Virus record (IMG/VR): IMGVR_UViG_3300037087_000760
Coordinates: 146,984 to 210,983 of that record
Length of the DNA stretch: 64,000 nucleotides
Strand: one strand, 5' to 3'
Position numbers and translations under genes: made by a program. Below the pieces are notes generated by a model. That model made no database searches. It had not been told where the DNA came from and worked only from the letters and a program-made list of their open reading frames with translations. Shown here piece by piece: positions 1 through 64,000 of this stretch (positions are counted from its first letter, which is position 1; the number at the start of each line of letters is the position of its first letter).

Positions 1-1
1 T

Positions 2-868
2 ATAAAGAAGGCTCAGGTTCATCTTTCTGGTGGAATTGATAGTATCATAGTCGCGGTTCTTTGTATCCTCTCTATGGGGAAAGAAAACTGTGTTTTTATA
101 ACAAATCCGACTTCACTTAACACTAAAAGTCTGAAACTTGTTCATAAGATGGTTAAAACTCTTGGAGTTGACTTATACACCGATGAATTAGATGAAATTG
201 TTAACGCTCTCAAAAAGGCTGATACCAAAGCATTCGGAGAAACCACATCCAAAATTCAGGGTGAAATTGAAACAGTGTTTCACGCCGTTGGTAGGACAGT
301 TCAGGGATTAGCGGCCACTCATCGTTTCGGTAGTGGTATAGTCGCCACAGGTAATCATACAGAAATCGTTCTTGGTTGGTGTAACTTTCATGACATTGGT
401 TCAATTGGAGTACATTCAATCATTGGTGATTTAACCAAATTGGAACTCTATCAATTATCTCAGGTATTGAATGATAAATGTCGTGAGATGTACAATGGTG
501 AGAATGTTATTCCTGAGGAATTGTTTAATGGAAAAGTTCTCCCCGCAGCTGATTTACCAGATAGTAAACTTGACCCATTTGATTATTACATTCAGTCTGG
601 ATTATGTGCCGCTTACATTCGTGAAAGAAAATCCAGAAATCAGTTGATCGAAGATTTTAAAAATCACAGATTGAATCCTGATTTCTTTCCCTCAAATGTA
701 TATGAGAAATATACTATGGAACAGTTTATCAAGGAAGTTGAAATCACAATGTCAAGAAGTAGAACTTCCGTATTCAAGGCCGCACAGCATGCACCTATTG
801 TGATATTAAGTCCTCGTAGTAGGGGGTTCTCAAATCGTGAAACCATTTTGAACAAATATATATCATGA
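2..868 (+). CDS. nadE: NAD+ synthetase, C-terminal part (5' truncated by window)
   Basis: Frame open from base 2: IKKAQVHLSGGIDS (PP-loop SGGxDS), ATGNHTE, IGDLTK motifs. Confidence 0.85.
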   Translation: MKKAQVHLSGGIDSIIVAVLCILSMGKENCVFITNPTSLNTKSLKLVHKMVKTLGVDLYTDELDEIVNALKKADTKAFGETTSKIQGEIETVFHAVGRTVQGLAATHRFGSGIVATGNHTEIVLGWCNFHDIGSIGVHSIIGDLTKLELYQLSQVLNDKCREMYNGENVIPEELFNGKVLPAADLPDSKLDPFDYYIQSGLCAAYIRERKSRNQLIEDFKNHRLNPDFFPSNVYEKYTMEQFIKEVEITMSRSRTSVFKAAQHAPIVILSPRSRGFSNRETILNKYIS

Positions 869-1137
869 ATAAAAAAATTGAAATATTCGATGAACTTATT
901 GAATTAACTCAAAATGAGATTGATAAAATTCAGAAAGATATATACAAAATAGAAGATAAGAATCTTTCAAAAAAATCCAAAAGATATTTTATATCCAATT
1001 TAGAAAAGCAAATTAAAAAATTGGAGAGAAATATAAAGAACATCGAAGAAATAAAAAAGGACTTAAAAGATTATTATAAACTGAAAAAGAAAAACAAAAA
1101 GAATATTTAATTATATAATCTAAAAAGAAACTCTGAT

Positions 1138-1860
1138 ATGAACTTAGAATTTACAGAAATCGACAATGTGATAATTGTACCCGAATGTACAGCATCAATG
1201 AATGTAGATCCACAAAAAGGATTTACTCCATTATGTCCTGAAGAACTTCCTGTTCCAGAAGGTGACAAAATTGTCAATGAATTGAATGGTCAAAACTCTA
1301 TCACTAAATATAAACTTGTGTCTAAGGATGTTCATCCTAAAAACGCAGCTTGGATCGCTACACCAGAGAATCCCCAATTATCAGTTGTCGGACTTCCTGA
1401 TGTTGATGTTCGTTGGAACAGACATTGTGAATCTGGTACTCGTGGAATGGAACTTCTTGATGGATTACCAAAAATGACAGAATACGACTTTTTTGTTGGT
1501 AAGGGTTTCGAACCGAATCTTCATCCATATTCAGCTTGTTATCATGATGTGGCAAAAACAATATCTACTGGTGTCATTGAATGGTTGAATCAACATAATA
1601 TTTTAACGGTTATTGTTGGTGGATTGGCACTTAATGTAGAAGAAACCCCTCTTTGCGTTGGTCATACAGTAATTGATCTCGCTGAGGCTGGTTTTCAGGT
1701 CGTTCTTAATTTAGGAGCTGTTCGTGGACTTGGAACAATTGAAGGTCAGGAAAAATTTATTGAAATGTTGAAAAATAAATATAATGTATTTGTTGTTAAT
1801 TCTTATAAAGATATTAGCACCAATCTTACATTTGATTTACCATATACTGGAACAGTTTAA
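1138..1860 (+). CDS. pncA: Nicotinamidase / isochorismatase family
   Basis: VDPQKGF..LPVPEG, D-x-H (KDVHP), W-x-x-HC..GTRG, GKG..YS, VGGLA...CV motifs. Confidence 0.85.
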   Translation: MNLEFTEIDNVIIVPECTASMNVDPQKGFTPLCPEELPVPEGDKIVNELNGQNSITKYKLVSKDVHPKNAAWIATPENPQLSVVGLPDVDVRWNRHCESGTRGMELLDGLPKMTEYDFFVGKGFEPNLHPYSACYHDVAKTISTGVIEWLNQHNILTVIVGGLALNVEETPLCVGHTVIDLAEAGFQVVLNLGAVRGLGTIEGQEKFIEMLKNKYNVFVVNSYKDISTNLTFDLPYTGTV

Positions 1861-3203
1861 TATTCTGTATTATGAACTCAACTGAAAAAATAGAACAGTT
1901 ACAATCTGAAATCGAGAAAGAACAACAAAAGATTAAGAATTGTAAACACACATGGGGTAAAGTGAAATATGATCCATATACAATAAAAGAACCAACTTTT
2001 TCACATTTCATTCCACATGGTTCAGACCCAGAACCAGTTTATAACTGGTCAAATAAAACTGTTTCAAGATGGAGTAGGACTTGTACTGAATGTGGACATA
2101 CTGAATATACAGAAAAAACGGGTCCTGTTGAACCTCTAAAAAATGAACCAAAATTTTAATGTTTGATATAAATAATTTCTTAGAAGGATATGACTTTCTT
2201 CTCAATAAAATGTTTCAAATCTTCGAATTAAAAAAGAAATACTCAACAAAAGTATTACTTAATTTGGATTTGAAAGACGCCTATCTTACTTTTGATAAAC
2301 ATCCCAACGGTAAAATTGAAATTAATCTAAGGAATAAGCAATTCGGGGGAGCCCCTGTTTGTGGTGTATTCAATGATGAAATAGATCAGCCATTGGAGAT
2401 TTTTGAAAAGAATTTAAAAGAATTTCAAGAGGATTTTCTAAAAAAGAAAAAAGAAGAAGAAGCTGATATTACCAAAAAGGGATTTACTGAATTACAGTCA
2501 ATTACAATCGGATTAAAAACTTATCCACAAATTAAGATTATAAAGAGTACTGGTATAATTGATTTTAGAACCAGTAAAATGATAAAATGTTCTTGGGAAA
2601 GACCAATTGAGAAATCAACGGCTGATAAATTATTGAAACTAAAAAAAAGAGATCTGGTTTTAACCGATGGTGATGTGAATTTTATTTGTCATAAGATAAG
2701 TAAAATCGAATTAATAACAAATAAAACATCAGCAGGAACGAATGTTTGTTTCGGTATGACCATTGAATTTAAAAATGGAGAAAGGAAATGATGTATGGAC
2801 AACAGGAGAGAAATATTAGAACAGAGGATTGAAGAACTTAAAAAGAAAAGAGGGGTTGATTGGGTAAGTCCTTATGATCCTGAACTTGGATTTGTAACAG
2901 AAGCTGATGAAATTAGAAAAATTGTTTTAAATGCTCATAAAACAGGTGATACTTCCGAATTGAATAAAATTCATCCAGATAGAGATTTTGTGGGATTATA
3001 TCCTGAGGAAATGAAAACTTATGATAAGGATGGTAAAATAATTGATTTAAAAGATCTTCTCAAAAAAGATCCTTTCTTAGCTATACTTCTTAAAGATAGA
3101 AAAAGACTTAAAGAAAAATTAATAGAGGATGAACAACAAATAGAAAAATTACAAAAAGAACTGAACGATCTCAAAGAACAGTTAAAAAAACAATAAACGA
3201 AAT

Positions 3204-3875
3204 ATGGACGAATTCACAAAATATGCTACCCGACATATGGGTATTAACAGTTTAACACTGGATAAATATAAATCAATAGCCTCAAATTACATTTCACCAA
3301 CTATTATTGAAGAAAGACAACTCAATGTTGTTACGATGGATGTGTTTTCACGATTGATGATGGATAGAATTATTTTTTTGGGTGTTCCCATTGATGATTA
3401 TGTTGCTAATATCATTCAAGCACAATTATTATTCTTAGAATCGGTTGATAGTGGTAAAGATATTCAAATTTATCTTAACAGTCCGGGTGGATCTGTTTAC
3501 GCTGGACTTGGTATCTACGATACAATGCAATATATCAACTCAGAGGTTGCTACTATTTGTACAGGTATGGCCGCCTCAATGGCCGCCATTCTTTTATGTG
3601 CCGGAACAAATGGTAAGAGAACTGCTTTACAACATTCTCGTATTTTGATCCATCAACCTATGGGAATGGCTGAAGGTCAAGCATCAGATATGGAGATCAC
3701 AGTTAAAGAAATTAATAAACTCAAAAAAGAGTTATACGAAATCATAGCTTTACATTCTGGTCAGACTTTTAAAAAAGTGGAGAAAGATTCGGATCGTGAT
3801 TATTGGATGACTTCAATCGAAGCTAAGAATTATGGTATTATTGATGAAATCCTTGAGAAGAAAATAGTCGGATAA
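3204..3875 (+). CDS. clpP: ATP-dependent Clp protease proteolytic subunit (Bacteroidota-like)
   Basis: DVFSRLMMDRIIFLG, YLNSPGGSV, GMAASMAA, IHQP, DRDYWM. Confidence 0.97.
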   Translation: MDEFTKYATRHMGINSLTLDKYKSIASNYISPTIIEERQLNVVTMDVFSRLMMDRIIFLGVPIDDYVANIIQAQLLFLESVDSGKDIQIYLNSPGGSVYAGLGIYDTMQYINSEVATICTGMAASMAAILLCAGTNGKRTALQHSRILIHQPMGMAEGQASDMEITVKEINKLKKELYEIIALHSGQTFKKVEKDSDRDYWMTSIEAKNYGIIDEILEKKIVG

Positions 3876-3898
3876 TTTTTTTATTCAATAATATTTCT

Positions 3899-3906
3899 TA
3901 TATTTG
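3899..3906 (+). promoter_or_regulatory. Bacteroidota-type -7 promoter element TAnnTTTG (also + 7669, 11109, 18142, 45208, 53989; - 23485-23492, 26374-26381)
   Basis: Recurs in intergenic gaps shortly upstream of gene starts; matches the Bacteroidota primary sigma consensus. Confidence 0.7.
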
Positions 3907-4861
3907 AGGAAATAAGAAAATTATGAAGATAAGAATTCAAGTGATTGAAAATAGTAATGAGTCACTATCAATATCCTATACTTTACAGAAACTAACCTTA
4001 GTTGGTTGGGTTAATTTACAATTATCTGATGTCTGGAAAGAAAAACTTCCCTATTTAGATGGAATTTCACCCATCCGATTCTTCGGAAAGGCCGGGAGTA
4101 GTTGTACTGATTCAGAAAAAGCTAAAACAGTCAAGACTTTTTTGAATAAATCCAAATATCTTGATGATTCTATGTACGAACTAATTTTTGGTTATAAACC
4201 TATACATAAGAAAGTTAGTTATCTCTATTAAGATGAAAAAAGAACCAATTCTTATTACAGAAGATGGTGTACCATACTATGATGAAAATAAGTTGGTCTG
4301 GGATACACATGATTTTTCCTCTGGTGATCCTGCTATAATAGTTAATCCTACATTTTTAGATCAAACACCTGTAAAATATGCTAAAAATATTGATCGAATG
4401 TTTTTTCATAGTAAGAAAAAAGCATTGGAATATATGAAAGATAACATAAGATTTTTAGCTTTGACTGACATTGATAAACTATCAAATGGTATTAATGAAG
4501 GAAATATAATTATCAATAGAAAAGATTTAATAAAATTACTCAGAAAAAGAATAAACGATGAAAACTGTTAGTATACCAGCTAATGTTCATTTACCCAAGG
4601 TCGAAGTCGAAATCGATCCACTTGATGTCTTAAAAGAATTAGAGGAAGAATTTTTAGATAAATATGGATGGATTGAAAAAAAAGGAAAGAAATATTTTTT
4701 AATGTATCCAGAACTCAGCTTTGATGAAAAGAGTTATCAAGTACGTCAAGTATCTACGAATGAAGTGAAATTTATTGATGCTATTCATACGATGCAAACT
4801 TTTTTACAAGAAAAAAATAAGAAATCAAAATCAAAACCAAAATCTTAACAAAAAACTCACA

Positions 4862-6907
4862 ATGAAAAAACTCGCAATTATTTTTATGTCATTACTATTT
4901 GTAGTAATGGTTGGTTATTCTCAGAAATTCAATCCTGATTCGGGATACAGATTAACAAAGGATACCTTACAATTAAATGAGGTTACTATCAGTTCCTTTC
5001 TTCCATACCAAGCAACAACCTTGATGCCAATCACTTTTAAGAATTTATATAAAGCTGATTTGGGATTGAAAAATTATGGTCAAGAACCAAGTAGGATTTT
5101 AAATACCACTCCATCTATAACCACTTATTCGGAATCAGGTGGTGATTGGGGTTATTCTTATATAAGATTAAGAGGTATTGATCAAACCAGAATAAACACC
5201 ACTCTTAATGGTGTTCCAATGAATGAACCAGAGGATCAAGGATGTTATTTCTCAAATTATCCTGATTTTCTTCAGTCTGTTGATATGTTACAAATACAGA
5301 GAGGAACAGGAATGACTAAAAATGGGTCAGCCAGTTATGTTGGAAGTATGAATTTCGAATCATATAAACCATCTACATCAAGTGTAGGGGCCTTTTTCGG
5401 AGCTGGATCATTCGGATCAACCAAAATTTCAATGAATACTGAACAAAATTGGAAAAAAGGTGGGTTATATGCTTCATTTTCTGACCTTGAAACAAAAGGT
5501 TATAAATATCATTCTGGTAATCATTCCAGAAGTGCTTTTCTTGTGGGAAATTATACAACTGGAAGAAATCAATTTAAATTTGTTGGTTTTGCTGGTGAAC
5601 AAATGAACCAATTAGCTTGGTTGGGTGTTCCAATAGATAGTATCAATTTAGACCGTAGATATAACACTTGTACCACTCGTGAAAATGATCATTTTAATCA
5701 ATATCATTTGCAATTTCATCACACCTATATTATAGATAATAAATCCAGATTTAATTATTGTGTCTATTATAATTATTTGAATGGTTTCTATACTTATGAT
5801 GGAATTCATAATGGAACATGGGATACTATATCATCTGGTAAATATAATTTATATGCATATCATCTTTATTCTAACTTCTTAGGTACTAATGTAAACTATT
5901 ATATTAAACTTGGACCATTGGATTTTTATACAGGGGTTAATGGTTCTAAGTATGATAGGGAACATCATGGAACAACAAATGATATCTATACTTACAAAAA
6001 TACAGGATTCAGAGATGATTTAAGTGGATTTGTTAAAGGTATTTTAAACGCTGGAAGTTTCAATTTTTATGGTGATGTTCAATATCGTTATACTACTTTT
6101 GTTTATAATGGTGATGTTTATCTACAACATTTTATTTGGAATTTTCTGAATTATAGTGTTGGTGTTGAATATAAAGCCAAACACAACATCCTTTATTATT
6201 CCATTGGTAAAACACATCGAGAACCTATTCGTAATGATATGTTTGGTGGTTATGATAATCTATCGTCTGATCCTCTTGGAAAAGCTGTTTTTTATGATTT
6301 AAAACCAGAATCAGTATTGGATCAGGAATTTGGCTATCGTTATATCATAGGAAATTTAAATTTGAACATCAATCTATATTATATGTTATTCAAAGATGAA
6401 TTAGTATTAACGGGAGCTTACGGGCCAACAGGATTACCACTTCATGAAAATGTAGATAACAGTTTCAGGTCAGGATTTGAATTCGATTTTAAATACAGAT
6501 GGAAATTTGGATTAACATTACTTCAAAATGTATCCTATAATTATAGTAAAATAACATGGACAAATAAACAAACAACTCCTGTCTTAACACCAGAATGGCT
6601 ATCAAATACTGAAGTAAATTATAATTACAAATGGTTTATAATCGGTTTGAGTGGTAGGTATCAAAGTTGGTCTTATATTGATCAAAGAAACAACTTCACC
6701 ATTCCAAGTTTTTATACACTGAATGCTATGATTGGATTAAAATGGTCATGGGGAGAATGGGATATTTATTTGAATAACATAACTGATCAAAAAACTTTAT
6801 CGAGTGGTATGGTTTCTGGTGATGGGACTCCTTATAATCAATTTATTCCTCTGTATTATGTGAATGCACCATTTAATTTCTTTACTGGACTTAAATTTAA
6901 AATGTAA
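4862..6907 (+). CDS. TonB-dependent outer-membrane receptor (resembles vitamin/thiamine-type TBDRs of Bacteroidota)
   Basis: Signal peptide MKKLAIIFMSLL, plug motif IRLRGIDQTRINTTLNGVPMN..QIQRG, LKPES, C-terminal GLKFKM beta strand; start taken at 4862. Confidence 0.9.
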   Translation: MKKLAIIFMSLLFVVMVGYSQKFNPDSGYRLTKDTLQLNEVTISSFLPYQATTLMPITFKNLYKADLGLKNYGQEPSRILNTTPSITTYSESGGDWGYSYIRLRGIDQTRINTTLNGVPMNEPEDQGCYFSNYPDFLQSVDMLQIQRGTGMTKNGSASYVGSMNFESYKPSTSSVGAFFGAGSFGSTKISMNTEQNWKKGGLYASFSDLETKGYKYHSGNHSRSAFLVGNYTTGRNQFKFVGFAGEQMNQLAWLGVPIDSINLDRRYNTCTTRENDHFNQYHLQFHHTYIIDNKSRFNYCVYYNYLNGFYTYDGIHNGTWDTISSGKYNLYAYHLYSNFLGTNVNYYIKLGPLDFYTGVNGSKYDREHHGTTNDIYTYKNTGFRDDLSGFVKGILNAGSFNFYGDVQYRYTTFVYNGDVYLQHFIWNFLNYSVGVEYKAKHNILYYSIGKTHREPIRNDMFGGYDNLSSDPLGKAVFYDLKPESVLDQEFGYRYIIGNLNLNINLYYMLFKDELVLTGAYGPTGLPLHENVDNSFRSGFEFDFKYRWKFGLTLLQNVSYNYSKITWTNKQTTPVLTPEWLSNTEVNYNYKWFIIGLSGRYQSWSYIDQRNNFTIPSFYTLNAMIGLKWSWGEWDIYLNNITDQKTLSSGMVSGDGTPYNQFIPLYYVNAPFNFFTGLKFKM

Positions 6908-7425
6908 TGAAAACGGAAGAAGCCATTAAAATTATAAAGTTAAATGAAAGAAAACCGAGATTCACCAAGAAAGGTGGTTTTATGGTTTCTTTTGAGAAAA
7001 AAGAGGGTCATATTTTAGCATCTCATCATTTTCCTGATAAACATACTGGTGAACCATTGATTCGAACTGAGGAAGAAGCTTGGAATTTAGCTAAAAGATT
7101 TGCCACATCTACTGATGATTCATATGTAAATATATATGTAACCGATAGTGAATGGCGTCCAGTAAAAGGATATTACGAAAAAACAATCAGGAGATATTAA
7201 TGATGGAGAAAACATGGAAAGATCTCAACGAAGATCAAAAAATAAAATACAAAGAATATTGTGATAACAAATATGGTAAAACCGTTGTATTTTGTGAAAC
7301 AGGTGAGCCTTTGTATTTTGATGAAAATATAAATTTAAGAATGTCATGGGTCGTTATCGAATTACTCTTTGGTAATTTAGAACCATTATTTTAATTGAAA
7401 CTTCGTTCTAAAAATATATATAATT

Positions 7426-7509
7426 GGCTGGGTGGCGGAACTGGTAGACGCGCGGGACTTAAAATCCCGTTCCTGTATGGGAGTGTGGGTTCAATTCCCA
7501 TCCCGGCTA
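7426..7509 (+). tRNA. tRNA-Leu(TAA), long variable arm
   Basis: Cloverleaf, anticodon loop CT-TAA-AA; AATATATATAAT motif directly upstream. Confidence 0.92.
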
Positions 7510-7510
7510 C

Positions 7511-7621
7511 AATCTCTGACATGGCACCCACTCTAAGGGACCAATACGAAAAGTTTGGGAGCTATCTGGAACAAGGCCGGAAGGCAGAAGGGATGGTAGT
7601 GGGGAGCCTAAATCAGAGATT
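7511..7621 (+). ncRNA. About 110-nt structured RNA with SRP-helix-8-like apical hairpin
   Basis: Terminal stem AATCTCTGA/TCAGAGATT, CCCACT/AGTGGG, apex CAAG-GCC-GGAA-GGC-AGAA. Confidence 0.5.
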
Positions 7622-7789
7622 TTTTAAATATTTTTATCAAATAATTTTTTTTATTCAGAAATTTGACATAATTTTGTAGTCCCTTGTTTGATAAAGAGTG
7701 TGAGTCAAAGGAAACAATAAAGATTTTTAAGTCTTGAGTTCCGGCTGTAAAGGTAGCATACTCTTGTTCTTTGATTTAATGATGAAAAA

Positions 7790-7998
7790 GTTAGTTCTCG
7801 AAGATTAACGGCACCAGAAAGGTGTACGACACTCGTTGAGAGTGTACGATACTAAGAGGTGTATCAGAATCTTTGAAACGGGTATAAACCCGTTTGGGGA
7901 GGCGAGCAGCCGAACCAAATACAAACTCATATAACTCCGGCCCGCAAGTCGGATGAAAATTGAGTATTCAGTTTTGCGGAACTGTTGGGATAGCTAAC
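7790..7998 (+). ncRNA. About 210-nt multi-branched structured RNA, unknown family
   Basis: Closing stem GTTAGTTCTCGA/TTGGGATAGCTAAC enclosing at least 7 hairpins; GC-rich and non-coding in an AT-rich genome. Confidence 0.65.
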
Positions 7999-8008
7999 AT
8001 AAATTTAT

Positions 8009-8088
8009 TTGTTGTGGTGATAAGTCCAAATCGATATGATTTAGTTCAGGAAGTATCGGACTAATTTGGTGAAAAACAAACACAACAA
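8009..8088 (+). ncRNA. About 80-nt structured RNA
   Basis: TTGTTGTG/CACAACAA closing stem, AGTCC/GGACT inner stem. Confidence 0.5.
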
Positions 8089-8091
8089 CAC

Positions 8092-8155
8092 GGACAGGTA
8101 GCTTAAGAGAGAGCCGTATCAACGAGACGGTGGTTTAAACCCACCTCTGTCCACA
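8092..8155 (+). ncRNA. Mini tRNA-like RNA lacking a normal anticodon arm
   Basis: GGACAGG/TCTGTCC-A acceptor, GCTT/GAGC D stem, GGTGG-TTTAAAC-CCACC T arm. Confidence 0.6.
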
Positions 8156-8326
8156 ATATAAAGGGTGCAAAACTTGTTTTAACAATGTTTTTCGGGACGG
8201 TTTAGTTAAATCGGTTATTCTTAACCAGCCCTTCTTAGAAAATTAGAAGAATCTGATACCCGATGGTGTATAGGATACCCGAAGTACAAGGGATGATCGG
8301 TGGCAACACAATCAACTTCTTTTAAC

Positions 8327-8458
8327 GAGTGTATTAGTGTAACGAAAGCACAGGCTGTTTGATGTTAGAGTAAGTTTTAGACGGCGGTCTTGGTCATTAG
8401 ATTGACAAAACTGAAATATCGTAGGTCGGATGAGGGTTCAAATCCCTCATACATTCCA
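8327..8458 (+). ncRNA. tRNA-like RNA with an 80-nt domain in place of the anticodon arm
   Basis: (G)AGTGTAT/ATACATT(C) acceptor, GTGT/GCAC D arm, GAGGG-TTCAAAT-CCCTC T arm. Confidence 0.65.
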
Positions 8459-8557
8459 AAAGGTGATGTGATGGAATAGTTTTTTCCATCCTGTTTTAAG
8501 GAGAGAACATTTGAGGATAAAGCGAGCCTACATCACAAACAGGATCACCAAATAAGG

Positions 8558-8640
8558 TGAGGGAAACAAAGTAGAGTACCTTTTCTTCGGATTGAGGCCT
8601 TCGGGCCGAGGGAAATGACCTGTTCTCCCTCAACTTTTTT
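8558..8640 (+). ncRNA. Structured RNA with UUCG hairpin, followed by U-tract (end of ncRNA array)
   Basis: TGAGGGA/TCCCTCA closing stem, GGCC-TTCG-GGCC, then T run. Confidence 0.5.
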
Positions 8641-8682
8641 AAAAAACGAAATTAAATTAAACTTTTTGAAAAAAAAGTTCTA

Positions 8683-8720
8683 AAATAGAAAAAAGAGACT
8701 TTATAAGTTAAATATATAAT
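8683..8720 (+). promoter_or_regulatory. Extended promoter of the Ile/Asn/Met/Gln tRNA operon
   Basis: AAATAGAAAAAAGAGACT-N10-AATATATAAT, near-identical to the - strand element at 23441-23478. Confidence 0.75.
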
Positions 8721-8731
8721 AAAAAAACATA

Positions 8732-8802
8732 TCCAGTAGGAACGTAAGTTCCGTTTTGGGACGCTCAGCGACCCAGAGGGGAAAACTCCCCGCAACTGGA
8801 TA
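8732..8802 (+). ncRNA. Four-way junction RNA in the leader
   Basis: TATCCAGT/ACTGGATA closing three hairpins (GGAAC-GTAA-GTTCC; TGGG..CCCA; GGGG..CCCC). Confidence 0.65.
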
Positions 8803-8813
8803 AACTTTTTGAA

Positions 8814-8984
8814 ATGATTATGACACAGAACATCCAAAATATGATTATTAATCAGATACCCGGTAAAAATACCGATTGGATGAACTTTGTCTATAACGAA
8901 TATAGAAAAAACCCAATCGGAAACGATTGGGTTTTTTTGTTTTATATGTCCACCATAGTTTTTAACTGGTGTTCTTTGAAATAA
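8814..8984 (+). CDS. Putative attenuator leader peptide MIMTQNIQNMIINQIPG... (56 aa, not in ORF track)
   Basis: 14 of first 15 codons are Met/Ile/Gln/Asn, using ATG, ATT, ATC, ATA, CAA, CAG, AAC, AAT; overlaps attenuator segments. Confidence 0.75.
   Translation: MIMTQNIQNMIINQIPGKNTDWMNFVYNEYRKNPIGNDWVFLFYMSTIVFNWCSLK
8906..8938 (+). terminator. Intrinsic terminator of attenuator (3:4 hairpin)
   Basis: CCCAATCG-GAAA-CGATTGGG-TTTTTTT; 5' arm also complementary to CCGATTGG at 8872-8879. Confidence 0.9.
8971..8981 (+). promoter_or_regulatory. boxA-like antitermination element GTTCTTTGAAA (also + 7766, 9431; - 22921-22931, 23252-23267)
   Basis: Resembles rrn boxA; copies noticed at entries to RNA-gene arrays. 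Confidence 0.6.
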
Positions 8985-9061
8985 TGATAAATCATATTCG
9001 GATTATAAGTTCAAAACTGATAATCTGAACATAAAATGTAAATAAAAATAAATTAGAAACT

Positions 9062-9439
9062 ATGGAAGATTTAAAAAAATTAGCGGATGATCTGAGTAAT
9101 CTCACCGTATTAGAGTGTTACCAGTTAGCTAAGATAATGAAAGAAGAATACGGAATAGAATCAAATACAAAAATTGTTGGTGTGAATGTATCACCAGTTC
9201 CAACTAAGGTAGTTGAAATTGAAAAAACAAGTTTTGATGTGATTCTAAAATCAGCAGGAACAACCAACAAACTTGGTGTTATCAAATCCATCAAAGAAAT
9301 GACAGGACAAAGTTTATTGGAAATTAAGAATCTCGTTGATAATGCACCAGCGAAACTAAAAGAAAATGTAAGTAAAGATGAAGCTATGTCTTTACTGAAT
9401 ATTCTGAAAGAATTAGGTGCAGAAATTGAAGTTCTTTGA
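9062..9439 (+). CDS. rplL: Ribosomal protein bL12 (L7/L12)
   Basis: NLTVLE..LAKIMKEEYGI, EKTSFDVIL, KLGVIK, ELGAEIEV. Confidence 0.95.
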   Translation: MEDLKKLADDLSNLTVLECYQLAKIMKEEYGIESNTKIVGVNVSPVPTKVVEIEKTSFDVILKSAGTTNKLGVIKSIKEMTGQSLLEIKNLVDNAPAKLKENVSKDEAMSLLNILKELGAEIEVL

Positions 9440-9450
9440 AAATAATAAAA

Positions 9451-9580
9451 AATGTAGTAGCGAGTTTGAGTGTTACTTCGTAGCTCAACAGTCGAGCATC
9501 AATCAGTTAAATTGAAAGTTGTGGGTGCGATTCCCACCGAACCCGAAAGGGTAATATCACTCAATGATTATCTCTACATT
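9451..9580 (+). ncRNA. tRNA-Asn(GTT) mimic embedded in a long terminal stem (Y-RNA-like)
   Basis: D arm, TCAAT-CAGTTAA-ATTGA anticodon arm and T arm on a 4-bp TTCG/CGAA stem continuing into TTGAGTG/CACTCAA and ATGTAG/CTACAT; no free acceptor end. Confidence 0.7.
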
Positions 9581-9588
9581 TTTTTAAT

Positions 9589-9666
9589 GGGTGTGTAGCT
9601 CAGTAGCGTTAGAGCGCGACACTGATAATGTCGAGGTCGTAGGTTCAAGTCCTACCATACCCACCA
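9589..9666 (+). tRNA. tRNA-Ile(GAT)
   Basis: Canonical cloverleaf, encoded CCA. Confidence 0.95.
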
Positions 9667-9676
9667 AAAATAACAC

Positions 9677-9758
9677 TGTGTCGTACGCAGCCGATCCTGA
9701 TAAGATCGAGAACTTGTAACTGGTGTTGAAAATGTGGGTTCGAATCCCACCGGCACAA
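9677..9758 (+). tRNA. Atypical D-armless tRNA-Ile(GAT)-like
   Basis: TGTGTCG/CGGCACA, CGATC-CTGATAA-GATCG, normal T arm, 8-nt D replacement, 25-nt variable region. Confidence 0.7.
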
Positions 9759-9767
9759 CAAAAATTT

Positions 9768-9839
9768 GGGTTGGTAGTACTAATGAAAAACGGCGGCCTG
9801 TTAAGCCGCGAGATGTGGGTTCAAGTCCCACCCGGCCCT
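9768..9839 (+). tRNA. tRNA-Asn(GTT), weak D arm
   Basis: GCGGC-CTGTTAA-GCCGC, intact acceptor and T arms. Confidence 0.8.
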
Positions 9840-9848
9840 CAATATTAT

Positions 9849-9922
9849 TCCTCAGTAGCTCAGCTGGTTAGAGCATTTGACTGTTAATCAAAGGGTCACA
9901 GGTCCAAATCCTGTCTGGGGAG
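9849..9922 (+). tRNA. tRNA-Asn(GTT)
   Basis: Canonical cloverleaf TCCTCAG...CTGGGGA-G. Confidence 0.93.
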
Positions 9923-9928
9923 CAAAAT

Positions 9929-10004
9929 TCGGAATGTTTGTCTGTGATTGGGTGCACCACACAGATAATAAAGGAAAAATGTGGTTCAATTCCACCATTC
10001 CGAG
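9929..10004 (+). ncRNA. tRNA-like RNA (acceptor + T arm + one hairpin), no clear anticodon
   Basis: TCGGAATG/CATTCCGA-G, TGTCTGTG/CACAGATA, GTGG-TTCAATT-CCAC. Confidence 0.55.
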
Positions 10005-10012
10005 CAAAAATA

Positions 10013-10104
10013 GGGAGTGTAGCTGATTTGGTTTAGCGGCAGACCGTTAATCTGTGACTGAAAATATTGAAATAAAGTTGGTTCGACCCCATCCTCTCCC
10101 GCCA
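10013..10104 (+). tRNA. tRNA-Asn(GTT) with long AT-rich variable region
   Basis: GCAGA-CCGTTAA-TCTGT, ends G-CCA. Confidence 0.75.
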
Positions 10105-10112
10105 GTACATAT

Positions 10113-10192
10113 TGTGGTGTATCCCCCATGTCTTATAAACATGCATTAAAAGGGTAATAGCGTGTATGTGGGTTCGAGTCCCACCACCACAA
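10113..10192 (+). tRNA. Atypical D-armless tRNA-Ile(TAT)-like
   Basis: TGTGGTG/CACCACA, CATGT-CTTATAA-ACATG, same architecture as 9677-9758. Confidence 0.7.
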
Positions 10193-10197
10193 CAAAT

Positions 10198-10269
10198 GGT
10201 CGGGTAAGCTAACGGTTAAACTGGATGTCTTATACACATCTTTTAAGAGTTCGAATCTCTTCCTGACTA
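10198..10269 (+). tRNA. tRNA-Ile(TAT)
   Basis: GATGT-CTTATAC-ACATC, cloverleaf. Confidence 0.88.
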
Positions 10270-10274
10270 CAAAT

Positions 10275-10350
10275 GGCGAGATAGCTCAGACGGTTTTAGA
10301 GCGTCGGATTCATAACCCGGAGGTCGAGGGTTCAACTCCCTCTCTCGCTA
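10275..10350 (+). tRNA. tRNA-Met(CAT), elongator type
   Basis: Cloverleaf, loop TTCATAA. Confidence 0.9.
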
Positions 10351-10358
10351 CCCAAAAT

Positions 10359-10430
10359 AGTCCTATGGCGTAACGCGAAGCGTGACTCCCCTTGAAGGAG
10401 ATGGTACTGGTTCGAATCCAGTTAGGACTG
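10359..10430 (+). tRNA. tRNA-Gln(TTG)
   Basis: AGTCCTA/TAGGACT-G, loop CCTTGAA. Confidence 0.82.
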
Positions 10431-10435
10431 CAAAT

Positions 10436-10521
10436 ATCAATGTGAACGGAATGGTTATCGTAGAGGTCTCATAAGCCTTTCAACTCGTTGAGTTGTGGTG
10501 GTTCGAATCCACTCATTGATA
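10436..10521 (+). tRNA. tRNA(CAT) Met or Ile2, long variable arm
   Basis: GAGGT-CTCATAA-GCCTT, CAACTC-GTT-GAGTTG variable hairpin. Confidence 0.8.
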
Positions 10522-10527
10522 CAAAAT

Positions 10528-10598
10528 AGTCCTGTGGTGTAACGGTAGCATGCGAGCCTTTGAAGCTTTGGGTACAGATTCGAATTCTGTCAGGACTG
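10528..10598 (+). tRNA. tRNA-Gln(TTG)
   Basis: Cloverleaf, loop CTTTGAA. Confidence 0.88.
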
Positions 10599-10604
10599 CA
10601 AAAT

Positions 10605-10677
10605 TGTTCTGTCGTATAATTGGCAGTACAGCACCCTCTGAAGGTGTATGGTGTAGGTTCGAGTCCTACTGGAACAG
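10605..10677 (+). tRNA. tRNA-Gln(CTG)
   Basis: Cloverleaf, loop CTCTGAA. Confidence 0.9.
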
Positions 10678-10682
10678 CAAAT

Positions 10683-10754
10683 GGTTCTGTGGTGTAATGC
10701 GTAGCACGAGTGATTCTGAATCACTTGGTTAAGGTTCGAATCCTTACAGAACTA
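10683..10754 (+). tRNA. tRNA-Gln(CTG)
   Basis: Cloverleaf, loop TTCTGAA. Confidence 0.88.
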
Positions 10755-10755
10755 C

Positions 10756-11070
10756 ATGAAAAAGGACATAAGAAAGACATTTCGTAAAGAGGTATTCACC
10801 AGAGATAAGTATACTTGTAAAGGATGTGATCAAAAACTTGATGAATCTGAATTGGATGCACATCACATCACTGACCGCAATGAAATGCCAAATGGTGGAT
10901 ATGTGAAAGAGAACGGTATAACTCTTTGTAAGAAAGATTGTCATATAAAAGCTGAAAAATTTCATATAACAGATGGAAAAGAATGGGTAGAGGGATTTCA
11001 TCCAGATGACTTATACGAGAAGATTGATTCATCTAAGGGGAAGGCTGTTTTAATGTCTCAAATTATTTAG
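10756..11070 (+). CDS. HNH endonuclease
   Basis: VFTRDKYTCKGC..DAHHI..NGITLC..CH. Confidence 0.9.
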   Translation: MKKDIRKTFRKEVFTRDKYTCKGCDQKLDESELDAHHITDRNEMPNGGYVKENGITLCKKDCHIKAEKFHITDGKEWVEGFHPDDLYEKIDSSKGKAVLMSQII

Positions 11071-11436
11071 AATAATGAGAAATAATTTTTTTATTGATTT
11101 AATTTTTGTATCTTTGTATTGTATAAATTTAAATTATATGAAACAGTTTATTAAACCATCAACATTCAAAGAAAGAAAAAAAAGACCAGATAAAACGAAA
11201 GTTGATGAATTTATCGAAAAGTTCAACAAACTTATAAAAAAGGGAGAATTAGAGGCTAATGATGTACTCAATAAACTCCCATACTTAAATGAATCTGAGT
11301 TTAATCTGGCTGTTGCTATTGCTCGTGAAAATGGTTGGCAATTAACTCAATTTGAAGATAATTACAACACGACATCTTACCAACTTACAGAAATAAAACT
11401 TTCTGTTTAAAAAACAATATATAATCATTGTTGTAT

Positions 11437-11507
11437 TGTCCTATGGTGTAATGGCAACACGTGGGTTTTTGGAGCCTTAGTTCTAAGTTCGAATCTTAGT
11501 AGGACAA
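11437..11507 (+). tRNA. tRNA-Gln(TTG), standalone
   Basis: TGTCCTA/TAGGACA, loop TTTTGGA; AATATATAAT upstream. Confidence 0.85.
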
Positions 11508-11512
11508 CTCTA

Positions 11513-11593
11513 TCACAATATACAAGAAGTCAACTACGATGGGAATCGAGGCCAACACGACAAGGATCAAACTTCGTTATAAAGATATTGTGG
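11513..11593 (+). ncRNA. About 80-nt structured RNA between tRNA-Gln and terminator
   Basis: TCACAATAT/ATATTGTGG and GAAGT/ACTTC stems. Confidence 0.45.
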
Positions 11594-11602
11594 ATTTTTT
11601 CT

Positions 11603-11628
11603 CCCAACCCGAAAGGGTTGGGTTTTTT
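11603..11628 (+). terminator. Intrinsic terminator
   Basis: CCCAACCC-GAAA-GGGTTGGG-TTTTTT. Confidence 0.9.
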
Positions 11629-11854
11629 ATTAAATTAATTATGATTAACATGAGTACAATTTTAGAACAGAGAATCAAGATGGATAACGATGTCTTAAAA
11701 CGAATAAGACGCGAGATCTTAAAGAGTGCCAAGAAAGGTAATTTATATTACTATTGGGAAGTTACTGGATTGAATGAATCCACTATCAGATATATTGTTG
11801 ATATATTGGAATCTGAGGGAAAAATGTTTAAGAATAAAGGAAGTTGTAAGATTA

Positions 11855-12847
11855 TCAGGTGGTAATTGGTTGTTTATTACTATATTCATTTTTTAAAATA
11901 TTCATCATATCTATATGATTATGAACAGTTTTTATCTGATAAATATGGTCTAATCCGTATTCCTTTATTATATTATCTATTCTTTCCTTTTCCATTCCAT
12001 GCGAACTATAATCACTTACTCTTCTTCCACCTTCTTCTTTAAAATATAAAATACTTCCCTTTGGGATCTTGAATGATTTATCATTAACAGCCCATTCTCC
12101 CTCAGTTTCGAATGTTACACTATTTATTTCAAAGGCTTTTGAAAAAAGTTTCCTCAGTTCAGGAAATTCTAATTTGTCTTTTATGTAATCTTCAATTGGT
12201 TTCCAATTTTTCCAAGGATAATCCTTTGTCATTGGATAATCAACAACATATTCTTTTAGCATTTCCAAAATTATCTTGACAAAATCATCAAGATTATTTA
12301 TATGTAATTGACCTAAATGATAAAGATCATCTATTTTTTCCGACAAAGTATAATGAATATCCTGAATATAATTAATTATACCGTTTTTATCATGATAAGT
12401 ATCAAATTTAAGTCCACCATCTCTTTTTTTCTTAATATTTCTATAAGCTAAATTTTGAAACAATTTATCTAATGCCCCAGTGAAGGTTATATCTCTTTTA
12501 CGGCCATTTTTATATTCGATAAATTGTGGATCATTCATTACTAATCTTCTCCAGTACTTAAAATTTTGTTTACAAAAGAAATCTGGATTGAAGTATTCTA
12601 TGGGTTCTAAGTTTTTATTCAATTTCAAGACTTCAGAACCATTCATTATGACAAGCAACTCTCTGATGTCAAACCAGTGTTTTGCTATCCCATAATGGTC
12701 TGAAATTCCCTTTAAATTCAAAAATTCCATCCTCATTAAAGAATCCCACACTTTATCATCTCCAACTCTTAAAACTAAATAGAACCAATTAGGTTCATTC
12801 TTGGGAATCCATTTCTTTTCGAATATTTGAAAATCAGTAATCATCAA
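11855..12847 (-). CDS. Hypothetical protein with N-terminal capsid-targeting-like tag
   Basis: MITDFQIFE start; ExE-like ETEGEW near C-terminus. Confidence 0.55.
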   Translation of the reverse strand: MMITDFQIFEKKWIPKNEPNWFYLVLRVGDDKVWDSLMRMEFLNLKGISDHYGIAKHWFDIRELLVIMNGSEVLKLNKNLEPIEYFNPDFFCKQNFKYWRRLVMNDPQFIEYKNGRKRDITFTGALDKLFQNLAYRNIKKKRDGGLKFDTYHDKNGIINYIQDIHYTLSEKIDDLYHLGQLHINNLDDFVKIILEMLKEYVVDYPMTKDYPWKNWKPIEDYIKDKLEFPELRKLFSKAFEINSVTFETEGEWAVNDKSFKIPKGSILYFKEEGGRRVSDYSSHGMEKERIDNIIKEYGLDHIYQIKTVHNHIDMMNILKNEYSNKQPITT

Positions 12848-12872
12848 TGTATATATTATTTTTTATGGGCAC

Positions 12873-12896
12873 AAAAAAACCGTGAATTCACGGTTT
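12873..12896 (-). terminator. Intrinsic terminator
   Basis: AAACCGTG-AATT-CACGGTTT with U-tract on - strand. Confidence 0.75.
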
Positions 12897-13543
12897 AATG
12901 TTATATTATATTAGAAGTTAAAAGTTAATACCAGTATAATCAATAAGATCTTTCATATGTTCATTCTTATGTCCTTCGGCGTGTTCCATAGCTTCAAAGA
13001 TATCTGTCTTACTTCTTTCAGTTTTGAATCCATTTGTAATTATATCAACATATTTAGGATCTGTCCAACTTTTAAATCCAGTTCCATTGATTGCATATGG
13101 GTTGAATCCCCAATGAGCTTTACACTCAACACCATCTTCAATTGTTGGTTGAAAAAAATCCAAAGATCCATAATTTCCAACAAAAAATCTTTTCTTTGTT
13201 AGTTTATCTTCAAACATCAATCTATATACATTCTTTAAGTCTATCCAATAATATCCGTAGCAAATTCTATATCCGTATTTTTGGGTTTCGCTGAATTTAT
13301 TTGGATTGAATGAAACATTTATCTTTTTTGGATTTTTTGCTTCTATTACTTTATAGTAATTGTCGAATGTAATTCCAATCTCATGAAATTGACCATCTAT
13401 TAATCCTGCATAAGATCTCCAACCCAGACCAAAAGCACAATCATACCAATCCCATTCACGGGCAGGGATATTCTCTTTATAAAGTGGTTGAACGACTAAC
13501 TTTCCTTTACGGATAGTCAGTCTTTCAATCGGATTTATTGTTT

Positions 13544-13729
13544 TCATTTTCTGACGGCTAAAAGAATGATACCGAAAATAATTATAATTACTGCAAAAGG
13601 AATCCACAATGGAGAAGTAACCCACCACCATGACCATGTTATAGCACCTGTTAATTTAAGAATTAGGAATACGATGAACAATACTGTTCCGAAACTCATT
13701 CCACCACTTGCTGTTGAATTTTTTGACAT
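13544..13729 (-). CDS. Small phage membrane protein
   Basis: Two hydrophobic helices, LKLTGAITWSWWWVTSPLW. Confidence 0.75.
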   Translation of the reverse strand: MSKNSTASGGMSFGTVLFIVFLILKLTGAITWSWWWVTSPLWIPFAVIIIIFGIILLAVRK

Positions 13730-14253
13730 AATATTAATTTTTAATTGTTATTACTTAATAATTGTTGATAATAATTATATTTGTATTTATCATAGTTATC
13801 TTTTGTCATAAAAAGTAGATATATTGTTCCTTTATTAATATTTTTGATTAACCAACGATATACAAATGTATTTCCTTTTGGTTCTTTCCATATATTATTT
13901 TTCTTGTCAAAATTATCAGCATCCGTAGAATTAATAAAGGCTCTTAGATATTTATTGTCGTAATCTTCAATATAAAGTTTGAAAAGGTCAGTATTATACT
14001 CCATCATAATTATATAGAAGTAACAAAAATCACTCTTAGTAAAATAATATAAATTTGTACTCGATTGAAATTTAATCACTATGGAATAATAACCACTATC
14101 TATTTTTTCGGGTTTACTAATAGAAATAGAAATTGGTTTCAATTGTTTCAGAATGTTTTTTTTGGTTTCACCTATAAATGATTGTGAAAATACGAAATTG
14201 AACATTACAATACCAACGAGTGTTAAAAATAGTTTTTTCATTATCATTTGATT

Positions 14254-15120
14254 TTAGATTCCTAATAAATGTTTTGCTAGTGAAACCTCTGGGATATGTT
14301 GAAAATAGTACATTACTCCGAATAAAGATAGAGCCAATGAAAAGAAGAAAAACAAAGCCCATCCAATTTGTTTGTGGGTCATACTTTGATAATTATGTAA
14401 TTTTTTCCATTCGAACCAAATTTCGATAACTCCCAGAATCATAAGTAAAGCAAATAATCCTATTTTTAACCAGAAAAACAGAACAGTTGAAGCTAATAGT
14501 CCAAATGATAAAATTCCCAATCCCAACCAAGATTTTAATGAGAAACCAATTGATTTAAATATTCTTCCACCATCCAATGGACTTATTGGTAAAAGGTTGA
14601 ATAAATTTACAAAGGCCATCCATCCGGCTATCGCCGCGAATAATGGATTCAGAGTAATAAAATATACTATTCCAGTAATAATAGTTAGGGCAAATCCCCA
14701 AACTGGTCCCATTATAGCAACAACGAATTCCGTATTTCTTGATTTGAAATCATTCTCAATAACAGCGGCACCACCAATGAATGGTATAAAATAAATGCCC
14801 TTAACTTTTAATCCATGTCTTTTGGCAGCCCATATATGACCAGATTCATGAACAAATAAACAAACCATGATAGCTATGGCGAATGTCCAAGTAGTGAGAA
14901 ATGCATAACTCACAACACTTCCAACGGCCAAACCTATTTTTACCACCTTTGCCCCTTTTAATAATTTTGTTACAACTGGAATGGCTTTAGATCCAATTTT
15001 TCCAAGAGCCACAAAAAATCCTACAAAGATATTTTTCTTCTTCGGTTTTTCTTCAATCTTTGGTTGATAATTATAAGATGCTTTTACAAAAATTTTTTCT
15101 GGTTTTTCTCCAATCATCAT
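14254..15120 (-). CDS. Site-2 protease (peptidase M50)
   Basis: HESGH, NLLPISPLDGG, multiple TM segments. Confidence 0.92.
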   Translation of the reverse strand: MMIGEKPEKIFVKASYNYQPKIEEKPKKKNIFVGFFVALGKIGSKAIPVVTKLLKGAKVVKIGLAVGSVVSYAFLTTWTFAIAIMVCLFVHESGHIWAAKRHGLKVKGIYFIPFIGGAAVIENDFKSRNTEFVVAIMGPVWGFALTIITGIVYFITLNPLFAAIAGWMAFVNLFNLLPISPLDGGRIFKSIGFSLKSWLGLGILSFGLLASTVLFFWLKIGLFALLMILGVIEIWFEWKKLHNYQSMTHKQIGWALFFFFSLALSLFGVMYYFQHIPEVSLAKHLLGI

Positions 15121-15731
15121 AATGTAACTTTTTTGAGGTTATAAATTTTTATCCAGTTTATAAATCCATAAATTGCCGTTCCTGTAAAAATCAATGATTC
15201 TATAGCGACAAGGTATATTCCACTAAATCCAAACAAAAAAACACAAACTATATCACTTATTATCCAGACTAACCAAGATTCAATGTATTTAAAGGATAGT
15301 AGGTTGACACCAAGGATACTGAGAACTGTTACTGTGATGTCTAAGAATAGGTTTGCTGACTGTTTTTCTACTGGAAGTATCTGTCGAACTATGAAATCAA
15401 TAACAAAAATGGAAATTATAGTAATTATACTCCAAATTAGACGCTGTTTATTCGTCAACCATCTTAATCCCTTACCTTCGTTTTTATCTGTTTTTCTCCA
15501 ATAAAATATGGCAACAATACAGATGTAAGTAAAGTAAATTTGTAGAATGGCATTAGCGTAAAGTGAATTATTCCAGAAAAGAAAGAAGAAACACACTTGA
15601 CCGATAATACTACAAATCCAATTCCACCAATTAGCTTTTGTGGCAAATATAACGGAAACAAAATTGAAAATCGATCCGATCAATTCCAAGTAAGTTAAAT
15701 GATAACCATATATTGTTAAGGCTGTTTCCAT
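15117..15731 (-). CDS. pnuC: Nicotinamide riboside / vitamin transporter, PnuC family
   Basis: WNW, LYANAILQIYF, ESWLVWIISD, YGFINW. Confidence 0.9.
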   Translation of the reverse strand: METALTIYGYHLTYLELIGSIFNFVSVIFATKANWWNWICSIIGQVCFFFLFWNNSLYANAILQIYFTYICIVAIFYWRKTDKNEGKGLRWLTNKQRLIWSIITIISIFVIDFIVRQILPVEKQSANLFLDITVTVLSILGVNLLSFKYIESWLVWIISDIVCVFLFGFSGIYLVAIESLIFTGTAIYGFINWIKIYNLKKVTL

Positions 15732-16220
15732 TATATTAAGTTAAATTCATAAATTTTTCTCGTAAAGATTCTTCCATATTTTGTAGAAAAATTTGTTTGT
15801 TTTGTAAAACCCATTCAACAGCTTCCTGTGATGATGTGAAATAATCCTTTTCGAGTACAAGATCTTTAATATCCATTATCATATATCGTTTAGGTAATGA
15901 ATATAAAGCTCCATTTCTATCATAACAATTAGATCCCTGAATATTATAATCTGCCACTAAAATGTGTCTCCACACACCATCATCTGATGGTTTCCCAAAA
16001 ATTGTATTACTCCATGCTGGTAAACCAATATTATAAATCTCTAATTCACAAAAATTATTCATTTTTGAATTTTCAGAAAATATAAAATATTGACATAACC
16101 CACAAACAATGCCACAATAGAAATACTGAAAACAACCAAAAAGGATGAAAGAAATCACCATCTAAATATGATTTTTCACCCGGTATAATCATAAATCCAC
16201 CAAAGATTGGTATCCAAAAT

Positions 16221-17018
16221 TTAATTTTTTCCATTTTCTTTTATAAATTCATCAATATGTTTAAGTCCACATTGGGTTTGTAATATATCATTGATATCCA
16301 TGTTGAAATTGGCATAATCCCTATGACTATGATCTTCATTTAATAATTTAGTAATTAATTCAATACAATAATTACCCCATACCCTTTTAATCTCCTTTAC
16401 TCTCCAACTATCATTGAGGGCTTTATTATATTCAAATTCTCGTTTTTCTATCAATGAATTGAATTTCTCTGATAAATCATTTTCATCGAACTTGACTTTT
16501 TTTGACTGTTCGATTTCCCAGAGATAATAATATACAGTATCTAAGTGTGATTTTATTATATCAGAAGAAGAAACCCAATTCCATTTCTCTTTTTTCCATT
16601 CATGTTGACAATCATTACATTTGTTAACTTCATTCGTATCCATTTCTCCGTGCATACTACCACTCATACTACCAGAAAATAAGAAAAAATCTCCTTCCAC
16701 ATGACCATCTACCTGACCTTGAACTCTCTTTATTCTATCGTTTACTTTCGAACTACCACATTTGGGACATTTATTATTGTGTCTGTTAGCATAACCTTTG
16801 TCCTTTTCCTCTTTCTCTGAAGCTTCATTTTTACAAATTTCATCGAATGATTGATATTGATTCTTTAAAACAGCCAATCTTTTTTCCTTAATAACAGGAT
16901 CGACAGATTCGAGTTCTATTTTCTGAAAAGATCTTTTAATTGAATGCCAAACACCATACCAATTAGTAGTGAATATAATGAATAATACTACTACAGCAAC
17001 AATAAAAATATATTCCAT
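16221..17018 (-). CDS. Membrane-anchored zinc-ribbon protein
   Basis: N-terminal TM, CPKC...CNDC. Confidence 0.6.
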   Translation of the reverse strand: MEYIFIVAVVVLFIIFTTNWYGVWHSIKRSFQKIELESVDPVIKEKRLAVLKNQYQSFDEICKNEASEKEEKDKGYANRHNNKCPKCGSSKVNDRIKRVQGQVDGHVEGDFFLFSGSMSGSMHGEMDTNEVNKCNDCQHEWKKEKWNWVSSSDIIKSHLDTVYYYLWEIEQSKKVKFDENDLSEKFNSLIEKREFEYNKALNDSWRVKEIKRVWGNYCIELITKLLNEDHSHRDYANFNMDINDILQTQCGLKHIDEFIKENGKN

Positions 17019-17887
17019 AATTATTTAGTTTATCAATTTTACTAAATGTATGAAAAATAAGTGGAATAAAAAAATTAAATTTGGATAAATTTACCAGTAA
17101 TCATCCCTTTGCGAATCCATCTCATTAGGGTAATAGATTTGAATGTTGGAGTAAAATATATATCTTTGTTCTCTTTCTCGTCAAGAGTATCAATTTGTAA
17201 TTCATAATAAGTATCGTCTACCTTTATATGATAGTAAACCCATCCATTACAAATATGAGATAATTTAGCTGTTGTTCCGTTTACTATTTCAGTTAGTGTG
17301 TGTTTATAGTCCATTACTTTTTTGCTAATTTTTTGGTATATTTAATGATATTTTTTGTGTTGTTATTTAATCTTTTAATTTCGTCTGGAGACATTTTAAT
17401 CAACATCTGTTCTGGTGTCCATTCGGTAATTCTCCTTATAACCTCGACATCTTCTACTATATAATTATATTTGGGTATTTCCTGTTTTAACATTTCTATT
17501 TGATGTTGAATATCTCGTTCCTTTTTAGCGTCATCACAATCACATTCCCAATATTCATCATAATCATCCCATTTTTTCTTTTCTTCTTCACCACAATATA
17601 AGCAAATATGACTTATATAACCTATTTCATCGATGAATTTTCTTTCATTTTTTCTTAGCTTTCTCATAAATCTATGTTGTATTTCTCTTTGATTTCTTCT
17701 TTGGTATATAGGTGATAATTACAATCCTCATATTCTCCCCATTCCAATATACAATGATAAAGTTGAGGTTCGCTCCATCCAGATTTAATAATCTTCAAAC
17801 CAACTATATTTTGAGTATCAATATAAGATCTAACAAGTTGTTCAGAACTTTTTTCAAAATTGAGTTTTATTACATCTAATCCGTCAT

Positions 17888-18088
17888 TCAATCCTGACAT
17901 ACTTCATCCTCCTCTTCTCCATTATTAAATCCTTTGCCATAAAATGGGCCACTGGTTTCATCGGTTTCGATTTTTTCATCATCTTCTAAACCGTTATTAA
18001 AACCTTTACCATAAAAAGGACCAGATTGTTCATCTACTGGTTTCTTTTTCTTTTTAGGTTCATCTTCTTCGTATTTTCCATACCACAT
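17888..18088 (-). CDS. Small acidic protein with duplicated SGPFYGKGFNNG
   Basis: Exact 12-aa internal repeat. Confidence 0.6.
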   Translation of the reverse strand: MWYGKYEEDEPKKKKKPVDEQSGPFYGKGFNNGLEDDEKIETDETSGPFYGKGFNNGEEEDEVCQD

Positions 18089-18431
18089 ACTATTTATATA
18101 TGATTTTTCAAGGAAAGTTTTTTTATTTCACTATTTTTTCGTACTTTTGTAGTCTAATAAATTCTCTTATGAAAATAGATAAGGTAATACATGGATTTAC
18201 TTTCAGGTACAATGTATCTCTTATTCCGAATACGATGAAATGTAAGGTCTATTTCTTATCAAAGGATGAAGAAGTAATCGGAGAAATAAGCCCTGATTTC
18301 AAATATATTATCCTACCCGATACTTACACCAGCCCATATATAACTGATTATGGTAATGTGAAAGTCGGAAAATTAAAGATGAATAAGTTTCAACAGGCAG
18401 ATGCTCGTGATTACAATTCCATAAATACAAA

Positions 18432-18827
18432 ATGAAAATAAGTGATTTTTTAAAAGGACAAGGTGTTTTCAGTAATGAAATTAAAGCCAGATTCCAAAAC
18501 GGACAAATCAAAATAAATGGGGAGTCCGTTAAGGAAGATATTGATTTGAATGTGAAAAAACAAATTCCAGATCCAAAAGTTGATGATATTCCATTTGAAG
18601 CTGGAGATTGGATTTTTCACAATTTAATAACTTCGTTATCAGAGGATAAAAAGAAAAAACTATTTCTCATTACTACCTTATTTGATATTGAAACTCTGTT
18701 CTCAGGTGGATGTCAGATTAACGACAAACCAGTTGAAGATATTTTACCAGAATTGAATATTATGAAAGGTCATATATTTTTAAAAACTTCCAAAAAACAA
18801 TGTTTCATCCTAAAACTTAACAAATAA
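18432..18827 (+). CDS. S4-like RNA-binding protein (resembles TyrRS C-terminal domain)
   Basis: SNEIKARFQNGQIKINGESV and C-terminal FLKTSKKQCFIL. Confidence 0.5.
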   Translation: MKISDFLKGQGVFSNEIKARFQNGQIKINGESVKEDIDLNVKKQIPDPKVDDIPFEAGDWIFHNLITSLSEDKKKKLFLITTLFDIETLFSGGCQINDKPVEDILPELNIMKGHIFLKTSKKQCFILKLNK

Positions 18828-18835
18828 AAACTAAT

Positions 18836-19825
18836 ATGACTAACAAAAAAGATAAAAAAATAGGACTTGTATTTGGAAAGTTCATGCCCCTTCATAATGG
18901 ACACATGGCCTTGATTCGATTTGCACAATCTCAGTGTGATAAACTATATGTATTGTTATGTGAGGCTAATGATGAACCAATATGTGGAAAAATTCGATTA
19001 GGATGGTTATTGGACACATTCAAAGATGATTTGAACATAGAAGTGAGAATTACTGATGTTCAATTACCATTAGTTCCCTATTCATCTAAATTAATAGCTA
19101 AAATGTGGGCCAAATTTTTCAAGGAAGAATTTCCTGATGTGAATATTCTATTTACTTCGGAAAGATATGGTGATTTCACAGCAGAATTCATGGGTATAAA
19201 ACATATACTTTTTGATAATGACAGAGAAGAAGTTTTTGTATCAGCCACCAAGATTCGTAATCATCCACTCATTTATTGGGATTATATTCCCGACATTGTA
19301 AAACCGTACTTTGTTAAGAAAATTTGTATTTGTGGAACAGAATCAACGGGAAAAAGTATATTAACCGAAAAACTTGCTAAGAGATTTCATACTAACTTTG
19401 TTCCAGAATGGGGTAGAACTTTATGTCCGTCTACAACTGAATGTACCATAGATATAATTAAACAAATCGGTAAATCCCACGCTACTGACATTCACAATAA
19501 AATACAATTCTCACATAAATTTTTATTTTCAGATACCGACCTGAATACAACAAAAATGTATTCCTATTTCTTATTCAATGAAATACCGAAATTTGATGAT
19601 TGGATTGAACAAGAAAATAAGTTCGATTTGTACATTTTTCTTGAAAACGATGCCCCTTTTATTCAGGATGGAACACGACTGACAAAAGAAAGAAGGGATG
19701 AACTACGAGATTACCATTACGACTACCTTATATCTCAAGGATGTAAAGTTGAAATTGTAACTGGTAGTGATTGGGAAATCAGGTATGAAAAAGCTGTCAG
19801 AATAATTGAGGAAAATTTCGGATAA
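18836..19825 (+). CDS. nadR: NadR-type NMN adenylyltransferase / ribosylnicotinamide kinase (no HTH)
   Basis: FGKFMPLHNGH, SATKIR, P-loop GTESTGKS, EWGR, DTD, QDGTR. Confidence 0.93.
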   Translation: MTNKKDKKIGLVFGKFMPLHNGHMALIRFAQSQCDKLYVLLCEANDEPICGKIRLGWLLDTFKDDLNIEVRITDVQLPLVPYSSKLIAKMWAKFFKEEFPDVNILFTSERYGDFTAEFMGIKHILFDNDREEVFVSATKIRNHPLIYWDYIPDIVKPYFVKKICICGTESTGKSILTEKLAKRFHTNFVPEWGRTLCPSTTECTIDIIKQIGKSHATDIHNKIQFSHKFLFSDTDLNTTKMYSYFLFNEIPKFDDWIEQENKFDLYIFLENDAPFIQDGTRLTKERRDELRDYHYDYLISQGCKVEIVTGSDWEIRYEKAVRIIEENFG

Positions 19826-19830
19826 GAATC

Positions 19831-20121
19831 ATGAGAAATTACAAATTAGAAAAATTACAAGCCGGAGAAAGTTTCGTTACCAGTGAAAAAGGTAATTCCA
19901 TGTCACCAATTATTAAGTCGGGACAAAAACATAAACTTGTTCCCGCCACTTGGAGAGATGTAGATGTAGATGATATAGTCTATTGTAAAGTCAAAGGAAA
20001 CTTCTACACTCACCTTGTAAAAGCAAAAAATGAAGATAAGGGTTGCTTAATAGGTAACAACAAAGGTGGAGTTAACGGATGGACTAAACAAGTCTATGGT
20101 AAGGTTGTAAAAATCCTTTAA
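19831..20121 (+). CDS. S24/S26 peptidase-like small protein
   Basis: GNSMSPII, DIVYC, THLV. Confidence 0.55.
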   Translation: MRNYKLEKLQAGESFVTSEKGNSMSPIIKSGQKHKLVPATWRDVDVDDIVYCKVKGNFYTHLVKAKNEDKGCLIGNNKGGVNGWTKQVYGKVVKIL

Positions 20122-21377
20122 ATATAAATATTCAGAATTTCATTCAGTTTAATTTTGGTTTCCTCATTCAGTGATTTCCCCTTATTTTCATTATACAGAA
20201 TCATAAAGGAACTTACCACTTTATTGAATTTGAAACTATCCGTATAACCAAATACAGTTTCCTTAAACTTTTCAATATCAACAGTTTCCTTACCAGTTCT
20301 TGACATCCATTCATCCCATTTTTTGAAGAATCTGATGATACCATTGATGTTCTGGTCTGACCATTGACCACCATCGAAATAATGTCCGATGAACATCAGA
20401 TAAAACCTCAGAACCTTTGGATCATAGTTATCTGGATTAACAATATTTCCTTTACTTTTGGCCATCTTGATTCCATTATTCAGAATCATTCCCTGATGCA
20501 CCACTTTTTTAAAAGGTTCTTCCTCACTGATCATCCCAATATCATACAGGAACATATTAATAAAACGAGCATATATCAGGTGCATGCAAGCGTGTTCACT
20601 TCCCCCGATGTACAGATCAACTTGTTTATATTTATCTTTACTACACAGTTCATTTTCGTTGTACGAATCACAATAACGGATAAAATAGAAACTACTATCT
20701 ACGAAAGTATCCAGAGTATCAGTCTCACCTTCAATTGGAATAGGACATCCCCAACTTCTTTGTCTACTGACACACCAATCATGTTGATTCTCCAGCCAAT
20801 CTCTTTGAGAATTGATTGTTTTCTTTGGGTAATCAATCCAATCCAGATTTTTTATCAGTCGGTCTTTATATTCGGTGATTTTAAAATACCATTGTTCCAT
20901 TTGACGAATTTCAATGGTCGTATTACATCTATCACATTTACCATCTTTGACCTGTTCACGAGCCAGAACAGTTCCACAACTTGGACACCAATTTACTTCA
21001 CCCCAAGCTTTGTAAGCCAGTCCATGTTCTTTCAGTTTGATAAATATCCATTGTGTCCACTTCTGGTAAGATGGATCTGAAGTAATTACTTTTTCTTCAA
21101 AAGAAGTGTCCATTCTTTCCATCTGTTTACGGAAATTCTCAATGTTTTCATAGGTAACTTCTCTGGGATCTCTATTGACTGATTTGGCGTAATTTTCAGC
21201 TGGAAGTCCAAAGGAATCATACCCAAACGGTTGAAAAACTTTAACTCCTTTATATCTTTGGTATCGACAATAACTGTCTACGATAGCGTAATTATAATAA
21301 TGTCCGATGTGCAGTCCGTTTCCGCTCGGATAAGGAAACATGACAACCACCATTTTTTCATTTTTTATGTCGTTCAT
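20118..21377 (-). CDS. leuS: Minimal leucyl-tRNA synthetase (no CP1 editing or C-terminal domain)
   Basis: MFPYPSG.GLHIGH, GYDSFGLPAEN, DWCVSRQRSWG, DTFVDSS, GGSEHA..HL, KMAKSKGN; only 419 aa. Confidence 0.92.
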   Translation of the reverse strand: MNDIKNEKMVVVMFPYPSGNGLHIGHYYNYAIVDSYCRYQRYKGVKVFQPFGYDSFGLPAENYAKSVNRDPREVTYENIENFRKQMERMDTSFEEKVITSDPSYQKWTQWIFIKLKEHGLAYKAWGEVNWCPSCGTVLAREQVKDGKCDRCNTTIEIRQMEQWYFKITEYKDRLIKNLDWIDYPKKTINSQRDWLENQHDWCVSRQRSWGCPIPIEGETDTLDTFVDSSFYFIRYCDSYNENELCSKDKYKQVDLYIGGSEHACMHLIYARFINMFLYDIGMISEEEPFKKVVHQGMILNNGIKMAKSKGNIVNPDNYDPKVLRFYLMFIGHYFDGGQWSDQNINGIIRFFKKWDEWMSRTGKETVDIEKFKETVFGYTDSFKFNKVVSSFMILYNENKGKSLNEETKIKLNEILNIYI

Positions 21378-22137
21378 TGTCTTTTAATTTGTTTGAGAAA
21401 TGTTCAATTGAGATATTATGTTTTTTGATTGTTTTATAAATAAGACTTCTATTACTTTCGTTATATTCCATATTTAAATTTTTCATAATATCTCTATAAG
21501 ATTTTGATTTAGAAATAATCCCTTTAAAAAGATTAATATCATAATCGAAATAATCATAATTTCTTTTATTTGTGAAATCTTTCCAATCATCTTTTTCAAT
21601 TATTTCCTTATCTTCGTATCTAAAATAACACCCACCAGCCGTCCCTTTCAATTGACAACTAAATTTAATTTGTTGTCTAAAAATACCTGTTTCTCTTTCA
21701 GCTCCTCGAAGGCTAATGAATTTTTTTAAAGGAGTAAAATTTTTATCATACATTATAATTGATTTCTTATTTGGATTGGATATTTTCATTAGTTTTTTAC
21801 TTTTATCAGAATGTTTTTTTCCTGTCCAATCTACACCATCTCCACCATCTGTACTATTCTTCAATCTAAATCCCCAGCATTTAAATTGAGAAATCCAATA
21901 TCTTTCTAATGAATCAATATTATTTTTATCACCGATATCAAGTATTTCTATTATTGGTGAAAGATTTTTATTTTTGAGATATTTTAACCATTTATTTTTT
22001 CTTGTCCAAGGTTCTTGACGGATACTCCAATTTGACATATGTCCCCTCAATCTTTTTTCTAAATTTTTGGTCTTACCTACATATTTTATAATTTTATCTT
22101 CTGGGTCTGTTAATGTATAAATATAAAATTCCATCAT
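21358..22137 (-). CDS. GIY-YIG homing endonuclease with NUMOD-like repeats
   Basis: YIYTL..KYVGKT..RL..H, E.YWI, LKNSTDGGDG, KKHS. Confidence 0.88.
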   Translation of the reverse strand: MMEFYIYTLTDPEDKIIKYVGKTKNLEKRLRGHMSNWSIRQEPWTRKNKWLKYLKNKNLSPIIEILDIGDKNNIDSLERYWISQFKCWGFRLKNSTDGGDGVDWTGKKHSDKSKKLMKISNPNKKSIIMYDKNFTPLKKFISLRGAERETGIFRQQIKFSCQLKGTAGGCYFRYEDKEIIEKDDWKDFTNKRNYDYFDYDINLFKGIISKSKSYRDIMKNLNMEYNESNRSLIYKTIKKHNISIEHFSNKLKDNERHKK

Positions 22138-22186
22138 AGATTTTTATTTCTATATATAAAAATTTATGTGTAATGTTTCATAGTTG

Positions 22187-22260
22187 TAACCCCACCCGGA
22201 CTTGAACCGAGATATTTAGTTTCTAAAACTAACGCCGCTAACCAATTAGGCCATGGGGTC
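22187..22260 (-). tRNA. tRNA-Leu(TAG), short variable loop (atypical)
   Basis: 74 nt, TTAGT-TTTAGAA-ACTAA, A73. Confidence 0.85.
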
Positions 22261-22270
22261 ATTATTTTAG

Positions 22271-22344
22271 TAGTTCTGTTCGGACTTGAACCGAAATATT
22301 TGGTTTTTGAAACCAACGCCGCTAACCAATTAGGCCACAGAACC
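22271..22344 (-). tRNA. tRNA-Leu(CAA), short variable loop (atypical)
   Basis: 74 nt, TTGGT-TTCAAAA-ACCAA, A73. Confidence 0.85.
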
Positions 22345-22349
22345 TTTTG

Positions 22350-22434
22350 TATCGATGGTGGGACTCGAACCCACACCCTCGTAATGAGGAACGGCTTCTG
22401 AGGCCGTCGCGTCTACCAATTCCGCCACACCGAC
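22350..22434 (-). tRNA. tRNA-Leu(CAG)
   Basis: Class II cloverleaf. Confidence 0.93.
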
Positions 22435-22486
22435 AAATTTCAAATATTTACCAGTTTTTTGAAAAACTGTTCAAAATTTGATTTTG

Positions 22487-22560
22487 TAGCACCTGTCGGA
22501 TTCGAACCGACAAACTTGGATTTTAAGACCAATATGGTTGCTCTATTACATCAAGGTGCC
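22487..22560 (-). tRNA. tRNA-Leu(TAA), short variable loop (atypical)
   Basis: 74 nt, loop CTTAAAA, A73. Confidence 0.8.
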
Positions 22561-22565
22561 ATTTG

Positions 22566-22649
22566 TAGCCTCTGTGGGAATCGAACCCACACGGTCTTTC
22601 GACCACTGGATTTTGAGTCCAGAGCGTCTACCAATTCCGCCAAGAGGCC
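22566..22649 (-). tRNA. tRNA-Leu(CAA)
   Basis: Class II cloverleaf. Confidence 0.93.
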
Positions 22650-22654
22650 ATTTG

Positions 22655-22739
22655 TGGGAGTTGATGGAGTTGCACCACCCGAGCCCTGAGGACAACAGAT
22701 TTACAGTCTGCCCCGCTACTACTTACGGAATAAACTCCC
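22655..22739 (-). tRNA. tRNA-Tyr(GTA)
   Basis: Class II cloverleaf, loop CTGTAAA. Confidence 0.88.
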
Positions 22740-22743
22740 AAAG

Positions 22744-22828
22744 TGACCAAGGTGGGATTCGAACCCACACGGGCGTAAAGCCCAACGGATTTTAAGTCCG
22801 TCGCGTCTACCAGTTCCGCCACAAGGCC
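22744..22828 (-). tRNA. tRNA-Leu(TAA), two U-U mismatches in acceptor stem
   Basis: Class II cloverleaf. Confidence 0.85.
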
Positions 22829-22836
22829 AATTTCAG

Positions 22837-22918
22837 TGTCCATAGGGGGACTCGAACCCCCACGCCTTTCGACAATAGTTTCTTAGGCTATCGCGTCTAC
22901 CAGTTCCGCCATACGGAC
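22837..22918 (-). tRNA. tRNA-Leu(AAG)
   Basis: Class II cloverleaf, loop CTAAGAA. Confidence 0.88.
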
Positions 22919-22935
22919 AATTTCAAAGAACTCAG

Positions 22936-23007
22936 TGGGAATAGAAGGATTCGAACCTACAAATCACGATTTTACAGACCGCTGAGCGACCACTGCTCAA
23001 TATTCCC
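22936..23007 (-). tRNA. tRNA-Tyr(GTA), short variable loop (atypical)
   Basis: 72 nt, GCGGT-CTGTAAA-ATCGT. Confidence 0.82.
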
Positions 23008-23012
23008 GTTTG

Positions 23013-23085
23013 TGGAAGTACAAGGATTCGAACCTCGAATACACGGTGTTACAAGCCGCTGAGCGACCATCCGCTCACTACTTCC
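23013..23085 (-). tRNA. tRNA-Tyr(GTA), short variable loop (atypical)
   Basis: 73 nt, loop TTGTAAC. Confidence 0.8.
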
Positions 23086-23086
23086 T

Positions 23087-23242
23087 TGGTGGGGGTGGAT
23101 GGAATTTCACACATCGGATGATAAGTTTACAGCTTACGAAGTAACTGTTTTACATCACTACAATTGATTGGCCTTCGATAAAGGAAACAGTCCAATTCAG
23201 AATCCTTATCAATCGAGATACTTTGGTACAGTAATCACCCCC
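23087..23242 (-). ncRNA. tRNA-Tyr(GTA) mimic with D arm replaced by a 100-nt stem
   Basis: GGGGGTG/CACCCCC-A-CCA, TAAG-CTGTAAA-CTTA; shares TGTAGT..GTTACTTCG and TATCTC with 9451-9580. Confidence 0.7.
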
Positions 23243-23274
23243 TTTTATTTTCAATATGTTTAAGAACATGCAAC

Positions 23275-23304
23275 AAAAAACCCATCACTTTTTCAAGGAC
23301 GGGT
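23275..23304 (-). terminator. Intrinsic terminator of Leu/Tyr attenuator
   Basis: ACCCGTC-loop-GATGGGT-TTTTT on - strand; 5' arm also pairs with AGGATGGGTT in leader. Confidence 0.85.
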
Positions 23305-23333
23305 CTTTCTGATTCTATGATAATATTTAAAGT

Positions 23334-23420
23334 TTATCTTTCAGCAATACTAACCCATCCTCGATTTTGATAGAGGTATAAATACAAATAATATAGGTTA
23401 ATATTTACTCTGTTTTTCAT
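23334..23420 (-). CDS. Putative attenuator leader peptide MKNRVNINLYYLYLYLYQNRGWVSIAER (28 aa, not in ORF track)
   Basis: Nine consecutive Leu/Tyr codons CTA TAT TAT TTG TAT TTA TAC CTC TAT upstream of a Leu/Tyr-only tRNA operon. Confidence 0.85.
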   Translation of the reverse strand: MKNRVNINLYYLYLYLYQNRGWVSIAER

Positions 23421-23440
23421 AACTTTTATTCTTTCTGAAA

Positions 23441-23478
23441 ATTATATATTAAATAATTTTAGTCTGTTTTTTCTATTT
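23441..23478 (-). promoter_or_regulatory. Extended promoter of the Leu/Tyr tRNA operon
   Basis: AAATAGAAAAAACAGACT-N10-AATATATAAT. Confidence 0.75.
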
Positions 23479-23516
23479 ATACGACAAAGGTATGTAAAAG
23501 TTTTAAAATAAAAAAA

Positions 23517-24113
23517 TTATTTTGAAGTTTTCTTGAAATAGTCTATCACTTCTTTGAATTTAACATCAGATTTTATTTCATTAAAATCTAAATCATAGAT
23601 GTCATATACATATTCTTTTGTGTTGTTTTGGTCTACATATATATAAACTATAAACTTGGGATTAACAAGTCTAACATCGAATATGACCTGTGATTCTTTA
23701 TCTTGATCGTTATAGGATTTTATTGCCTCTGGTGAAGTGAATACTAATCCATATCTACCATAAGAACCCAGATTCTTAGTGTATCTACTGTCCATTTTCT
23801 TAGTAGTACAATCCCAAGCCACACTGAAATTACCTGATTGTACTTCTTTCATTCCTGTTTTGGTTTTAGTCAGGGATGAATACCAAGAACCGATACCTCT
23901 GAATCCTGTTTTAAGGATTCCCTCGATATTTTCTTTTTTGGTAAAGTGTATAATGGGTGAATCGGATGGTAATTTTTTAGAACCTATCCAAGAAAATCCT
24001 CTTTGTGGTCTTTTATTCTCAAAAGAAAGGATACAATTATGAAAATCATCGATTGTTTCGATTCTTTGGATGACTTCCTTATTCTTTCTGGTAAACTCAG
24101 TGAAATTATCCAT
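23517..24113 (-). CDS. Tagged protein, ADP-ribosyltransferase-like fold
   Basis: MDNFTEF start; IIHFT..IEGILKTGF..ESQVIF. Confidence 0.5.
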   Translation of the reverse strand: MDNFTEFTRKNKEVIQRIETIDDFHNCILSFENKRPQRGFSWIGSKKLPSDSPIIHFTKKENIEGILKTGFRGIGSWYSSLTKTKTGMKEVQSGNFSVAWDCTTKKMDSRYTKNLGSYGRYGLVFTSPEAIKSYNDQDKESQVIFDVRLVNPKFIVYIYVDQNNTKEYVYDIYDLDFNEIKSDVKFKEVIDYFKKTSK

Positions 24114-24564
24114 ATACTGAAGGTTCATTTTCAGTATATATTAAATCAAATTGAATGGTTTATTTTCAATTTCCTTATACCATTCGAGTATTATTTCAGC
24201 GTTTCTTTTATTAGAATATCCTTCAAAACTATCAGCTATCTTCCATGAATAACCAGCAGCACCGCCCGAAAGAATAGTTCGCCATCTCCATCTTATTTTT
24301 ATCTGAGGATAAAACATACCACCTTTCTCACGGATTCTACTTTTTCTCATAATTAATTTTTTGAGGCCTGATCATTCTCCATATTTTTTTTAAGACTTGG
24401 AATGAGAACATCTTTGGTGAATTCTCGTACCTTATCGGCCAATAACCCGGCTTGTCCAGAAAGAATTGAACCACCCAAAGAATGAATAACGATCAAAAAA
24501 TTAGGATCATTATATTTTTTCTCCAGTTCTTCCAAGTCTTGAATAATAAATTTTTCCTGATCTG

Positions 24565-25050
24565 TCATGATTTCCAATTTTTGAATGGGATTTTAGCTAA
24601 ATTACAATTATAATATTTACTATCCCCTGTAACTTCTTCTTTAATCCAATCTGGTTTTTCAAATGATTCATTTTCAGAATCCAGTTCAATCTCAGCTACT
24701 ATTAATCCACCGTTATGTCCAAAAAACACATCAACTTCCCAAGTATGTCCTTTGTATGGAATGATGTATCTCGATTTGACAATGAAATTTTTCTCACAAT
24801 AGTCTACGATAAGATCAACGGCATCCCCAAAAGGAATTTCATATTCATATTCTTTTCGTGATATAAGTCCAGATCCTTTGACAGTCATGAATCCTTTCTT
24901 TCCAAAAGTTCTAATTCGAACTAATTTTTCATTATCTTCGAACATGAAACCTTGACGAACCTCCACAGATTTATATTTATCTTTAATCTGTAAAAACTTT
25001 TCTTCGTCAACAAGAAATTTTCTTTCGATTTCTAAATTTTTATTTTTCAT
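24565..25050 (-). CDS. CYTH domain protein
   Basis: EIERKFLV, VRIR, EYEYEI, WEVDVF, VAEIEL, EVTGD. Confidence 0.93.
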   Translation of the reverse strand: MKNKNLEIERKFLVDEEKFLQIKDKYKSVEVRQGFMFEDNEKLVRIRTFGKKGFMTVKGSGLISRKEYEYEIPFGDAVDLIVDYCEKNFIVKSRYIIPYKGHTWEVDVFFGHNGGLIVAEIELDSENESFEKPDWIKEEVTGDSKYYNCNLAKIPFKNWKS

Positions 25051-25455
25051 AATCTGTCGAGCTCATCTTCTAAGAAAGAGATTGATCCATATAATACTCC
25101 GAGTAAAGTGGAATTTAAAATAAAGGCCCTTTGTTCTGATTTACTTCCGTGTTTAACTGGTGTAATTTTTCTACGAATTAATTCCTTTTTTTCATCGATA
25201 TAATCAGAATATGAATAAATATCATATTTTTTAAATTTATTCAGAATATATGATGACGATGATTGATCTCTTATAGTGGATGATAGGAAGAAATCAAGAA
25301 TTTCTAAATCAATTGATTTTTCGATTCCATGTTCCAAACGGCTTCTAATAATCTTTAAACCTTCAACAGTAAGATTAGGATTTTCATCTTTTCCAAGATG
25401 TCTATCGGTATCTTCGTGTTTTTTCGAAGAAAAACATTTTAAAATTGACATAGTA

Positions 25456-26301
25456 TTAATCAATAAAAGCGTTGATAGTATTATTTGAATTGTTTTCAGT
25501 AGAGAGATGAATTTCGTGCCATCCGATAAGTTCGATTGTATGATGATCAGGATGTTTTACTTTACCACGACCAAGAACCCTTGCTCCACTAACTCTTTGG
25601 GTGTATCCTATACGATCAAATGGTTTAAGTTTGTTGTATTGGAGTACGGAAATAATCGAATCCCCTTTAACATAGACTGTTTCACCACCAGAACGAACAA
25701 CTTCAGCTACATAGTGAGGTTTTCCACCAGTAGGTCTTGAAATAGGTTCATTTTTATGAATGATAGTGTTTTTATCGGGTTCGAAATGTACAGGAACGAA
25801 AAACCATTCACCCTGACGGACAAATCCTTTGTTTTTACGTTTTCTCCATTCTTTGGTTTTAACACCTTTCTGTTGCATTGCCACGGTTACGGCTTTTGGA
25901 CGAAGTAAGGAGAAAGCTTCACGAATATTTTTAGCCACGGTAACACCTGCGACAAACCAGTGCATTTCATCACGACCAACCAGAAGTCTTTCGGTTGTCG
26001 TATCACCATGTTTGAAATCTTTTACTCTTTCAGTGATCATATGACCACCAGACCATCTTTGATTCATTCTTGGTGAACGAACAAGAAGTAACATTTGTCT
26101 TAATTTCGGATCGTAATCGAGAACATTGATATTAATTTCGGAATCATCAATATCGGGATGAATAGTGAGAGTAAAATGTTCACCTTGTTTATCGGTGGCA
26201 ACATTTAATCTCAGAATACCACCTCTTGGTGAAGTACCTTTGCGGATGGTGATTCTTGCTCCCATCTTCTCGAATTGTTTTTCTAACCAATTTCTTTCCA
26301 T
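25456..26301 (-). CDS. Conserved-looking phage hypothetical protein
   Basis: 281-aa ORF with RQGEWFFVP and HPDH motifs; host-type promoter upstream. Confidence 0.6.
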   Translation of the reverse strand: MERNWLEKQFEKMGARITIRKGTSPRGGILRLNVATDKQGEHFTLTIHPDIDDSEININVLDYDPKLRQMLLLVRSPRMNQRWSGGHMITERVKDFKHGDTTTERLLVGRDEMHWFVAGVTVAKNIREAFSLLRPKAVTVAMQQKGVKTKEWRKRKNKGFVRQGEWFFVPVHFEPDKNTIIHKNEPISRPTGGKPHYVAEVVRSGGETVYVKGDSIISVLQYNKLKPFDRIGYTQRVSGARVLGRGKVKHPDHHTIELIGWHEIHLSTENNSNNTINAFID

Positions 26302-27174
26302 GACACTATATATTGTAACAAATTTATCTTAAATTTCCATTTTCATTTAAAAATATTTCTTTTCCATGAGTTACAAAGATAAGAAATACTTTCAAATAAA
26401 AAAATTATAAATCAACTTTTTCGAACAACTTCTTATTAAGTTCCAAAAACTTAGTTTCAAAAAGAGCCTTCACATATACTCCATCATTTTTAAGGAACAC
26501 TTCGTTTTCGAAACAAATTAATGTCGTGCCGGGTTTAGCGGTGATGTGATTTGAATCATCAACTGGTATATTAAAAAATTGAGTTGTCTTATATACCTTA
26601 ATGTCTCTTTCTGTTTTTGAAACTTTCTGTGCTTCAATTGGTCTCCTACTTTCGTTTATAAATTCCATAGGTGATTTAATATTTTTATAATCCATTCCAT
26701 ATTATTATTTTTTTGTAAGAAAGTCTACGATATCACTCACTGAGTTCTTAGCTGTTTTGTAAGCACTTTCTGAATCAAAACCTAATGACTGTATATATTC
26801 ATAATAATTGTACCTCTTTTTATTGAAGATGTACCAAAAACAAATATTAATCTTTTTCATCTATTCTATCGTTTAAAAATTTAGCTAATTTTTTAGCTTC
26901 CTCAGATTCCAAAACAATTTGATCATCATATATTCTACCAGTAAAAAGATGATAAAAAGCGTATCTGATACGACCAAAAATCAAACTCCTTATAGTCTGT
27001 TGACCATTAGTATATATGGCAATGTAAAACAATTTATCTTCTTCATCGTACTGAATTTGGATCAAATGAGTTCCACAACTACACTCTGATACATGCTTCG
27101 TTTTCATGTTGAATAAATTTTTATGGTTTTATATTATATCCTTGAATATAGTGAAATGTTTCGAAATAAAAAAT

Positions 27175-28137
27175 TTATTTGATTTCTATTTTTATGTTTG
27201 GTATGAAAATATTTACTTTATCAAGATCATCTATTAAATCTTTCTTGTATAATTTAGGATACCAATTTGAATCATATTCGATACCAATTATATATTTATT
27301 AATACCTTTTATACAATCAAAATTATTTGATGGATCATATTTCAAATTAAGTTCAGTATGAGAATTACATTCTACTCTTTCTTCAGCTTCGTGTTTAAAA
27401 TATGGATCTTTATGATATAAATGAGATCTAATTTTAAAATGATGGCTCATTCTATCACCATCGAATGTTATTTTAACTGGATGGTTATTATAATTTAGAT
27501 TTTTATTTCTCGAAAAAGATATAAAATGAAATAAGGAAATCATTCTATCATCTTTTAAAATATTCTTCAAATTATCCAAAGTTGTCCAATGATATAAGAA
27601 TCCAACCTGTTTTGACTCTTTTAATTCACAACCCCAATTATAATTTCTCTCCCTTTGATATTGTTTTATTATTTCAACTAAACTTGACCAAAAGACAACA
27701 GCTGTAGTTCCTACCCCTTCTTTAAATTTTATTGAATCGTATCCTTTCTTTTTAAGTTTGGGAACTATATGATATTCCCTATCCAATATTTCTAAAACTT
27801 TATATGGTGAAAAATAATCATAACCATAGAATCTTTGTTTCCTCATAAGATCATTTAATTCTGTTTCGGGTATAGGTAACGATCTCAATAATTTTTCATA
27901 ATTATCAATTCCTTGCTCTCCATAAGGTGTTAAATCCAATGTTTTTTCCAAGTGAAGTTTAACTACATAGATATATTTTCCATATCTTTTCGATTCCTTT
28001 TCCGTATCGGAGAAATATATTCCCATTCTACTTTTTGTAGTATCTCGTCTGGTTTTAAATGATGTAATATCATCATTATAACTTCCATGATACCAAATTT
28101 CATTATCATTATTGAATTTTTCAAAAGTGGTTAACAT
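27175..28137 (-). CDS. Tagged protein with two ART-like domains
   Basis: WYHGS..GIYFS..YG..GYDSI; LYHWT..ISFSR..EAEERV. Confidence 0.6.
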   Translation of the reverse strand: MLTTFEKFNNDNEIWYHGSYNDDITSFKTRRDTTKSRMGIYFSDTEKESKRYGKYIYVVKLHLEKTLDLTPYGEQGIDNYEKLLRSLPIPETELNDLMRKQRFYGYDYFSPYKVLEILDREYHIVPKLKKKGYDSIKFKEGVGTTAVVFWSSLVEIIKQYQRERNYNWGCELKESKQVGFLYHWTTLDNLKNILKDDRMISLFHFISFSRNKNLNYNNHPVKITFDGDRMSHHFKIRSHLYHKDPYFKHEAEERVECNSHTELNLKYDPSNNFDCIKGINKYIIGIEYDSNWYPKLYKKDLIDDLDKVNIFIPNIKIEIK

Positions 28138-29122
28138 ATGATGTATTTATCTTTTCTTTCTATCTGGTTGATCATATGGAATGACATATCCAATCTTATT
28201 CTTATCATCATATACACCGAATACGAATCCGAATTGCTTTATCATATCTAAATATGGAATATGCTGATTCTTTTCATCATTTACCCAAGAATGTCCACAA
28301 CTAAAAAATCTACAATTTTGGATAGCCTTATCATATTCTTCTTTACTATGAACGACTGTAACCTGTGGATGCTTTTTTAAATGTTCCTCGGCTATTTTAT
28401 AACCATAAATATCACTTTCAACTCTTAATTCTGGATGTTCGTTTGTTCCGATTTCAGGAAATTCGAGTAATCCCGGCATTGGTTTTTGACCCAACATTAA
28501 ATCTTCATTTGTTTCATCCTCTAAATCAAAAACAACATCATATAATAATTCTCTGACATATTCTATTTCTTTTGGATATAAATAAGTTCTGTATTTAAAA
28601 AGAACTTGTCTTACAATCTTTTTGAATTTATTATAATCATCATCATTCATTATCATAGCCCCAATATATGGCTGAATTTGTGGATCTTGTTTAATTCTTT
28701 CAAACCATTTTTTGGCTCTTTCGTAGGTGAAAACAGGTTCATCTTCAAATCTTTCATTAACAAATTCTTGAAACTTTTTCATGATGTTGTTTTTTATTGA
28801 TATATATAAAATAAAAAAACCGGATGTTATCCGGCTCAAATGTAAAGATCATATATTAATAACATATGATCTCTAAAATTTTCTCGATCCACACTATCAC
28901 CAGCAAATTCGTGTTTCTTGATATATTTATTATACCATCCATTAAATAAATCATTAACCATTTTTCGAGTTAATTGATTTCGGAAAATATCACTATGAAC
29001 TTTCCCTTTACAATAAAACTCACATACATAATCAATAAACTCTTTTTTCATTTCTGGTGAAAGATCTGAATTTTCATTTAAAGACTGAGAGAAAGATTCA
29101 AAAGTTTTTAAGTTTTTCATTC

Positions 29123-30208
29123 TTATTTTTTCTTCTTTTTTTCTTCTGGTATTGATGGTGGAAAATATTCCAATAACCAAGAATCTAAATTATCAGCAGA
29201 TGGTTTATAATTATGTTTTGAATATAAATGACGAACCTTATCGAATTCATCATCAGTTACTTTTGTTCCACAATCTGTACATTCAACTGTCTTGGCTGGT
29301 TTTGGAACTGAATTTTCAACAAGTTCATCTTCAATATTGATATCAATATCATCAATATTTATATCTTCTTCGATAGTATCTGGTTTTATATGAAGTCTAT
29401 TCATTATAAAATCTGAAAATTTTTCTATCTTAATTTCTTTTTTTTCACCAATATCATCACTATCATGATTTCTTCCGAGATATTCTTCTTCTGGTTCACC
29501 ATTTATCATCAAAATAACATCCTCACCAGCAGCTCTTCCGTGTCCTGATTTAGATTGTTCCACATATTCTTGATATGTTTTTCTTGCCTCTTCTTCTGTA
29601 TCACAAGGAATATTACCGATGTTTCCTACATTTACAATGAATTCATCTGGAACAATCACTTTTTCTTCGATAGGTTTTTCAACTGATTCTAAGATTTCAT
29701 CTTCTTCAACTTCCTTAATAGCCTTAACGGTATTAGCCGCGAAATTTTCCCATTTCTTTTCCCAAAGTTGTTTTTCCTCAGACTTTTTTTCATTCAGGTT
29801 TAATATTTTACTTAAAAGATCTTTATCGGTTTCATTTAATTCTGGTTGTTTTACTTCCTCTACATTAATAGTAGATTCATAAGTTTTTTCTGCATCCTTC
29901 TTTTCTTTCTTATAAGCTTTATGAAACTCTTTTAAAAATTCGGGTAATGAATATTCTTTGATTTCTTTACTCAATCTATCTTCTACATAAACGATACTAT
30001 CTTTTACACTTTTGATTATACCATCTATCTTATCGGTTGTAATTTGGCGACCTCTAATACCTAAATTATCAAGAGGATCTAAATCACCCCTATTGATGGT
30101 CTGTCTTGGAGATGGTTTGATAAATAAATCAGTATCACCACCAACACCCTTACCTTTATTTTCGGTACTTTCTTTCATGAAATCTTCAAATTTTTTAATA
30201 TTCTTCAT
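29123..30208 (-). CDS. Acidic tagged protein, likely head-associated
   Basis: MKNIKKFEDFMKES start, internal KIEKFSDF. Confidence 0.55.
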   Translation of the reverse strand: MKNIKKFEDFMKESTENKGKGVGGDTDLFIKPSPRQTINRGDLDPLDNLGIRGRQITTDKIDGIIKSVKDSIVYVEDRLSKEIKEYSLPEFLKEFHKAYKKEKKDAEKTYESTINVEEVKQPELNETDKDLLSKILNLNEKKSEEKQLWEKKWENFAANTVKAIKEVEEDEILESVEKPIEEKVIVPDEFIVNVGNIGNIPCDTEEEARKTYQEYVEQSKSGHGRAAGEDVILMINGEPEEEYLGRNHDSDDIGEKKEIKIEKFSDFIMNRLHIKPDTIEEDINIDDIDINIEDELVENSVPKPAKTVECTDCGTKVTDDEFDKVRHLYSKHNYKPSADNLDSWLLEYFPPSIPEEKKKKK

Positions 30209-31041
30209 TTTGTTATTCTTTCTTTTTAGACTATATATTGAAATAATTAGTCCTCATCTTCCCACTTATATCCCCTTTTTCGTGTAATTTTTAATATCAT
30301 CTATCCAAGTTTGGATTTTCCCCTCATCTTCGGTTGCATCTGCTGCCTCTTGAAGCCTTCTCAATAAAATATCAACCTCTGATTTATGAAAATTGAAAAC
30401 ATATCTATGACCATTTTTAAAAAAATTTGATTTTACAAAACCTTCTAAATGAGAATCAATTCCTTTATTAATCATATCTTTAAACAACTTAAAATCATCA
30501 GATCCGATGGGAGTTGTTATTTCCATGAACTCACTTTCGTTCTCTTTTTCTTCTTTTATAAAATCTTTAAATCTTTTCATTATTTATAATGACTTATTTT
30601 ACCAGTTAAAGCATTTCTTCCACCAGATGATTTCATAGATTTATTTTTTCCTGATTTCTTTCCCAACTTTTTAATTTTCTTTACTGTCGAACTTCTTGGT
30701 AAAGCTGGTGAATTTGGTGATCCCGTGCCGATGCAGCTACATCTCCACTTCCACCTCCACCACCTCCGGCACATTCTTGAACACCCTCTTCTTCTCTTTC
30801 AATAATTAATCGAAATGGGACACCCATGTATTTAAAAGTGATTTCCGCTGTTTCCATATCCAGAGTATTATCTTCTACCTGAGAAGTACTAAATGTATCT
30901 CCACCATTATTCATGATAGTGTCGTAAATCAATTCTATCATTTTTAATTTACTGATAGGATCATCATTACGATAATCATTATCTGTCAATTTCTCAACTA
31001 ATTCTTCGAATGTTTTCAAATATTTCAGCTTCGTATTCATA

Positions 31042-31578
31042 TTATTTTAATCTTTTATGTTGTTCAGGATCACCTAATAAACCAAGTGATCTTAAATGTT
31101 TACAGGAACGAACTCCATTTCTTGCATTTCTCCATCCCGGACAATCACAACCCCACTCACCAGTTTTTTTATTCTGTGCAACTGTGTAAACTCTATCACT
31201 GGTTTCTGATTCGATTTCAAATCTATTTGTCCATAGAGCATTATCATCTAATTTATGTTTACCTCTTAAAGATGCTGGTACTGGATAGTTATGTTCATGT
31301 TCTTCATCGTGCTCTTTCACGATGTCTAAACCAACCTCAGTACGCTTTGTTTTCTTTTGATCTTCGGGTTCCCATTCCTTTTCAAAATTTTCGAAATCCA
31401 AGAGATTATTTAATTTTTTGTCAATGCCACCTTTTAAATCAGAAACTGCGATTCCCGGTTCATTTTCTTCCTTAACAATGTCTAAACCAACTTCAGTTCT
31501 TTTGGTTTTCTTTTGTTCTTCGGGTTTCCAATCTTTTGAAAATTCATCGAAGTTTAATAAATTGTTGAGCTTTTCCAT
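31042..31578 (-). CDS. Repeat-module protein with C-terminal SWIM zinc finger
   Basis: Two KLNNLL.F..F...W.PE.QKKTKRTEVGLDIVKE repeats; CDCPGW...CKH. Confidence 0.75.
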   Translation of the reverse strand: MEKLNNLLNFDEFSKDWKPEEQKKTKRTEVGLDIVKEENEPGIAVSDLKGGIDKKLNNLLDFENFEKEWEPEDQKKTKRTEVGLDIVKEHDEEHEHNYPVPASLRGKHKLDDNALWTNRFEIESETSDRVYTVAQNKKTGEWGCDCPGWRNARNGVRSCKHLRSLGLLGDPEQHKRLK

Positions 31579-33237
31579 TTTTTATTTTTTATTTTTTAAC
31601 AACTTCTAAACCACTCGTATTGGTATCAGTTGATTTAGGCATTTTCTTTGGGTCTTTTTCTGGGATATCAGTTGGTACTGGTTTTTTATCATCATCCACA
31701 GTATAACCTAAACTCTTTCGAGCATCATTTTTAACAAAATCTTCATAAGAACAAATATATCTATCAATTGGATTATCCCACCAGAATAAATTATTTTGTT
31801 GATGTTTTTTTAAATCAGAAATTACCCTATCACCAATATCAGAATGCATCGTTTTGGTTTCTGGACCAATTTTTACTTCTTGATTCCCCATGATTTCTGC
31901 ACGAATTCTTTTCAACTGATCAACAGTTGATTGTCTTGGTAAACTTTCATACAATTTATCTCTAAATATGCTAAATTTTGCAATCATATGGGTATATATT
32001 AATTTTTTAAATCAAATATTCGTAATCTATTCTATCAGTAGTATCTATATCAAATCCAGTAACAACACTAATCCAAAATAAGATATCACCAATTTGAACA
32101 TCTCCATCATTCACTCTTGCTTGAGATGGATCTCCATTAGCTGACACTGAAGTGAAATAAGTTCCTATTTTTCCCCAAGGTCCATCTGGAATACCAGCAT
32201 ATACTTGACCTCCAGAATTAACGATAATCTTAACTCTCGATTTTGGTTTTTGTAAAACTGGAGCATTTCCGTACAAAGCAGGTGTTCCACCACTAACAAA
32301 CATAGGTGTAATACCTGATGTTGATTGACAAATCATTTGAATGTTCAATGTATTAAATGTAGGTCTTTCTCCTTCCACCATTTCACCAGTTTGAACAAGT
32401 AATGTTTTTCTTATAGATTCTAATTTATCCAATGCAAGTTGGGCCGTTTCACGAGAATCGAAACTCAACATAATATCATTTCGATTAGTAATTTTGATAA
32501 CCACACAATTATTCTTAACAAACCAATGAGATAAATCCAGAATAATACTATATCTGAAATTCCCATCCTTATCCACTATAATTATTCTGGTTGTATCTCC
32601 ATTTGGAATTGAAACAAAATTCTCTAATTTGTAATTGTATGTCATTCTTTTTTATTTTTTAATTTTTTATTTCATCATCGGAATAATTTCACTATCTTCC
32701 CCTACTGTTGATACTATTTGCCATCCCATCTTTAACCAAGATTTTAACTCCGCTTCCAATTCTTCCACTTCTTTTAATACATCTTTTAATTCATATTCAC
32801 CAACTGGTAATCTTAAATAAGTGGAATTAAATCTCAAACCTTCATTAATAGATTTGGACTCTTTTATAATGTCTTTAAATCTTTTTACTTTATAACTCTC
32901 TTTATGTATATCTGAATCACTACTTCTATGATTCTGATGTGGTTTAAATCCCATTTCGAAATCCAAAATTCTGGCATATTTATTAAATAACATTTTTTCA
33001 TCACCCTCTAAATATTTCCAAAGTTCATCGTCATAAGCGTCCATTCCACCAATAGAACCTTCGTGCCCACTTCCATGTAAATCATCATTCAATAACTTTA
33101 GAGCTTTTCTTCTAAGTTCTCTATATTTTATTCTGAGTTCGTCTTTATCGAAACTTTTGAGTTTAAGATATTCATCATAATACTCTTTATCCCTTTTGAA
33201 AAATTCATCATCTATCATATTCATTTAATTATTTTTA

Positions 33238-34431
33238 TTAAACACTAATATAAACCGTTACCCATGTTGTACTGTTTGCCCAATAACCAGTTATCCATTG
33301 TCCACCAACATATGTGGCTATAACTATATATTTTTGTTCTGTCCTGAAATTATTTGCTAAATCGTTTATTTCAAAATACACATCATAAATTCCAATATCT
33401 GTCATTCCAGTTATTGGAACTAAATCATTATACCCATATATCGTGATAACAGAATCATATTTACTAATTATTCCATCTACATTATCTGTTATTCCAGAAA
33501 TAAATATATCTTGAAGATTAATTGAATTATATGTTGTTCCACTTGTAAGAATAAAAGCGGTTGTTGAACCACTGGTGATTCCAGTTGTTACCCCAGAAAG
33601 AACAGGATTCCATGTAAAAACAGGTGGAGTAGTATCAATTGGAGGATTATTAATAGTTAAGTTTCTATATCTTTCAGATCTCAATACCCAATTTATTCTA
33701 CTATTTGCTTGGTCTGTATTAAATTCACTTAGGAATTGCAATTTCACTTTTTCTTCTGTATCTAAACCAATCAATAATGTCAAAGCATCAATTTTTTCAA
33801 TGGTTCTGATATTAGCATATGGTATATAAATTAATGAATTACCATCTATATCAATAACTTTTAATTCGGTAGAACCAGTTGAGGTTGGGATTGTATAATT
33901 AACATAATCAGATATAATTGAATTGTAATAAAGTCCACTGAAGAAACTTGTTCTTTTGAATTGATCAGGATTTGATAGTGAACTTTGTCCAAGGTTTGCC
34001 ATAAGTATTTCCAAAACCACTTTGTTCTTCGTTGATTTATTATTGAAATAAATTTGTGGAATTCTTTTAGCACTATTACCAGTTAAAACTAACATTTGAC
34101 CCATTGTTCTTATTTGAGTTGGATCATCAGCGTAATAATATTCTATGTATTGTTCGGTTTCTTGAACCCACATCGGATCTATTGGAGTATATTTTGCTCT
34201 AACCATTAAAAAAGTTATATTATTACCCAAGAATCCATATAAAAGTGGTTGATCAGAAGATTCAGGATTTAATATCATTTGAGCCAGATTAAAATTTTCA
34301 TAATGAAACTCTAATCCCTCTAAATTTAATTTACCTTTTAAGTTAGGTCCTTCTACCACAATCATTGCACATTCATAAGGTCTAATAATCTTATCAGCGG
34401 CGTAGAACATATTTGGTTGTATATATGGCAT
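33238..34431 (-). CDS. Putative virion structural protein
   Basis: S/G/T-rich, DTTPPV Ig-like segment. Confidence 0.5.
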   Translation of the reverse strand: MPYIQPNMFYAADKIIRPYECAMIVVEGPNLKGKLNLEGLEFHYENFNLAQMILNPESSDQPLLYGFLGNNITFLMVRAKYTPIDPMWVQETEQYIEYYYADDPTQIRTMGQMLVLTGNSAKRIPQIYFNNKSTKNKVVLEILMANLGQSSLSNPDQFKRTSFFSGLYYNSIISDYVNYTIPTSTGSTELKVIDIDGNSLIYIPYANIRTIEKIDALTLLIGLDTEEKVKLQFLSEFNTDQANSRINWVLRSERYRNLTINNPPIDTTPPVFTWNPVLSGVTTGITSGSTTAFILTSGTTYNSINLQDIFISGITDNVDGIISKYDSVITIYGYNDLVPITGMTDIGIYDVYFEINDLANNFRTEQKYIVIATYVGGQWITGYWANSTTWVTVYISV

Positions 34432-34442
34432 TTTATTTTAAT

Positions 34443-34832
34443 TTATTTTTTATTTGGATTTTTTTGGGCCCATTCAACTCCAGCTTTAAAAGTATCTACT
34501 ATCATATGTTCTAAATAAGTTGGATGCATTTCTTTCATATCCGGTCCCGTCTCTTTTCTCACATGATTAATTTGAACATTATCAACTAATAAATCTTTAC
34601 AATAATTCCAAGCAGCTCCCTGTGAATTTCCAGCTGATAGAGTTTCTGGTGTTAATTCTTCTTTAATTACATCAAGACCAGTTTCAGTCCTCTTAGTCTT
34701 TTTTTGTTCTTCTGGATTCCATGTTTTTTCGAAATCTTCAAAATCCATAAGATTGTTCAATTTTTTATCAGAACCAGCTTTCATTTGAGAAACTTCGATT
34801 CCCGGTTCATTACACTCATTCTTTATTTTCAT
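34443..34832 (-). CDS. Paralog carrying one copy of the 31042-31578 repeat module
   Basis: NEPGI.VS..K.G.DKKLNNL...KKTKRTE.GLD.IKE. Confidence 0.7.
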   Translation of the reverse strand: MKIKNECNEPGIEVSQMKAGSDKKLNNLMDFEDFEKTWNPEEQKKTKRTETGLDVIKEELTPETLSAGNSQGAAWNYCKDLLVDNVQINHVRKETGPDMKEMHPTYLEHMIVDTFKAGVEWAQKNPNKK

Positions 34833-35503
34833 TTTTATTTTAATTTATTTTTGATCACCGAATAAAACATTATCTATAAGTGGATTATACGGATGAAAGT
34901 TTACATCAATAATTGTTTCTCCTTTATATATATTTCCAATTAAATACTTTAATTTAGCCTTTTCAAATTGTCCCTTTGTATTCAATAGTATTCTGATACT
35001 TCCAAATCTGATATCAAATGGTTTATCGGGATGATTTGTCGAAAATTCTTTCTTAGTTCTGTCTGTAACTATTAAGCAAACCCATTTCTTTCCTATCTTT
35101 CTTCGTATCTTTTGATACTCTTTTGCATATGCAGTCATCTTAGGCTTTTTCGGTTTCTTCAATTTCTTTTTTTCTAATAAGAATTCATCAAATCTTAATA
35201 TTATCATATTCGTATAATTTTATTTTCCCCAATCTTTTCCCTCAGGTGAAATTTTTACCAGTTCTTTAATTCTTGTTATTGCTTTATCAAAACAATCAAA
35301 GAGCTCATCGTCACCTACTAAATTATAGAGTTCACCCTTTAAAGATTCTATTGTTTTAATATAAGACTTAGCCACTTTTTGTTCTTCTGGATTTTTGGGT
35401 AATGCCCATGTTCCTTCATTAACAAACTCATTAAATTTCTTCATTTTCATGGATTTTGATTTCTTTTCTTTAATATATATTAAAAAACTAAAATACTTTT
35501 TCA

Positions 35504-37972
35504 ATGAATTATCTTCTTAGTAAAAAATATGATGGAACATTCACTATTAACTTTATCGGAACTGAAATGTTAAGCCAAACAGGTAATACTTTGAAATTGG
35601 TTACTACAGCTCCAATTAGTGGAATAAAGGATATATATCTAACAGGGGCAACGATTGATGGGTCTAATAGTTATCAATATTTGAAGATATTCTTTAAATA
35701 TAAAAATATACCAGATATAAATGATCTAAAATGTGGAGATTGTTGGAGTGATTTAATACCGATTGAACAAATAACAGGTATAACTTTCAGTGAAAGTGTT
35801 CCTTTTAACATCGAATTATACATATATCGAATTGATGATGGTCCTTTTGATAGTTTTCATCCGAGATCGTCCATTTACATTTCAAACATAACTTTATATG
35901 GTGATTACGATTTGAATTATACTGATGGGGCATTTACCATAAGTGGAACAACAGAATCAATCATTCTAAAACCAAAAGATATCTATAAAGTATTTTCAGT
36001 ATCAGATTTTCAAGTTATCGGAAATTTAAATATTTCAAACCTTGATATTAAATGGCGTGTTACACAAACTGATGGAAGAACATTCTCACAATGGGAGCCA
36101 TTAACAAAAGAAAATATATCTTCATATAAATTCAATGAATTGAGATTTGCACAGGTTCAATATCTTATAACTCCACTAACCAATGATCCTGAACCAGCAA
36201 ATATTTACGATATTATATTAATCGGTGATTTTCAGAATGTATCGGCCAATTATTTAAAAACTAATAAATATGGATTAAGAGAAGATTGTTTAACAACATA
36301 TTTACAAGCAACTGGAACAACACAAATTTGTGGCTTGAATGTACAATCAACTGATCCGAATGATCCTTCAAATTGGAATACAGTAAAACCAGCCAATGCA
36401 CCTCTTAGTGATCGTGAATTAAACTTGAATGCTTATACACAAGGATTGAGTTGTTATAGTAATCCAGACGCTAATGTGGAGGGTGCTTTAACGGCTGAAA
36501 ATACAGCCAACTCTTCTACTTTTTGGCAACCGTATAATATAGATGCAATAACGGCCTATTATAATTCATTAGCCAATCAAGTAAGTCAATTATTTGGATG
36601 GAATGTTGACTACCACTTGACAGATCCAGATAGAAATGGTATAGATTATATCTTACACGAATACCAGTTGAAGAATATTATTGATGTAAAAACTATAAGA
36701 GTAATTGTTCCAGAAAATAAATTTCCAGAAAATCAACCAAGAGCAAATACGGTTTATTTAGATTTATTTGACAAATTCGAAATTCATATATTAAAAGATG
36801 AATTCAAAAGTAAATTCGGTGTTCATCGCCGTCCAAGTGAAGATGATATTATCTTTTTCTGTCCTTTAAATAGGTTATATTATGTTTCAAGTTCAAATGT
36901 ATACAGAGATGTTATGAACGCTGGAATATATTATAAAGTCATGTTAGAAAAATACGAACAGAAAGCCAATATTCTTAATCTTTCCGCTGAAAGTAAAGCC
37001 AAATTGGGAGATCTTACAAGAAGTACAACAATGGAAGAATTATTTGGTCAGGAAATTAAAGAAGATTCCGACAAAATAGCAAATAAAGATCAATTCAAAC
37101 CATTTACCTTCGATGTAATGAGATATATTGTGAATAATAAGGTAATTCGTGTAAAGCAAGACATTTGGAATGGGAATATAAACTATGCGGTGAATTATTA
37201 TAACTTTAAAGATGCCATCAGTAAACAATGTGTTTTATACAAAAAAACAGATAACTCAGTTAAGGTATCAGATAACAGAAGTTTCACTTTATGGTTTAAT
37301 TTTAATAATGGTTGGGATGCTTTGAATCCAGCCAGAAATGCTTGGAAACAATATGACATAGACCAGACTACTAATTTCCAATTGTTGAATAATTTTGATG
37401 AAACAAATAAATTGGGATATAGAATTTGGTATTTCAAAAAAGATATCAATTTCCAAATCAACAATTCATTTTATAAATTACAAAATCTGTCATTACTAAC
37501 AAATATTTGGTATGGATTAGTTGTCATGTTAGATAACAGACAAAGAGTAGTTGAATTGAAATTATACCAGAGAGATAATGATTATGATATTACTTTCATT
37601 GAACCTAACAGTTATCAGGTCGAAACTATTTCTTGGATGGATACAACTGGTTATACTTCATTAATAAGTAGTGGGTTTAAACCAGTTAATAATACAGAAC
37701 TTCATTCAGTAAATACAACATTCAAGACGATAAACGAAACATTTTATGATGGATTTGATCCATTTAGTTTTGATCATGATGTTGATATTCAAATTTTGGG
37801 AAGTAATATAAAATATACGAATCTCAGAATATTTAACGATGTTATTCCTACTGATGAAATTAATAATACATTGAATGAAAATATTATCAGGAATGCCGAT
37901 AAGTTGATATTGGCAGATAATGCGGATAAGAATATTTACGCTGAAAACTTTGTAAATCTTAATTGGGTGTAA
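35504..37972 (+). CDS. Putative virion protein (neck/head-closure-like central domain, LamG-like C-terminus)
   Basis: FGWNVDY..DYILHEY, RPSEDDIIF; SFTLWF..W..LRIFN. Confidence 0.5.
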   Translation: MNYLLSKKYDGTFTINFIGTEMLSQTGNTLKLVTTAPISGIKDIYLTGATIDGSNSYQYLKIFFKYKNIPDINDLKCGDCWSDLIPIEQITGITFSESVPFNIELYIYRIDDGPFDSFHPRSSIYISNITLYGDYDLNYTDGAFTISGTTESIILKPKDIYKVFSVSDFQVIGNLNISNLDIKWRVTQTDGRTFSQWEPLTKENISSYKFNELRFAQVQYLITPLTNDPEPANIYDIILIGDFQNVSANYLKTNKYGLREDCLTTYLQATGTTQICGLNVQSTDPNDPSNWNTVKPANAPLSDRELNLNAYTQGLSCYSNPDANVEGALTAENTANSSTFWQPYNIDAITAYYNSLANQVSQLFGWNVDYHLTDPDRNGIDYILHEYQLKNIIDVKTIRVIVPENKFPENQPRANTVYLDLFDKFEIHILKDEFKSKFGVHRRPSEDDIIFFCPLNRLYYVSSSNVYRDVMNAGIYYKVMLEKYEQKANILNLSAESKAKLGDLTRSTTMEELFGQEIKEDSDKIANKDQFKPFTFDVMRYIVNNKVIRVKQDIWNGNINYAVNYYNFKDAISKQCVLYKKTDNSVKVSDNRSFTLWFNFNNGWDALNPARNAWKQYDIDQTTNFQLLNNFDETNKLGYRIWYFKKDINFQINNSFYKLQNLSLLTNIWYGLVVMLDNRQRVVELKLYQRDNDYDITFIEPNSYQVETISWMDTTGYTSLISSGFKPVNNTELHSVNTTFKTINETFYDGFDPFSFDHDVDIQILGSNIKYTNLRIFNDVIPTDEINNTLNENIIRNADKLILADNADKNIYAENFVNLNWV

Positions 37973-38003
37973 ACATTTTTCTTATTTTTTGATATAATAT
38001 ATT

Positions 38004-38810
38004 ATGATAAAGAAATTTAATGCCTATAAATCATTGACATTGAAATACATGATATTTGATTGGGATAACAACATTCTACATATGCCCACTCCAATTCATA
38101 TCGAAGTCTTAAAAAAAGGCAAATGGATTCCAAAAGATATACTACCAGAAGAATTTGCCAAAATAAGAACAAATGAAAATTGGAGAAACAGGAATAATGA
38201 TTTTGTATTGACATTTCAAGAATTTAGAGATACAGGGCCAAGGGGTAATAAATCTTTTCTCGAAGATGCTAAGAAATCTGTTTTGAGGGGTAATTTTGGT
38301 CCCTGTTTTCAAGATTTTATCAAAACATTAATCAATGGTAATATTTTTCTTATTATTACCGCTCGTGGTCATGAACCAGAAACAATAAAACATTTTGTTA
38401 AATGGCTGATTTGTAATTATTTGACTCCAGAACAAAGAATAAAAATGAAAAAAAATCTGGAGAAATTTCAAAAACTTTTTAATTCAAAAGATTCCACCAT
38501 TCATTCTTATTTGGATACTTGTGAGTTTATTGGTATTATGTCTCAATATTTTAGAAATAGATTTGGATTGGACTTTGAGAATACCCAAAATGTTGAAGAG
38601 GGTAAGGAATTGGCCATTGATTCATTCTTGATTAGATTACAAAATTTTGCCACTAAAATCGGAGCTAAATTAAAAGTAGGTTTCTCCGATGATGATGAAA
38701 ATACTGTAAGACATATGACAGATTTCTTTAAAGAGAAAGATCTTGATGTCGCTGTTGATTATTATATTTTCAATACTTCAAATAAGGGGAAAGAAAAAGT
38801 TAAGATATAA
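38004..38810 (+). CDS. HAD-superfamily hydrolase
   Basis: FDWDNNI, ITARGH, K, GFSDDD. Confidence 0.75.
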   Translation: MIKKFNAYKSLTLKYMIFDWDNNILHMPTPIHIEVLKKGKWIPKDILPEEFAKIRTNENWRNRNNDFVLTFQEFRDTGPRGNKSFLEDAKKSVLRGNFGPCFQDFIKTLINGNIFLIITARGHEPETIKHFVKWLICNYLTPEQRIKMKKNLEKFQKLFNSKDSTIHSYLDTCEFIGIMSQYFRNRFGLDFENTQNVEEGKELAIDSFLIRLQNFATKIGAKLKVGFSDDDENTVRHMTDFFKEKDLDVAVDYYIFNTSNKGKEKVKI

Positions 38811-39333
38811 CCTCTATTTTCAATATATCTGAATAAAAAGTATCAAACACTAATATTTCTTTTTCTGAATTATATTCAGACCATCCAGAGATTTGTGATC
38901 TGGTTATTGGATTTGTTATTAATTTTTTTTGTCTTTCAGTTATTTTATCCATAACCAAATCCAAAGATACTGGATATTTAACATCTTTTAAGTCTAAGGT
39001 ATATAAGTAAGAAAACATATCTTCCGAATCTGGTTCAATAAAACCCATGGCAATTTCCTTTTCGTATGACCAAGATATACCAGCGTTGTTCTTAGGTGAA
39101 AATCTAATTGGTTTCGTTATTTCATAATCTCTTGATTCTCCCCTATAAACTAAAGTATTTTTTGTCATTTCTTTAACTAAGTTATAACTTTCCTGAAACA
39201 AATTTGAAGGTATTTTGTTTACATCTTCAATAAACTTTATAGTTTGTTGTGCAAAGAAATCCATAAACCAGATGGCTAATTCATCTGGTATTGATTCTTT
39301 CATTCCCTCAAATACTTTAAAATTTACAATCAT
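38800..39333 (-). CDS. Tagged R-S-ExE type ADP-ribosyltransferase-like protein
   Basis: LVYRG, ISWS...A..F, SEKEILV. Confidence 0.7.
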   Translation of the reverse strand: MIVNFKVFEGMKESIPDELAIWFMDFFAQQTIKFIEDVNKIPSNLFQESYNLVKEMTKNTLVYRGESRDYEITKPIRFSPKNNAGISWSYEKEIAMGFIEPDSEDMFSYLYTLDLKDVKYPVSLDLVMDKITERQKKLITNPITRSQISGWSEYNSEKEILVFDTFYSDILKIEVIS

Positions 39334-39503
39334 AGATTTATATATTAAAATCCACAATTATTTTCTTATCGTCTGGACTGAATTCGATATTCACTGAATG
39401 AATATGATTTTTTAATTCCTCTGTTAATTCCAAAACTCTTTTCATTATTTTTGATTTAATCTGATCGTTGTTCATTTTATCTTTTTATTTTTATATATAG
39501 AAA

Positions 39504-41060
39504 GTGATGAAGTTAGACAAAGAAACATATGAGAAAATCATTCATTCCAAAGAGTTTAAGGATTGGTTTGGTGATTGGGAACATCCGAATAAAAAGACCA
39601 GTAAAATAGTGGATAAAAATGGTAAACCATTGGTAGTTTATCATGGAAGCCCTTATAAATTCACAGAATTCAAATATGGTATGAATGATACTTCTGGTCA
39701 GATGGGTGCTGAATATGCTTTTTGGTTTTCAAACCTGAATGTTGCAACACATTATTCACAATGTTATCCAAGATCGTATTACAATGAAAGGAATGAGGTT
39801 AACGAGAAATATAACGAGAAAATAGAAAAAGACAAGATTGAATTTTTAAAGACGGTAGATATGTCGGTATGGGATGGAATGTTATCTTTCATAGAAAAGG
39901 AGTATGGTAAGTCTACTGGTTATTATAATTTAAGTAGTTGGGTGAAATCAGATAATTGGAAAGAAGTATCAAAGACATTGATGGATTTATTGTTTTGGAT
40001 AGGTAAGAAGAACATAGATGAAATCAGTCCAAAACTAAGTGAATTTGTACACTTGGATAAAAAATACGATATTGAATTGAATAAGGAATTGGAAGAAATT
40101 CAAAGTAAATACGACAATCAAGAGGGTTACATATATCCATGCTTTATAAAAGCGACAATTATTGAGGAAGAAGATGGGGAGAATGTAGGTGTGGGTTTAA
40201 ATCGAGTTCCAGATAGTAGTATTCATTGTAAAATAATCAGGAATGCGGACACTGGAGCACAGTTCGCTGATGAATATGTGGTAACAAATCCTAAACGAAT
40301 AAAAATAGCAACTGGTGAAAACACAACTTTCAATGGAAAGAGTAAAAATATTTATGAAAATCATCATAGAATGATAATCAATTTTGGAGAATTTGAATTT
40401 GTATTATTAGAGAAGAATAATGAATCGATAGATGGTCAGACTATGTATAACAAGTTAATAAAAAGGTTTCCTGAAATTAACATTGACAGACCAGAAGGTA
40501 TAAGTGGTGAATCCATAACGATATGGGGTATTTATAAAGGTCATGATAAATATGAAGATATTTACAAGTGGTATGAAGATTTAGATGATAAAGAGTTTAT
40601 TGACAAGTTATTGAAATACATAAACAAATTTGGTTGGTATTCAAGGGCATCAATGACAAGGATTAAGAACACACATACATTAAGTATTTCTCCGAAGTGG
40701 AGTAAGGGGTATGTATTAATTCCAGATACATTATATCATGCTTGTCCAATGTCCAGATTAAATGATATTTTGAAACATGGTTTAAAATCCAAGTCGGAAG
40801 ATATTCGACACAAGTACCCACCGAGAATCTATATGTCTACGAACAAAGAGGTTTTATATTCATTAATAAAGGAATTAAAAGTATGGAAGCAGATAGATAA
40901 AACAGATAAAGAACCATATGCGATTGTGGGTATAAATACAGATGATTTGAATTTAGGTATATTATATAAAGACCAAATGAGTTTATTTACAGGTAATTGT
41001 TACATACAAGGAAAGAGCATACCAGCTAAATACTTATGGGTAGTTGATAAAAATATATAA
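39504..41060 (+). CDS. Multidomain protein: ART-PolyVal-like N-terminus plus Tpt1/ART-like C-terminus
   Basis: FKDWFGDW..DKNGKPLVVYHGS..IKIATGENTTF; LYHA..ILKHGL..RIYMS..IPAKYL. Confidence 0.7.
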   Translation: MMKLDKETYEKIIHSKEFKDWFGDWEHPNKKTSKIVDKNGKPLVVYHGSPYKFTEFKYGMNDTSGQMGAEYAFWFSNLNVATHYSQCYPRSYYNERNEVNEKYNEKIEKDKIEFLKTVDMSVWDGMLSFIEKEYGKSTGYYNLSSWVKSDNWKEVSKTLMDLLFWIGKKNIDEISPKLSEFVHLDKKYDIELNKELEEIQSKYDNQEGYIYPCFIKATIIEEEDGENVGVGLNRVPDSSIHCKIIRNADTGAQFADEYVVTNPKRIKIATGENTTFNGKSKNIYENHHRMIINFGEFEFVLLEKNNESIDGQTMYNKLIKRFPEINIDRPEGISGESITIWGIYKGHDKYEDIYKWYEDLDDKEFIDKLLKYINKFGWYSRASMTRIKNTHTLSISPKWSKGYVLIPDTLYHACPMSRLNDILKHGLKSKSEDIRHKYPPRIYMSTNKEVLYSLIKELKVWKQIDKTDKEPYAIVGINTDDLNLGILYKDQMSLFTGNCYIQGKSIPAKYLWVVDKNI

Positions 41061-42256
41061 TACAACTTTCAATGGAAAGAGAAAAAATATTTATGAAAAA
41101 TCATATGATAACAAAATTTAAAATGTTTGAATATCACGAAGAAAATATAAATAAAATATTGGATAAAATAAACAAACACGGTAAAGATTCTTTAACGGAT
41201 TTTGAAAAAGAAATACTTCAGAATCAGGGTGATATAAAGATACAAAAATATTATGAAAAAGGACATTTTGAATTTGATTATGACTCTACAAAAAATGAGG
41301 ATAAAAAAATAATTGTCAATGGAACTTTAAAATATAAAGGAAAAGAATATCATGGTTGTTTCACCTATCCCCAAGAAATAGAACATGAATCGTCAATAGA
41401 TGATAAATTTTATAGTGCATCTTATGGATTCTGGAAATTCTTTGATGAAAGAAATCTTGAATTTGAACCAGATGATGATGATTTTTATGATTTAGATGAT
41501 TTGATGCAGGAAGTAGAAGCCAACTTTGTAAATTAATATATACATTCATGATAAAGGATTTTTTAACATATATAAAGGAAAATCAGGGATCACCCGTAGA
41601 TGGTCGTTACGGATTCTATATGTTTTTACACACATTAGATGAAATGAAATTTTCATTTATTAAATCTGGAAATTATTTGAATACTGGAAACTTCCTTTAT
41701 TTTTTTAGAACCGAGTGGATAAAAAAACCAATAGATGTATTAGATGGATTTGAATTTAAAGATTCTGTTAAGAATACATTCAGAACATATGGTAAAATCA
41801 GTAATGAGAAATTATCTTTTTATTTCGGTATCAGGAATGGTATTTTAGAATATGGTTTTTATAATGATCTAAAAGATGTTATTTATAAAACTGGACAATT
41901 AAATATAAAAGACAATGAATTGAGACAAATAAAATCATATAGTTGTTTAGCTATGATAAGTGGGGTACTGAGAATAGCATCCACTAAAACATTAACTTTA
42001 TTACATGAAATCAAAAAAGATCTAAAATATTTCTTTGAAGATAAGACCAGTAAAGGAATAATCATCTTAACAACTATGAGACTCAGAAAAGTCATTTCAA
42101 AAGAATTATTAAAAGATAATATGAAAAATTCCGATGATCTAACTAATACTTTTGTTGAATGGTGTAATAAATATCCTTGGGGTAAAAAGATAGAAGCATA
42201 CATTGATGATTCCGAGGATGATGTTTCTTTCTACATAAAAATAAAATCCAAGAATA

Positions 42257-42841
42257 GTGATAAACCTGTTGTCTTATAATAGTTTCATTAATGAATCTAA
42301 AATATATGAACATCCATTATTTCATGGTTCTGGCCGTAAATTTGATATCTTTGACTTTAATAGATTGGGTCAAGATGGTCATTTATTAAGTTTTCTTGGG
42401 ATTCATTTTACTGAAAATGATACTGTTGCTGAAAGATTTACAAATCCACCTGATTATATTATCTACGAAATAGAATTGAAATATAACAAATTCTTGAAAA
42501 TAAAAGAGGGTAATTTAGTCAAAGAAATGTTGAAGTTTGGACTTGAAAAAAAGATAATCGATTTATCAATTTTTCCATCAAAAAACATATTTGATTTACC
42601 ATATTTTGGAACAAAGAATTGTTTAATGAATCAATTATTTAATTTAACAGATGGAAAAGCAAAAGAAATTTCATTGGAATATAAAAACCACCTAATGAAT
42701 CAAGGATATGATTGTATTAAGTATATAAATGAAATAGAATCACCAGACATTAAAAGATTTGATTGGATTATCTTTAAATCAGAACAAATAAAAGTATTAA
42801 AAGTGTGGGATTTAAAACCAAGATTGGAAATAAAATGGTAA
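42257..42841 (+). CDS. Tagged ART-like protein
   Basis: LFHGS..FLGIHFT..GYDCIKYINEIE..WIIF..QIK. Confidence 0.65.
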   Translation: MINLLSYNSFINESKIYEHPLFHGSGRKFDIFDFNRLGQDGHLLSFLGIHFTENDTVAERFTNPPDYIIYEIELKYNKFLKIKEGNLVKEMLKFGLEKKIIDLSIFPSKNIFDLPYFGTKNCLMNQLFNLTDGKAKEISLEYKNHLMNQGYDCIKYINEIESPDIKRFDWIIFKSEQIKVLKVWDLKPRLEIKW

Positions 42842-43425
42842 CGAAATTTTACATATTTGAAAAAAAAAACAATATAGTTGGTCCATTATATCATGGAAGT
42901 GGAATAGTATTCGATAAATTTTCAAATGAAAAATTAGGAAGTAGCCGAAATGTTGTACATTTAATGGATTTTCTTGGAATTCACTTCACCCCCGATAAAA
43001 AAATGGCCGAAAGATTATTCTCAAAACCACCCAATTATGTTGTTTATGAAGTTGAAATCAAGGTTAACAAGATTTTAAAAAAGAGAGAAAGTCAATTAGT
43101 GAGGGATATGCTGAAATGGGGAGGTGAAAATGACTATGTTGACAAGGAATTCATTGAAAAGAATTACTTATTATATAGAACATATAGTAATATAACACCA
43201 TTCGATAGAGAAAATAAAATAATTTCATTGAATCATTTTCTATTAGAAGATAACACATTTGATAAAAAGAAATTAACACTTGATTACAAACAATATTTAA
43301 TTGAACAGGGTTATGATTCCATACATTATTTGAATGAAATAGAATGGTCATCAGATGAAAGATGGGATTGGATAGTTTTTAATGATAACCAGATAAAAAT
43401 AATTAATATATACAAGGGTAAATAA
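42835..43425 (+). CDS. Tagged ART-like protein, tandem paralog of 42257
   Basis: LYHGS..FLGIHFT..GYDSIHYLNEIE..WIVF..QIK. Confidence 0.65.
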   Translation: MVTKFYIFEKKNNIVGPLYHGSGIVFDKFSNEKLGSSRNVVHLMDFLGIHFTPDKKMAERLFSKPPNYVVYEVEIKVNKILKKRESQLVRDMLKWGGENDYVDKEFIEKNYLLYRTYSNITPFDRENKIISLNHFLLEDNTFDKKKLTLDYKQYLIEQGYDSIHYLNEIEWSSDERWDWIVFNDNQIKIINIYKGK

Positions 43426-45235
43426 AAAATAAAATCAATATATGAAACACATTAAAGAATTTGAATTGAATGAAAATGCAACTCCAGTTGATTCTTTCAG
43501 AAAAGAAATTATGGATGCATATATTTGGATAAGAAAAAACAATAGTACCATTCCAGATGAAGTTTTAGATTTCATGAAAGACGCTGCCATTGAAAAATTA
43601 GATTCTAAAACTAAAGAAAGTATACTTTTGCTTAAATTTAGAACAGAAGATATTTATCATAATAAACACACTTTGGCTGTTAATCAGAGGTCAGATGATT
43701 CAATTGGATATTCATTTTTCTCTGGATGGCAAAGTTCTGGTATGGGTAATGCTTTGAGTAATATGATGATGAAGAAATCTTTACCATCAAGTGTAAAAGG
43801 TTTCTCCAATATAAAACAATTACAAAGTGAAATTCAAAGTTGTATCGATTCTGGTGTTGGTGAGAAGGTAATGAAAGTTGAAGAAATAAATAAGATAAGG
43901 AAATAAATGAAGAATATCCTGACATACAATGAATTTATAAATGAAGATTATCGTGATGTTGTTGGTTGTGGTAGTGGGGGTATACACGCGGATGACCGTC
44001 AACAACCTATTATAGCAAGTGGTAAATATAGTAGTGGAAGTATTACCAGTATTAGTAGTATCGGTGATTGGAACGGAGATAAAAAGGTATTAGGAACAGA
44101 AGAAATAAAGGATGTTAAGAGTGATTATTTTAATCAAAGAAGAAGGAGAAAAAAGAAAGAAACACCAATAGAAGAAGAAAAGAAAAAGAGAATGAGAAGA
44201 AAAGTATATAAAAATTTATTAGCTCTTGATAAAGCGGTAGAAGAAGATAAAGATAATAATATAACAACAAAATTTGCTGATTTTAAAGAGGATAAAATAA
44301 AGAAATTCGACAAGACCAAGGAATTTGATCCCTTATCCGATGATATCATGGTATTTCAAGAACTCGAAGATGGTGAAATTGAAAAAGTTAAAGAACCAGT
44401 AAAAATTTTACAAGTCACTGGAATCATAACTGATCCAGAAAAGATTAAGAAACTTGAATCTGTTAGTGGTGGACCTGTTTTTTCTACCGAATTAAAAGTA
44501 AAATCTGTTAAAAGAGGTGATATAATATGGTTAACAGCCTTATTGGAAAGACCACATGCAACTACATCTTGGAATGCTCAAACAATGGGTGTAATCAAAG
44601 CAAGAGTTGTTGATTACTATTACGGTTTAAATAAATTGAAATATGTATGATTATAAGATTCAAAAAATTTAATGAAAAATTAGATCTTGTTAAAGATGTT
44701 GACAAATTGTTGGAAATATCCAAATGCAAAGCTTTTTATATCATTTTCAATAATAAAACAAAACAAGAAATTAGTATTCCATTAGATTATTGTAGTGGTG
44801 AATATGCCGCACTTCTTAAAGGTTATTCTGTTAAACCATATAAAAAAAGTAATTTGATTCCAATTACTGAAAAGAATGCACTCATGTTAATAGTAGATTG
44901 GGATTATTCATATGAAATAAAATCAGATCTTGCTGATGAAAAACGTAAAATTCTTATTATTCAATACGATTTACCAGATAAATTACCAGAAATGAAAGAG
45001 AATTTATTAAATGAATCTGATACTCAGACATATAGGAAACTCCAATTCATAAGAGAACAAATCAGAAATATAACAAAAACTATTCGTGAAGTTGATTGGA
45101 AAAAAACTACTGACGGTGAGAAAAGTGATATATCTGATTCTTTGGAAAATTTAGTTTCTTTGGTAAAAAATAAAGCCAAATAATTTTTTTATGTTAGAGA
45201 AATATAGTATTTTTGTAGTTCAAATCCCTACCAAC

Positions 45236-47170
45236 ATGGAAAAGTCAGATAGAATCGTGAGTGATTACCCTACATTTCTCAAAGAAGAAGCCCAAAATCA
45301 AGAAGTCGGAATAGGTACTCGATTCTATCATCAGAATGGATGGTGGGTTGTAAAGAGTAAAGGAATTCCTGACCATTGGGGATGTGTAAGCGAAAAGACT
45401 AATGCATTCGTGACCTTTTCTACTCAAGAAATTCTTGATTCTGAAAATCCAGTTGATGACAATCAGGGTAAAGATATAAAATTATTCTATACCGTAGAAA
45501 CAAAGAGGATTGAGATTCCTGTTGGTAGTGATACACACAAAAGTAGTGACGATAAGAAAAAAACATTTGAAAAAATATTCAGAAGAATAGCGAAAGTATC
45601 CAAGTTTATTAAAGTCCCCGAACCCACACTTACTCTTATTGAAAAGAAAAAATATTTCGCCTGTTGTCATCCAAGTGAAAGAGGATTATCATACGACAGG
45701 AAAACCGTTTCAAAGAAAGAAAAACCAGAAGAAACAGATAGGGTGGTGATTGTTTATACAGATATAAACGAAGCCACCGATAGATGTAATTTTCTCAATA
45801 AAGATTCTATTGAAAAACAAAAAAAGTCAAAATTGGGAATGGAAGTTTGGAATGATGATGAAGATAATAAATTGTTTGAACCTTGGAGAGTAGTATCCAA
45901 AGAAGTTGAAGTATATGACCTGAAAATGGCTACCGTCCTTAAACCTGAGGATGAATGGTTAATTTTGGGTACTATTGATCACAAAGACGGACTTTTGAAA
46001 AATGCTCCGGGTCAACAAGTTCCAATTAGTTTAGTTCCTGACCAGATGATAGGTCATTCATATTGTGATCATTGTAAAAGAACCATATACAGAAACAAGA
46101 CTGTTTTTGTTCAGAAAATAAAGACAGGTGAGATCCTCAGGGTTGGGGGTTCATGTATTCGTAACTATTTGGGATATGATTATGAAAAGGTATTATCCTA
46201 TTTAACCGATATTTCATTCCTTGATGAAAGTTACGGTGATTTCGATGGTGGTGGTGATGATTGGGATGAAGGATTTAGTGGTGGTTGGGGTCCAAAATTT
46301 GATGTGGAGATCTCAACTAATGAGGTAATCAAGTATTTCTATTGGTTCTACAAAAAGAATGGATATATGTCCAAAGCAACAGCTGAGAAGATTAATCAAA
46401 AAAGAGACCAAGATTATCTCGCTGACCCTGATCATCCAAAAGAAGAATATTATAATAAAAAAGAAGTTAAATCAACATCAGGTAGAGTACAAGATGATGT
46501 TGATTACGCTCATAACCCCCCTGACAGAAGAAATTATCATGGTAAAAGTTCATCAGAATATCAAGAAGATTTTAATAGATGGTCTGATTTTGTCACAATA
46601 TACAATGAGAGATTAGAAACCACATCCGATGAAGAATTACAATGGGTTATTGATTTCATTCACGCCAATCGTGATAATAACTTCATCTTTAACGCCAGTA
46701 ACATGATTAAGGCCGGTGCCGTTCAGAAACATCTCCTGTATTACATTACAGGTGCTTGTTCTTGGTACTTCGGTAAACTCTCTCAGGAAGATAGGAAAAG
46801 AAGAGAAGCTGAAGAAGCTCTCTCTGGTGGTAAGAAAGAATCAGAATATGTTGGTACAGTTGGAGAAAAATCAAGACTTGAAAATCTTGAAGTGGTTCAT
46901 ATCAGTGGATACCAAACAGAATGGAATTGGTCAAATGTATATAAATTAAAAGACCAGATAGGAAATATTTATACTAAGTTTGGTACTATTGGTTCTCAGT
47001 TCATTGTAAAACCTACTGAACAAGGTAGACAAAAAGACGAACAGGGGAATCTCATTATTAATGATATTTTAGTAGGTGATGTGGTATCAGCTACAGCTGA
47101 AATTAAGAGACATGAGGAATATCAGGGAAAGAAACAAACCACTCTGGGTCGTTTTTCAAAACTTAAATAA
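45236..47170 (+). CDS. Large hypothetical protein with Zn-binding motif and C-terminal OB-like fold
   Basis: CDHC...VGGSC; YVGTVGEK..IKRHEEYQGKKQT; start moved downstream of the promoter at 45208. Confidence 0.55.
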   Translation: MEKSDRIVSDYPTFLKEEAQNQEVGIGTRFYHQNGWWVVKSKGIPDHWGCVSEKTNAFVTFSTQEILDSENPVDDNQGKDIKLFYTVETKRIEIPVGSDTHKSSDDKKKTFEKIFRRIAKVSKFIKVPEPTLTLIEKKKYFACCHPSERGLSYDRKTVSKKEKPEETDRVVIVYTDINEATDRCNFLNKDSIEKQKKSKLGMEVWNDDEDNKLFEPWRVVSKEVEVYDLKMATVLKPEDEWLILGTIDHKDGLLKNAPGQQVPISLVPDQMIGHSYCDHCKRTIYRNKTVFVQKIKTGEILRVGGSCIRNYLGYDYEKVLSYLTDISFLDESYGDFDGGGDDWDEGFSGGWGPKFDVEISTNEVIKYFYWFYKKNGYMSKATAEKINQKRDQDYLADPDHPKEEYYNKKEVKSTSGRVQDDVDYAHNPPDRRNYHGKSSSEYQEDFNRWSDFVTIYNERLETTSDEELQWVIDFIHANRDNNFIFNASNMIKAGAVQKHLLYYITGACSWYFGKLSQEDRKRREAEEALSGGKKESEYVGTVGEKSRLENLEVVHISGYQTEWNWSNVYKLKDQIGNIYTKFGTIGSQFIVKPTEQGRQKDEQGNLIINDILVGDVVSATAEIKRHEEYQGKKQTTLGRFSKLK

Positions 47171-47174
47171 TCAA

Positions 47175-47588
47175 TTAAACTTCATCTATAATTCTATCTG
47201 GTGGTATGTTTCTTTCTACATAAACAGCTTTACCATCTTCACCTTTTGAAAATTGAGAACTCCATTCACTCATATCACTTGCTTCTTCATCCTTAATTAA
47301 ATCATAACCTGATAAATCGACTTTCCATATTGTCATCTCTTGTGGATTATATCCATCTTCTTCATTGAATTCTTTAAACCATTCAGCATATTTCAAATCC
47401 AACCAAAAATAATTTCTTATTGGTGACATTTCTTTTTTACCAAGTCTGGAATATCTTTCTTTTGGTATCTTTTTAATACCCTCTTTTAAAATTTTGGAAT
47501 CTAATTTCGATGGAGCTACATGATAACCAACGATTATCTTCTCAGAATTCTCATTTATACTTAAATAATCATCAAAGTTCAGAATCAT
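47175..47588 (-). CDS. Tagged ART/Tpt1-like protein
   Basis: GYHVA..ILKEGI..NYFW..NIPPDRI. Confidence 0.55.
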   Translation of the reverse strand: MILNFDDYLSINENSEKIIVGYHVAPSKLDSKILKEGIKKIPKERYSRLGKKEMSPIRNYFWLDLKYAEWFKEFNEEDGYNPQEMTIWKVDLSGYDLIKDEEASDMSEWSSQFSKGEDGKAVYVERNIPPDRIIDEV

Positions 47589-48211
47589 CGTCACCATCAC
47601 TCGTTTGGAAAAAAGTATTTAAATCTTCAATATGAACTTTCTTTCTACCAGATGATACGGGTTTTCCCTCTTCTTCTGGTTCTTCTGGAATTAAATCTTC
47701 ATCATCTGGATCTGGTTTATTCCAAACATCATCTTCTTCTTCCTGTTCATGTTCTGTATTTTCATCATCAGATAATTCCTTTGGTTTAAATTCTATTTTG
47801 TAAATAAGTTCTCCACCGACTTTAGAATGACCTGATGAATCTTTACTTTTTTCTTTTTCTCTTTCGGTAGCTTCAATTGCCTGAACAAATATTAGAGTAA
47901 CATCGAATTTTCTTTTCTTTGATGGACCTTCTCCCAATTCCAGTTCAAGATGTTGTTGAGGATCAACATAATTAAAATCTTCGGGATTAACTTTAAATCT
48001 TATCATATCACCATCAAAAGTTTTCTTTAAAGCATGATCAAAATTACCATCTACTATGGTCTTTGCACTTTTGGTCACTTCTTCTGGTAATTCGGCTATA
48101 GTTGTTTTTTTATTTTCTTTAATGAAGGAATCAAAATTCATAATGAACTTGTTCATGACTAATTGGTTTTTCTTTTTATATATTAAAATAAAAAAATCAA
48201 TTTTCAACCTG

Positions 48212-48664
48212 TCAAATATAATTTACTTGAACTCCACTTTCTTCAAAAAGAACCTGAGTTATTTTGAAATCTTCACCCCATCTTTCATCTTCGAAATTAG
48301 GCTTACTACAAAAGATAGTTGAAACACCAGATTGAATAATTGCTCTTGCACAATCGCAACAAGGATACCATTCAATATACATAACAGAACCTCGTAGTTT
48401 TATTCCATTACGAGCCGCATTATAAATAGAGTTCCTTTCAGCGTGTTCGGTGTACTTATATTTTACCGATCTTTCGTATCTTTCGTTAATTGAATCATCA
48501 ACACCACGAGGAAATCCATTATATCCGATTGACAGAATTGCATTACTCTCAGGATCTATAATGACAGCCGATGTCTGTGTCGATTTATCCTTACTCCATT
48601 TTTTTATAAAAGAGGCGAGATCTAAAAATTTTTTATCCCAATTTTCTAAGACATTATTTAGCAT
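48212..48664 (-). CDS. dCMP deaminase
   Basis: GYNGFPRG, HAERN, PCCDCARAIIQSG. Confidence 0.95.
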   Translation of the reverse strand: MLNNVLENWDKKFLDLASFIKKWSKDKSTQTSAVIIDPESNAILSIGYNGFPRGVDDSINERYERSVKYKYTEHAERNSIYNAARNGIKLRGSVMYIEWYPCCDCARAIIQSGVSTIFCSKPNFEDERWGEDFKITQVLFEESGVQVNYI

Positions 48665-49854
48665 TATCTAATTATTATTTTATTTCACCGTATGGTGCAA
48701 GAAGAAATCAAAAGTATCATCATCATAATAATACAATGTAAATACAGCGGTATATTGACGATTCATGTTGAAATCACTCAATTCCAGACCAGATACATCA
48801 CTAACATTAATAGTATTTTTGAAAAAGACAGTTTCAAGGAATATAATTTCCTCTGGGGTTAATCCTCTTTTAAATAAATAATTGAAATTTACATGAAATC
48901 CCTGCCTTGTGTCTATGACTTTGAACTTGGATTTAAAATCCAAACCGTGCTTTAATTCTTTATCTTTTTTGTTTTCATCGAGTATATCTTCTAATATATC
49001 CATAATTGTGTTTTCCCTTCAATTATTATAGAAAAAGAAAGGGAATAAGTTTAAGATTTTATTAAAAAATTACCTGTCTGCCACCTACCGTCTGAACATA
49101 TTTCATTGAGTTGTTCGAGGCTTAGATTATTGGGGTCCCACCCTTTCTTTTTAGCATATTCTCGTTTAAAGACTTCTCTTAATTCTTCTATCTCTTTTTC
49201 CGATAAAGCGGAATCTTTAATTATTTCATATTCTTCTTCCATTTTATTTGTGTTTATTTTTAGGAACAGATTTAGTAAATACATTATATTTTTCGCAAAA
49301 TAAATATTCTAATCTACTACCCATATCCATTACCCCTAATAAATTTTCTTCATTCCCACCTATCATAGATTCATCATAATCTACGAAATCTTTTTTACAA
49401 GTTTCAATATCTTCAATCATGTTTTTCAAAAATTGGGATTGGTCCATATTAGCCGTTTCTATCAAATAAATAAATTCGTTAGTTTTTTTAATTGATTCTT
49501 CTTTCGTTATCATATTGTTATTTTATTTTTTAATGTTTCAGTACATTCTTGACTCATTTTATCTGTGAATTTCATATTATCAATACTTTTTATTTGTATA
49601 TATTAATTATTCAACATGAATACGAGTGTTTTCATTTTTTTAATTTTTCTGATTTGTTCAAAATATATGTCCAATTAATTAAATTTGAATCCCCGATCAT
49701 ATTCTGAATTTCTTCATTTGTGAATCTAATATATTCCTCAGTTGTCAGGTGTTTCATTATGAATCGGAGGAGCATCAGATAATATTCCTTCTGATTTTAA
49801 TTTTTCTATTTCTTTTTCCATTTCATCCTTTGTCATAAGATTTTTGATTATTTT

Positions 49855-50340
49855 TTAGTCAATATGTATACGAGAATGTAAATACATCCTTGGTGTCCAT
49901 TCCTCTGTTGAAATGATACTTATTGATTGAGCGATGGTTGTAAGATACAAATTATTTTTAGTTTCTAATTCTTTGTTTATATAGTCAACTAATTTATCAA
50001 CTAATATCCTTTCTAACTGTTGAACGATGGTTGAACTATCCAAAGAAGATTCTTTAATTGCTGTTATTTGAGCACTATCAACCTCAACATCGAAACTTAA
50101 AGTTGGTAATCCTTCTTTCAATATAACATTTTTATCCTTTATATTTAATTGAGATAGAATTTTTAAAGAAACTGGTAATAAGTTTTGAGCAATATCATCC
50201 TCACCAAGTTTTGTTACTATTAAATTTTCAATTTCATGTTTAAGATGAAATTCAGCGTATTCAGCCATAATTTTTCTAACTTTTTCGTCTGTTACTTTTA
50301 GAGCGTCCATAATAGGACTCCATTTTGTGTAAATATCCAT
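49855..50340 (-). CDS. Hypothetical protein resembling the N-terminal arm of gp23-like capsid proteins
   Basis: KWSPIMDAL...MAEYAEFH...LLPVSLKI. Confidence 0.4.
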   Translation of the reverse strand: MDIYTKWSPIMDALKVTDEKVRKIMAEYAEFHLKHEIENLIVTKLGEDDIAQNLLPVSLKILSQLNIKDKNVILKEGLPTLSFDVEVDSAQITAIKESSLDSSTIVQQLERILVDKLVDYINKELETKNNLYLTTIAQSISIISTEEWTPRMYLHSRIHID

Positions 50341-50386
50341 AATTGTTATTTATTATTTTTTTAATTATATATTACCTAATAATGGT

Positions 50387-50569
50387 TCAAATTATTTCGT
50401 TAGTATTTATACCTTTTTCATTCAAATATTTCCTTATAAGATTTTCCACTATCTTCGATTTATTAACTCCATTATCTTCTGATTCTTTATTTAATAAATC
50501 ATACAATTTTGGATTGATTGTAACACACAATCCCTTTCTTTTATCTTCATCTTGTAATTTATGTCTCAT
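50387..50569 (-). CDS. Ribbon-helix-helix DNA-binding protein
   Basis: LCVTINPKLYDLL..NKSKIVENLI. Confidence 0.7.
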   Translation of the reverse strand: MRHKLQDEDKRKGLCVTINPKLYDLLNKESEDNGVNKSKIVENLIRKYLNEKGINTNEII

Positions 50570-50699
50570 AAATAAATTTTGTTTTTAGCTTTATACTAAA
50601 TATTATAAAATTTGTTTTATTTATAAAATAATGTAAAAATAATTCAAAAATAACGACTTTTGACTTTTAAATATTTATATATAAGAATAAACAATCATT

Positions 50700-50864
50700 A
50701 TGAAACAAGAAAATAAAAAAATAAGAACGACATTCACAATCAATCCCGATATTGTGAATATTTTAAATGAACAACATATCAGAAATCATTCTAAACTTAT
50801 TGAATGGTTACTTCTCAACCATTTTAAAGAAGTTGATATGGATGTAAAAAATATAATTTTGTGA
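50700..50864 (+). CDS. Ribbon-helix-helix protein (54 aa, not in ORF track)
   Basis: MKQENKKIRTTFTINPDIVNIL..NHSKLIEWLL. Confidence 0.65.
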   Translation: MKQENKKIRTTFTINPDIVNILNEQHIRNHSKLIEWLLLNHFKEVDMDVKNIIL

Positions 50865-50865
50865 A

Positions 50866-51960
50866 ATGGGAAAAAGTTTAACCCAAGAAGAATTTATTGA
50901 AAGATGTAAATTGGCTCACGGTGATAAATATGATTATTCTAAAACTGTTTATAAAAATAGTTATTCTAAAGTTAAAATAATTTGTAAGAAACATGGAGAG
51001 TTCGAACAATTATCATCAGGACATATAGAAGGTCGTGGATGTTCTAAATGTTCAAATAATAAAAAACTAACAATCGAAGAATTTATTGAAAGATCCATTA
51101 AAGTTCATGGAGATATTTATGATTATTCAAAAGTGAATTATATCAATTTGGATACAAAGGTAAATATATTATGCAAAGAACATGGAGAATTTAAACAAAT
51201 ACCAGAACATCATATGAAAGGTCATGGATGTCCGTTTTGTAGTAAAATGGGTAGAAAAACCACCGAACAATATATAGAAATTGCTAAAAAAGTACATAAT
51301 AATTTTTATGATTATTCTCAAACGATTTTTATCAATAACAAAAAAAAGGTAAAAATAATTTGTCCGAAACACGGAGAATTTTTACAAGATCCCAAACATC
51401 ATTTAAGTGGTTCTGGATGTCCATTTTGTAATATTGTAACAACTGATGATTTTATCAAAAAATCAAAAGATATTCACGGTAATCTTTATGATTATTCAAA
51501 AGTAAATTATATTAGAGCAAACGAGAAGGTAATTATAATATGCCTTAAACATGGTGATTTTAAGCAAGTACCAAATAATCACATACAAGGCCGTGGATGT
51601 CCAAAATGTAAATTGAGTAACGGTGAAAAAACTATAAATAAATTTTTGTCAGATAATGATATTAAATTTGAAATACAGAAAAAATTTAATAAATGTATAT
51701 TTCAAAAATATTTAAAATTTGATTTTTTCCTATTTGACTATAATATTTGTATTGAATATGATGGGGAACAACATTTTACACCAATAGATCATTTCGGTGG
51801 GAAAGATAGATTTGAAATAACAAAGATAACTGACCAAATAAAAACAACATTTTGTGAAAAAAATGGTATATTCTTATTGAGAATAAATTATAAAGAAAAT
51901 ATAGAAGAAAGATTACAATGGCTGATGAATTATTTGAAAACACCAATAAAAAAGAATTAG
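50866..51960 (+). CDS. Homing-endonuclease-like protein: four Zn-binding repeats plus PD-(D/E)xK/Vsr-like domain
   Basis: HG..YDYSK..Y...KV.IIC..HG.F.Q...H..G.GCP.C x4; FDF..IEYDGEQHF. Confidence 0.85.
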   Translation: MGKSLTQEEFIERCKLAHGDKYDYSKTVYKNSYSKVKIICKKHGEFEQLSSGHIEGRGCSKCSNNKKLTIEEFIERSIKVHGDIYDYSKVNYINLDTKVNILCKEHGEFKQIPEHHMKGHGCPFCSKMGRKTTEQYIEIAKKVHNNFYDYSQTIFINNKKKVKIICPKHGEFLQDPKHHLSGSGCPFCNIVTTDDFIKKSKDIHGNLYDYSKVNYIRANEKVIIICLKHGDFKQVPNNHIQGRGCPKCKLSNGEKTINKFLSDNDIKFEIQKKFNKCIFQKYLKFDFFLFDYNICIEYDGEQHFTPIDHFGGKDRFEITKITDQIKTTFCEKNGIFLLRINYKENIEERLQWLMNYLKTPIKKN

Positions 51961-53135
51961 ACATTAACTACATTGTAAATATTGTTCAAAGTGTCTTAGA
52001 TAAAGTTCATTCTAATTCTCAAAAAAAAATGTTAAAAATAAGACCCAATGAACAAACGCCCAAGGAAATTTCAATGGCCTGTGCAGTATGTGGAGATAGT
52101 CATGATAAAATGAATGCCAAGCGTTCACATTTATATTTAAAAAATATGTATGTGAAGTGCTATAATGAACAATCGTGTAGTATGTTTTTTACTAAATGGT
52201 GTGATCATTTTGGTATTAAATTAGATCCAGAAAAAAAACTTCAAATTTATGATTACATAAGTCAAAATATTTCCTTTACTTCGAAAGAAGATTTCGCTGT
52301 TGAAAACTTAGACAGATTATTAGATGCTAAAGAATACATGGATTTTTTAAATTCTCGTAAGGGGTGTTTTCTTACTAATATATCACCAATAAAAAAAGGT
52401 TCATTTGCTTTTGATTATTTGAAAAAAAGAAAAATTCAGAATTATAGTAATATTCTTCAAGGAATCTACCACATTACTAATCGATGGGCTGAGTCTGTCA
52501 TTATTATATTAAACCGAAGAGGAAACAAGTTACTTGGTTTTCAATTAAGAAATTTGAAAGACGATAAAACTAAAAGAATTTATAAGGAATATGAGTTTGA
52601 ATATTTGTATAACTATAAGAACACGACTGATTCCTTGGATGAACTGGAATCAATATCATATAATAAACTATCCCATTTATTCAATATATTGAATGTTGAT
52701 TTTAATCAACCAATAAACGCCTTCGAGGGTTATTTGGATAGTGTTTTTTTTCCTAATTCTATATCGTTAATTGGATTGGATACAAATATAGATCTTATTC
52801 AGAATGACAATCTGGAACTTCGATTTGTTTTTGATAATGATGAACCGGGATTACGAAAAGCTAAGAAAATGTTAGAACAGGGAAAATCCGTCTTTCTGTG
52901 GCGAAAACTTATTGATGATTTAGCTAAGGGGGATTATGTTTATCTCAATACCCTCAATAACATAAAAGATATGAATCAATTAGTTATTTTACTGAATAAT
53001 CCAAATATTTATTTTGATTTGAATCTGGAAAATTATTTTTCAAGAGATAGATTTGATATGATTTATTTGGAAGATATTACTAAGAAAAAAACAAAAAAGA
53101 CTGATCCGTCTCAATGGGATAATATCATTTTGTAA
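51918..53135 (+). CDS. DNA primase (T4 gp61-like)
   Basis: CAVCGDS..KCYN..C zinc finger; TOPRIM EGYLDS, FDND, KDMN. Confidence 0.85.
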   Translation: MADELFENTNKKELDINYIVNIVQSVLDKVHSNSQKKMLKIRPNEQTPKEISMACAVCGDSHDKMNAKRSHLYLKNMYVKCYNEQSCSMFFTKWCDHFGIKLDPEKKLQIYDYISQNISFTSKEDFAVENLDRLLDAKEYMDFLNSRKGCFLTNISPIKKGSFAFDYLKKRKIQNYSNILQGIYHITNRWAESVIIILNRRGNKLLGFQLRNLKDDKTKRIYKEYEFEYLYNYKNTTDSLDELESISYNKLSHLFNILNVDFNQPINAFEGYLDSVFFPNSISLIGLDTNIDLIQNDNLELRFVFDNDEPGLRKAKKMLEQGKSVFLWRKLIDDLAKGDYVYLNTLNNIKDMNQLVILLNNPNIYFDLNLENYFSRDRFDMIYLEDITKKKTKKTDPSQWDNIIL

Positions 53136-53183
53136 ACTTCTATCCTATTAAAATGTATAAAGTAAAAAATATTTCAGAATATA

Positions 53184-53963
53184 ATGGCTAAAAGTGAGAA
53201 TATTAAATTTGAAATTTCACAATCAAATTTAAAGAAATTATTAGATAAGATAAAGGATTTGGCTAAGATTCATGAGAAGAAAATTGTCGTAATGAAATTC
53301 GAAAAAGACAGTTTAATACTCTTTTCATTTGTCGGAAAAACTTTCAAAAATATTTATGCCTTTAAAAATTATATTTTCAAATATGATGAAATTTTTAGTT
53401 TTATTACAGATATACCAGAACCAGTTTCATATATAGCAAAGAATGGTATAAAGCTTTATCATACCATAAATCAGTTTTTAGAATATGATTCGGTAAGTTG
53501 TGAAATATCTGTAAGTAATACAGCTCCCGGATTTGCTGATTCGTGGAGAATCCATCATGAAGATATTTTCGATACAACATTGATAGCTGGAGATAATCTA
53601 ATTGTCGGGAAAGACATTAATATGGATGATATTAATCGTCTAATGGACACATCAACTGCTTTATTTAATTTTAATCTATCCAATGCTAATTATGAAAAGA
53701 TAAAGAAAATGTCAACGATTGATGTAAAGGAAAATGACATTCTTACAATCACTGTTGAGAAGAATAAATTATATATGGGTGAAAAATGGAGATTGAAGAT
53801 TTCTGATAATATAGAACAACCTGATTATACATATACATTTCCAAAAAGATACTTTAATACCATCTCGACCACAACCGATATTGAGATTTTTGTTTTTGAA
53901 CAGTATATTCTTACTAAATATGATGATTATAACCTCATGATAGTGTTAGAAACCTCAGTATAA
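53184..53963 (+). CDS. Putative DNA sliding clamp
   Basis: 259 aa, two-fold beta-alpha-beta pattern, directly after primase. Confidence 0.45.
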   Translation: MAKSENIKFEISQSNLKKLLDKIKDLAKIHEKKIVVMKFEKDSLILFSFVGKTFKNIYAFKNYIFKYDEIFSFITDIPEPVSYIAKNGIKLYHTINQFLEYDSVSCEISVSNTAPGFADSWRIHHEDIFDTTLIAGDNLIVGKDINMDDINRLMDTSTALFNFNLSNANYEKIKKMSTIDVKENDILTITVEKNKLYMGEKWRLKISDNIEQPDYTYTFPKRYFNTISTTTDIEIFVFEQYILTKYDDYNLMIVLETSV

Positions 53964-54017
53964 ATTTTTTTATTCCATAAATTCTTCGTACCTTTGTACT
54001 ATCAATGTTAATAGTAC

Positions 54018-54455
54018 ATGCAGATGTATAATCTTTTTCTCGATGATGATAGGTTTCCGTTTAATGGGGGTACAGATGTTCCCGTTGATTTCGAATTAGA
54101 CAGTGCTTATGATTTGACAAGAGATAAAAGATATAAAGATCTTGATTGGGTAATCGTCAGAAGTTTTCCACAGTTTGTTGAGATGATAGAAAAAAGAGGA
54201 TTACCAGAAATGATTTCTTTTGATCACGATCTTAAAGATGAACATTATTATCATTACAGAACATTCACAATATTTACTGGTTGGATTGATTATACCGTAG
54301 TAGAGGGAACAGGACATGAATGTGCAAAATGGTTAATTAATTATTTACTTAATAACGATTTGGATTGTCCTACAATTCTTATACATACACAAAACACCAC
54401 AGGTGCAAAAAATATCTGGAAACTATTTGAAAACTTTAATGAAAACAGGAAATGA
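54018..54455 (+). CDS. Cyclic-phosphate-processing receiver-like domain
   Basis: LFLDDDR, ISFDHDL, TG.ECAKWL, IHTQN. Confidence 0.75.
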   Translation: MQMYNLFLDDDRFPFNGGTDVPVDFELDSAYDLTRDKRYKDLDWVIVRSFPQFVEMIEKRGLPEMISFDHDLKDEHYYHYRTFTIFTGWIDYTVVEGTGHECAKWLINYLLNNDLDCPTILIHTQNTTGAKNIWKLFENFNENRK

Positions 54456-55945
54456 AAACGACAAATATTTTCGAAGTTGATGTTGACGGTTTACGCCAAC
54501 TTCAAGAAGGTAAACCGAAATGGTTTATCATTCGTGAACTTCTTCAAAACGCAATCGATGAAAACATTACAACCTGTGATATTCATCTGGATTGGCAACG
54601 AGGAAAGGCCTTTATTCAGGTCAATGATGATTCACCTACTGGATTTCGTGATTTATCCGATGCTTATACTCTTTTCAAAGACACATATAAAAGAAGTGAT
54701 GTCAAGAAAAGAGGAAGATTCAATTTCGGTGAAAAACAGGTATTGTGTCTTTGTGATTCCGCCACCATTTTAACTACTACGGGTTGTGTTGAGTTCGATA
54801 TTAAAAAGGGTGTTAAGACCCTTACTAAAAACAAGACACCAAAGGGTAGTATGGTTTTTGTAACCGTAAAAATGACACACGAAGAATTCGTTGAATGTTG
54901 TAAATACTGTGATAGTATCCTTGTTCCTGATAATATTAAAGTTGATATCATTGTCGGAAATATGGGGGCTGGTATTGAAAAAGTAGATGGTCATGATTGG
55001 ATGGGAACAGTCGCGAAGGGTACATGGAAAACCTTGTCTTATCAGAAACCTCATAAAATCTTCACCACTAAACTCCCAACTGAATTGAAAGAGGGTGATA
55101 GAATGAGGAATGTTACAAGGGAAACCGCTGTTCATATTCATAATAAGAACGGTTCAGCTTATATTTATGAAATGGGTATTCCTATCTGTGAAATCGAATG
55201 TGATTATTCAATTGATATTCAACAGAAAGTTCCCCTTTCTAATGATAGGGATAAAGTGGATGGTAAGTACCTGAAAGTTCTTTATGGTGAAATCCTAAAT
55301 CATACTCATGAAGAAATTACCGAAGAACAAAGTAGTCGTATCTGGGTAAGAACTGGAACTACATCTGATAGAGTAACAAAAGAAACCGTTCAGGATGTTA
55401 TTACTAAACGATTCGGAGAAAATGCTCTTATCGCTAATCCATTAGATCCAAGAAGTATGGACGAAGCCATTAGTAACGGACACAATGTTATTTATGGTAG
55501 GGAAATGGATAAGGATGAATGGACAAAAGTAAAAGGTTTCGATCTCCTTGAAACAACTTCTCAGAAATATAAAGTAGGTATCACCGAAAGTAAAAAGGTA
55601 AATCCCTCAGACGATCAGAAAAAAATAGCTGAATTCGCTAAGAAAATATCTAAAGAATTCTTACACTTTGATCTGAGTGTTGAGTTCATATCATCATCTG
55701 ATGCTTCAACAGTGGCTGATTTCGGTGGTAATAACCTACGATTTAATGTTCCAAAGATAACCAAGTCAATGTGGACACCATCAGAAGATGGTTATATCAA
55801 ACAAACCATGTTAGACCTTCTCATTCATGAAATAGGACATAAGGCTGGATGGCATTATGAACACGCTTACCATGAATGTATTACAAAACTTGGTAGTCAG
55901 TTAACAATTAAGGCATTAACTGAACCAAATTGGTTCATTTTATAA
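54452..55945 (+). CDS. GHKL (HSP90-like) ATPase with C-terminal HExxH
   Basis: IRELLQNAID, D..G, RGRFNFGEK; LLIHEIGH. Confidence 0.75.
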   Translation: MKTTNIFEVDVDGLRQLQEGKPKWFIIRELLQNAIDENITTCDIHLDWQRGKAFIQVNDDSPTGFRDLSDAYTLFKDTYKRSDVKKRGRFNFGEKQVLCLCDSATILTTTGCVEFDIKKGVKTLTKNKTPKGSMVFVTVKMTHEEFVECCKYCDSILVPDNIKVDIIVGNMGAGIEKVDGHDWMGTVAKGTWKTLSYQKPHKIFTTKLPTELKEGDRMRNVTRETAVHIHNKNGSAYIYEMGIPICEIECDYSIDIQQKVPLSNDRDKVDGKYLKVLYGEILNHTHEEITEEQSSRIWVRTGTTSDRVTKETVQDVITKRFGENALIANPLDPRSMDEAISNGHNVIYGREMDKDEWTKVKGFDLLETTSQKYKVGITESKKVNPSDDQKKIAEFAKKISKEFLHFDLSVEFISSSDASTVADFGGNNLRFNVPKITKSMWTPSEDGYIKQTMLDLLIHEIGHKAGWHYEHAYHECITKLGSQLTIKALTEPNWFIL

Positions 55946-56491
55946 AACACATATGTACAAAAGAGAATCATTAAAAACCAGATGTAAAAGGTGGGTTGGA
56001 TCAATGACAAGATCCGACAGACCAACATGGGTGGAATTATTAAGTGCAGATTTCTCTTGGTTTCCACCTTTGGTTTCTTCGAGAACTGGAAAGAAATATG
56101 AAGAATGGAAAGAGTGTGTTGAAGATGCTACTGATGATGAATTGGAAAAATTATGGCATGAAATTGAGGAATACAGAATGAGAAAATTATATGAACATTA
56201 AGATTATATTTTTTTTATTGAGATTTTTTACTTATTATTGTAATAATTATAAATGAAATATTTATGTTAACTGAAGTGATCGAGGCACAAACCTACCTCA
56301 AGAAAAAATTCAATGGTAATGATGTCCCAGCTGGAACTTATGCCATTCCAACAGAAACAAGTAAAGGTAAGGCTTTCATGAAAGTTACAGTAAATCCAGA
56401 AGGATATTTGGGTGGATTTGATTTATTTTGGGATGAAGAGTTCACTCAATCTTGGTATGAAAAGAAAAATAAAAAATAAAAATAAATTCAA

Positions 56492-56962
56492 ATGGTAGGA
56501 ACAATATTAATTATTATCGGTATCATTGTAGTACTTATTGTACTTGGTTGTATTTGGGTTTCGAGAATACGAAAGAGAGAATCGGCTAAACCGTTCCCTG
56601 AACATCCACCTATACCTTTCTATACAGATCCTTACGCTACTAAAAAATTTCCCAGCCACACAAACCCACTTCCACCTCCTCCCCAAATAAATCCACTTTC
56701 ACCCCCACAAGAGGATGATGGATTCACTACTTCTATGGCAATAGGTGCACTTACAGATAATGCTTTATTGGGGACAGCCTTGGGTGGTAATATGGCCGGT
56801 GCCATGATTGGTCAGGAATTACATGATATAATGGATACTCCACCATCACCACAAGATGAACAACCCTCAGACATATCTCCTGATACACCCGATACACCCG
56901 ATACACCCGATACTCCCGATACCGATTTCAATTCGGATTCGACATCAGTTTCAGATTTTTAA
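56492..56962 (+). CDS. Membrane-anchored Pro/Asp-rich protein
   Basis: N-terminal TM, (PDT)n from 9-bp tandem repeat near 56879-56923. Confidence 0.6.
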   Translation: MVGTILIIIGIIVVLIVLGCIWVSRIRKRESAKPFPEHPPIPFYTDPYATKKFPSHTNPLPPPPQINPLSPPQEDDGFTTSMAIGALTDNALLGTALGGNMAGAMIGQELHDIMDTPPSPQDEQPSDISPDTPDTPDTPDTPDTDFNSDSTSVSDF

Positions 56963-57794
56963 AAATAAAAATTAATTTAACAAAAATAAATTATTATGAC
57001 AACAAAAACTAAAATTATCATTTGGGCGATAGTACTATTCGTATTATTCGTGATTGGTTTCTTCTGGTTATTGAGCCACGCCTTCGTCATCATGACATTC
57101 GGAACTATTTTTAAAATTGCCGGAGCCTTTATCCTTGCAGTATTTATTTCTTACTGGATTGGTTATGGGGTTTGTCATCATAAAATAACTACGAAAAATG
57201 AAAAAGGATAAAATTAAAGAATGTATTGGAGAATGTAAATTCAATTTATATGTGAGTTTATTTCTATTCTTCGGATTCTGGTTCATTTTCATGTTTTTCT
57301 TGGCCTTCGTAATTAGTTGGTGGTCTATTCCAATTGGGATTTTTATGGGATTACTTGTCACAATTACAAGAGGTGGGGATGCTTATTTTACTTATCAGGA
57401 TTCAACAACAAATGTAAATGTGGGTCAAATGACCAGTTCATCTTCCAAGTTGAGTTATATCAATTTAAAAATAGTTGGGGATAGTGATGAATTTGGTAAA
57501 ATGATTTGTAAGGTTGAAAGTATTGATGGTAAATATATTGATGGTGTTACACTGAAATTACCTAAATCTGAAATTTTCGTGAAGAAAAGATACTTTTGGA
57601 AACAAACTTTTAAAGCTATCGGGTAATGAAAATGAAAATACCAGTAGCAATAATAGTTTTTGTTACGATGTTATTCGAATTTTTAATGAGTATTTGTTTG
57701 TTCATTGTACAGGATTACATTATGTCCATAGTTTTATTCACTATATCTGGAATATTATTTTGGATATTAATAATTTTAATTAAAAAACTAATAA

Positions 57795-58241
57795 ATGAAT
57801 CTCGAAGAGAAGATTAATTCCGATATCAAAGAATCAATTTTAAGACAAGAAAACGAAAAATTAGAGGCTCTTAGATTGATTAAATCTACTATTCAGGTTG
57901 AAAAAGCCAAAGATGGTAAAGAACTATTGACTGATGAACAAGTAATGAAAGTTATTCAGAAAATGGTTAGTCAGAGTACAGAATCCGCTACTCAATATGC
58001 TCAAGGGGGTAGAGTGGATTTGGTTGATCATGAAATGCTTCTTATTACAGTCTATAAAACATATCTTCCAGAACAATTATCAGTTGAAGAAATCACTGAA
58101 AAAGTGAAAGAAATCATAACTGAAACTGGAGCCACTTCAATTCGTGATATGGGTAAGGTGATGGGTGTGGCCACCAAATTCTTTTCTGGTCGTGCAGATA
58201 ATAAAACTATTGGTTCAATCGTAAAAACTATACTATCATAA
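57795..58241 (+). CDS. GatB/YqeY domain protein
   Basis: ALRLIKS, YLPEQLS, DMGKVMG, GRAD. Confidence 0.93.
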   Translation: MNLEEKINSDIKESILRQENEKLEALRLIKSTIQVEKAKDGKELLTDEQVMKVIQKMVSQSTESATQYAQGGRVDLVDHEMLLITVYKTYLPEQLSVEEITEKVKEIITETGATSIRDMGKVMGVATKFFSGRADNKTIGSIVKTILS

Positions 58242-58947
58242 CATTTTAAAAAATAAAAAATAATCTTATGGAAGATACTTTCAAGTTTCAGATAATGTTG
58301 GAGGCAGGAACACATATAAAATATGTAAAACTTACCGATATCGTAAAACATTTAGATGCTCAAATTAAAGCAATAGATTCAGATGATATAAAAGAAGTGC
58401 TCGAGCATATAAGAAGTGAATATATCAAATTATTATAAACTCCATTTAAACTTTTTTGTTCATGAAAATCTGGAAATATAAATTAACCAAAAATCCGAAT
58501 GATTATGAAGGTGATGGATTCACCATTCAGGAAGAAAATCATGGTAAGAAACCCAACAAAAAGACTTACAGCATTTGGCACGATCCATTTGAAGGGGGTC
58601 AGGCTTATGATTCTGATTGGACTATTGTAAACGAAGAAACATTCCCAAATTTAAATCTCCCAGATTTAGGTGAATGGAAATCATTCGATGAAGCATACAA
58701 ATGGATTGTTGATAATTTCGGTGAAATAACAGAAATCGAAATTGATTGATTTTGTTAGAATAAATTAAAGTTGATTGATTATGAGTAAAGAAGATTTATT
58801 AAAAATATGGCAACAAAGGGCAAAAGAATTACACGAAATTGCTGATAATGAGAGGATAAATTTTCCAGATAGAATTGAAGCCGGTGCAAAAGCAAATCAA
58901 TTATTACAATGTATGCTCGATATAAAACAATTTTTAGAGGAAAAAAT

Positions 58948-59790
58948 ATGAATATAAAACAATTTGAAATAAACGGTAAGGGAAAAGTTGATATTAATTT
59001 AAATGATATTGATTTGAATGATGTCGATTCCGATATTACCGAACAAATAGAGGGGAACATAAAAAGCCTCATTGATTTACAGGATAAGTTATATGCTGAT
59101 GGTAAATATTCAATACTATTAATTATTCAAGCGCTTGATACGGCTGGTAAAGACGGAATCGTTAAGCATGTAATGTCGGGTCTTAATCCCCAAGCAACTC
59201 AGGTTTATAGTTTTAAACAACCCACTTCAGAGGAATTGAATCATGATTTCTTATGGAAAGCTCACAAAAGTTTACCAGAGAGAGGACACATTGGTATCTT
59301 TAATCGTTCCTATTATGAAGAAGTTCTCGTAGTTAAGGTTCATGATCTGATAAAATTTCAGAGAATTCCAACCGTTTTGATTCATAAGGATATCTTTGAA
59401 GAAAGATATGAACAGATAAGAAATTTTGAAAAGATGCTTCATAAAAATGGAACAGTCGTTATAAAAATATTCTTGAACATATCCAAAAAAGAACAAAAAG
59501 AAAGATTACTGGAGAGGATTGATGATAAATCTAAGAATTGGAAATTTTCGGAATCTGACTTAAAAGAGCGTCAGTTCTGGGGTGATTATATGAAATGTTA
59601 TGAAGATCTGATTAATGAAACATCCACCGATGATTGTCCTTGGTATGTTGTTCCGGCCAATCATAAAAAAACATCACGACTTATTGTTTCGAAAATTTTG
59701 GTTGAGAGAATGAAAAAATTAAATCTGGAATATCCTCAATTAACAAAAGAGCAAGAACAGAATTTATTGAAATGTAAGGAACAATTATAA
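58948..59790 (+). CDS. ppk2: Polyphosphate kinase 2 family
   Basis: QALDTAGKDG, FKQP..EE..HDFLW, FNRSYYE, PWYVVPA. Confidence 0.95.
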   Translation: MNIKQFEINGKGKVDINLNDIDLNDVDSDITEQIEGNIKSLIDLQDKLYADGKYSILLIIQALDTAGKDGIVKHVMSGLNPQATQVYSFKQPTSEELNHDFLWKAHKSLPERGHIGIFNRSYYEEVLVVKVHDLIKFQRIPTVLIHKDIFEERYEQIRNFEKMLHKNGTVVIKIFLNISKKEQKERLLERIDDKSKNWKFSESDLKERQFWGDYMKCYEDLINETSTDDCPWYVVPANHKKTSRLIVSKILVERMKKLNLEYPQLTKEQEQNLLKCKEQL

Positions 59791-59825
59791 AAGAAAAAGG
59801 GGTGTCAACGACATCCCTTTTCTTT
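59790..59825. terminator. Bidirectional terminator between convergent genes
   Basis: AAAGAAAAAGGGGTGTC-AAC-GACATCCCTTTTCTTT. Confidence 0.8.
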
Positions 59826-59840
59826 AAAGTTTATTGAGAA

Positions 59841-60089
59841 TTACTTCTTCACAACTTTCTTTGTTTTCTTTGTACATTTCTTTGTACATTTGGTAATAGA
59901 ATCAGCCTTCTTAATAGAATCAGCCTTTTGAGTTAAAACTAAAACCTTCTGAATTGAATCTTTCTTAATAGAATCAACTCTGATAGAATCTGTTTTTGCT
60001 TTAGCCACAGCTTCCTCTTTGACTGTGTTGTTACAAGCCGTAAAAGAAACAATCATTAAAATACTTAAAATTGCAATTAACTTTTTCAT
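59841..60089 (-). CDS. Small lipoprotein
   Basis: Signal peptide ending FTAC, repeated DSI motifs. Confidence 0.75.
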   Translation of the reverse strand: MKKLIAILSILMIVSFTACNNTVKEEAVAKAKTDSIRVDSIKKDSIQKVLVLTQKADSIKKADSITKCTKKCTKKTKKVVKK

Positions 60090-60256
60090 AATTTTTATTT
60101 GTTTTATTATTTTTTATACCTGTTATATCACAGGTTTCAATATTTGTTTTAAAAAATTTTAACATTTTTTAACATTTGTATATATATTATAATTTTTCCA
60201 AAAATTTTCCAAATTGGAAAACAATATATATTCTAATAAAACTAATCAGTGTTTTT

Positions 60257-61078
60257 ATGATAAGATATACTCAAATAAAAGAAATGTTAGACAAGAAGAT
60301 AAATCAAAGAGAATACAACGATGTACTCAAGCAAATGGGAGTAATGAGCGAGGATGGTAAGGTGGATCTTCAAAACATGAAGAAAAAAATCGGTGATTTC
60401 TTAGAAGTTGAATCCAATAGAACTAAATTTTTAAAAGAAGTTGAAGAAAATGACATAGAGGGAGAAAAGGTCAAAATAAGGGCTAAGAAACTCAATCCCG
60501 GTCAGACAACCATTTACTTGGACCAAATTATATCAAGGATTCTAAGTAACGCAGAATTCGTCAAGGATGTTATTAAAGGTAAGTATAATGACAGAGATAT
60601 CTTAATCAGTTCAGATAACTATATTATTGATGGTCATCACCGATGGGGTTCTGTATTTATCCTAAACCCAAAATGTAAAATTAAATGTACCAAAATTAAT
60701 CTTCCAATAGAAAAGGCACTACCTATTTTGAATGCTATTTTAAAAGAATATCAATCCAGAACTCAAGATCAAACTGGTGAACAGAAGTACAATCTTTATA
60801 AATTAGCAAAAGAGGAAAAATTACCAGATAAACTTCAAAAGATAATTAAAAAAATGGCTGATGAAGATCCTTGGAGAACAGGTAAGGATAAAACTAAAAT
60901 GGTTGAAGATCTCTATGAAAAAATCTTTCATAAAGATAAGAAAAAATTAAGTCCAACTGAATATCTAGCTAAAAACATTAAAAAAATTCCAAGTCCTCAT
61001 AGTGAATTCACCGAGAGAAAGGAAATGCCACAATTAAAGAAAAAAGATGTTGAAAAAATAGTTAAGGAAAAAGATTAA
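60257..61078 (+). CDS. ParB/Srx-like domain protein
   Basis: L.PGQ, ILISSDNYIIDGHHRW. Confidence 0.75.
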   Translation: MIRYTQIKEMLDKKINQREYNDVLKQMGVMSEDGKVDLQNMKKKIGDFLEVESNRTKFLKEVEENDIEGEKVKIRAKKLNPGQTTIYLDQIISRILSNAEFVKDVIKGKYNDRDILISSDNYIIDGHHRWGSVFILNPKCKIKCTKINLPIEKALPILNAILKEYQSRTQDQTGEQKYNLYKLAKEEKLPDKLQKIIKKMADEDPWRTGKDKTKMVEDLYEKIFHKDKKKLSPTEYLAKNIKKIPSPHSEFTERKEMPQLKKKDVEKIVKEKD

Positions 61079-61108
61079 TGATGTCCCTTACCTTTATAAT
61101 CAATCAAT

Positions 61109-62008
61109 CTAAAATTTTCTAATTTTTTCTACGAAGCTGAATAATTTTCTAATATATTCATCTTTCTTATATGAACTGGTCATTAAATAAACACAATAAA
61201 CAAAATACATCATTTTATTAATTACAATATTTTCATTTATATTTTCTCCACCAACTTGACGAAATTCTACATAGTTTTTATTGAATAATTTCCAAAAATT
61301 AATATTATAAGTTTTTTGAGTGGATGTAAATATTTTTTGAATAATTTGTTCAATAAGGTTCTCTATTTGATTCTTATTCATGTCAGTTATATTTCTATTA
61401 TTAGATGTCTTTTGATAATTTTTATCATTGTTTATTATCATCATAAAAATCTCAGTCTTTAAACTACTACAATATCCACAGGTTTTTCGAGCTTCAATGT
61501 TTTTAAATGTATAATCATCCGATAACATCATAACACCTTTAACAACATTCCATCTTGATTTCGGTTTTTTTGTACCGATATTAATATGAATACTTGTTTT
61601 ATCATTAAAAAACCATTTATTTTGTTTTTCAAAATCTTCGAAAAATATTTTAATGAATTCTTTAGATTCTTGTAAGCTATGAAATGGTGGAGTTACAAAT
61701 TCCATTCCAGATGAAACTGTCCCTTCATAATGATATTCCAAAATATCGAAATATTTTCGGAAGAAATTTGGAAAATTATTTTTGATATCCATCACTTTTC
61801 TTCTATCCTGAATCGATAATACATTTAATTTCTTCGATTCATTGGTTATTATTTTTGGGGGAGTAGGTAGACTTCTAATTCTTCTATGGTCAGTGTCCAT
61901 TTCAATTTCAAATCCGATGGTAAAATAGTCATCCAAAGTCTCTAACAACGAAACATCTTTTTTCTGAAATTCCAAGAGAAATTCATCATATGTTCTAAAA
62001 TTTTTCAT
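61109..62008 (-). CDS. Tagged putative amidoligase (COOH-NH2 ligase)
   Basis: TIGFEIE, EFVTPP, SIHINIG, YNINF, VEFR. Confidence 0.75.
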   Translation of the reverse strand: MKNFRTYDEFLLEFQKKDVSLLETLDDYFTIGFEIEMDTDHRRIRSLPTPPKIITNESKKLNVLSIQDRRKVMDIKNNFPNFFRKYFDILEYHYEGTVSSGMEFVTPPFHSLQESKEFIKIFFEDFEKQNKWFFNDKTSIHINIGTKKPKSRWNVVKGVMMLSDDYTFKNIEARKTCGYCSSLKTEIFMMIINNDKNYQKTSNNRNITDMNKNQIENLIEQIIQKIFTSTQKTYNINFWKLFNKNYVEFRQVGGENINENIVINKMMYFVYCVYLMTSSYKKDEYIRKLFSFVEKIRKF

Positions 62009-62445
62009 AAATATCTTATTGATGTTTCTTTTGTTATTTTTTCTTTGAATACTTCTTTAAATTTACTTGAATCAATTCCCATAATTACAAATGTTCCTAC
62101 TGCATTGTAAGAATCTAACCATGTTTCAAAAAATGATCTGTTCCCATCATCATCATCAACTACCCATTCTAAATTTAATATTTCTTCATCTATCACAATT
62201 TCAAACACGACAGCCGTTAATTTATCGTATTCCTTATCCCCATTATGTATCATTCCCTCTGTTCGACTTATAGCGTGATATTGAGCATGTTCTTCTTCAT
62301 CTGTTACAAATAAATAACTTTTCTCCAATTCTCTCCAAGTTTCTAAGGTAGTACCATGATACATTTTTTTACCAAATAATTCTTCTTTGGTTTTTATGTT
62401 GGTAGATTCAAGTAAAAAGTCTTTAAATGTTTTAAAATGGTCCAT
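62005..62445 (-). CDS. Tagged ART-like protein
   Basis: MDHFKTFKDFLLES; MYHGT..LFVT...A..HA. Confidence 0.55.
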   Translation of the reverse strand: MDHFKTFKDFLLESTNIKTKEELFGKKMYHGTTLETWRELEKSYLFVTDEEEHAQYHAISRTEGMIHNGDKEYDKLTAVVFEIVIDEEILNLEWVVDDDDGNRSFFETWLDSYNAVGTFVIMGIDSSKFKEVFKEKITKETSIRYL

Positions 62446-63025
62446 CTATGAATTTTATATTCTTTTTATCATATACTCCATATGATATGCCATAATCCTC
62501 TTTTTCAGTTATATAATCTGTTAAAGAATTTTGAAAATATTGAAATGAATTGTATTTCAAATAATTATGTATGAAATAATCGAAATACTTACTTGATTCT
62601 ACATGACGAGTGTATATGGTATCAAAAAATTCTCCCATCTGAATAGTATCTTTAAATTCACTTTCAAAATTATAATTCTGTAATTCTCTCAAATATGTTG
62701 GATTCTTATTCTCTAATATGATACGAAAATCATTTAAAAGACGGTTCGCTTCAAATACTGGTATCTCACGATTCATGTCCAATAAAGGTTCTTCCAATGT
62801 TATTTCAAATTTACAAGTATATATTTTTTTACCTCCCCTCATCGGATAAAATCTTATATCTGGACTGCTGGAAAAATAAATGGCACGACCAAATATGGAA
62901 ATATCACTACTATGGTCCATTTTGAAATCAGCTTTTAACATATGTTCCAATTGGTTAGATAAGTGATAAGCTATTACTTTCTTACCCCCCTTAGCTTCCA
63001 ATAAAAATTCAGTAAATGTTTTCAT
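62432..63025 (-). CDS. Tagged ART-like protein
   Basis: MKTFTEFLLEA; AYH..FGRAIYFS..YGVYD..NIK. Confidence 0.6.
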   Translation of the reverse strand: MKTFTEFLLEAKGGKKVIAYHLSNQLEHMLKADFKMDHSSDISIFGRAIYFSSSPDIRFYPMRGGKKIYTCKFEITLEEPLLDMNREIPVFEANRLLNDFRIILENKNPTYLRELQNYNFESEFKDTIQMGEFFDTIYTRHVESSKYFDYFIHNYLKYNSFQYFQNSLTDYITEKEDYGISYGVYDKKNIKFIDGPF

Positions 63026-63544
63026 ATTTTGTATTTATCAATTACATCTTGTAATTCTTTCTTAAATTGTTCTATGGTATCACCAGCTATTACACAAATT
63101 GTTCCCTCACTTACCACTCTTACTTCAGTATCAGAAACCTCACTACCATACAAATCAGAAATGAGTTCCACTTCAACACCAGTTATTTCAGTTCCGAAAT
63201 GAAATCTATCAGTTCTGGCTTTTGCTCTGTACTCTTTTTCTTCTTTTACAAATTGAGTAAATCTTTTCATAATAATTATCCTTTATTTTTCAATGAAATT
63301 TTTACGGATGTAATCAGCCGCGTCATATAATCCAAAATGATTGGCTACATGATATAAATCTTGCATTTGTTCAGATAGTGAATCCTGTCTTTGTGGAAGT
63401 TTTTGGATTTTTTTTAATTCCTTATGACCCAACCATTCGGAATTTTCCTTGAGTAAATCTGAAAATTTATCCATAAACACTAAATTTATTTCGCTTTATA
63501 TATTAAAATGTTAAACCAGTAATTAGTTTTCATCTATAAAAAGA

Positions 63545-64000
63545 ATGAGGACTTTATTAATTATATTACTATTAATGTTTTGTATCACTACAAAATCACA
63601 AACGGGATTGGGTGATTTTAAATTAAACAAAACGAAAGTGGATTTTGTTATTTCTAAATATCCATGTATTAAAGAAATAACAGATTCTACGGATTGCCCT
63701 CTTGTTAGAAAATTTGTATGTCAAAGATACAAGATGCTAAATATTGATATATTGAATATACGATTGATTTTTTATAATGATATTCTTATTGATTTCAAAT
63801 GTGATAGAGATCCATTAATTGAAAAATATTTTGTTTCTAAACATGGTAGACCCCACATAAAGCAAGATAACCATTCAGTTATCTTCGAAAATGTTTCTTA
63901 TTCAGAAGAAATTAACGAATTTAAATGGATTGATAAAAATATAACTACTATTTCTACTTATACTAAACAATTTAATGAATTTTTTAATATCATAGTAGAT
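63545..64000 (+). CDS. Secreted hypothetical protein (3' truncated)
   Basis: MRTLLIILLLMFCITTKSQ signal-like start, frame appears open to window end. Confidence 0.55.
   Translation, partial: MRTLLIILLLMFCITTKSQTGLGDFKLNKTKVDFVISKYPCIKEITDSTDCPLVRKFVCQRYKMLNIDILNIRLIFYNDILIDFKCDRDPLIEKYFVSKHGRPHIKQDNHSVIFENVSYSEEINEFKWIDKNITTISTYTKQFNEFFNIIVD

What the first reader, a model, noticed from the sequence alone, without database searches (positions are those of the whole stretch)
7669..8640. One-kilobase non-coding operon of about nine tandem structured RNAs
Seen: after a TAATTTTG promoter, back-to-back GC-richer units each closed by a terminal helix and separated by A/T spacers like the tRNA arrays (about 7694-7765, 7790-7998, 8009-8088, 8092-8155, 8161-8233, 8254-8313, 8327-8458, 8462-8549, 8558-8640). 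There is a boxA-like element at 7766 and no ORF of 60 aa or more. Inference: a polycistronic array of small RNAs (decoys or scaffolds), or one large ornate RNA like the tRNA-associated GOLLD/ROOL classes.
Basis: partly seen in the sequence, partly recalled or inferred. Interest (0 to 1): 0.66.

Follow-up and report, generated by a model that had tools for sequence, protein, structure and literature searches.

The report
Phage operon of small structured RNAs
A giant peat-soil phage of Bacteroidota carries a one-kilobase gene-free stretch that is most likely an operon of about eight separately folding small RNAs, several of them tRNA look-alikes, headed by the same anti-termination signal that bacteria use for ribosomal RNA; the function of these RNAs is unknown.

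Summary
Window 7669-8640 has no ORF under any stop-codon reassignment. It is richer in G+C than its flanks and folds better on the + strand (z -4.4).

It starts with a 40-nt promoter block conserved in nine places across this phage clade. A leader hairpin follows, then TGTTCTTTGA, which I show to be the rrn boxA core of a Bacteroidota genome.

Behind that lie modules, each closed by its own helix:
- a 214-nt multi-helix RNA with no Rfam family, five relatives, and 7 base pairs changed on both sides;
- an 80-nt hairpin, 95% identical in a relative;
- a tRNA-like RNA without an anticodon loop;
- two cloverleaf-like units;
- a 130-nt tRNA-like RNA with an extra domain;
- a pseudoknot-capable unit and a terminal hairpin with a U tract.

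In relatives the modules are shuffled, lost or replaced. This favours an array over one large RNA. There is no GOLLD, ROOL or tmRNA match. Transcription could not be tested, because no RNA runs hold this phage.

In passing: all five tRNA clusters of this phage record are preceded by a leader peptide built from exactly the amino acids of the downstream tRNAs, followed by a terminator/antiterminator and a boxA. This looks like ribosome-mediated attenuation of tRNA operons. I found no paper describing it.

The parts
7640..7681 (+). Conserved promoter block P1 (AATAATTTTTTTTAT..AAATTTGACATAATTTTGTAGTC). It contains TAATTTTG at 7669-7676, which fits the Bacteroidota -7 motif TAnnTTTG.
   Evidence: 86-97% identical at nine sites: genome 88040, window minus strand about 23510, L002, L006 (two sites), L009, L011, L034 and L005. 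The consensus motif is from my own knowledge.
7695..7764 (+). Leader hairpin in front of boxA, in the position of a boxB.
   Evidence: Folds with closing helix AGAGUGU/AUACUCU, z -1.0. L006 has a different hairpin at the same place, closed by AAUCUCU/AGAGAUU. In L009, hairpin H takes this place. L034 and L005 have none.
7765..7774 (+). boxA, TGTTCTTTGA (rrn-type anti-termination signal).
   Evidence: Invariant GTTC[T/A]TTGA in five phages. The same 9-mer lies 270 and 91 nt before, and 272 nt after, the only 16S gene of a Chitinophagales genome. It also lies 144-318 nt after nearly every 16S gene of a Peribacillus genome.
7788..8001 (+). 'Big' RNA, a new structured family. P1 is GUUAG/CUAAC plus UCYC/GGGA. 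P2 is CGAAG..CUUUG with a variable tip. A hairpin P3 follows. Helix Pa encloses UAUAAC and hairpin Pb. Pb has an invariant loop CCGCAA, which can pair with the invariant UUGCGG downstream.
   Evidence: z -5.5. Model R1 finds L006, L034 and L009/L008 at 150-170 bits and L005 at 81.7 bits. Seven pairs changed on both sides; 93.8% of cells paired, against 24-58% when partners are slid. No Rfam match.
8009..8088 (+). Hairpin H, an 80-nt stem-loop with a highly conserved core.
   Evidence: 94.8% identical over 77 nt to L009 4100-4175, where it lies directly behind the promoter. z -1.5.
8092..8153 (+). tRNA-like RNA without an anticodon loop. It has a 7-bp acceptor stem, a D arm and a T arm with loop UUUAAAC. 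The 'anticodon arm' is a short stem capped by 3 nt.
   Evidence: Cloverleaf MFE, z -3.0. The ortholog L009 4713-4779 scores 43.9 bits on Rfam tRNA. One pair changed on both sides and three on one side, all kept paired.
8161..8233 (+). U5, a cloverleaf-like unit with three hairpins inside a 6-bp closing helix.
   Evidence: Fold only, z -1.1. No relative was found. This is the weakest unit.
8245..8320 (+). U6, a cloverleaf-like unit. The closing helix is AGAAG/CUUCU. It has a variable long arm and a conserved arm CCC-GAAGUACAA-GGG.
   Evidence: The window and L009 fold into the same architecture; for L006 it is read from the sequence, as its fold did not reproduce the closing helix. z -1.3, so the support is comparative only.
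8328..8457 (+). Long tRNA-like RNA. It has an acceptor stem, a D-like arm, a canonical T arm (GAGGG UUCAAAU CCCUC) and an extra branched domain of about 75 nt where the anticodon arm should be.
   Evidence: Rfam tRNA 30.5 bits, gathering score 29. z -2.2. With introns allowed, ARAGORN calls tRNA-Stop(UUA), but with two mismatches in a 5-bp stem. A positional counterpart, L006 4594-4720, scores 35.4 bits.
8462..8549 (+). U8. The closing helix is GGUGAU/AUCACC. Inside it, GUGAUG/CAUCAC and CCUGUUU/AAACAGG cross, so a pseudoknot or a switch is possible.
   Evidence: z -2.8. 78% identical to L009 4893-5014. Two closing pairs changed on both sides, to GGUGUA/UACACC.
8558..8640 (+). U9, a long terminal hairpin (GAGGGA..UCUCCCUC) followed by AAC and UUUUUU. 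It is the probable end of the unit.
   Evidence: Conserved in L009, with the closing helix changed to GAAUGAG/CUCAUUC. z -1.0. The terminator scan did not list it.
8657..8730 (+). Adjacent, not part of the array: conserved block P2 (AAACTTTTTGA..CTAAAATAGAAAAAAGAGACT..AATATATAA) that precedes leader ORFs.
   Evidence: 84-89% identical in L006 and L009. The same block lies before the leader ORFs at window minus strand 23478 and at genome positions about 13.3, 73.7 and 88.7 kb.
8820..8979 (+). Adjacent: leader ORF MTQNIQNMIINQI.., antiterminator segment ACCGAUUGG (8873-8881), terminator 8905-8938 and a second boxA at 8970-8979. These lie before L7/L12 and the Ile/Asn/Met/Gln tRNA array.

Best explanation
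This is a stable-RNA operon of a very large Bacteroidota phage. Identical copies lie on contigs of 597 kb (L014) and, by the protein index, 737 kb.

Shown:
- a promoter block shared by the RNA operons of this phage clade;
- an rrn-type boxA just downstream of it;
- a string of modules that each fold on their own and are conserved, module by module, in related phages. They comprise one new RNA of about 210 nt with a likely pseudoknot, an 80-nt hairpin, two tRNA-like RNAs that cannot decode in the normal way, cloverleaf-like units, a pseudoknot-capable unit, and a terminal hairpin with a U tract.

Inferred:
- host RNA polymerase starts about 7680;
- NusB/S10 bind boxA, so the polymerase runs through this highly structured, untranslated RNA without Rho termination, as in rRNA operons;
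- the precursor is cut at the tRNA-like modules by RNase P and 3' tRNA-processing enzymes, and elsewhere by other RNases. Separate small RNAs are released, as with phage T4's RNA C and RNA D in its tRNA cluster.

The array fills a variable slot between promoter block P1 and the leader-peptide attenuator that controls the L7/L12-tRNA operon. Its neighbours are all translation genes. The most likely field of action is therefore tRNA and ribosome biology during takeover, for example mimics that occupy tRNA-binding or tRNA-cutting proteins. That last step is a guess.
For: Non-coding.

Strand and structure.

Promoter block at nine sites, each followed by RNA genes.

boxA identical to the rrn boxA of a Chitinophagales genome, and enriched on the + strand.

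Module-wise conservation with changes on both sides of pairs: the Big RNA, the tRNA-like unit, U8 and U9.

Module shuffling, loss and replacement in L006, L009, L034, L005, L011 and L002.

tRNA-model matches to two modules or their orthologs.

The phage's L7/L12 is closest to Bacteroidota proteins.

T4 RNA C and RNA D remain of unknown function: PMC9697503.
Against: There are no expression data. All 17 runs that hold the sequence are DNA, from peat and pond metagenomes, so the transcript, its ends and its processing are all inferred.

Only five relatives exist, two to four per module. Covariation counts are therefore small, and several helices never vary.

Five of nine units have z-scores near -1. 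U5 has no relative at all.

The terminal U tract stands 3 nt from the hairpin and shrinks to 4 U in L009. The unit may therefore read through into the next operon.

Nothing points to a specific function.
Confidence: 0.62

Rival explanations
1. The stretch is the long structured 5' part of one transcript. That transcript runs from P1 through the leader peptide, L7/L12 and the tRNA array. On this view the stretch is either upstream cistrons of the same precursor or a cis-acting leader, not an operon of its own.
For: P1 is followed by the P2/leader block within 0-1.1 kb in 7 of 9 cases, all co-oriented. The U9 terminator is weak and is missing in L006. In L005 and L034 an ORF follows the Big RNA without a clear terminator.
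Against: The P2 block is itself strongly conserved and looks like a promoter (..AATATATAA about 30-100 nt before the ATG). The Leu/Tyr operon has P1 and P2 back to back with nothing between them, so the cargo is dispensable for control of the tRNA operon. A cis-regulatory role for eight independent modules has no precedent.
Confidence: 0.15
2. The stretch is a decaying tRNA array: remnants of tRNA genes and spacers with no present function.
For: Two modules are tRNA-like but lack a usable anticodon arm. The region lies between tRNA genes. Modules are lost in relatives. Several units do not fold better than shuffled sequence.
Against: Helices are kept through changes on both sides of a pair. 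Hairpin H is 95% identical between phages whose L7/L12 protein is only 79% identical. The largest module is not tRNA-like at all. The stretch also has its own conserved promoter and boxA.
Confidence: 0.1
3. The stretch is one large ornate RNA of about 960 nt that acts as a single folded particle, in the manner of GOLLD or ROOL.
For: It neighbours tRNA genes in a phage. It is long, G+C-richer and non-coding, and the whole stretch gives z -4.4.
Against: No Rfam match appears at E up to 10. Every module closes on itself. Module order and content differ between relatives. No long-range helix was found to be conserved.
Confidence: 0.06
4. The 130-nt module at 8328-8457 is an intron-bearing suppressor tRNA(UUA) that reads UAA stop codons.
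For: With introns allowed, ARAGORN calls tRNA-Stop(tta) with a 37-nt intron. Rfam tRNA gives 30.5 bits.
Against: The proposed anticodon stem has two mismatches and a G-U in five pairs, and the intron sits at 33/34. The genes of the window read well in the standard code. Reading TAA as a residue opens no frame here.
Confidence: 0.05

Closest known systems
Small stable RNAs RNA C and RNA D in the tRNA gene cluster of phage T4
   Same: They are phage-encoded small RNAs of unknown function sitting among the phage's tRNA genes. From my own knowledge they are made from the same precursors and cut by tRNA-processing enzymes. PMC9697503 confirms that they are expressed and still without a known function.
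   Different: There is no sequence similarity: a sensitive BLAST of 7400-9000 against 50,697 phage records found only tRNA-Leu matches. Here there are about eight modules instead of two, one of them a 210-nt pseudoknotted RNA. They have their own promoter and an rrn-type boxA.
rRNA operon leader (boxB-boxA) with NusB/S10-dependent anti-termination
   Same: The boxA core GTTCTTTGA is identical to that of a Bacteroidota rrn leader and spacer. It lies between a promoter and a long, untranslated, highly structured RNA. In the window, L006 and L009 it is preceded by a hairpin.
   Different: It is carried by a phage and heads small RNAs and tRNA arrays, not rRNA. Binding of Nus factors is not shown. 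The hairpin is absent in L034 and L005.
GOLLD and ROOL large RNAs
   Same: Long non-coding RNA genes found beside tRNA genes in phages and prophages.
   Different: No match to either Rfam model. The stretch is modular rather than one fold, and its module order changes between relatives.
tRNA-like RNAs without decoding function (the tmRNA tRNA-like domain, mascRNA, YrlA)
   Same: An acceptor stem plus T arm is kept while the anticodon arm is shortened or replaced. Such shapes are substrates of RNase P and other tRNA enzymes.
   Different: tmRNA scores 18.2 bits against a gathering score of 47. There is no tag reading frame, and ARAGORN finds no tmRNA. No mascRNA or YrlA hit falls on these modules.

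Membership tests
GOLLD / ROOL (Rfam) | Match to the family covariance model | tested here: not met
   cmscan of the window at gathering scores, and of 7350-9100 and 7680-8660 at E up to 10, lists neither family.
GOLLD / ROOL (Rfam) | One large fold whose domains are joined by long-range helices | tested here: not met
   Each module closes on itself. Modules are moved or missing in relatives.
GOLLD / ROOL (Rfam) | Lies beside tRNA genes in a phage | tested here: met
   tRNA-Leu is at 7426-7510 and the tRNA array at 9477-11508.
tRNA (RF00005) | Score at or above the gathering score of 29 bits | tested here: met
   8328-8456 scores 30.5 bits. For 8092-8153 the window copy is not listed, but its ortholog L009 4713-4779 scores 43.9 bits.
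tRNA (RF00005) | A 5-bp anticodon stem with a 7-nt loop, so that the RNA can decode | tested here: not met
   In 8092-8153 the stem is capped by 3 nt, and by 4 nt in L009 (read from the sequence). In 8328-8457 a branched domain of about 75 nt takes the place of the anticodon arm. ARAGORN needs an intron and a mismatched stem to call it.
tmRNA (RF00023) | Model match, a tag reading frame, and a tRNA-like domain formed by the two ends | tested here: not met
   18.2 bits against a gathering score of 47, covering only the T arm and one helix. ARAGORN -m finds none in the region or in the 211-kb record. No tag-like frame appears in the three-frame translation.
rrn-type boxA anti-termination site | Sequence equal to the boxA of rRNA operons in the host phylum | tested here: met
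   GTTCTTTGA lies at G001:C5 67424 and 67603 (before the 16S gene at 67694-69215) and at 69487 (after it). In G005 it lies 144-318 nt behind nearly every 16S gene.
rrn-type boxA anti-termination site | Lies in the transcript between a promoter and a long untranslated structured RNA | tested here: met
   It is 89 nt behind TAATTTTG and 14 nt before the Big RNA. The same layout holds in L006, L009, L034 and L005.
rrn-type boxA anti-termination site | Bound by NusB-S10 and makes RNA polymerase resistant to termination | not testable with these tools
   Needs binding and transcription assays.
Phage T4 RNA C / RNA D type stable RNAs | Co-transcribed with tRNAs and released by tRNA-processing enzymes as stable RNAs | not testable with these tools
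   No RNA run holds this phage.
Phage T4 RNA C / RNA D type stable RNAs | Sequence relationship | tested here: not met
   blastn (word size 11) against all phage records gives only tRNA-Leu matches.
Ribosome-mediated attenuator (adjacent element 8820-8940, not the finding itself) | A short leader ORF with a run of regulatory codons, plus mutually exclusive antiterminator and terminator hairpins | tested here: met
   A 20-aa ORF, MTQNIQNMIINQIP.K.PIG, is conserved in six relatives. The terminator is at 8905-8938. Without the terminator's 3' strand, CCGAUUGG pairs with CCAAUCGG at -14.1 kcal/mol. Leader composition matches the downstream tRNAs in 5 of 5 clusters.

The most novel reading that the evidence does not exclude
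The array is the RNA arm of a phage-run system for controlling tRNA supply. On this reading the anticodon-less and over-long tRNA look-alikes, together with the new 210-nt RNA, are made from the same control region as the leader-peptide attenuators that sense shortage of particular charged tRNAs. They would act as mimics that tie up host enzymes which cut, modify or sense tRNA, while the phage's own tRNA arrays are switched on when needed.
Probability: 0.12. Interest if true: 0.85.

Novelty: new variant of a known kind. Interest (0 to 1): 0.62.

Why it matters
Very large phages carry their own translation parts, but their non-coding RNA genes have hardly been looked at. This stretch gives three things.

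First, it gives a concrete, conserved set of phage small RNAs to test. One of them is a new structured family with a likely pseudoknot. Two are tRNA mimics that cannot decode.

Second, it is evidence that a phage borrows the host's rRNA anti-termination signal for its stable-RNA and tRNA operons.

Third, it gives a genomic frame (P1, variable RNA cargo, P2, leader peptide, terminator, boxA, tRNA array) that explains how these operons are built.

The side finding may matter more than the array. Leader peptides spelled out in the amino acids of the downstream tRNAs would be a direct feedback from decoding to tRNA gene expression. I found no paper describing this, and it is testable in vitro.

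Tried and rejected
Other genetic codes: reading TGA, TAG or TAA as a residue opens no convincing frame. The flanking genes read in table 11. Rejected.

Known RNA families: Rfam at gathering scores and at E up to 10 gave only a borderline tRNA and chance-level hits.

tmRNA and suppressor tRNA: considered and rejected.

CRISPR-like or other direct repeats: none.

Searches for more relatives that led nowhere:
- an exact 20-mer of the tRNA-like unit in IMG/VR gave 0 hits;
- CTGTTGGGATANCTAAC in IMG/VR gave 13 hits, all chance;
- a gapped pattern in IMG/VR gave 5 hits, and in the species genomes 120 or more, all chance on inspection. The genome scan was wasted on too loose a pattern;
- the TonB-receptor protein as bait in IMG/VR gave none;
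- the one metagenome scan gave a single useful locus, L034;
- model R1 against the 735-kb phage LR756501 gave no match, and in the phage's own record only the copy itself;
- two of twelve contig look-ups had no DNA or no upstream flank.

Reads: 17 runs hold the stretch and all are DNA. Laying four of them (1,701 letters, within the operators' limit) showed the identical sequence, with no variants or joints in 7669-8640. It therefore gave no population covariation and no expression evidence.

RNAalifold on MAFFT alignments of U6 and of 7509-7628 was not informative.
Full report
WHERE THE WINDOW COMES FROM

The window is the last 64 kb of a 210,983-bp IMG/VR virus record, with 30.6% G+C and 67 tRNA genes.

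Copies 100% identical over 7400-9060 lie on metagenome contigs, among them one of 597 kb (L014). The protein index lists a contig of 737 kb for the identical L7/L12. The sequence is found in peat metagenomes of 14 studies.

The phage encodes a ribosomal protein L7/L12 at 9062-9439. Its nearest cellular relatives are from Bacteroidota (Chitinophagaceae, Rikenellaceae, Alistipes; 50-56% identity). A clade of phage versions at 60-100% identity includes the 735-kb phage LR756501.

This is therefore a very large phage of Bacteroidota.

THE OBSERVATION

- TAATTTTG lies at 7669-7676 and TGTTCTTTGA at 7765-7774.
- No ORF of 60 aa or more lies inside 7669-8640. None appears if one stop codon is read as a residue.
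- G+C is 0.39-0.46, against 0.28-0.33 in the neighbouring genes.
- The + strand folds clearly better than shuffled sequence (z -4.4). The - strand folds less so (z -2.3).

Taken singly, four units are significant. They are 7788-8000 (z -5.5), 8090-8157 (-3.0), 8460-8552 (-2.8) and 8326-8459 (-2.2). The rest lie near -1.

Thermodynamics alone would thus carry only half of the claim. The rest rests on comparison with relatives.

RELATIVES

Exact-word and pattern scans of IMG/VR found nothing real. The relatives came from contigs that encode the phage-type L7/L12, from one metagenome pattern hit (L034), and from a covariance-model hit (L005).

L006, L009 (and L008), L034, L005, L011 and L002 all carry the same 40-nt block as window 7640-7681. 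The record itself has the block again at 88,040 and, on the minus strand, at window position about 23,510. In every case RNA genes or structured non-coding sequence follow. I call this block P1. It contains the Bacteroidota -7 promoter motif TAnnTTTG (the motif is from my own knowledge).

boxA

GTTC[T/A]TTGA is invariant behind P1 in the window, L006, L009, L034 and L005. TGTTCTTTGA occurs 7 times on the + strand of the record, against about 0.5 expected.

To test whether this really is a boxA, I located the 9-mer and the 16S genes in five genomes:
- In a Chitinophagales genome the single 16S gene (C5:67694-69215) has the motif 270 and 91 nt upstream and 272 nt downstream.
- In a Peribacillus genome it follows nearly every one of 18 16S genes by 144-318 nt.

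These are the leader and spacer positions of the rrn boxA. The phage element is therefore the host-type rrn anti-termination signal, not merely similar to one. Binding of NusB/S10 is inferred.

A hairpin stands before boxA in the window (7695-7764), in L006 and in L009. It is different in sequence each time. L034 and L005 have none.

THE MODULES

(1) 7788-8001, the 'Big' RNA

The four-way alignment and a model-based five-way alignment give the following features:
- an invariant closing helix GUUAG/CUAAC, continued by UCYC/GGGA;
- an invariant helix base CGAAG/CUUUG carrying a tip that differs completely between phages;
- a hairpin P3;
- a helix Pa that encloses the conserved UAUAAC and a hairpin Pb.

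Pa and Pb hold 7 pairs changed on both sides. 93.8% of cells are paired, against 86% after shuffling and 24-58% when the partners are slid by 1-3 columns.

The 6-nt loop of Pb, CCGCAA, is invariant in all five. It is the exact complement of an invariant UUGCGG 26-27 nt downstream. A pseudoknot is likely but cannot covary. L005 keeps the loop and lacks the partner.

No Rfam family matches. There is no copy in LR756501 and no second copy in the record.

(2) 8009-8088, hairpin H

H is 94.8% identical to L009 4100-4175. The L7/L12 proteins of the two phages are only 79% identical. In L009 it lies first behind P1, in the place of the leader hairpin. In L006 and L009 the window's H position holds a different hairpin.

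(3) 8092-8153, tRNA-like RNA

This is a clean cloverleaf. Its ortholog in L009 passes Rfam's tRNA threshold at 43.9 bits. The acceptor stem keeps pairing through one change on both sides and one on one side. But the 'anticodon arm' is a stem capped by 3 nt in the window and 4 nt in L009, and it differs in sequence. This RNA has the acceptor/T half of a tRNA and no anticodon.

(4) 8161-8233, U5

A cloverleaf-like fold only. No relative was found, so it stays unconfirmed.

(5) 8245-8320, U6

The same four-way layout holds in the window and L009 by fold, and in L006 as read from the sequence. It has a closing helix RGAAG/CUUCY and a conserved arm CCC-9 nt-GGG. There is no energetic support.

(6) 8328-8457, long tRNA-like RNA

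It scores 30.5 bits on Rfam tRNA. It has a 7-bp acceptor stem and a canonical T arm, with a branched domain of about 75 nt in between. ARAGORN's call of an intron-bearing tRNA(UUA) needs a stem with two mismatches. I do not accept it.

(7) 8462-8549, U8, and (8) 8558-8640, U9

Both are conserved in L009. Their closing helices changed on both sides: GGUGAU/AUCACC to GGUGUA/UACACC, and GAGGGA/UCCCUC to GAAUGAG/CUCAUUC. In U8 two further helices cross, so a pseudoknot or a switch is possible. U9 ends 3 nt before UUUUUU.

ARRAY OR ONE RNA?

Every module closes on itself, and 2-11 A/U-rich bases separate the modules. Between relatives the modules are moved (H), absent (U8 and U9 in L006), reduced to one or two (L034, L005, L011), or missing altogether (L002; the Leu/Tyr operon of the window).

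This is what independent genes in an operon do. It is not what the domains of one fold do. I therefore favour the array, at about 0.6, over a single ornate RNA, at about 0.06.

Processing at the tRNA-like modules by RNase P and 3' tRNA enzymes is the obvious route to separate RNAs, but it is inferred.

The nearest precedent is phage T4. Its tRNA cluster also holds two small RNAs, RNA C and RNA D, still of unknown function (PMC9697503). There is no sequence similarity to them.

CONTEXT, AND A SIDE FINDING THAT MAY BE THE BIGGER ONE

Twenty bases behind the U tract begins a second conserved block, P2 (8657-8730). A highly conserved cloverleaf follows (8731-8805; z -5.4), and then a small ORF at 8820.

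In six relatives this ORF is a 20-residue peptide, MTQNIQNMIINQIP(V/A/T/E)K(I/T)PIG. After it come a strong terminator (8905-8938), a second boxA (8970), L7/L12, and then a tRNA array made only of Ile, Asn, Met and Gln tRNAs. Residues 3-13 of the peptide are only Gln, Asn, Ile and Met.

The segment CCGAUUGG (8874-8881) repeats the 3' strand of the terminator. It pairs with the terminator's 5' strand when the 3' strand is left out (-14.1 kcal/mol). In the full leader, CAUCCAA inside the regulatory codons pairs with UUGGAUG. This is the classical 1:2 / 2:3 / 3:4 attenuator layout.

The same layout (P2, leader ORF, terminator, boxA-like GTTCTTTRA, tRNAs) precedes every multi-tRNA cluster of the record:
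- NLYYLYLYLY before Tyr plus seven Leu tRNAs (window minus strand 23420-22186);
- KHSKHFSSSSKWF before His, Phe, Ser, Lys and Trp;
- GMDCGRDDR before Val, Asp, Leu, Arg, Gly, Cys and Met;
- PRPERPTEVTTIVVEETAFA before Glu, Arg, Pro, Thr, Ala and Val.

In a 5 x 5 table the best 10-residue window of each leader is 90-100% made of its own cluster's amino acids. It is 0-60% for most other clusters, and up to 80% for the largest set.

I read this as ribosome-mediated attenuation of tRNA operons. Slow decoding of exactly those codons lets the polymerase pass into the genes for exactly those tRNAs. Full-text searches found no description of such a thing.

In the window the Q/N/I/M leader has one extra C, so its frame runs on through the terminator. 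Four independent assemblies agree, and the effect is unknown.

HOW THE FINDING FITS IN

P1 is followed by P2 within 0-1.1 kb in 7 of 9 cases. The non-coding array is thus the cargo of a variable slot between P1 and the attenuator-controlled tRNA operon. The slot holds:
- nothing in the Leu/Tyr operon;
- about 160 nt in L002;
- one or two modules in L011;
- about 1 kb in the window, L006 and L009.

Whether P2 is a second promoter, or the A-rich untranslated leader of the peptide ORF, is open. If it is the latter, the array is the 5' part of one long precursor.

LIMITS

- No RNA data exist for this phage. Laid DNA contigs showed no variants.
- There are five relatives at most.
- Function is unknown. 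My proposal of tRNA mimics acting on tRNA-binding or tRNA-cutting proteins during takeover rests only on shape and neighbourhood.

VERDICT

The feature is real and correctly described. It is best read as a boxA-headed phage operon of small structured RNAs. That makes it a new variant of a known kind, namely phage small RNAs in tRNA gene regions. One of its RNAs belongs to a new family.

Noticed in passing
window 8820-8979 (+); window 23420-23260 (-); record positions about 13.3, 73.7 and 88.7 kb; L002 1304; L005 4121; L006 4813; L009 5490; L011 5808; L161 217: Every multi-tRNA cluster of this phage record (5 of 5) is preceded by a short leader ORF whose core is made of the amino acids of the tRNAs that follow. 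TQNIQNMIINQI precedes Ile/Asn/Met/Gln. NLYYLYLYLY precedes Tyr/Leu. KHSKHFSSSSKWF precedes His/Phe/Ser/Lys/Trp. GMDCGRDDR precedes Val/Asp/Leu/Arg/Gly/Cys/Met. PRPERPTEVTTIVVEETAFA precedes Glu/Arg/Pro/Thr/Ala/Val. A terminator with an alternative antiterminator and a boxA-like GTTCTTTRA then follow. This looks like ribosome-mediated attenuation of tRNA operons. No paper was found.
   Followed up: partly
window 8859-8863: The Q/N/I/M leader ORF of the window has one extra C (CCCGG against CCGG in six relatives). Its frame therefore runs through the terminator to 8984 (56 aa) instead of stopping after 20 aa. The sequence is identical in four independent assemblies, L013-L016.
   Followed up: partly
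window 8731-8805 (+): A very stable cloverleaf (8-bp closing helix, three hairpins, z -5.4) lies between block P2 and the leader ORF. It is about 97% identical in L009, with one pair changed on both sides, and it is absent in L006. A 14-nt direct repeat, TAAACTTTTTGAAA, lies at 8658 and 8801.
   Followed up: partly
window 23240-23085 (-), window 33547-33699 (-); record 12854-12985, 88936-89065, 89296-89424, 89549-89679: The phage has a class of tRNA genes of about 130-160 nt with normal acceptor, D and T arms and an extra 40-80 nt. In at least three of them the insertion lies between the D arm and the anticodon stem (position 26/27), forms a long hairpin and ends in AGTTACTTCG. These three are Arg UCU, Leu UAA and Tyr GUA by my reading of the sequence. 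It is not clear whether this is an extra arm or an unusual intron.
   Followed up: partly
window 4775-6907 (+): The phage encodes a TonB-dependent outer-membrane receptor (Plug plus beta-barrel domains; 710 aa as listed from a TTG start, 681 aa as called on the identical contigs L013-L016). It is also present in the relative L008. ClpP lies at 3204-3875.
   Followed up: no
window 7511-7626 (+): A structured 115-nt element lies directly behind tRNA-Leu (z -3.5), closed by AUCUCUGA/UCAGAGAU and followed by UUUUUU. L006 has a different sequence with the same closing layout, UGUUCUGA/UCAGAACA.
   Followed up: partly
record 88057-88450 (outside the window): A second P1 promoter block heads another non-coding unit. 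It consists of a leader hairpin, a boxA-like CGTTCTTAAA and about 250 nt of G+C-richer structured sequence ending in a G-rich hairpin with a U tract. It is unrelated in sequence to the window's array.
   Followed up: no
window 9477-9541 (+): Rfam finds a truncated-looking tRNA (39.9 bits, model positions 4-67) that ARAGORN does not call. Counterparts lie in L006 5448-5510 and L009 6102-6166 at 47 bits.
   Followed up: no
L031 9009-11024, L032 3018-4577 and 11192-12381: More distant members of the phage clade carry an EF-G-like GTPase and a class I aminoacyl-tRNA synthetase next to their L7/L12 and tRNA arrays.
   Followed up: no

Follow-up and report, generated by a model that had tools for sequence, protein, structure and literature searches.

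Leader-peptide attenuators, matched in codon content, at the tRNA arrays of huge phages

In the multivalent attenuators of amino acid operons (E. coli ilvGMEDA, with Ile, Leu and Val codons, or thr, with Thr and Ile codons, and also trp, his and leu), a short leader ORF carries a run of regulatory codons, three alternative helices (1:2, 2:3 and 3:4) compete, and the outcome is termination or read-through at an intrinsic terminator, with one leader able to sense several amino acids. The pheST attenuator of E. coli appears to apply the same logic to a gene of the translation apparatus, a synthetase controlled by a single amino acid signal. T-box riboswitches also sense the state of tRNA and switch a terminator and antiterminator in front of translation-related genes, although they bind uncharged tRNA directly, without a ribosome, through a specifier loop and a T-box sequence. 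The autoregulatory leader of rplJL, to which L10(L12)4 binds (PMC4538822), is a terminator-based leader upstream of an L7/L12 gene.

In this paper, we focus on one locus in a huge phage of Bacteroidota and ask whether a mechanism of the trp/ilv type, already known, has been put to use on a different target: the phage's own tRNA genes. The DNA analyzed (hereafter, the window) is 64,000 nucleotides from IMGVR_UViG_3300037087_000760:146984-210983. An initial annotation, made from sequence alone, had proposed that an Ile/Asn/Met/Gln tRNA operon lies behind a leader attenuator made of the corresponding codons. We find that the observation holds, and comparison with related phages strongly supports the interpretation that the leader's codons are the ones those tRNAs read, so that the phage probably makes more of a tRNA set only when ribosomes run short of it. 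Our literature searches found no description of leader peptides before tRNA arrays, and the huge-phage paper does not mention attenuation or leaders.

Anatomy of the Ile/Asn/Met/Gln locus

The leader ORF, on the plus strand as are all of the elements of this locus, begins with an ATG at 8814 and as it reads in this contig runs to 8984 (56 aa). Codons 2-15 (the regulatory codons, 8817-8858) specify Ile, Met, Thr, Gln, Asn, Ile, Gln, Asn, Met, Ile, Ile, Asn, Gln and Ile, so that 13 of the 14 codons after the start are for Ile, Asn, Met or Gln, and ATT, ATC, ATA, ATG, CAA, CAG, AAC and AAT are all used. The leader ranks first of 614 ATG ORFs in the window for its content of these four amino acids, and only 6 of 127,930 six-frame 12-codon windows reach 11/12, so about 0.014 would be expected in a 300-nt upstream region. 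The initial annotation noted that every synonymous codon is used, which is true but not significant by itself (P about 0.10-0.14); the same argument is significant only for the Leu leader of a related phage, LR756501 (P = 0.007).

Downstream, at 9477-10755, lies the tRNA array. ARAGORN finds Ile(gat), Ile(tat), Asn(gtt) x3, Met(cat) x2, Gln(ttg) x2 and Gln(ctg) x2 in 9589-10755, and Rfam adds tRNA-like units at 9477-9541 (GTT by our reading) and 10113-10192 (TAT), so that every anticodon found in the array, which includes degenerate tRNA-like units, reads Ile, Asn, Met or Gln. The initial annotation missed a gene that sits between leader and tRNAs, a phage ribosomal protein L7/L12 gene at 9062-9439 (Pfam Ribosomal_L12, 1e-20; Ribosomal_L12_N, 1.4e-9), with homologues 64-86% identical in the same position in relatives. 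The array starts 37 nt after L7/L12 with no terminator between them. Aligning an intron-like tRNA at 8328-8456 with the tRNA-Thr of a related locus (L003) was uninformative.

Between the leader codons and L7/L12 is an intrinsic terminator at 8905-8938 (regions 3 and 4), a 15-bp stem with a GAAA loop and a U-run, which is the only plus-strand terminator-like site between 8905 and 11600. Region 1 (8822-8837), which overlaps leader codons 3-8, is predicted to pair with 8876-8891 of region 2 (8872-8891), and the MFE fold contains both this 1:2 helix and the terminator (-39.4 kcal/mol, z = -6.9, with 0 of 200 shuffles as stable). The mutually exclusive 2:3 pairing, in which 8872-8879 is the 5' strand of the antiterminator and 8913-8920 its partner, is a perfect 8 bp, and it becomes the MFE once region 1 is masked, when the transcript up to region 3 folds into 2:3 plus a small nested hairpin at 8890-8906 (TCTATA / TATAGA) at -14 to -15 kcal/mol.

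The leader is preceded, at 8688-8718, by a promoter-like module (GAAAAAA-NN-GAC-W, about 10 nt, AATATATA) that is shared by all leaders of this family, although its role as a promoter is inferred and it is not specific to attenuators: it occurs 9 times in the 735 kb of LR756501, 5 times before tRNA leaders, 3 times shortly upstream of an ordinary ORF and once (344601-) with no ORF found in the stretch inspected. Two further elements have no known function. A 76-nt insert in the 5' UTR (8731-8806), predicted to fold as a closed three-way junction (-35.8 kcal/mol), is absent from all relatives (L003, L011, L012 and L014), has no other copy in the window or in any locus retrieved, and has no Rfam match. 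Following the terminator, at 8971-8983, is the motif GTTCTTTGAAATA; the same 9-mer lies at the L7/L12 stop (9431) and, on the minus strand, inside a second tRNA array of the window (22931-), and in LR756501, 9 of 21 copies lie in the tRNA regions.

Conservation and covariation among relatives

The initial annotation noted that the leader ORF has no stop before the terminator, unlike classical leaders. We find that this oddity is private to this contig and is caused by one extra C in the CCC run at 8859-8861 (CCCGG against CCGG), which shifts the frame so that a TGA is missed. Four related contigs carry a 20-codon leader that starts at the ATG equivalent to 8820 and stops at the TGA equivalent to 8881-8883, inside region 2, which is the classical layout and the consensus state of this leader. 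Homologous ATG ORFs are present in L003, L011, L012, L014, L001, L015 and L016, and a stop codon placed for a terminating ribosome to cover region 2, before the terminator, is found in all seven related L7/L12-type leaders and in the five leaders of LR756501, where the stop lies 0-27 nt after region 2.

The changes among leaders of one set of relatives (group A) are mostly third-position or synonymous (ACA/ACT, AAC/AAT, CAA/CAG, GTA/GTT/GTG), and L015 has an in-frame 3-nt deletion. The leader is 92-99% identical among relatives, against 85-91% for L7/L12 and 48-90% for the spacer. In region 2, which holds the consensus stop codon, the 17-mer GATTGGATGAACTTTGT is identical in group A, L001 and L016, with one mismatch in L015. 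The MFE folds of the window and of all group A relatives contain the 1:2 helix, and a second set (group B) has an analogous helix made of different bases. The 8 bp of the 2:3 helix are kept in all 8 sequences with one compensatory pair: position 8919 (G to A) changes together with 8873 (C to T), its antiterminator partner, and 8924 (C to T), its terminator partner, a three-way change that supports both structures. RNAalifold finds two compensatory pairs in the terminator between groups A and B, and L014 carries a compensatory change in the nested hairpin (TCAATA / TATTGA, read from the alignment). The covariation does, however, rest on few independent events.

The exact region 2 17-mer in IMG/VR found only the window's own contig and that of L003, with five chance matches in unrelated coding DNA; tblastn of L7/L12 against GenBank phages found only LR756501/LR756503 as close relatives; and a terminator pattern scan gave two useful contigs and three unrelated gene-end terminators. 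Rfam, at gathering and permissive thresholds, returned only tRNAs and sub-threshold, terminator-driven hits. No T-box or L10 leader was matched, even at E up to 5 in 7400-9600, and among the amino acid operon leaders Thr_leader (RF00506), for example, scored 24.3 bits against a gathering score of 55, covering mainly the terminator.

A family of leaders, each with its own codons

If the leader really does sense the tRNAs that follow it, then other tRNA clusters should have leaders of their own, enriched for their own amino acids. The window holds a second case. On the minus strand, a sister leader ORF (23334-23420), preceded by the same promoter-like module at 23473, has a core of nine consecutive Leu/Tyr codons (LYYLYLYLY), ranks first of 614 ORFs for Leu/Tyr content, and is followed by a terminator (23275-23309), by a Leu/Tyr tRNA array (22186-23007) and, further downstream, by a short (419 aa) leucyl-tRNA-synthetase-like gene (20118-21377; NCBIfam leuS_bact 381 bits, below its cutoff of 548; Pfam class I aaRS). 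The initial annotation considered the two leaders unrelated in sequence, but both follow the same promoter-like module, and in LR756501 the paralogous leaders share the antiterminator and terminator sequence.

LR756501, an independent 735-kb relative, provided a further test. Five of its tRNA arrays each have their own leader, and each leader is made of its array's amino acids: Met/Gln/Ile/Glu, Ile/Cys/Asp/Asn/Tyr, Leu, Trp/His/Phe/Lys/Ser, and Arg/Thr/Val/Ala/Gly/Pro. The true pairing of leaders and arrays is the best of 120 permutations, and every amino acid with a tRNA in an array appears in that array's leader. The 10/10 Met/Gln/Ile/Glu window is unique in 1.47 million six-frame windows, although the Leu and Arg/Thr/Val/Ala/Gly/Pro leaders are not individually rare by the six-frame null. 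The match is also not perfect, with one Thr codon in the leader at 8814, Asn codons in the LR756501 Met/Gln/Ile leader, and Lys and other residues in the flanks. Three small tRNA groups in LR756501 have no identified leader, but we do not regard them as counterexamples; only the stretch upstream of the Pro(ggg) group was inspected (where no leader was seen) and not those upstream of the single Thr(cgt) or the CTA pair. No cluster was found with a leader unrelated to its tRNAs.

Leader content moves with tRNA content between phages. The Tyr tRNA is in the Leu array in the window phage, and the Leu leader has Tyr codons; in LR756501 the Tyr tRNA is in the L7/L12 array, that leader has Tyr codons, and the Leu leader has none. 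Met and Gln tRNAs form their own module with their own leader in LR756501, whereas in the window phage they are merged into the L7/L12 array, whose leader then carries Met and Gln codons. Nor is the arrangement tied to L7/L12, for in the metagenomic relative L154 the same leader type directly precedes tRNAs without it.

A proposed mechanism and its alternatives

How might such a leader work? We propose, with fairly high confidence but from sequence comparison alone, that this is a ribosome-mediated (leader-peptide) transcription attenuator at the head of an operon encoding L7/L12 and an Ile/Asn/Met/Gln tRNA array, and one member of a paralogous family. Transcription would start at the promoter-like module, and a ribosome would translate the leader. 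When aminoacyl-tRNAs for ATH, AAY, ATG and CAR codons are plentiful, the ribosome would run on over region 2 (stopping there in the consensus form), region 3 would pair with region 4, and RNA polymerase would terminate at 8938. When any of those tRNAs is scarce, the ribosome would stall inside 8817-8858 and cover region 1, region 2 would pair with region 3, and polymerase would read on into L7/L12 and the tRNAs, which would relieve the stall, a closed loop for the control of decoding capacity. With no translation at all, helix 1:2 would form and termination would be the default. Translation of the leader, conditional termination and the feedback are all inferred.

It is possible, although we hold this only tentatively, that the family is real but that this particular copy no longer regulates. 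Only this contig has the extra C, which places the terminator inside the ORF, and only this contig has the 76-nt insert; translation close to an intrinsic terminator can suppress it (PMC4824070), so the operon might be constitutively on when translated, or differently tuned, or the extra C might be an assembly error and the real phage might have the consensus leader. This view is compatible with our explanation for the family. Against it, the remaining differences leave every helix intact (92.5-97.5% identity), the regulatory codons are unchanged, and an unstalled ribosome still passes over region 2 at the decisive moment. A translated leader might instead act through RNA processing, RNA stability or Rho access, and the conserved GTTCTTTGA element just after each terminator might be a cleavage site (or, alternatively, an internal promoter or processing site that bypasses the attenuator), but we consider an output other than intrinsic termination unlikely, since every leader ends in a canonical GC-rich stem with a U-run and has a mutually exclusive upstream partner.

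We think it very unlikely that the switch is real but set by a ligand without a ribosome (an uncharged tRNA, the L10/L12 complex or a phage protein), with the ORF incidental. An L7/L12 gene does follow the leader, L10(L12)4 is known to attenuate rplJL in Bacillus (PMC4538822), and groups A and B share AT-rich nucleotides that are read in different frames. Yet there is no Rfam match of this kind and no L10 gene, the same architecture precedes arrays without L7/L12, the start codon, in-frame stop, in-frame indel and third-position changes are conserved, and the amino acid match across seven leaders has no explanation without translation. Chance is effectively refuted. AT-rich DNA does give ORFs rich in Ile, Asn, Tyr, Leu, Lys and Phe in any frame, but Lys and Phe, the commonest AT-rich residues, are absent from the core runs, the six-frame rates are low, the permutation test and the swaps between phages agree, the leader is more conserved than the neighboring gene, and the Arg/Thr/Val/Ala/Gly/Pro leader is a GC-rich codon run in a roughly 30% GC genome, which rules out an artefact of AT-richness.

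Set beside the amino acid operon attenuators, which regulate biosynthetic enzymes, what is new here is the target, tRNA genes and a ribosomal protein in a phage, whose product (tRNA) would act directly on the sensor, with a whole family of paralogous leaders dividing the amino acids between them in a genome-wide modular scheme; there is no sequence or Rfam relationship. Set beside pheST, tRNA genes themselves would be controlled, with mixed codon sets, although the Leu/Tyr module also has a LeuRS-like gene downstream. We consider it somewhat more likely than not that all major tRNA modules of these huge phages are under such closed-loop control, each transcribed only when ribosomes stall on the codons its own tRNAs read. 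This would let the phage detect a mismatch between the host tRNA pool and phage codon demand, or host tRNA depletion (for example, by anticodon nucleases used in defence), and compensate codon set by codon set, with leaders coevolving with tRNA gene content as tRNAs move between modules.

Why phages carry tRNAs, and how they deploy them, is an old open question, and tRNA genes are generally thought to be controlled at the promoter, not by attenuation. The leaders described here offer a computational rule for finding functional tRNA modules in huge phages, compact and reprogrammable sensors of the supply of specific charged tRNAs, and a rare case in which regulatory codons and gene content can be seen coevolving. 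The sequence itself suggests that a phage measures decoding capacity codon set by codon set and adjusts the supply of tRNA (and L7/L12, and perhaps LeuRS) accordingly, which makes the purpose of phage tRNAs directly testable.

The leader and its tRNA array

The window, which matches the 211-kb IMG/VR contig IMGVR_UViG_3300037087_000760 at 100% over the L7/L12 gene, has about 30% GC, and its closest GenBank relatives are the 735-kb "uncultured phage" records LR756501 and LR756503. Genomes above 634 kb from that study belong to the Mahaphage clade and are predicted to infect Bacteroidetes (PMC7162821). Twenty-one tRNAs were found in the window with ARAGORN, along with an L7/L12 protein, a class I aminoacyl-tRNA-synthetase-like protein, a TonB-dependent-receptor-like protein with Plug and beta-barrel domains and a signal peptide (4775-6907), and a protein with an ART-PolyVal ADP-ribosyltransferase domain (39504-41060; Pfam 1.5e-9).

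The initial annotation had proposed that a leader attenuator rich in Ile, Asn, Met and Gln codons precedes an array of tRNAs for the same four amino acids, and the sequence features are indeed there. The open reading frame (ORF) at 8814..8984 begins M-I-M-T-Q-N-I-Q-N-M-I-I-N-Q-I, and the array at 9477-10755 holds only Ile, Asn, Met and Gln anticodons. The terminator at 8905-8938 is the only + strand terminator-like site from there to 11600. The leader RNA folds far better than shuffled sequences (z = -6.9), and its minimum free energy (MFE) fold holds both helix 1:2 and the terminator; when region 1 (the 5' strand of that helix) is masked, as it would be under a stalled ribosome, the transcript up to region 3 folds instead into the 2:3 antiterminator with a nested hairpin (-14 to -15 kcal/mol). 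Of 614 ORFs, the leader ranks first for I/M/N/Q content, and the expected number of equally rich six-frame windows in a 300-nt upstream region is 0.014.

Three things had been missed or misread. A ribosomal protein L7/L12 gene (9062-9439; Pfam) is the first gene after the terminator, and the tRNAs start 37 nt after its stop. The absence of a stop codon before the terminator, which had been raised as a caveat, is private to this contig: four related contigs (L003 = L013, L011, L012 and L014; L7/L12 81-86% identical) carry a 20-codon leader with the core T-(Q/K)-N-I-Q-N-M-I-I-N-Q-I, which ends at a TGA inside GATTGGATGA, that is, inside region 2, whereas the window has CCCGG where they have CCGG, and this shifts the frame past that TGA. 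Finally, the two leaders in the window, which had been called unrelated in sequence, are not; both follow the same promoter-like module, although that module is general and not attenuator-specific. In several leaders—at about 23476-23483 (-) in the window, at 3375-3410 in L001 (a locus with a homologous leader ORF) and upstream of several leaders in LR756501—host-type Bacteroidota promoter elements (TAnnTTTG) lie a short distance upstream of the phage promoter-like module, and the modules may therefore be served by two promoters.

Between the promoter-like module and the leader ATG lies a 76-nt insert (8731-8806) that folds into a closed three-way junction (-35.8 kcal/mol), that is absent from every relative and for which we found no other copy and no Rfam match; a second copy of the 14-mer TAAACTTTTTGAAA (also at 8662-8675) lies at its 3' edge, right before the ATG. 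Just upstream of the promoter module, an ORF-free stretch at 8496-8640 is closed by a long-range stem and ends in a U-run, and although its fold is only modestly better than shuffles (z = -2.1), it may be a small RNA. Unusual tRNAs and tRNA-like units occur at 8328-8456, 9667-9767, 9924-10012, 10013-10104 and 10436-10522: one has a 73-nt insertion (Rfam 30.5 bits), two gaps in the array hold tRNA-like remnants with good T-arms that ARAGORN does not call, and Asn and Met tRNAs of 87-92 nt have extra sequence. An HNH endonuclease gene (10756-11070) starts at the base after the last tRNA-Gln of the array, and a further tRNA-Gln lies at 11437-11508.

Leaders and arrays among related phages

Does each tRNA array have a leader built from its own amino acids? 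In LR756501 and in loci L016 and L015, the homologous leader upstream of L7/L12 has a different core, Y-N-D-Y-C-I-N-D (L015 lacks the first D through an in-frame 3-nt deletion), and the arrays that follow hold Ile, Cys, Asp, Asn and Tyr tRNAs; the shorter contig of L015 shows Ile, Cys, Asp, Asn and then Arg. Two more IMG/VR contigs (loci L149/L151/L154) repeat the pattern, and in them a Y-Y-N-D-C-I-I-N-D leader precedes tRNAs directly, with no L7/L12 gene. The second module of the window has a leader at 23420(-) with the core L-Y-Y-L-Y-L-Y-L-Y, followed by a terminator, a Tyr-plus-Leu array and a 419-aa leucyl-tRNA-synthetase-like protein (20118-21377, -; leuS_bact 381 bits, about half the normal length), which is separated from the array by an ORF (21358-22137, -) with a weak group I intron endonuclease match (32 bits, cutoff 56).

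In the whole record of LR756501 we found 59 tRNAs and five arrays, each with a leader ORF followed by an intrinsic terminator and with an upstream segment complementary to the 5' arm of that terminator. The Met/Gln/Ile(tat) array at 171310-173813(-), which is followed by three Glu tRNAs, has a leader with its ATG at 174214 and the core I-I-N-M-I-Q-E-Q-M-Q-Q-I-Q, and the Ile/Cys/Asp/Asn/Tyr array after L7/L12 has the Y-N-D-Y-C-I-N-D leader, with its ATG at 188505. The array at 194300-194844(-) is Leu only, and its leader (ATG at 195157) has 7 Leu among 21 residues after the start, using all six Leu codons (P = 0.007), and no Tyr. The Trp/His/Phe/Lys/Ser array at 202935-207319(-) has the leader core S-K-H-S-K-H-F-S-S-S-S-K-W-F-T-T-F (ATG at 207491), and the Arg/Thr/Val/Ala/Gly/Pro array at 362624-367322(-) has a leader (ATG at 367596) in which 22 of 25 consecutive codons come from those six amino acids—a GC-rich run in an AT-rich genome. 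Three small tRNA groups have no identified leader, although only the stretch upstream of one of them, the Pro(ggg) group, was inspected. Far from the other arrays, at 690585-690738 (+), lie two adjacent tRNAs with anticodon CTA (amber-reading; ARAGORN labels them Pyl).

The true leader–array pairing is the best of all 120 permutations under three scoring schemes, and the 10/10 Met/Gln/Ile/Glu window is unique in the 735-kb genome. Every amino acid represented in an array occurs in the leader of that array, although some noncognate codons occur in the leaders as well. More telling are the swaps that nature has already made. The Tyr tRNA sits in the Leu module in the window phage and in the L7/L12 module in LR756501, and Tyr codons sit in the corresponding leader in each case; the Met, Gln and Ile(tat) tRNAs form their own module in LR756501 but are merged behind L7/L12 in the window phage, whose leader carries Met and Gln codons. 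This covariation is the strongest argument that the codons are the signal.

Selection on the RNA fold and on the reading frame

Both the RNA switch and the ORF appear to be under selection. Position 8919 changes from G to A between the groups of leaders, and so do both of its alternative partners, from C to T: 8873 in the antiterminator and 8924 in the terminator. RNAalifold reports two compensatory pairs in the terminator, and the nested hairpin has a compensatory change in L014. Among the group A leaders (those with the Ile/Asn/Met/Gln core), substitutions are mainly at third codon positions, and the leader is 92-99% identical, against 85-91% for L7/L12 and 48-90% for the spacer.

How the different codon sets arose is less clear. 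MAFFT aligns the group A cores and the group B cores (Tyr/Asn/Asp/Cys/Ile) at the nucleotide level but in different frames; over columns about 58-90 of the alignment (window 8838-8858 against L001 3968-3994), they share AT-rich nucleotides (AAATAT..GATTATT..ATTAAT). This suggests that new codon sets arose by small indels in a common ancestor, and it may reflect descent by frameshift in AT-rich repeats, but it may also be an alignment artifact.

A proposed attenuation mechanism

The mechanism that we propose, which is inferred from sequence and comparison alone, is classical attenuation, in which stalling on the regulatory codons covers region 1 and frees region 2, which then forms the antiterminator, whereas unimpeded translation to the stop in region 2, or no translation at all, gives termination. 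It matches the trp/his/ilv/thr/pheST type, with the defining sequence features in place except for stop placement in this one contig, and it is not a member of any Rfam leader family, nor a T-box or an L10 leader. Within the literature we could search, we found no paper describing leader-peptide attenuation of tRNA genes or of phage tRNA arrays, and the huge-phage paper (PMC7162821) does not mention it; what is new here is the target, not the mechanism.

There are other ways in which this locus might behave. The frameshift in this copy puts the terminator inside the ORF, and by analogy with PMC4824070 this may suppress termination, but the extra base could equally be an assembly error. A conserved GTTCTTTGA element, often followed by TTGAAATA, comes after each attenuator terminator and precedes many tRNAs, and it could allow expression that is independent of the attenuator. 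In the window, it lies at 8971, 9431 and 7766 (+) and at 22931 (-), overlapping the L7/L12 stop codon and lying 15-30 nt upstream of several tRNAs, and in LR756501, 9 of 21 copies fall in the tRNA regions (172-190 kb and 366-367 kb). It may be a processing signal or a promoter for stable RNAs.

If the proposed mechanism is right, then because the regulated products are the very tRNAs that read the regulatory codons, the loop would be homeostatic for decoding capacity, with L7/L12, and LeuRS in the sister module, riding on the same signal.

What the first reader, a model, noticed from the sequence alone, without database searches (positions are those of the whole stretch)
9451..9580. Y-RNA-like tRNA-Asn mimic opens the + tRNA array
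Seen: intact D, anticodon (GTT) and T arms sit on a 4-bp stem that continues into a long imperfect 5'/3' helix with TGTAGT..GTTACTTCG and TATCTC motifs, so it has no aminoacylatable end. Known: bacterial Y RNAs join a Ro60-binding stem to a tRNA-like domain. Inference: a decoy or scaffold displaying an anticodon that matches the operon.
Basis: partly seen in the sequence, partly recalled or inferred. Interest (0 to 1): 0.68.

Follow-up and report, generated by a model that had tools for sequence, protein, structure and literature searches.

The report
Phage Ro60-partner RNA with tRNA cloverleaf
A huge peat-soil phage encodes a small RNA in which a complete but unchargeable tRNA cloverleaf sits on the stem typical of the RNAs encoded beside phage Ro60 genes, so it is most likely a new form of "Y RNA" that links the phage's Ro60 protein to tRNA biology.

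Summary
Window 9450-9584 (+) folds into a D arm, an anticodon arm (loop CAGUUAA), a T arm and a 4-bp acceptor remnant. These sit on a long imperfect 5'/3' helix, with an extra GAAA-capped hairpin. ARAGORN does not call it a tRNA. Rfam tRNA matches only model positions 4-67. Thirteen distinct homologs show compensatory changes in all six helices.

The Y-RNA reading is largely supported, although the element is not Rfam YrlA. The same 211-kb virus record encodes a Ro60 ortholog 56 kb upstream. The element's stem words (AGCGR, nine bases, GUUACUUCR, then AUCUC and a one-base bulge) define an RNA family. That family lies on the Ro60 strand next to the gene in 74 of 80 viral loci (136 of 136 hits). 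In Bacillus phage G all 7 hits surround the Ro60 gene. A related 735-kb phage without Ro60 has none. A model trained only on Ro60-adjacent hairpins aligns the element end to end.

It differs from YrlA in three ways. The cloverleaf is in natural tRNA order with an intact anticodon arm. It lies far from Ro60, at the head of a tRNA array. Its anticodon varies between homologs (GUU, GAU, UGU), so "matches the operon" fails. Ro60 binding and expression are untested.

The parts
9431..9441 (+). Promoter-like word GTTCTTTGAAA, overlapping the stop codon of the L7/L12-like gene, 9 nt before the RNA
   Evidence: One search finds 4 copies in the window. One search finds the same word, often followed by ATTGA-like bases, before other Y-like RNAs (G000 98598, 13193-) and before tRNA array heads. 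A promoter function is inferred, not shown.
9450..9584 (+). Whole RNA element: Y-like stem plus tRNA cloverleaf plus U run
   Evidence: R1 scores 158.7 bits. R2, trained on Ro60-adjacent hairpins only, scores 16.9 bits, E 2.8e-4, over 9450-9581. Covariation is shown.
9450..9472 (+). 5' strand of the long helix, carrying GUAGCGAG (9457-9464) with bulged U9458 and internal-loop bases C9461/G9462
   Evidence: G9457-C9574, A9459-U9573 and G9460-C9572 are invariant. The word aligns to the GAAGCGG of Ro60-adjacent RNAs at the same distance from GUUACUUCR.
9472..9480 (+). Family word GUUACUUCG. Its last four bases form the 5' strand of the 4-bp acceptor remnant
   Evidence: It is invariant in all 13 cloverleaf homologs and 5 stem-only homologs. 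It is shared with RNAs upstream of Ro60 genes in phage G, L048, L050 and others.
9483..9497 (+). D arm (stem GCUC/GAGC, loop AACAGUC with a single G)
   Evidence: Rfam tRNA alignment. Pair 37:46 switches UA to CG in 5 sequences.
9499..9515 (+). Anticodon arm. The loop is 9504-9510, CAGUUAA, with A rather than U at position 33 and GUU at 9506-9508
   Evidence: Loop positions 33-35 are among the most variable columns of the alignment, together with the junction after the extra hairpin, while 32, 36, 37 and 38 are fixed. Stem pair 55:63 switches AU to UA.
9521..9537 (+). T arm (stem GUGGG/CCCAC, loop UGCGAUU with G at position 55)
   Evidence: L037 alone has T loop UUCAAUU together with D loop AAUGGUU, which may be an 18:55 tertiary covariation.
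9538..9541 (+). 3' strand (CGAA) of the 4-bp acceptor remnant. No discriminator base or CCA follows
   Evidence: All four pairs are kept in all 13 sequences.
9542..9551 (+). Extra hairpin CCC-GAAA-GGG at the place of the 3' end of a tRNA
   Evidence: One pair changes on both sides, CG to UA, in L028.
9558..9581 (+). 3' strand of the long helix, with the family word AUCUC (9570-9574) followed by the terminal stem
   Evidence: Pairs 7:129 and 19:116 change on both sides. The Ro60-adjacent RNAs carry (A/U)U(C/A)UC at the same place.
9579..9586 (+). U run after the helix, a possible intrinsic termination or 3'-end signal
   Evidence: A run of 4-7 T is kept in the homologs. The function is inferred.

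Best explanation
The element is a non-coding RNA of the Y RNA kind, the partner RNA of the phage's own Ro60 (TROVE) protein. Its long 5'/3' helix carries the docking module: a helix with a one-base bulge (G-U-A-G opposite C-U-C), the purine-rich word AGCGAG in an internal loop, and the word GUUACUUCG at the top. The same module is found in the small RNAs encoded directly beside Ro60 genes of this phage clade. In place of the simple apical loop of those hairpins, this RNA carries a full tRNA cloverleaf in natural order. The cloverleaf cannot be charged: it has a 4-bp acceptor, no CCA, and a hairpin in that place. By analogy with YrlA and with the Ro60/Y RNA/PNPase machines of Deinococcus and Thermus phage phiLo, the stem would hold Ro60. 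The tRNA-shaped module would then bring in, or compete for, a protein that recognises tRNA shape and anticodon loops, such as a modification enzyme, a repair enzyme or a nuclease. Shown here: the structure, its conservation, homology of the stem with Ro60-adjacent RNAs, and presence of a Ro60 ortholog. Inferred: transcription from the upstream GTTCTTTGAA word, Ro60 binding, and the identity of the tRNA-side partner.
For: (1) Ro60 ortholog in the same record. The ORF is G000 99198-100817, 539 aa, with Pfam TROVE at 30.7 bits and phrog_850 at 2e-34. Its AlphaFold model (pTM 0.80) has Ro60 structures as its top 13 PDB matches: phiLo, Xenopus, human and Deinococcus Rsr.
(2) The stem words define a Ro60-linked family. 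The pattern AGYGR-N8-11-YTACTTC gives 41 hits upstream on the Ro60 strand, 3 just downstream and 0 on the other strand in 80 viral Ro60 loci. Covariance model R2 gives 136 hits, all on the Ro60 strand, in 74 of 80 loci. In the whole 497-kb phage G genome R2 gives 7 hits, all within 405.2-412.8 kb around gp540. In the Ro60-less 735-kb relative LR756503.1 it gives none.
(3) R2 was trained without this element. It still aligns window 9450-9581 end to end across the 90-nt cloverleaf insert, at 16.9 bits and E 2.8e-4. Stem-only relatives of the same stem score 21-32 bits.
(4) Phage G's weak YrlA match (36.2 bits) lies 2.1 kb upstream of its Ro60 gene. It carries the same words: AGCGG, nine bases, GUUACUUCG, then AAUCUC.
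(5) G000 has two plain hairpin members right upstream of Ro60 (98616-98684 and 98724-98874) and no YrlA-type RNA there. Chen 2014 found one tRNA-like Y RNA plus one or more hairpin Y RNAs per species, so this element may fill the tRNA-like role.
(6) Covariation is seen in all six helices.
Against: No binding or expression data exist. Only DNA runs from peat hold the sequence. The element lies 56 kb from the Ro60 gene, whereas described Y RNAs lie within about 4 kb. Its version of the motif (GUAGCGAG) departs from the Ro60-adjacent consensus GAAGCGG. The R2 score is modest and was obtained only with filters off on a short stretch. With default filters the window search missed it. Two close Ro60 relatives (L048, L049) show no cloverleaf version within 10 kb. 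The 5' strand of the metagenome homologs was fixed by the search pattern, so its invariance there is partly ascertainment. Copies of the module sit at the heads of tRNA arrays, which could point to a role in tRNA operon transcription or processing instead.
Confidence: 0.68

Rival explanations
1. It is an anticodon-nuclease decoy that works without Ro60. In this reading, an unchargeable tRNA look-alike soaks up host tRNA-cleaving defence enzymes and so protects the phage's tRNAs.
For: The record carries 67 ARAGORN tRNAs with many duplicated isoacceptors, the pattern expected of a phage under tRNA-targeting pressure. Anticodon-loop positions 33-35 are among the most variable columns of an otherwise 91%-identical alignment (GUU, GAU, UGU), while 32, 36, 37 and 38 are fixed. 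The elbow seems to be kept.
Against: This does not explain why the stem is the same conserved, bulged module that accompanies Ro60 genes. It also does not explain why stem-only versions without any tRNA part are conserved. Position 33 is A or G in all GUU forms, which breaks the U-turn that known anticodon nucleases see in their substrates (established knowledge, not tested here). This reading is compatible with the best explanation if Ro60 is the platform.
Confidence: 0.12
2. It is a leader or processing element of the tRNA operon. The long helix would be a cleavage stalk (RNase III-like) or a terminator/anti-terminator after the L7/L12 gene, and the cloverleaf a decayed tRNA gene trapped inside it.
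For: The element sits 5 nt before the first tRNA of the array and right after a gene. A U run follows the helix. Module copies lie at the heads of several arrays in G000.
Against: A decayed tRNA would not keep compensatory changes in the D, anticodon and T stems across 13 lineages. The helix words are tied to Ro60 genes rather than to tRNA arrays: in L071, L059 and similar loci the arrays lie 3 kb downstream of Ro60 and have no module, while the RNAs sit just upstream of Ro60. The terminal helix is A/U-rich and was not picked up by the terminator scan.
Confidence: 0.1
3. It is a working tRNA (Asn in this phage) with an odd precursor that is trimmed and given CCA.
For: Rfam tRNA scores above its gathering value (39.9 against 29). 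M. smegmatis YrlA is cut by RNase P and receives CCA.
Against: Only 4 acceptor pairs can form, and the next three positions are mismatched. There is no discriminator base or CCA. A conserved hairpin occupies the 3' end. The loop has A33 or G33, the T loop has G55, and the D loop has no GG. The anticodon identity changes among close relatives while the body stays the same. ARAGORN rejects it. No CCA-adding enzyme was found in the record (in a fragment).
Confidence: 0.03

Closest known systems
YrlA (Rfam RF02553; Chen et al. 2014, PMC4201824)
   Same: It is a partner RNA of bacterial and phage Ro60. A 5'/3' stem with a purine-rich motif near the 5' end is joined to a domain with D- and T-arm features that mimics tRNA. 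Each species usually has one tRNA-like RNA and one or more hairpin Y RNAs.
   Different: YrlA runs V, T arm, closed acceptor stem-loop, D arm, and has no anticodon arm. Here the order is D, anticodon arm, T, and the acceptor is open and leads into the stem. The motif is AGCGAG rather than GNCGAA(N)G. The Rfam model does not match even at E 10. The RNA lies 56 kb from Ro60 rather than within 4 kb.
Deinococcus radiodurans Yrn1
   Same: It binds Ro60 (Rsr). Its T arm and a possible 5-bp 'anticodon arm' are in the same orientation relative to the 5' end as here. It tethers Rsr to PNPase.
   Different: Yrn1 has no full D arm, a 6-nt loop and no variable arm. No sequence similarity was tested or seen here.
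Thermus phage phiLo Yrl1/Yrl2 with phiRo60 (PMC12135203; PDB 9KOP, 9L5Y)
   Same: A phage-encoded Ro60 binds phage-encoded stem-bulge-stem RNAs that lie just upstream of its gene. It forms a complex with host PNPase. phiRo60 is the best structural match of the G000 protein.
   Different: The phiLo RNAs are plain hairpins with a CGAA bulge and have no tRNA domain. Protein identity is only about 20%.
Bacillus phage G gp540 locus
   Same: Its Ro60 is 49% identical to the G000 protein. Seven RNAs of the same stem family surround it, and one of them carries a tRNA-like domain.
   Different: The phage G tRNA-like domain is of the permuted YrlA type and sits next to Ro60. The G000 version is a natural-order cloverleaf placed at a tRNA array.
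Other tRNA mimics (tmRNA tRNA-like domain, tymovirus TLS, mascRNA)
   Same: They have L-shaped tRNA-like folds used for something other than decoding.
   Different: Those keep a chargeable or processed acceptor end and lack a true anticodon arm. Rfam matches here were far below threshold (Tymo_tRNA-like 19.7 against 40).

Membership tests
YrlA (Rfam RF02553) | Match to the family covariance model at or above 69 bits | tested here: not met
   There is no YrlA match on 9450-9584 even at E <= 10. The only YrlA hit in the region (25.8 bits) spans two ordinary tRNAs at 9787-9908.
YrlA (Rfam RF02553) | Motif GNCGAA(N0-1)G near the 5' end | tested here: inconclusive
   The element has AGCGAGU at 9459-9465, sharing GCGA-U with the Rfam consensus GGCGAAUG. 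Homologs have AGUGAU, so the CGAA core is not kept.
YrlA (Rfam RF02553) | Permuted order: T arm, closed acceptor stem-loop, D arm | tested here: not met
   The order here is D arm, anticodon arm, T arm, against the description and the model consensus.
YrlA (Rfam RF02553) | Encoded within about 4 kb of Ro60 on the same strand | tested here: not met
   Same strand, but 55.6 kb downstream of the Ro60 ORF.
Y RNA in the broad sense (Ro60 partner RNA) | A Ro60 ortholog is present in the genome | tested here: met
Y RNA in the broad sense (Ro60 partner RNA) | 5'/3' stem with a conserved bulged helix | tested here: met
   The bulged U9458 and flanking pairs are invariant, and the terminal stem covaries in the cloverleaf set and strongly in the hairpin set, where 5 of 7 pairs change on both sides.
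Y RNA in the broad sense (Ro60 partner RNA) | Physical binding to, and stabilisation by, Ro60 | not testable with these tools
   No RNA-protein assay or complex prediction for RNA was available, and no RNA runs hold the sequence.
   The element has AGCGA, nine bases, GUUACUUCG, then AUCUC.
   16.9 bits, E 2.8e-4, in a 501-nt search with filters off. This is weak, and it was missed with default filters.
   Two other copies are there (G000 98616-98684 and 98724-98874). This one is distal.
Canonical tRNA | 7-bp acceptor stem with a free 3' end, U33, G18G19, and T-loop U54-U55-C56 | tested here: not met
   The acceptor has 4 bp, a hairpin replaces the 3' end, position 33 is A, the D loop has a single G, and the T loop has G55.

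The most novel reading that the evidence does not exclude
The phage may run a set of Ro60-docked tRNA look-alikes, placed at the heads of its tRNA arrays. Their fast-changing anticodon loops would act as bait. Host tRNA-cleaving defence enzymes, or damaged tRNAs, would be captured on the Ro60 ring and handed to an exonuclease such as host PNPase. That would be a counter-defence or tRNA-surveillance device not described before.
Probability: 0.12. Interest if true: 0.85.

Novelty: new variant of a known kind. Interest (0 to 1): 0.62.

Why it matters
Ro60 and Y RNAs are conserved from bacteria to humans, yet what the tRNA-like part of bacterial Y RNAs binds is still unknown. This element shows that the Ro60-docking stem can carry a complete natural-order cloverleaf, with an anticodon loop that changes between close relatives. 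The same stem carries a permuted YrlA-type domain in phage G. The tRNA mimic has therefore been attached to the docking stem at least twice, in different ways, which argues that tRNA shape itself is the selected feature. The work also defines a stem family that accompanies a very large clade of phage Ro60 genes (more than 3,800 proteins at E <= 1e-20). No Rfam family reached its gathering score over these RNAs in the 19 Ro60 loci scanned. Bacillus phage G is cultivable and carries seven members, so it offers a direct experimental system.

Tried and rejected
- Rfam YrlA and every other Rfam family on the element: only tRNA matched.
- blastn against 50,697 phage records: no relative of the element.
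- Two exact or over-strict DNA patterns in IMG/VR found nothing. The second was my error: a K where homologs have A.
- RtcB and CCA-adding enzyme in the 211-kb record: none. The record is a fragment, so this says little.
- Ro60 in the 50-kb fragment that holds homolog L002: none. This is uninformative at 11% completeness.
- Four metagenome records could not be searched for Ro60 because they are not held.
- Close Ro60 relatives L048 and L049 have no cloverleaf version within 10 kb.
- Sequencing runs: only peat DNA assemblies, no RNA. Laying contigs gave no useful variation.
- Supplementary tables of Chen 2014 are not held, so I could not check whether the phage G RNA is already listed there.
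- The window's minus-strand copy at 23111-23160 has the 5' words but scores only 9.2 bits with R2, so I do not count it.
- Complex prediction was not used because it does not take RNA.

Full report
SETTING. The window is bases 146,984-210,983 of a 210,983-bp IMG/VR virus record, estimated 71% complete. ARAGORN finds 67 tRNA genes in the record, grouped in arrays with many duplicated isoacceptors. The gene just upstream of the finding (9062-9439) encodes a ribosomal protein L7/L12 homolog. An identical protein occurs on contigs up to 736,551 bp. A 64%-identical one sits on the 735,411-bp uncultured phage LR756503.1. The nearest cellular homologs, at about 55% identity, are from Bacteroidota. 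The sequence is held by peat metagenome assemblies only. This is therefore a huge phage from peat, probably infecting Bacteroidota.

THE OBSERVATION.
- A 4-bp stem UUCG/CGAA closes a D arm, an anticodon arm with a 7-nt loop CAGUUAA, a 5-nt variable region and a T arm.
- Beyond the 4 pairs the strands do not pair as an acceptor stem.
- On the 3' side a CCC-GAAA-GGG hairpin follows.
- The 5' and 3' flanks then form a long imperfect helix that ends in a U run.
- Rfam's tRNA model matches positions 4-67 of 71 at 39.9 bits, and ARAGORN does not call it.
- The single-sequence fold has z = -2.63.

HOMOLOGS AND STRUCTURE. I followed relatives of the L7/L12 protein to their contigs and ran one pattern scan of metagenome contigs. 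This gave 13 distinct copies of the cloverleaf form. Wherever the upstream flank was held (the contigs reached through the L7/L12 protein), the copy lies right after the L7/L12 gene; wherever the downstream sequence was read, a tRNA-Ile(GAU) follows. All 13 score 135-163 bits with covariance model R1.
- On the model alignment, 95% of cells pair.
- Six pairs change on both sides: two in the long helix and one each in the D, anticodon, T and extra-hairpin stems.
- None of 500 column shuffles reaches the observed count of double-change pairs, double-change cells, paired fraction or covariation score; the count of further pair types is not above shuffles. Partners slid by 1-3 columns give 0-2 such pairs.
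- The sequences are close (91% mean identity), and the 5' strand of the metagenome copies was fixed by my search pattern. The support is therefore real but modest.
- One lineage (L037) has D loop AAUGGUU with T loop UUCAAUU. All others have AAYAGUY with UGCRAUU. That is what a switch of the tertiary 18:55 contact from G:U to A:G would look like. This is a single event and is only suggestive.

NOT A WORKING tRNA.
- The acceptor has four pairs and no free 3' end.
- Position 33 is A or G in every GUU form.
- The T loop has G55, and the D loop lacks the GG pair.
- The anticodon differs among near-identical bodies: GUU in 6, GAU in 5 and UGU in 2. Positions 32, 36, 37 and 38 are invariant.
The next gene is tRNA-Ile(GAU) wherever the downstream sequence was read.

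THE LINK TO Ro60. The record encodes a 539-aa TROVE protein at G000 99198-100817. Its AlphaFold model (pLDDT 77.5, pTM 0.80) shows a helical-repeat ring followed by a von Willebrand A domain. Its 13 best PDB matches are all Ro60 proteins. The protein is 49% identical to gp540 of Bacillus phage G. It belongs to a very large, well-conserved clade in viral contigs.

Rfam YrlA does not match the finding. In phage G, however, a weak YrlA match (36.2 bits) lies 2.1 kb upstream of gp540. Its flanks carry AGCGG, nine bases, GUUACUUCG on the 5' side and AAUCUC on the 3' side. The finding carries the same words at the same spacing: AGCGA, nine bases, GUUACUUCG, then AUCUC.

I then found a 77-nt paralog in the same record (G000 89679-89755). 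It has nearly the same stem as the finding but only a small loop where the cloverleaf would be. Four more such stem-only relatives turned up in metagenomes. The stem is therefore a module in its own right.

TESTING THE LINK.
- (a) In 80 IMG/VR loci centred on Ro60 homologs, the strict word pattern occurs 41 times upstream on the Ro60 strand, 3 times just downstream and never on the other strand.
- (b) The RNAs around these hits share one anatomy. It consists of a terminal stem that covaries strongly, a G-N-A-G/C-U-C helix with a one-base bulge, AGCGG in an internal loop, a 9-bp helix, UUACUUCR opening the apical part, and (A/U)UUCUC on the way back. Short forms are 69-87 nt and long forms 150-235 nt.
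- (c) Model R2 was built only from short Ro60-adjacent hairpins. It finds 136 matches in those 80 loci, every one on the Ro60 strand, in 74 loci. Three of the six blank loci have no upstream DNA.
- (d) Over whole genomes, R2 finds 7 matches in phage G, all between 405.19 and 412.84 kb around gp540 at 407.4 kb. It finds none in the 735-kb relative LR756503.1, which also lacks Ro60 by both Pfam and protein search.
- (e) With filters off, R2 aligns the finding from 9450 to 9581, bridging the cloverleaf as an insertion, at 16.9 bits and E 2.8e-4. The stem-only relatives score 21-32 bits.
- (f) No Rfam family reaches its gathering score on the Ro60-adjacent RNAs.

INTERPRETATION. The published practice is to call stem-bulge-stem RNAs encoded just upstream of Ro60 Y RNAs or Y-like RNAs. 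For Thermus phage phiLo such RNAs do bind the phage Ro60 and form a complex with host PNPase. By that standard the R2 family is the Y RNA family of this phage Ro60 clade, and the finding is a distal member whose apical domain is a cloverleaf.

G000 has two plain members right upstream of Ro60 (98616-98684, 98724-98874) and no YrlA-type RNA there. Chen et al. found one tRNA-like and at least one hairpin Y RNA in each species studied. The finding may be the tRNA-like member here.

I put the probability that it is a Ro60 partner RNA at about two in three. What the cloverleaf recruits is open. The fixed C32, U36, A37 and A38 together with the changing 33-35 suggest an interaction with something that reads anticodon loops.

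RIVALS. A Ro60-independent nuclease decoy, a leader or processing stalk of the tRNA operon, and a real tRNA are discussed in their own sections. The first is compatible with the main reading. The second is weakened because the stem words follow Ro60 genes rather than tRNA arrays in other phages. The third is contradicted by the anatomy.

LIMITS. No transcript or binding data exist. The R2 match to the finding is weak. The distal location is unlike described Y RNAs. E-values from the session's models are rough. Co-occurrence of the cloverleaf form with Ro60 on one molecule is shown for G000 only, because the other contigs are short.

Noticed in passing
G000:C1:89679-89755 (+), outside the window: A 77-nt paralog with almost the same 5'/3' stem as the finding but a small loop instead of the cloverleaf. 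Four similar stem-only RNAs occur in metagenome loci L025, L030, L032 and L036.
   Followed up: yes
G000:C1:98616-98684 and 98724-98874 (+), outside the window: Two Y-like RNAs of the R2 family lie directly upstream of the Ro60 ORF (99198-100817). They are preceded by tRNA-Met and by the word CGTTCTTAAA.
   Followed up: yes
G000:C1:88998-89065 (+), about 89620-89700 (+) and about 12830-12920 (-): These RNAs begin with the same 5' words (AGCGG or GUGGCGA, spacer, GUUACUUCG). They continue into an anticodon-type arm and a canonical T arm without a D arm. ARAGORN calls the first a 68-nt tRNA-Arg(tct). This is a second way of fusing the module to tRNA parts.
   Followed up: partly
window 9677-9761, 9927-10007 and 10113-10192 (+): Three tRNA-like genes between the called tRNAs. 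Each has a 7-bp acceptor stem and a good T arm but no normal D arm. Two have Ile-type loops (GAU, UAU) and a hairpin in the variable region. The first is conserved in L006, L007, L008 and L011. ARAGORN misses all three, and Rfam scores the third at 35.3 bits.
   Followed up: partly
window 7510-9060 (+): This 1.5-kb stretch has no long ORF and is full of G+C-rich hairpins. It includes a 129-nt Rfam tRNA match (8328-8456, 30.5 bits) with a large insertion, and a strong terminator-like hairpin at 8905-8938.
   Followed up: no
window 9431-9441, 8971-8981, 22921-22930 (-) and 23259-23267 (-); also G000 13193 (-), 73331 (-), 88908, 89166 and 98598: The word GTTCTTWRA, often followed after about 3 nt by ATTGA, lies 10-25 nt before Y-like RNAs and tRNA array heads. 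The same word precedes Ro60-adjacent RNAs in other phages (L071, L072, L100). It may be a promoter for small-RNA genes. The bare word is only mildly enriched (31 found against 17.6 expected).
   Followed up: partly
window 23111-23160 (-): GUAGUGA, a spacer and GUUACUUCG occur upstream of the minus-strand Tyr/Leu tRNA array, but R2 scores only 9.2 bits. This is a doubtful, possibly decayed copy of the module. An uncalled tRNA-like sequence follows at about 23010-23085 (-).
   Followed up: partly
window 4775-6907 (+): A 710-aa ORF with TonB-dependent receptor plug and beta-barrel domains, an unusual cargo for a phage. IMG/VR classes the record as 'provirus'.
   Followed up: no
L004:3440-3600 (LR756503.1, same position after the L7/L12 gene): The Ro60-less 735-kb relative has a different structured RNA at the syntenic place. 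It has a terminal stem AAGAUAAGU/ACUUAUCUU and a G+C-rich interior, again followed by tRNA-Ile(GAU). Neither R1 nor R2 matches it.
   Followed up: no
L038 (Bacillus phage G, NC_023719.1 405191-407292 and 412773-412841): Seven tandem or nearby members of the stem family surround the Ro60 gene gp540. They lie in gaps annotated as non-coding, and one carries the permuted YrlA-type tRNA-like core.
   Followed up: yes

What the first reader, a model, noticed from the sequence alone, without database searches (positions are those of the whole stretch)
11855..63480. About 30 unrelated ORFs share a T4 internal-protein-like capsid-targeting tag
Seen: N-termini such as MKTFTEFLLE (63025), MKRFTQFVKE, MDHFKTFKDFLLES, MKNFRTYDEFLLE, MKKFQEFVNE (28782), MKNLKTFESF..LNE, MKNIKKFEDFMKES, MKRFKDFIKE, MIILRFDEFLLE, MKKFNEFVNE, MKNILTYNEFINE and MKHIKEFELNE, mostly at 26.4-48.2 kb and 60-63.5 kb, often after TATATA motifs. 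Internal copies occur too (KVKRFKDIIKES, KIEKFSDF, MIINFGEF..LLE). Known: T4 IPII/IPIII start MKTYQEFIAE, a capsid-targeting sequence cleaved after Glu by gp21. Inference: a very large head-packaged, injected cargo set, with internal tags marking polyprotein cleavage sites.
Basis: partly seen in the sequence, partly recalled or inferred. Interest (0 to 1): 0.76.

Follow-up and report, generated by a model that had tools for sequence, protein, structure and literature searches.

The report
Capsid-loading tags on many phage genes
About two dozen unrelated genes in this piece of a huge bacteriophage genome begin with the same ten-residue leader, which matches the T4 signal that loads proteins into the phage head and is then cut off; this suggests an unusually large set of proteins shipped into the host with the DNA.

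Summary
In the 211-kb record holding the window, the core motif [FY]xx[FY][ILVMK]xE sits at residues 3-10 of 23 of 356 ORFs, against about 1 expected. Twelve of these are in the window, about 27 with looser variants. The carriers are not paralogues, and the constraint acts on the protein, not the DNA.

The motif places its aromatic, aliphatic and Glu residues where mutagenesis mapped targeting (4, 7) and processing (8, 10) in the T4 capsid targeting sequence MKTYQEFIAE.

The window is a fragment of a huge phage. An 81.8-kb contig identical to window 28967-40208 also carries a Gp23-type capsid gene and an 818-aa S77/S80-like prohead protease fused to a scaffold; a longer contig adds a T4-type portal.

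That scaffold holds eight tandem 14-residue repeats, each containing the same motif (YSEYIAE). The tag therefore looks like one scaffold repeat.

Tags are conserved in orthologues, flank head genes in related contigs, and occur as MKTYQEFINE in a true T4-like phage. In cellular genomes the motif is rarely N-terminal. Three tagged proteins are ART-PolyVal ADP-ribosyltransferases.

The best reading is a head-loading propeptide removed by the prohead protease. Packaging, cleavage and injection are all untested. Internal copies occur at chance level, so the polyprotein idea is not supported.

The parts
28147..28782 (-). Tagged ORF, 211 aa, MKKFQEFVNE (aromatics at residues 4 and 7, V8, E10, as in T4)
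   Evidence: same start called in other assemblies; no Pfam or PHROG match
29123..30208 (-). Tagged ORF, 361 aa (P0001), MKNIKKFEDFMKES. The tag is a predicted helix (residues 7-16) followed by a Gly-rich, low-confidence linker.
   Evidence: tag conserved in 24 orthologues; AF2 model; orthologue in LR756501
30266..30580 (-). Tagged ORF, 104 aa, MKRFKDFIKEE
34845..35207 (-). Tagged ORF, 120 aa, MIILRFDEFLLEKKK, very basic (pI 10)
35220..35450 (-). Tagged ORF, 76 aa, MKMKKFNEFVNEG; AATATATA lies 31 nt upstream
41548..42279 (+). Tagged ORF, 243 aa, MIKDFLTYIKEN; AATATATA lies 13 nt upstream
43907..44650 (+). Tagged ORF, 247 aa, MKNILTYNEFINED
   Evidence: weak atlas lead to an 'IpIV internal head protein' cluster (score 0.65, lead only)
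47572..48156 (-). Tagged ORF, 194 aa, MNKFIMNFDSFIKEN
61109..62008 (-). Tagged ORF, 299 aa, MKNFRTYDEFLLEF; Amidoligase_2-like body that starts after the tag
   Evidence: atlas score 0.95, TM 0.61-0.68 from about residue 11-33 onward; no Pfam hit at E<=0.01
62005..62445 (-). Tagged ORF, 146 aa, MDHFKTFKDFLLES
62432..63025 (-). Tagged ORF, 197 aa, MKTFTEFLLEA (6 of 10 residues identical to T4 MKTYQEFIAE)
63022..63270 (-). Tagged ORF, 82 aa, MKRFTQFVKEE
63283..63474 (-). Near-strict tag, 63 aa, MDKFSDLLKEN
   Evidence: score 12.1
26405..26695 (-). Near-strict tag, 96 aa, MDYKNIKSPMEFINES
   Evidence: score 15.2
28836..29120 (-). Near-strict tag, 94 aa, MKNLKTFESFSQSLNEN
47175..47597 (-). Near-strict tag, 140 aa, MVTMILNFDDYLSINEN
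27175..28137 (-). Variant tag MLTTFEKFNNDNE followed by an ART-PolyVal ADP-ribosyltransferase domain (residues 15-151), 320 aa
   Evidence: Pfam PF18760, 41.2 bits, above cut-off
42835..43425 (+). Variant tag MVTKFYIFEKK followed by an ART-PolyVal domain, 196 aa
   Evidence: Pfam PF18760, 41.2 bits
11855..12844 (-). Variant tag MITDFQIFEKK, 329 aa; AATATATA lies 13 nt upstream
31589..31987 (-). Variant tag MIAKFSIFRDKLYES, 132 aa; 64% identical orthologue in LR756501 (MITKFNKYDKVFES)
38800..39333 (-). Variant tag MIVNFKVFEGMKES, 177 aa
44647..45183 (+). Variant tag MIIRFKKFNEK, 178 aa
41105..41536 (+). Variant tag MITKFKMFEYHEE at an internal Met of ORF 41072-41536, which is the likely true start
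43442..43906 (+). Weak variant MKHIKEFELNEN, 154 aa
30681..31578 (-). Two weak-variant ORFs: MNTKLKYLKTFEELVEK (119 aa) and MEKLNNLLNFDEFSKD (178 aa, with an internal repeat of its N-terminal module). Both have counterparts in the LR756501 cluster.
39507..41060 (+). 517-aa protein without an N-terminal tag. ART-PolyVal domain at residues 36-275, then an internal tag-like MIINFGEFEFVLLE at residue 289 (nt 40371). Possibly a fused tagged gene or an internal cleavage site.
49855..50340 (-). 161-aa paralogue of the N-terminal part of the phage's Gp23-type major capsid protein. It is context only, not a tag.
   Evidence: tblastn to the LR756501 capsid gene, E = 4e-12; compare the capsid protein N-terminus

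Best explanation
The shared N-terminus is a head-loading propeptide of the T4 'capsid targeting sequence' type, used on a much larger scale by a huge phage that probably infects Bacteroidota.

Proposed mechanism (inferred):
1. The 10-16-residue leader forms a short amphipathic helix. Two aromatic residues three apart are followed by an aliphatic residue, any residue, then Glu.
2. This helix resembles one unit of the 14-residue repeat (consensus D-K-N-I-x-Y-S-E-Y-I-A-E-N-L) that builds the scaffold domain of the phage's own protease-scaffold fusion protein.
3. The helix therefore co-assembles with the scaffold core inside the procapsid.
4. The S77/S80-family prohead protease, which in T4 cuts after L/I-x-E, degrades the scaffold at its repeats and clips the leader after the Glu. 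The mature protein is left free inside the head.
5. The protein leaves with the DNA at infection.

The cargo includes ADP-ribosyltransferases of the kind found in injected polyvalent proteins. Others are an amidoligase-like protein, a Mom-like DNA modifier outside the window, and many orphans.

What is shown: the motif and its enrichment, its protein-level conservation, its virus-specific N-terminal position, the physical linkage of the window to a T4-type head module, and the motif repeats in the scaffold. What is inferred: binding to the scaffold, cleavage, residence in the virion and injection.
For: 1. The enrichment is strong and independent of Met or composition.
2. The carriers are non-homologous. 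Known domains begin after the tag: Mom at residue 16 and ART-PolyVal at residue 15-30.
3. Synonymous codon use in the tags equals genome usage, and the tag is conserved in 24 orthologues of P0001. Selection therefore acts on the peptide.
4. T4 CTS = MKTYQEFIAE. Targeting maps to residues 4 and 7, processing to residues 8 and 10, and the gp21 motif is L/I-x-E (PMC9026906). The window motif has exactly this spacing. T4 gp23 (FGSFLTE ending at residue 65) and gp24 (INELLRE ending at residue 10) also carry the extended motif ending at those residues; that gp21 cuts there (after Glu65 and after residue 10) is from my own knowledge.
5. Logan contig SRR23247760_3130 is 100% identical to window 28967-40208. 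It also carries the 818-aa protease-scaffold P0053 and a Gp23-family capsid gene. A longer contig adds Portal_T4.
6. P0053 matches Peptidase_S77 (E = 3e-5) and S80. It has conserved DHP and SSRAAG motifs, which I take to hold the catalytic His and Ser (not verified).
7. P0053 has 9 copies of the strict motif, 8 of them at a 14-residue period, against 0.24 expected (p about 7e-12). Homologues have 10-14 copies.
8. In a 6.6-kb contig the tagged ORFs flank the portal and protease genes.
9. In the 735-kb relative LR756501, orthologues of window genes 29123, 31589 and 31042 form a tagged cluster about 17 kb from portal-protease-capsid. In that genome 53 of 1018 genes are tagged, against 3.1 expected.
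10. A T4-like contig with a strong gp21 match (E = 8e-105) has MKTYQEFINE, MKSFKEFINE and MKSFKEFMSE small ORFs.
11. The same DNA pattern is N-terminal in 28 of 120 viral matches and in 5 of 120 cellular matches (p = 1.9e-5).
12. Three of the four ART-PolyVal proteins in the record are tagged (the fourth has only an internal tag-like copy). Such ADP-ribosyltransferases are described as injected with phage DNA (PMC7824862). T4 Alt is a packaged ADP-ribosyltransferase processed by gp21.
Against: - No proteomic, structural or expression data exist for this uncultured phage.
- The protease is not in the window or in the 211-kb record. Its Pfam scores fall just below the curated cut-offs (23.9 against 27 bits), and its specificity is unknown.
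- The structure-based docking test of the tag against the protease-scaffold gave no answer.
- Tagged proteins are not basic, unlike the T4 internal proteins.
- Tags prefer Phe and Asn/Lys where the scaffold repeats have Tyr and Ala, so the mimicry is approximate.
- Between 5% and 15% of all genes would be cargo, which is far beyond any characterised phage. One carrier is a Mom-like enzyme, which in Mu (from my own knowledge) acts in the cytoplasm.
- Enrichment of the S77 protease among tag-bearing contigs is only suggestive (13 of 29 against 2 of 14, p = 0.09).
Confidence: 0.7

Rival explanations
1. The leader is only a protease-removable propeptide, like a zymogen lock or timing device. It keeps toxic enzymes such as ADP-ribosyltransferases inactive in the producing cell until late infection, without loading them into the head.
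For: The [ILV]xE end of the motif fits the gp21-type cleavage rule. Several carriers are potentially toxic enzymes: ART-PolyVal, an amidoligase-like protein and a Mom-like protein.
Against: In T4 the two aromatic residues are needed for targeting, not for cleavage, and they are the most conserved positions here. Prohead proteases act inside procapsids. The scaffold repeats carry the same aromatic pattern.
Confidence: 0.1
2. The leader is a general N-terminal amphipathic helix used for another purpose. It might sort proteins to a different compartment or partner (membrane, replication factory, chaperone), or improve translation starts in an AT-rich genome.
For: The tag is spread over the whole genome, not only near structural genes. 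Carriers have ordinary pI and varied sizes. AT-rich codons dominate the tag.
Against: Codon choice in the tag equals the genome average, so there is no extra RNA-level constraint. The invariant Glu and the aromatic spacing are not explained by translation. The tag is not hydrophobic enough for a signal peptide. N-terminal placement is rare in cellular genomes. The tags cluster with head genes in relatives and appear in the scaffold itself.
Confidence: 0.1
3. The conserved start is a DNA-level cassette boundary that lets accessory genes be swapped by recombination, as has been proposed (from my own recollection, not checked here) for the T-even internal-protein loci. The peptide would be incidental.
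For: Tagged genes are clustered (18 adjacent pairs against 8.4 expected, p = 4e-4). They often follow a shared AATATATA promoter-like box at a fixed distance.
Against: The nucleotide sequences of the tags differ freely at synonymous sites and match genome codon usage. Only 2 of the window tags match even a degenerate 21-nt pattern. Conservation is at amino-acid level across orthologues.
Confidence: 0.03
4. Chance or compositional artefact of an AT-rich genome (frequent Lys, Asn, Phe, Glu, Ile).
For: The genome is 30.6% G+C, and these residues are encoded by AT-rich codons.
Against: Shuffles and the internal-rate control give 1-8 expected, against 23-37 observed. Internal positions of the same proteins are not enriched.
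Confidence: 0.01

Closest known systems
[quoted passage not shown]
   Same: It is an extreme N-terminal leader of about 10 residues. Aromatic residues are three apart, followed by an aliphatic residue, any residue, then Glu. It sits on otherwise unrelated proteins. The phage has a Gp23-type capsid, a T4-type portal and an S77-like protease. Five window proteins even keep the exact positions 4, 7, 8 and 10.
   Different: T4 has three internal proteins. Here at least 23 strict tags occur in 211 kb, and 53 in a complete 735-kb relative. Many leaders are 1-4 residues longer. Phe and Asn/Lys are preferred over Tyr and Ala. The cargo is not basic. The protease is fused to a repeat-built scaffold rather than encoded separately as gp21 and gp22. 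Nothing has been tested experimentally.
T4 Alt, a packaged and injected ADP-ribosyltransferase with gp21-cleaved propeptides
   Same: An ADP-ribosyltransferase with an N-terminal propeptide in a phage with a T4-type head. Here three ART-PolyVal proteins carry the tag.
   Different: The ADP-ribosyltransferase family is different (ART-PolyVal, PF18760). There are several copies. No evidence of packaging exists.
Ejection and inner-body proteins of phiKZ, 201phi2-1 and SPN3US, processed by S80-type proteases (gp175, gp245)
   Same: Giant heads that hold dozens of different proteins. Many have propeptides cut after Glu by a gp21-related protease. P0053 also matches Peptidase_S80 weakly.
   Different: The cleavage motif there is S/A-x-E with few other determinants, and no common N-terminal targeting leader is described. 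The phage lineage and hosts are different.
Polyvalent proteins of phages and conjugative elements (Iyer et al. 2017; cited in PMC7824862)
   Same: They share the same ART-PolyVal domain and are proposed to be delivered with the DNA for early conflict with the host.
   Different: Those are giant multidomain single polypeptides. Here the domains are mostly separate small proteins, each with its own loading tag. One two-domain case (39507-41060) has an internal tag-like junction.
Encapsulin cargo-loading peptides
   Same: A short, transferable peptide directs unrelated cargo into an HK97-fold shell.
   Different: The encapsulin peptide is (from my own knowledge) usually C-terminal, binds the shell directly and is not cleaved. 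This is an analogy only.

Membership tests
T4-type capsid targeting sequence (CTS) / gp21-processed head cargo | Leader at the extreme N-terminus, about 10 residues, on otherwise unrelated proteins | tested here: met
   The motif starts at residues 3-10 in 23 of 356 ORFs, against 1.06 expected. There is no similarity beyond the tag.
T4-type capsid targeting sequence (CTS) / gp21-processed head cargo | Targeting determinants: two aromatic residues three apart (T4 residues 4 and 7) | tested here: met
   F/Y at motif positions 0 and +3 are the strongest columns of the motif. They sit exactly at residues 4 and 7 in MKKFQEFVNE, MKRFKDFIKE, MKTFTEFLLE and MKRFTQFVKE; MDKFSDLLKE keeps residues 4, 8 and 10 but has Leu at 7. 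The T4 mapping is from PMC9026906.
T4-type capsid targeting sequence (CTS) / gp21-processed head cargo | Processing determinants: L/I-x-E directly after the second aromatic residue (T4 residues 8-10) | tested here: met
   [ILVM] at +4 and an invariant E at +6. This is at sequence level only.
T4-type capsid targeting sequence (CTS) / gp21-processed head cargo | The phage encodes a gp21-family (S77) prohead protease and a T4-type head (Gp23 capsid protein, gp20 portal) | tested here: met
   These genes are absent from the window and from the 211-kb record. They are present on a contig that is 100% identical to window 28967-40208: P0053 plus a Gp23-family gene. Portal_T4 is on a longer contig. 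P0053 scores 23.9 bits against S77, below the 27-bit cut-off, but close homologues are annotated PF03420 and PF20034.
T4-type capsid targeting sequence (CTS) / gp21-processed head cargo | Leader cleaved after Glu, with the mature protein present inside virions and ejected | not testable with these tools
   The phage is uncultured and no proteomics exist. The docking prediction gave no answer.
T4-type capsid targeting sequence (CTS) / gp21-processed head cargo | Small, highly basic DNA-associated internal proteins (typical of T4 IPs, not strictly defining) | tested here: not met
   Median pI is 6.6-7.7 for tagged proteins against 7.0 for untagged (Mann-Whitney p = 0.31). Sizes run from 63 to 552 aa.
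ART-PolyVal ADP-ribosyltransferase (PF18760) | Profile match above the curated cut-off | tested here: met
   27175-28137 scores 41.2 bits, 42835-43425 scores 41.2 bits and 39507-41060 scores 39.3 bits, against a cut-off of 31.2. A protein outside the window at record position 91783 scores 78 bits.
ART-PolyVal ADP-ribosyltransferase (PF18760) | Catalytic residues intact, and enzymatic activity | not tested
   Only the YHGS-type start of the domain was noted by eye. No residue-level alignment was made.
phiKZ-type inner-body or ejection proteins | Homology to phiKZ internal head protein families, with S/A-x-E propeptide sites | not tested
   No search with those families was run. The motif here has an aliphatic residue at the -2 position (two residues before the Glu), not Ser or Ala.

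The most novel reading that the evidence does not exclude
Huge phages of this clade run a modular cargo-loading system. A ten-residue leader that copies one unit of the scaffold's own 14-residue repeat lets any protein join the scaffold core and be released by the fused protease. In this way 50 to over 100 different enzymes and anti-host factors (about 5% or more of all genes) travel in the head and are delivered with the DNA. That would be the largest pre-packaged protein arsenal known for a phage. It would also give a mechanistic explanation, scaffold mimicry, for how capsid targeting sequences work, which as far as I know is still unsettled even in T4.
Probability: 0.4. Interest if true: 0.85.

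Novelty: new variant of a known kind. Interest (0 to 1): 0.72.

Why it matters
If the tags work as in T4, a simple sequence rule identifies the injected protein set of an uncultured huge phage directly from its genome. These are the proteins most likely to disarm host defences in the first seconds of infection, so the rule gives a ready list of candidate anti-defence and take-over factors.

The match between the tag and the scaffold repeat suggests a testable mechanism for capsid targeting. It also offers a family of natural leader variants for loading foreign proteins into phage heads.

The scale is notable too: about 5% of genes in a complete 735-kb relative carry the tag. This changes the picture of what the extra coding capacity and head volume of huge phages may be used for.

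Tried and rejected
- **Near-identical DNA in GenBank phages:** no match.
- **Peptidase_S77 and the L120 protease in the 211-kb record itself:** absent. The weak Gp23 hits there are small capsid-gene fragments.
- **PHROG and Pfam scans of about 29 tagged proteins:** mostly orphans.
- **Large non-tagged proteins of the record:** no structural genes found.
- **SbcCD-like protein as a marker for relatives:** only two distant small contigs, and no match in five large tag-bearing contigs.
- **Docking of the tag segment against the protease-scaffold:** score 0.00. The tool states this is no evidence either way.
- **AlphaFold model of the 361-aa tagged protein:** low confidence (pLDDT 60). It was used only for the tag helix and linker, and no fold search was made.
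- **HMM built from the four ART-PolyVal proteins:** no further members in the record. The YH-x-[ST] starts of 62432-63025 and 47175-47597 remain unassigned.
- **Basic-protein expectation from T4:** not met.
- **Contingency test of S77 presence in tag-positive against tag-negative contigs:** suggestive only (p = 0.09).
- **Literature search for capsid targeting in huge or jumbo phages:** no paper combining the terms.
- **Rejected explanations:** chance or composition, an RNA- or DNA-level signal, and a paralogous family.

Full report
**What the window is.** The window is the last 64 kb of a 210,983-bp IMG/VR virus record (30.6% G+C, labelled 'provirus', CheckV 71% complete). It has no near-identical DNA among GenBank phages.

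The record is in fact a fragment of a much larger phage. The 361-aa protein encoded at 29123-30208 occurs letter for letter on 18 contigs. The cluster table lists a longest contig of 736,551 bp.

Logan contig SRR23247760_3130 (81,809 bp) is 100% identical to window 28967-40208 over 11,242 bp. At its other end the same contig carries an 818-aa protease-scaffold fusion (P0053) followed by a 609-aa Gp23-family major capsid protein. A 597-kb contig with the same genes adds a 604-aa T4-type portal. By the contig's coordinates the head module lies about 44-46 kb beyond the right end of the window.

The closest named relatives of the protease are the 460-735-kb 'uncultured phage' genomes LR756500-LR756504 and the Lak megaphages of Prevotella. 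One homologue is annotated from a Saprospiraceae MAG. The host is therefore probably in Bacteroidota (inference).

**Checking the observation.** I called ORFs crudely, taking the first ATG and resolving overlaps greedily. This gave 356 ORFs for the record, 107 of them in the window. Gene callers used on four other assemblies of this phage give the same lengths for the tagged genes between 26.4 and 35.5 kb.

| Motif definition | Observed at N-terminus | Expected |
|---|---|---|
| Strict [FY]xx[FY][ILVMK]xE, residues 3-10 | 23 ORFs | 1.06 from the internal rate (p about 5e-23) |
| Weight matrix, 7 core positions, no Met | 29 | 1.4 |
| Loose [FY]xx[FY]x(1-4)E | 37 | 7.7; residue shuffles mean 7.5, maximum 15 |

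- The density is higher in the window (18 of 107) than outside it (19 of 249).
- Tagged genes are clustered: 18 adjacent pairs against 8.4 expected (p = 4e-4).
- The window has 12 strict tags, 4 near-strict and about 11 looser variants. Many of the variants have the form M-[IV]-T-K-F-x-x-F-E.
- BLASTP finds no similarity among carriers apart from a few unrelated pairs.
- The 'TATATA' remark corresponds to AATATATA placed 13 or 26-32 nt before the ATG of 54 genes, 18 of them tagged (p = 3e-4).
- Internal matches number 18, against 12.5 +/- 3.2 in shuffles, which is chance level.

**Protein-level signal, specific to viruses.**
- Synonymous codon use inside the tags equals genome usage. Phe TTT is 76% against 67%, Glu GAA 86% against 85%, and Asn AAT 82% against 82%.
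- Only two window tags match even a degenerate 21-nt pattern.
- In 24 orthologues of the 361-aa protein the leader M-x-N-[VIL]-K-[KR]-F-E-D-F-[VIM]-K-E is conserved.
- An exact 21-nt pattern for F-x-E-F-[IV]-N-E hits more than 118 IMG/VR contigs. The motif lies 2-9 residues after the first Met of an ORF in 28 of 120 of those matches. In cellular genomes the same pattern is N-terminal in only 5 of 120 matches (Fisher p = 1.9e-5).

**Match to the T4 capsid targeting sequence.** The T4 leader is MKTYQEFIAE. A review of L. W. Black's work reports that only these ten residues are needed for packaging. Targeting depends mainly on residues 4 and 7 and processing on residues 8 and 10. gp21 cuts after L/I-x-E (PMC9026906).

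The window motif puts its aromatic residues, its aliphatic residue and its Glu at exactly these relative positions. In four window proteins (MKKFQEFVNE, MKRFKDFIKE, MKTFTEFLLE, MKRFTQFVKE) they sit at the same absolute positions; MDKFSDLLKE keeps positions 4, 8 and 10 but has Leu at 7.

Translating the T4 head genes from NC_000866 shows the extended motif in gp23 (FGSFLTE, ending at residue 65) and gp24 (INELLRE, ending at residue 10). That gp21 cuts at those points is from my own knowledge.

A 159.9-kb, 95%-complete T4-like contig has a gp21 match of E = 8e-105. It carries three small ORFs starting MKTYQEFINE, MKSFKEFINE and MKSFKEFMSE, which bridge the T4 form and the form seen here.

**The phage's own scaffold is made of the motif.** P0053 matches Peptidase_S77 (E = 3.2e-5, 23.9 bits) and Peptidase_S80 (22.9 bits) in residues 28-142. 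Both scores are just under the curated cut-offs, but many close homologues are annotated with these families. Alignment of 26 homologues shows invariant DHP and SSRAAG motifs; I take these to hold the catalytic His and Ser, but did not verify this.

Residues 332-436 consist of eight 14-residue repeats, each containing the strict motif: YQKYIAE, FIEYVAE, YSEYIAE, YADYIAE, YAEYVAE, YADYISE, YTQYIAE and YGEYVAE. Nine strict matches in 818 residues compare with 0.24 expected (p about 7e-12). Homologues have 10-14 copies.

The repeat consensus D-K-N-I-x-Y-S-E-Y-I-A-E-N-L has a core very close to the T4 leader (Y-Q-E-F-I-A-E). From this I infer that the leader mimics one scaffold repeat, joins the scaffold core through helix packing, and is cut at the same kind of site that dismantles the scaffold. 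The mimicry is not exact, because tags prefer Phe and Asn/Lys where the repeats have Tyr and Ala.

**Context in relatives.**
- A 6.6-kb contig reads: tagged 99-aa ORF, three further ORFs, portal, 610-aa S77 protease-scaffold, tagged 323-aa ORF, tagged 77-aa ORF.
- Of 29 contigs with an N-terminal tag, 13 contain an S77 match, including five fragments of 7-47 kb. Of 14 contigs with only internal or non-coding matches, 2 contain one. This is suggestive only (p = 0.09).
- In the complete 735-kb genome LR756501, portal, protease-scaffold and capsid genes lie at 72-78 kb. A cluster of tagged genes orthologous to window genes 29123, 31589 and 31042 lies at 93-97 kb, beside two proteins of about 670 aa and one of 2667 aa.
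- Genome-wide, 53 of its 1018 ORFs carry the strict tag, against 3.1 expected, and they are dispersed along the genome. Its protease-scaffold has 14 internal copies, and a 1691-aa protein has 7.

**What the cargo is.**
- Most tagged proteins are orphans.
- Window proteins 27175-28137 and 42835-43425, and one outside the window, are ART-PolyVal ADP-ribosyltransferases in which the domain starts after the tag.
- A fourth ART-PolyVal protein (39507-41060) lacks the N-terminal tag. It has MIINFGEFEFVLLE at residue 289, right after the domain.
- ADP-ribosyltransferase domains of this kind are described as part of proteins injected with phage DNA (PMC7824862). T4 Alt is a packaged ADP-ribosyltransferase with gp21-cleaved propeptides.
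- A Mom-family protein outside the window has the tag in front of profile position 1.
- 61109-62008 looks like an Amidoligase_2 enzyme, with the fold starting after the tag.
- In an AlphaFold model of the 361-aa protein (low overall confidence), the tag is a helix at residues 7-16 followed by a Gly-rich, low-confidence linker.

**Weaknesses.**
- There is no direct evidence of cleavage, packaging or injection.
- The protease is outside the window, and its specificity is inferred from T4.
- The docking prediction returned no answer.
- Tagged proteins are not basic.
- The implied number of cargo species is unprecedented.
- The polyprotein idea is not supported in general.

**Verdict.** The capsid-targeting reading is the best-supported explanation (about 0.7). 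It is a known mechanism found in a new lineage, on a much larger scale, and with a scaffold built from the same motif. I found no description of this in the searchable literature.

Noticed in passing
window 49855-50340 (-), with 50700-51960 (+): A 161-aa ORF is a paralogue of the N-terminal 150 or so residues of the phage's Gp23-type capsid protein. It lies next to a small ribbon-helix-helix-like ORF and an HNH homing endonuclease. Other capsid-like pieces lie at record positions 32817-33782 and 125670-126150, and a portal-like 295-aa piece at 44536-45423. The intact head genes are elsewhere in the genome.
   Followed up: partly
window 7426-11508 (+) and 22186-23007 (-): There are 21 tRNA genes in two arrays. 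The first holds Leu, Ile x2, Asn x3, Met x2 and Gln x5. The second holds Leu x7 and Tyr. The first array explains the local rise in G+C.
   Followed up: no
whole record; in the window e.g. 12857, 35481, 39346, 41535, 48184: A promoter-like box AATATATA sits at a quantised distance (13-14 or 26-32 nt) from the ATG of 54 genes, on both strands. Some pairs are back to back and divergent. The 13-nt class would give nearly leaderless mRNAs.
   Followed up: partly
whole record G000: The IMG/VR labels 'provirus' and '71% complete' are misleading. Identical sequence lies on contigs of up to about 0.6-0.74 Mb that carry T4-type head genes, so the record is roughly a third of a huge phage genome.
   Followed up: yes
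L140:10001-12457 (P0053), outside the window: The prohead protease is fused to a scaffold domain built from eight 14-residue repeats, followed by an acidic, Pro/Glu-rich low-complexity stretch and a conserved C-terminal domain. Homologues number in the thousands in metagenomes.
   Followed up: partly
window 31042-31578 (-) and 34443-34832 (-): These two ORFs share a repeated module of about 40-60 residues (NNLLNFDEFSKDW..., 69% identity) that occurs twice in the first ORF. A counterpart exists in LR756501 at 67.3-67.6 kb.
   Followed up: no
window 1-870, 18836-25050: This is an auxiliary-metabolism neighbourhood. It holds an NAD synthase-like 590-aa ORF that runs into the window start, an AAA_28 (NadR-like) protein, a class-I tRNA-synthetase-like protein preceded by a GIY-YIG endonuclease, and a CYTH protein. 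None of these carries the tag.
   Followed up: no
record 9594-10214 (-), outside the window (L003): A Mom-family (PF25680) DNA-modification protein carries the tag MIKTFLEFINE in front of profile position 1. This is an unexpected candidate for head loading.
   Followed up: no
LR756501 21458-26533 (-) and 11386-11787 (-): In the 735-kb relative, a 1691-aa protein contains 7 internal copies of the tag motif, and a second weak S77-like match exists in a 181-aa ORF. These may be further core or scaffold components.
   Followed up: no
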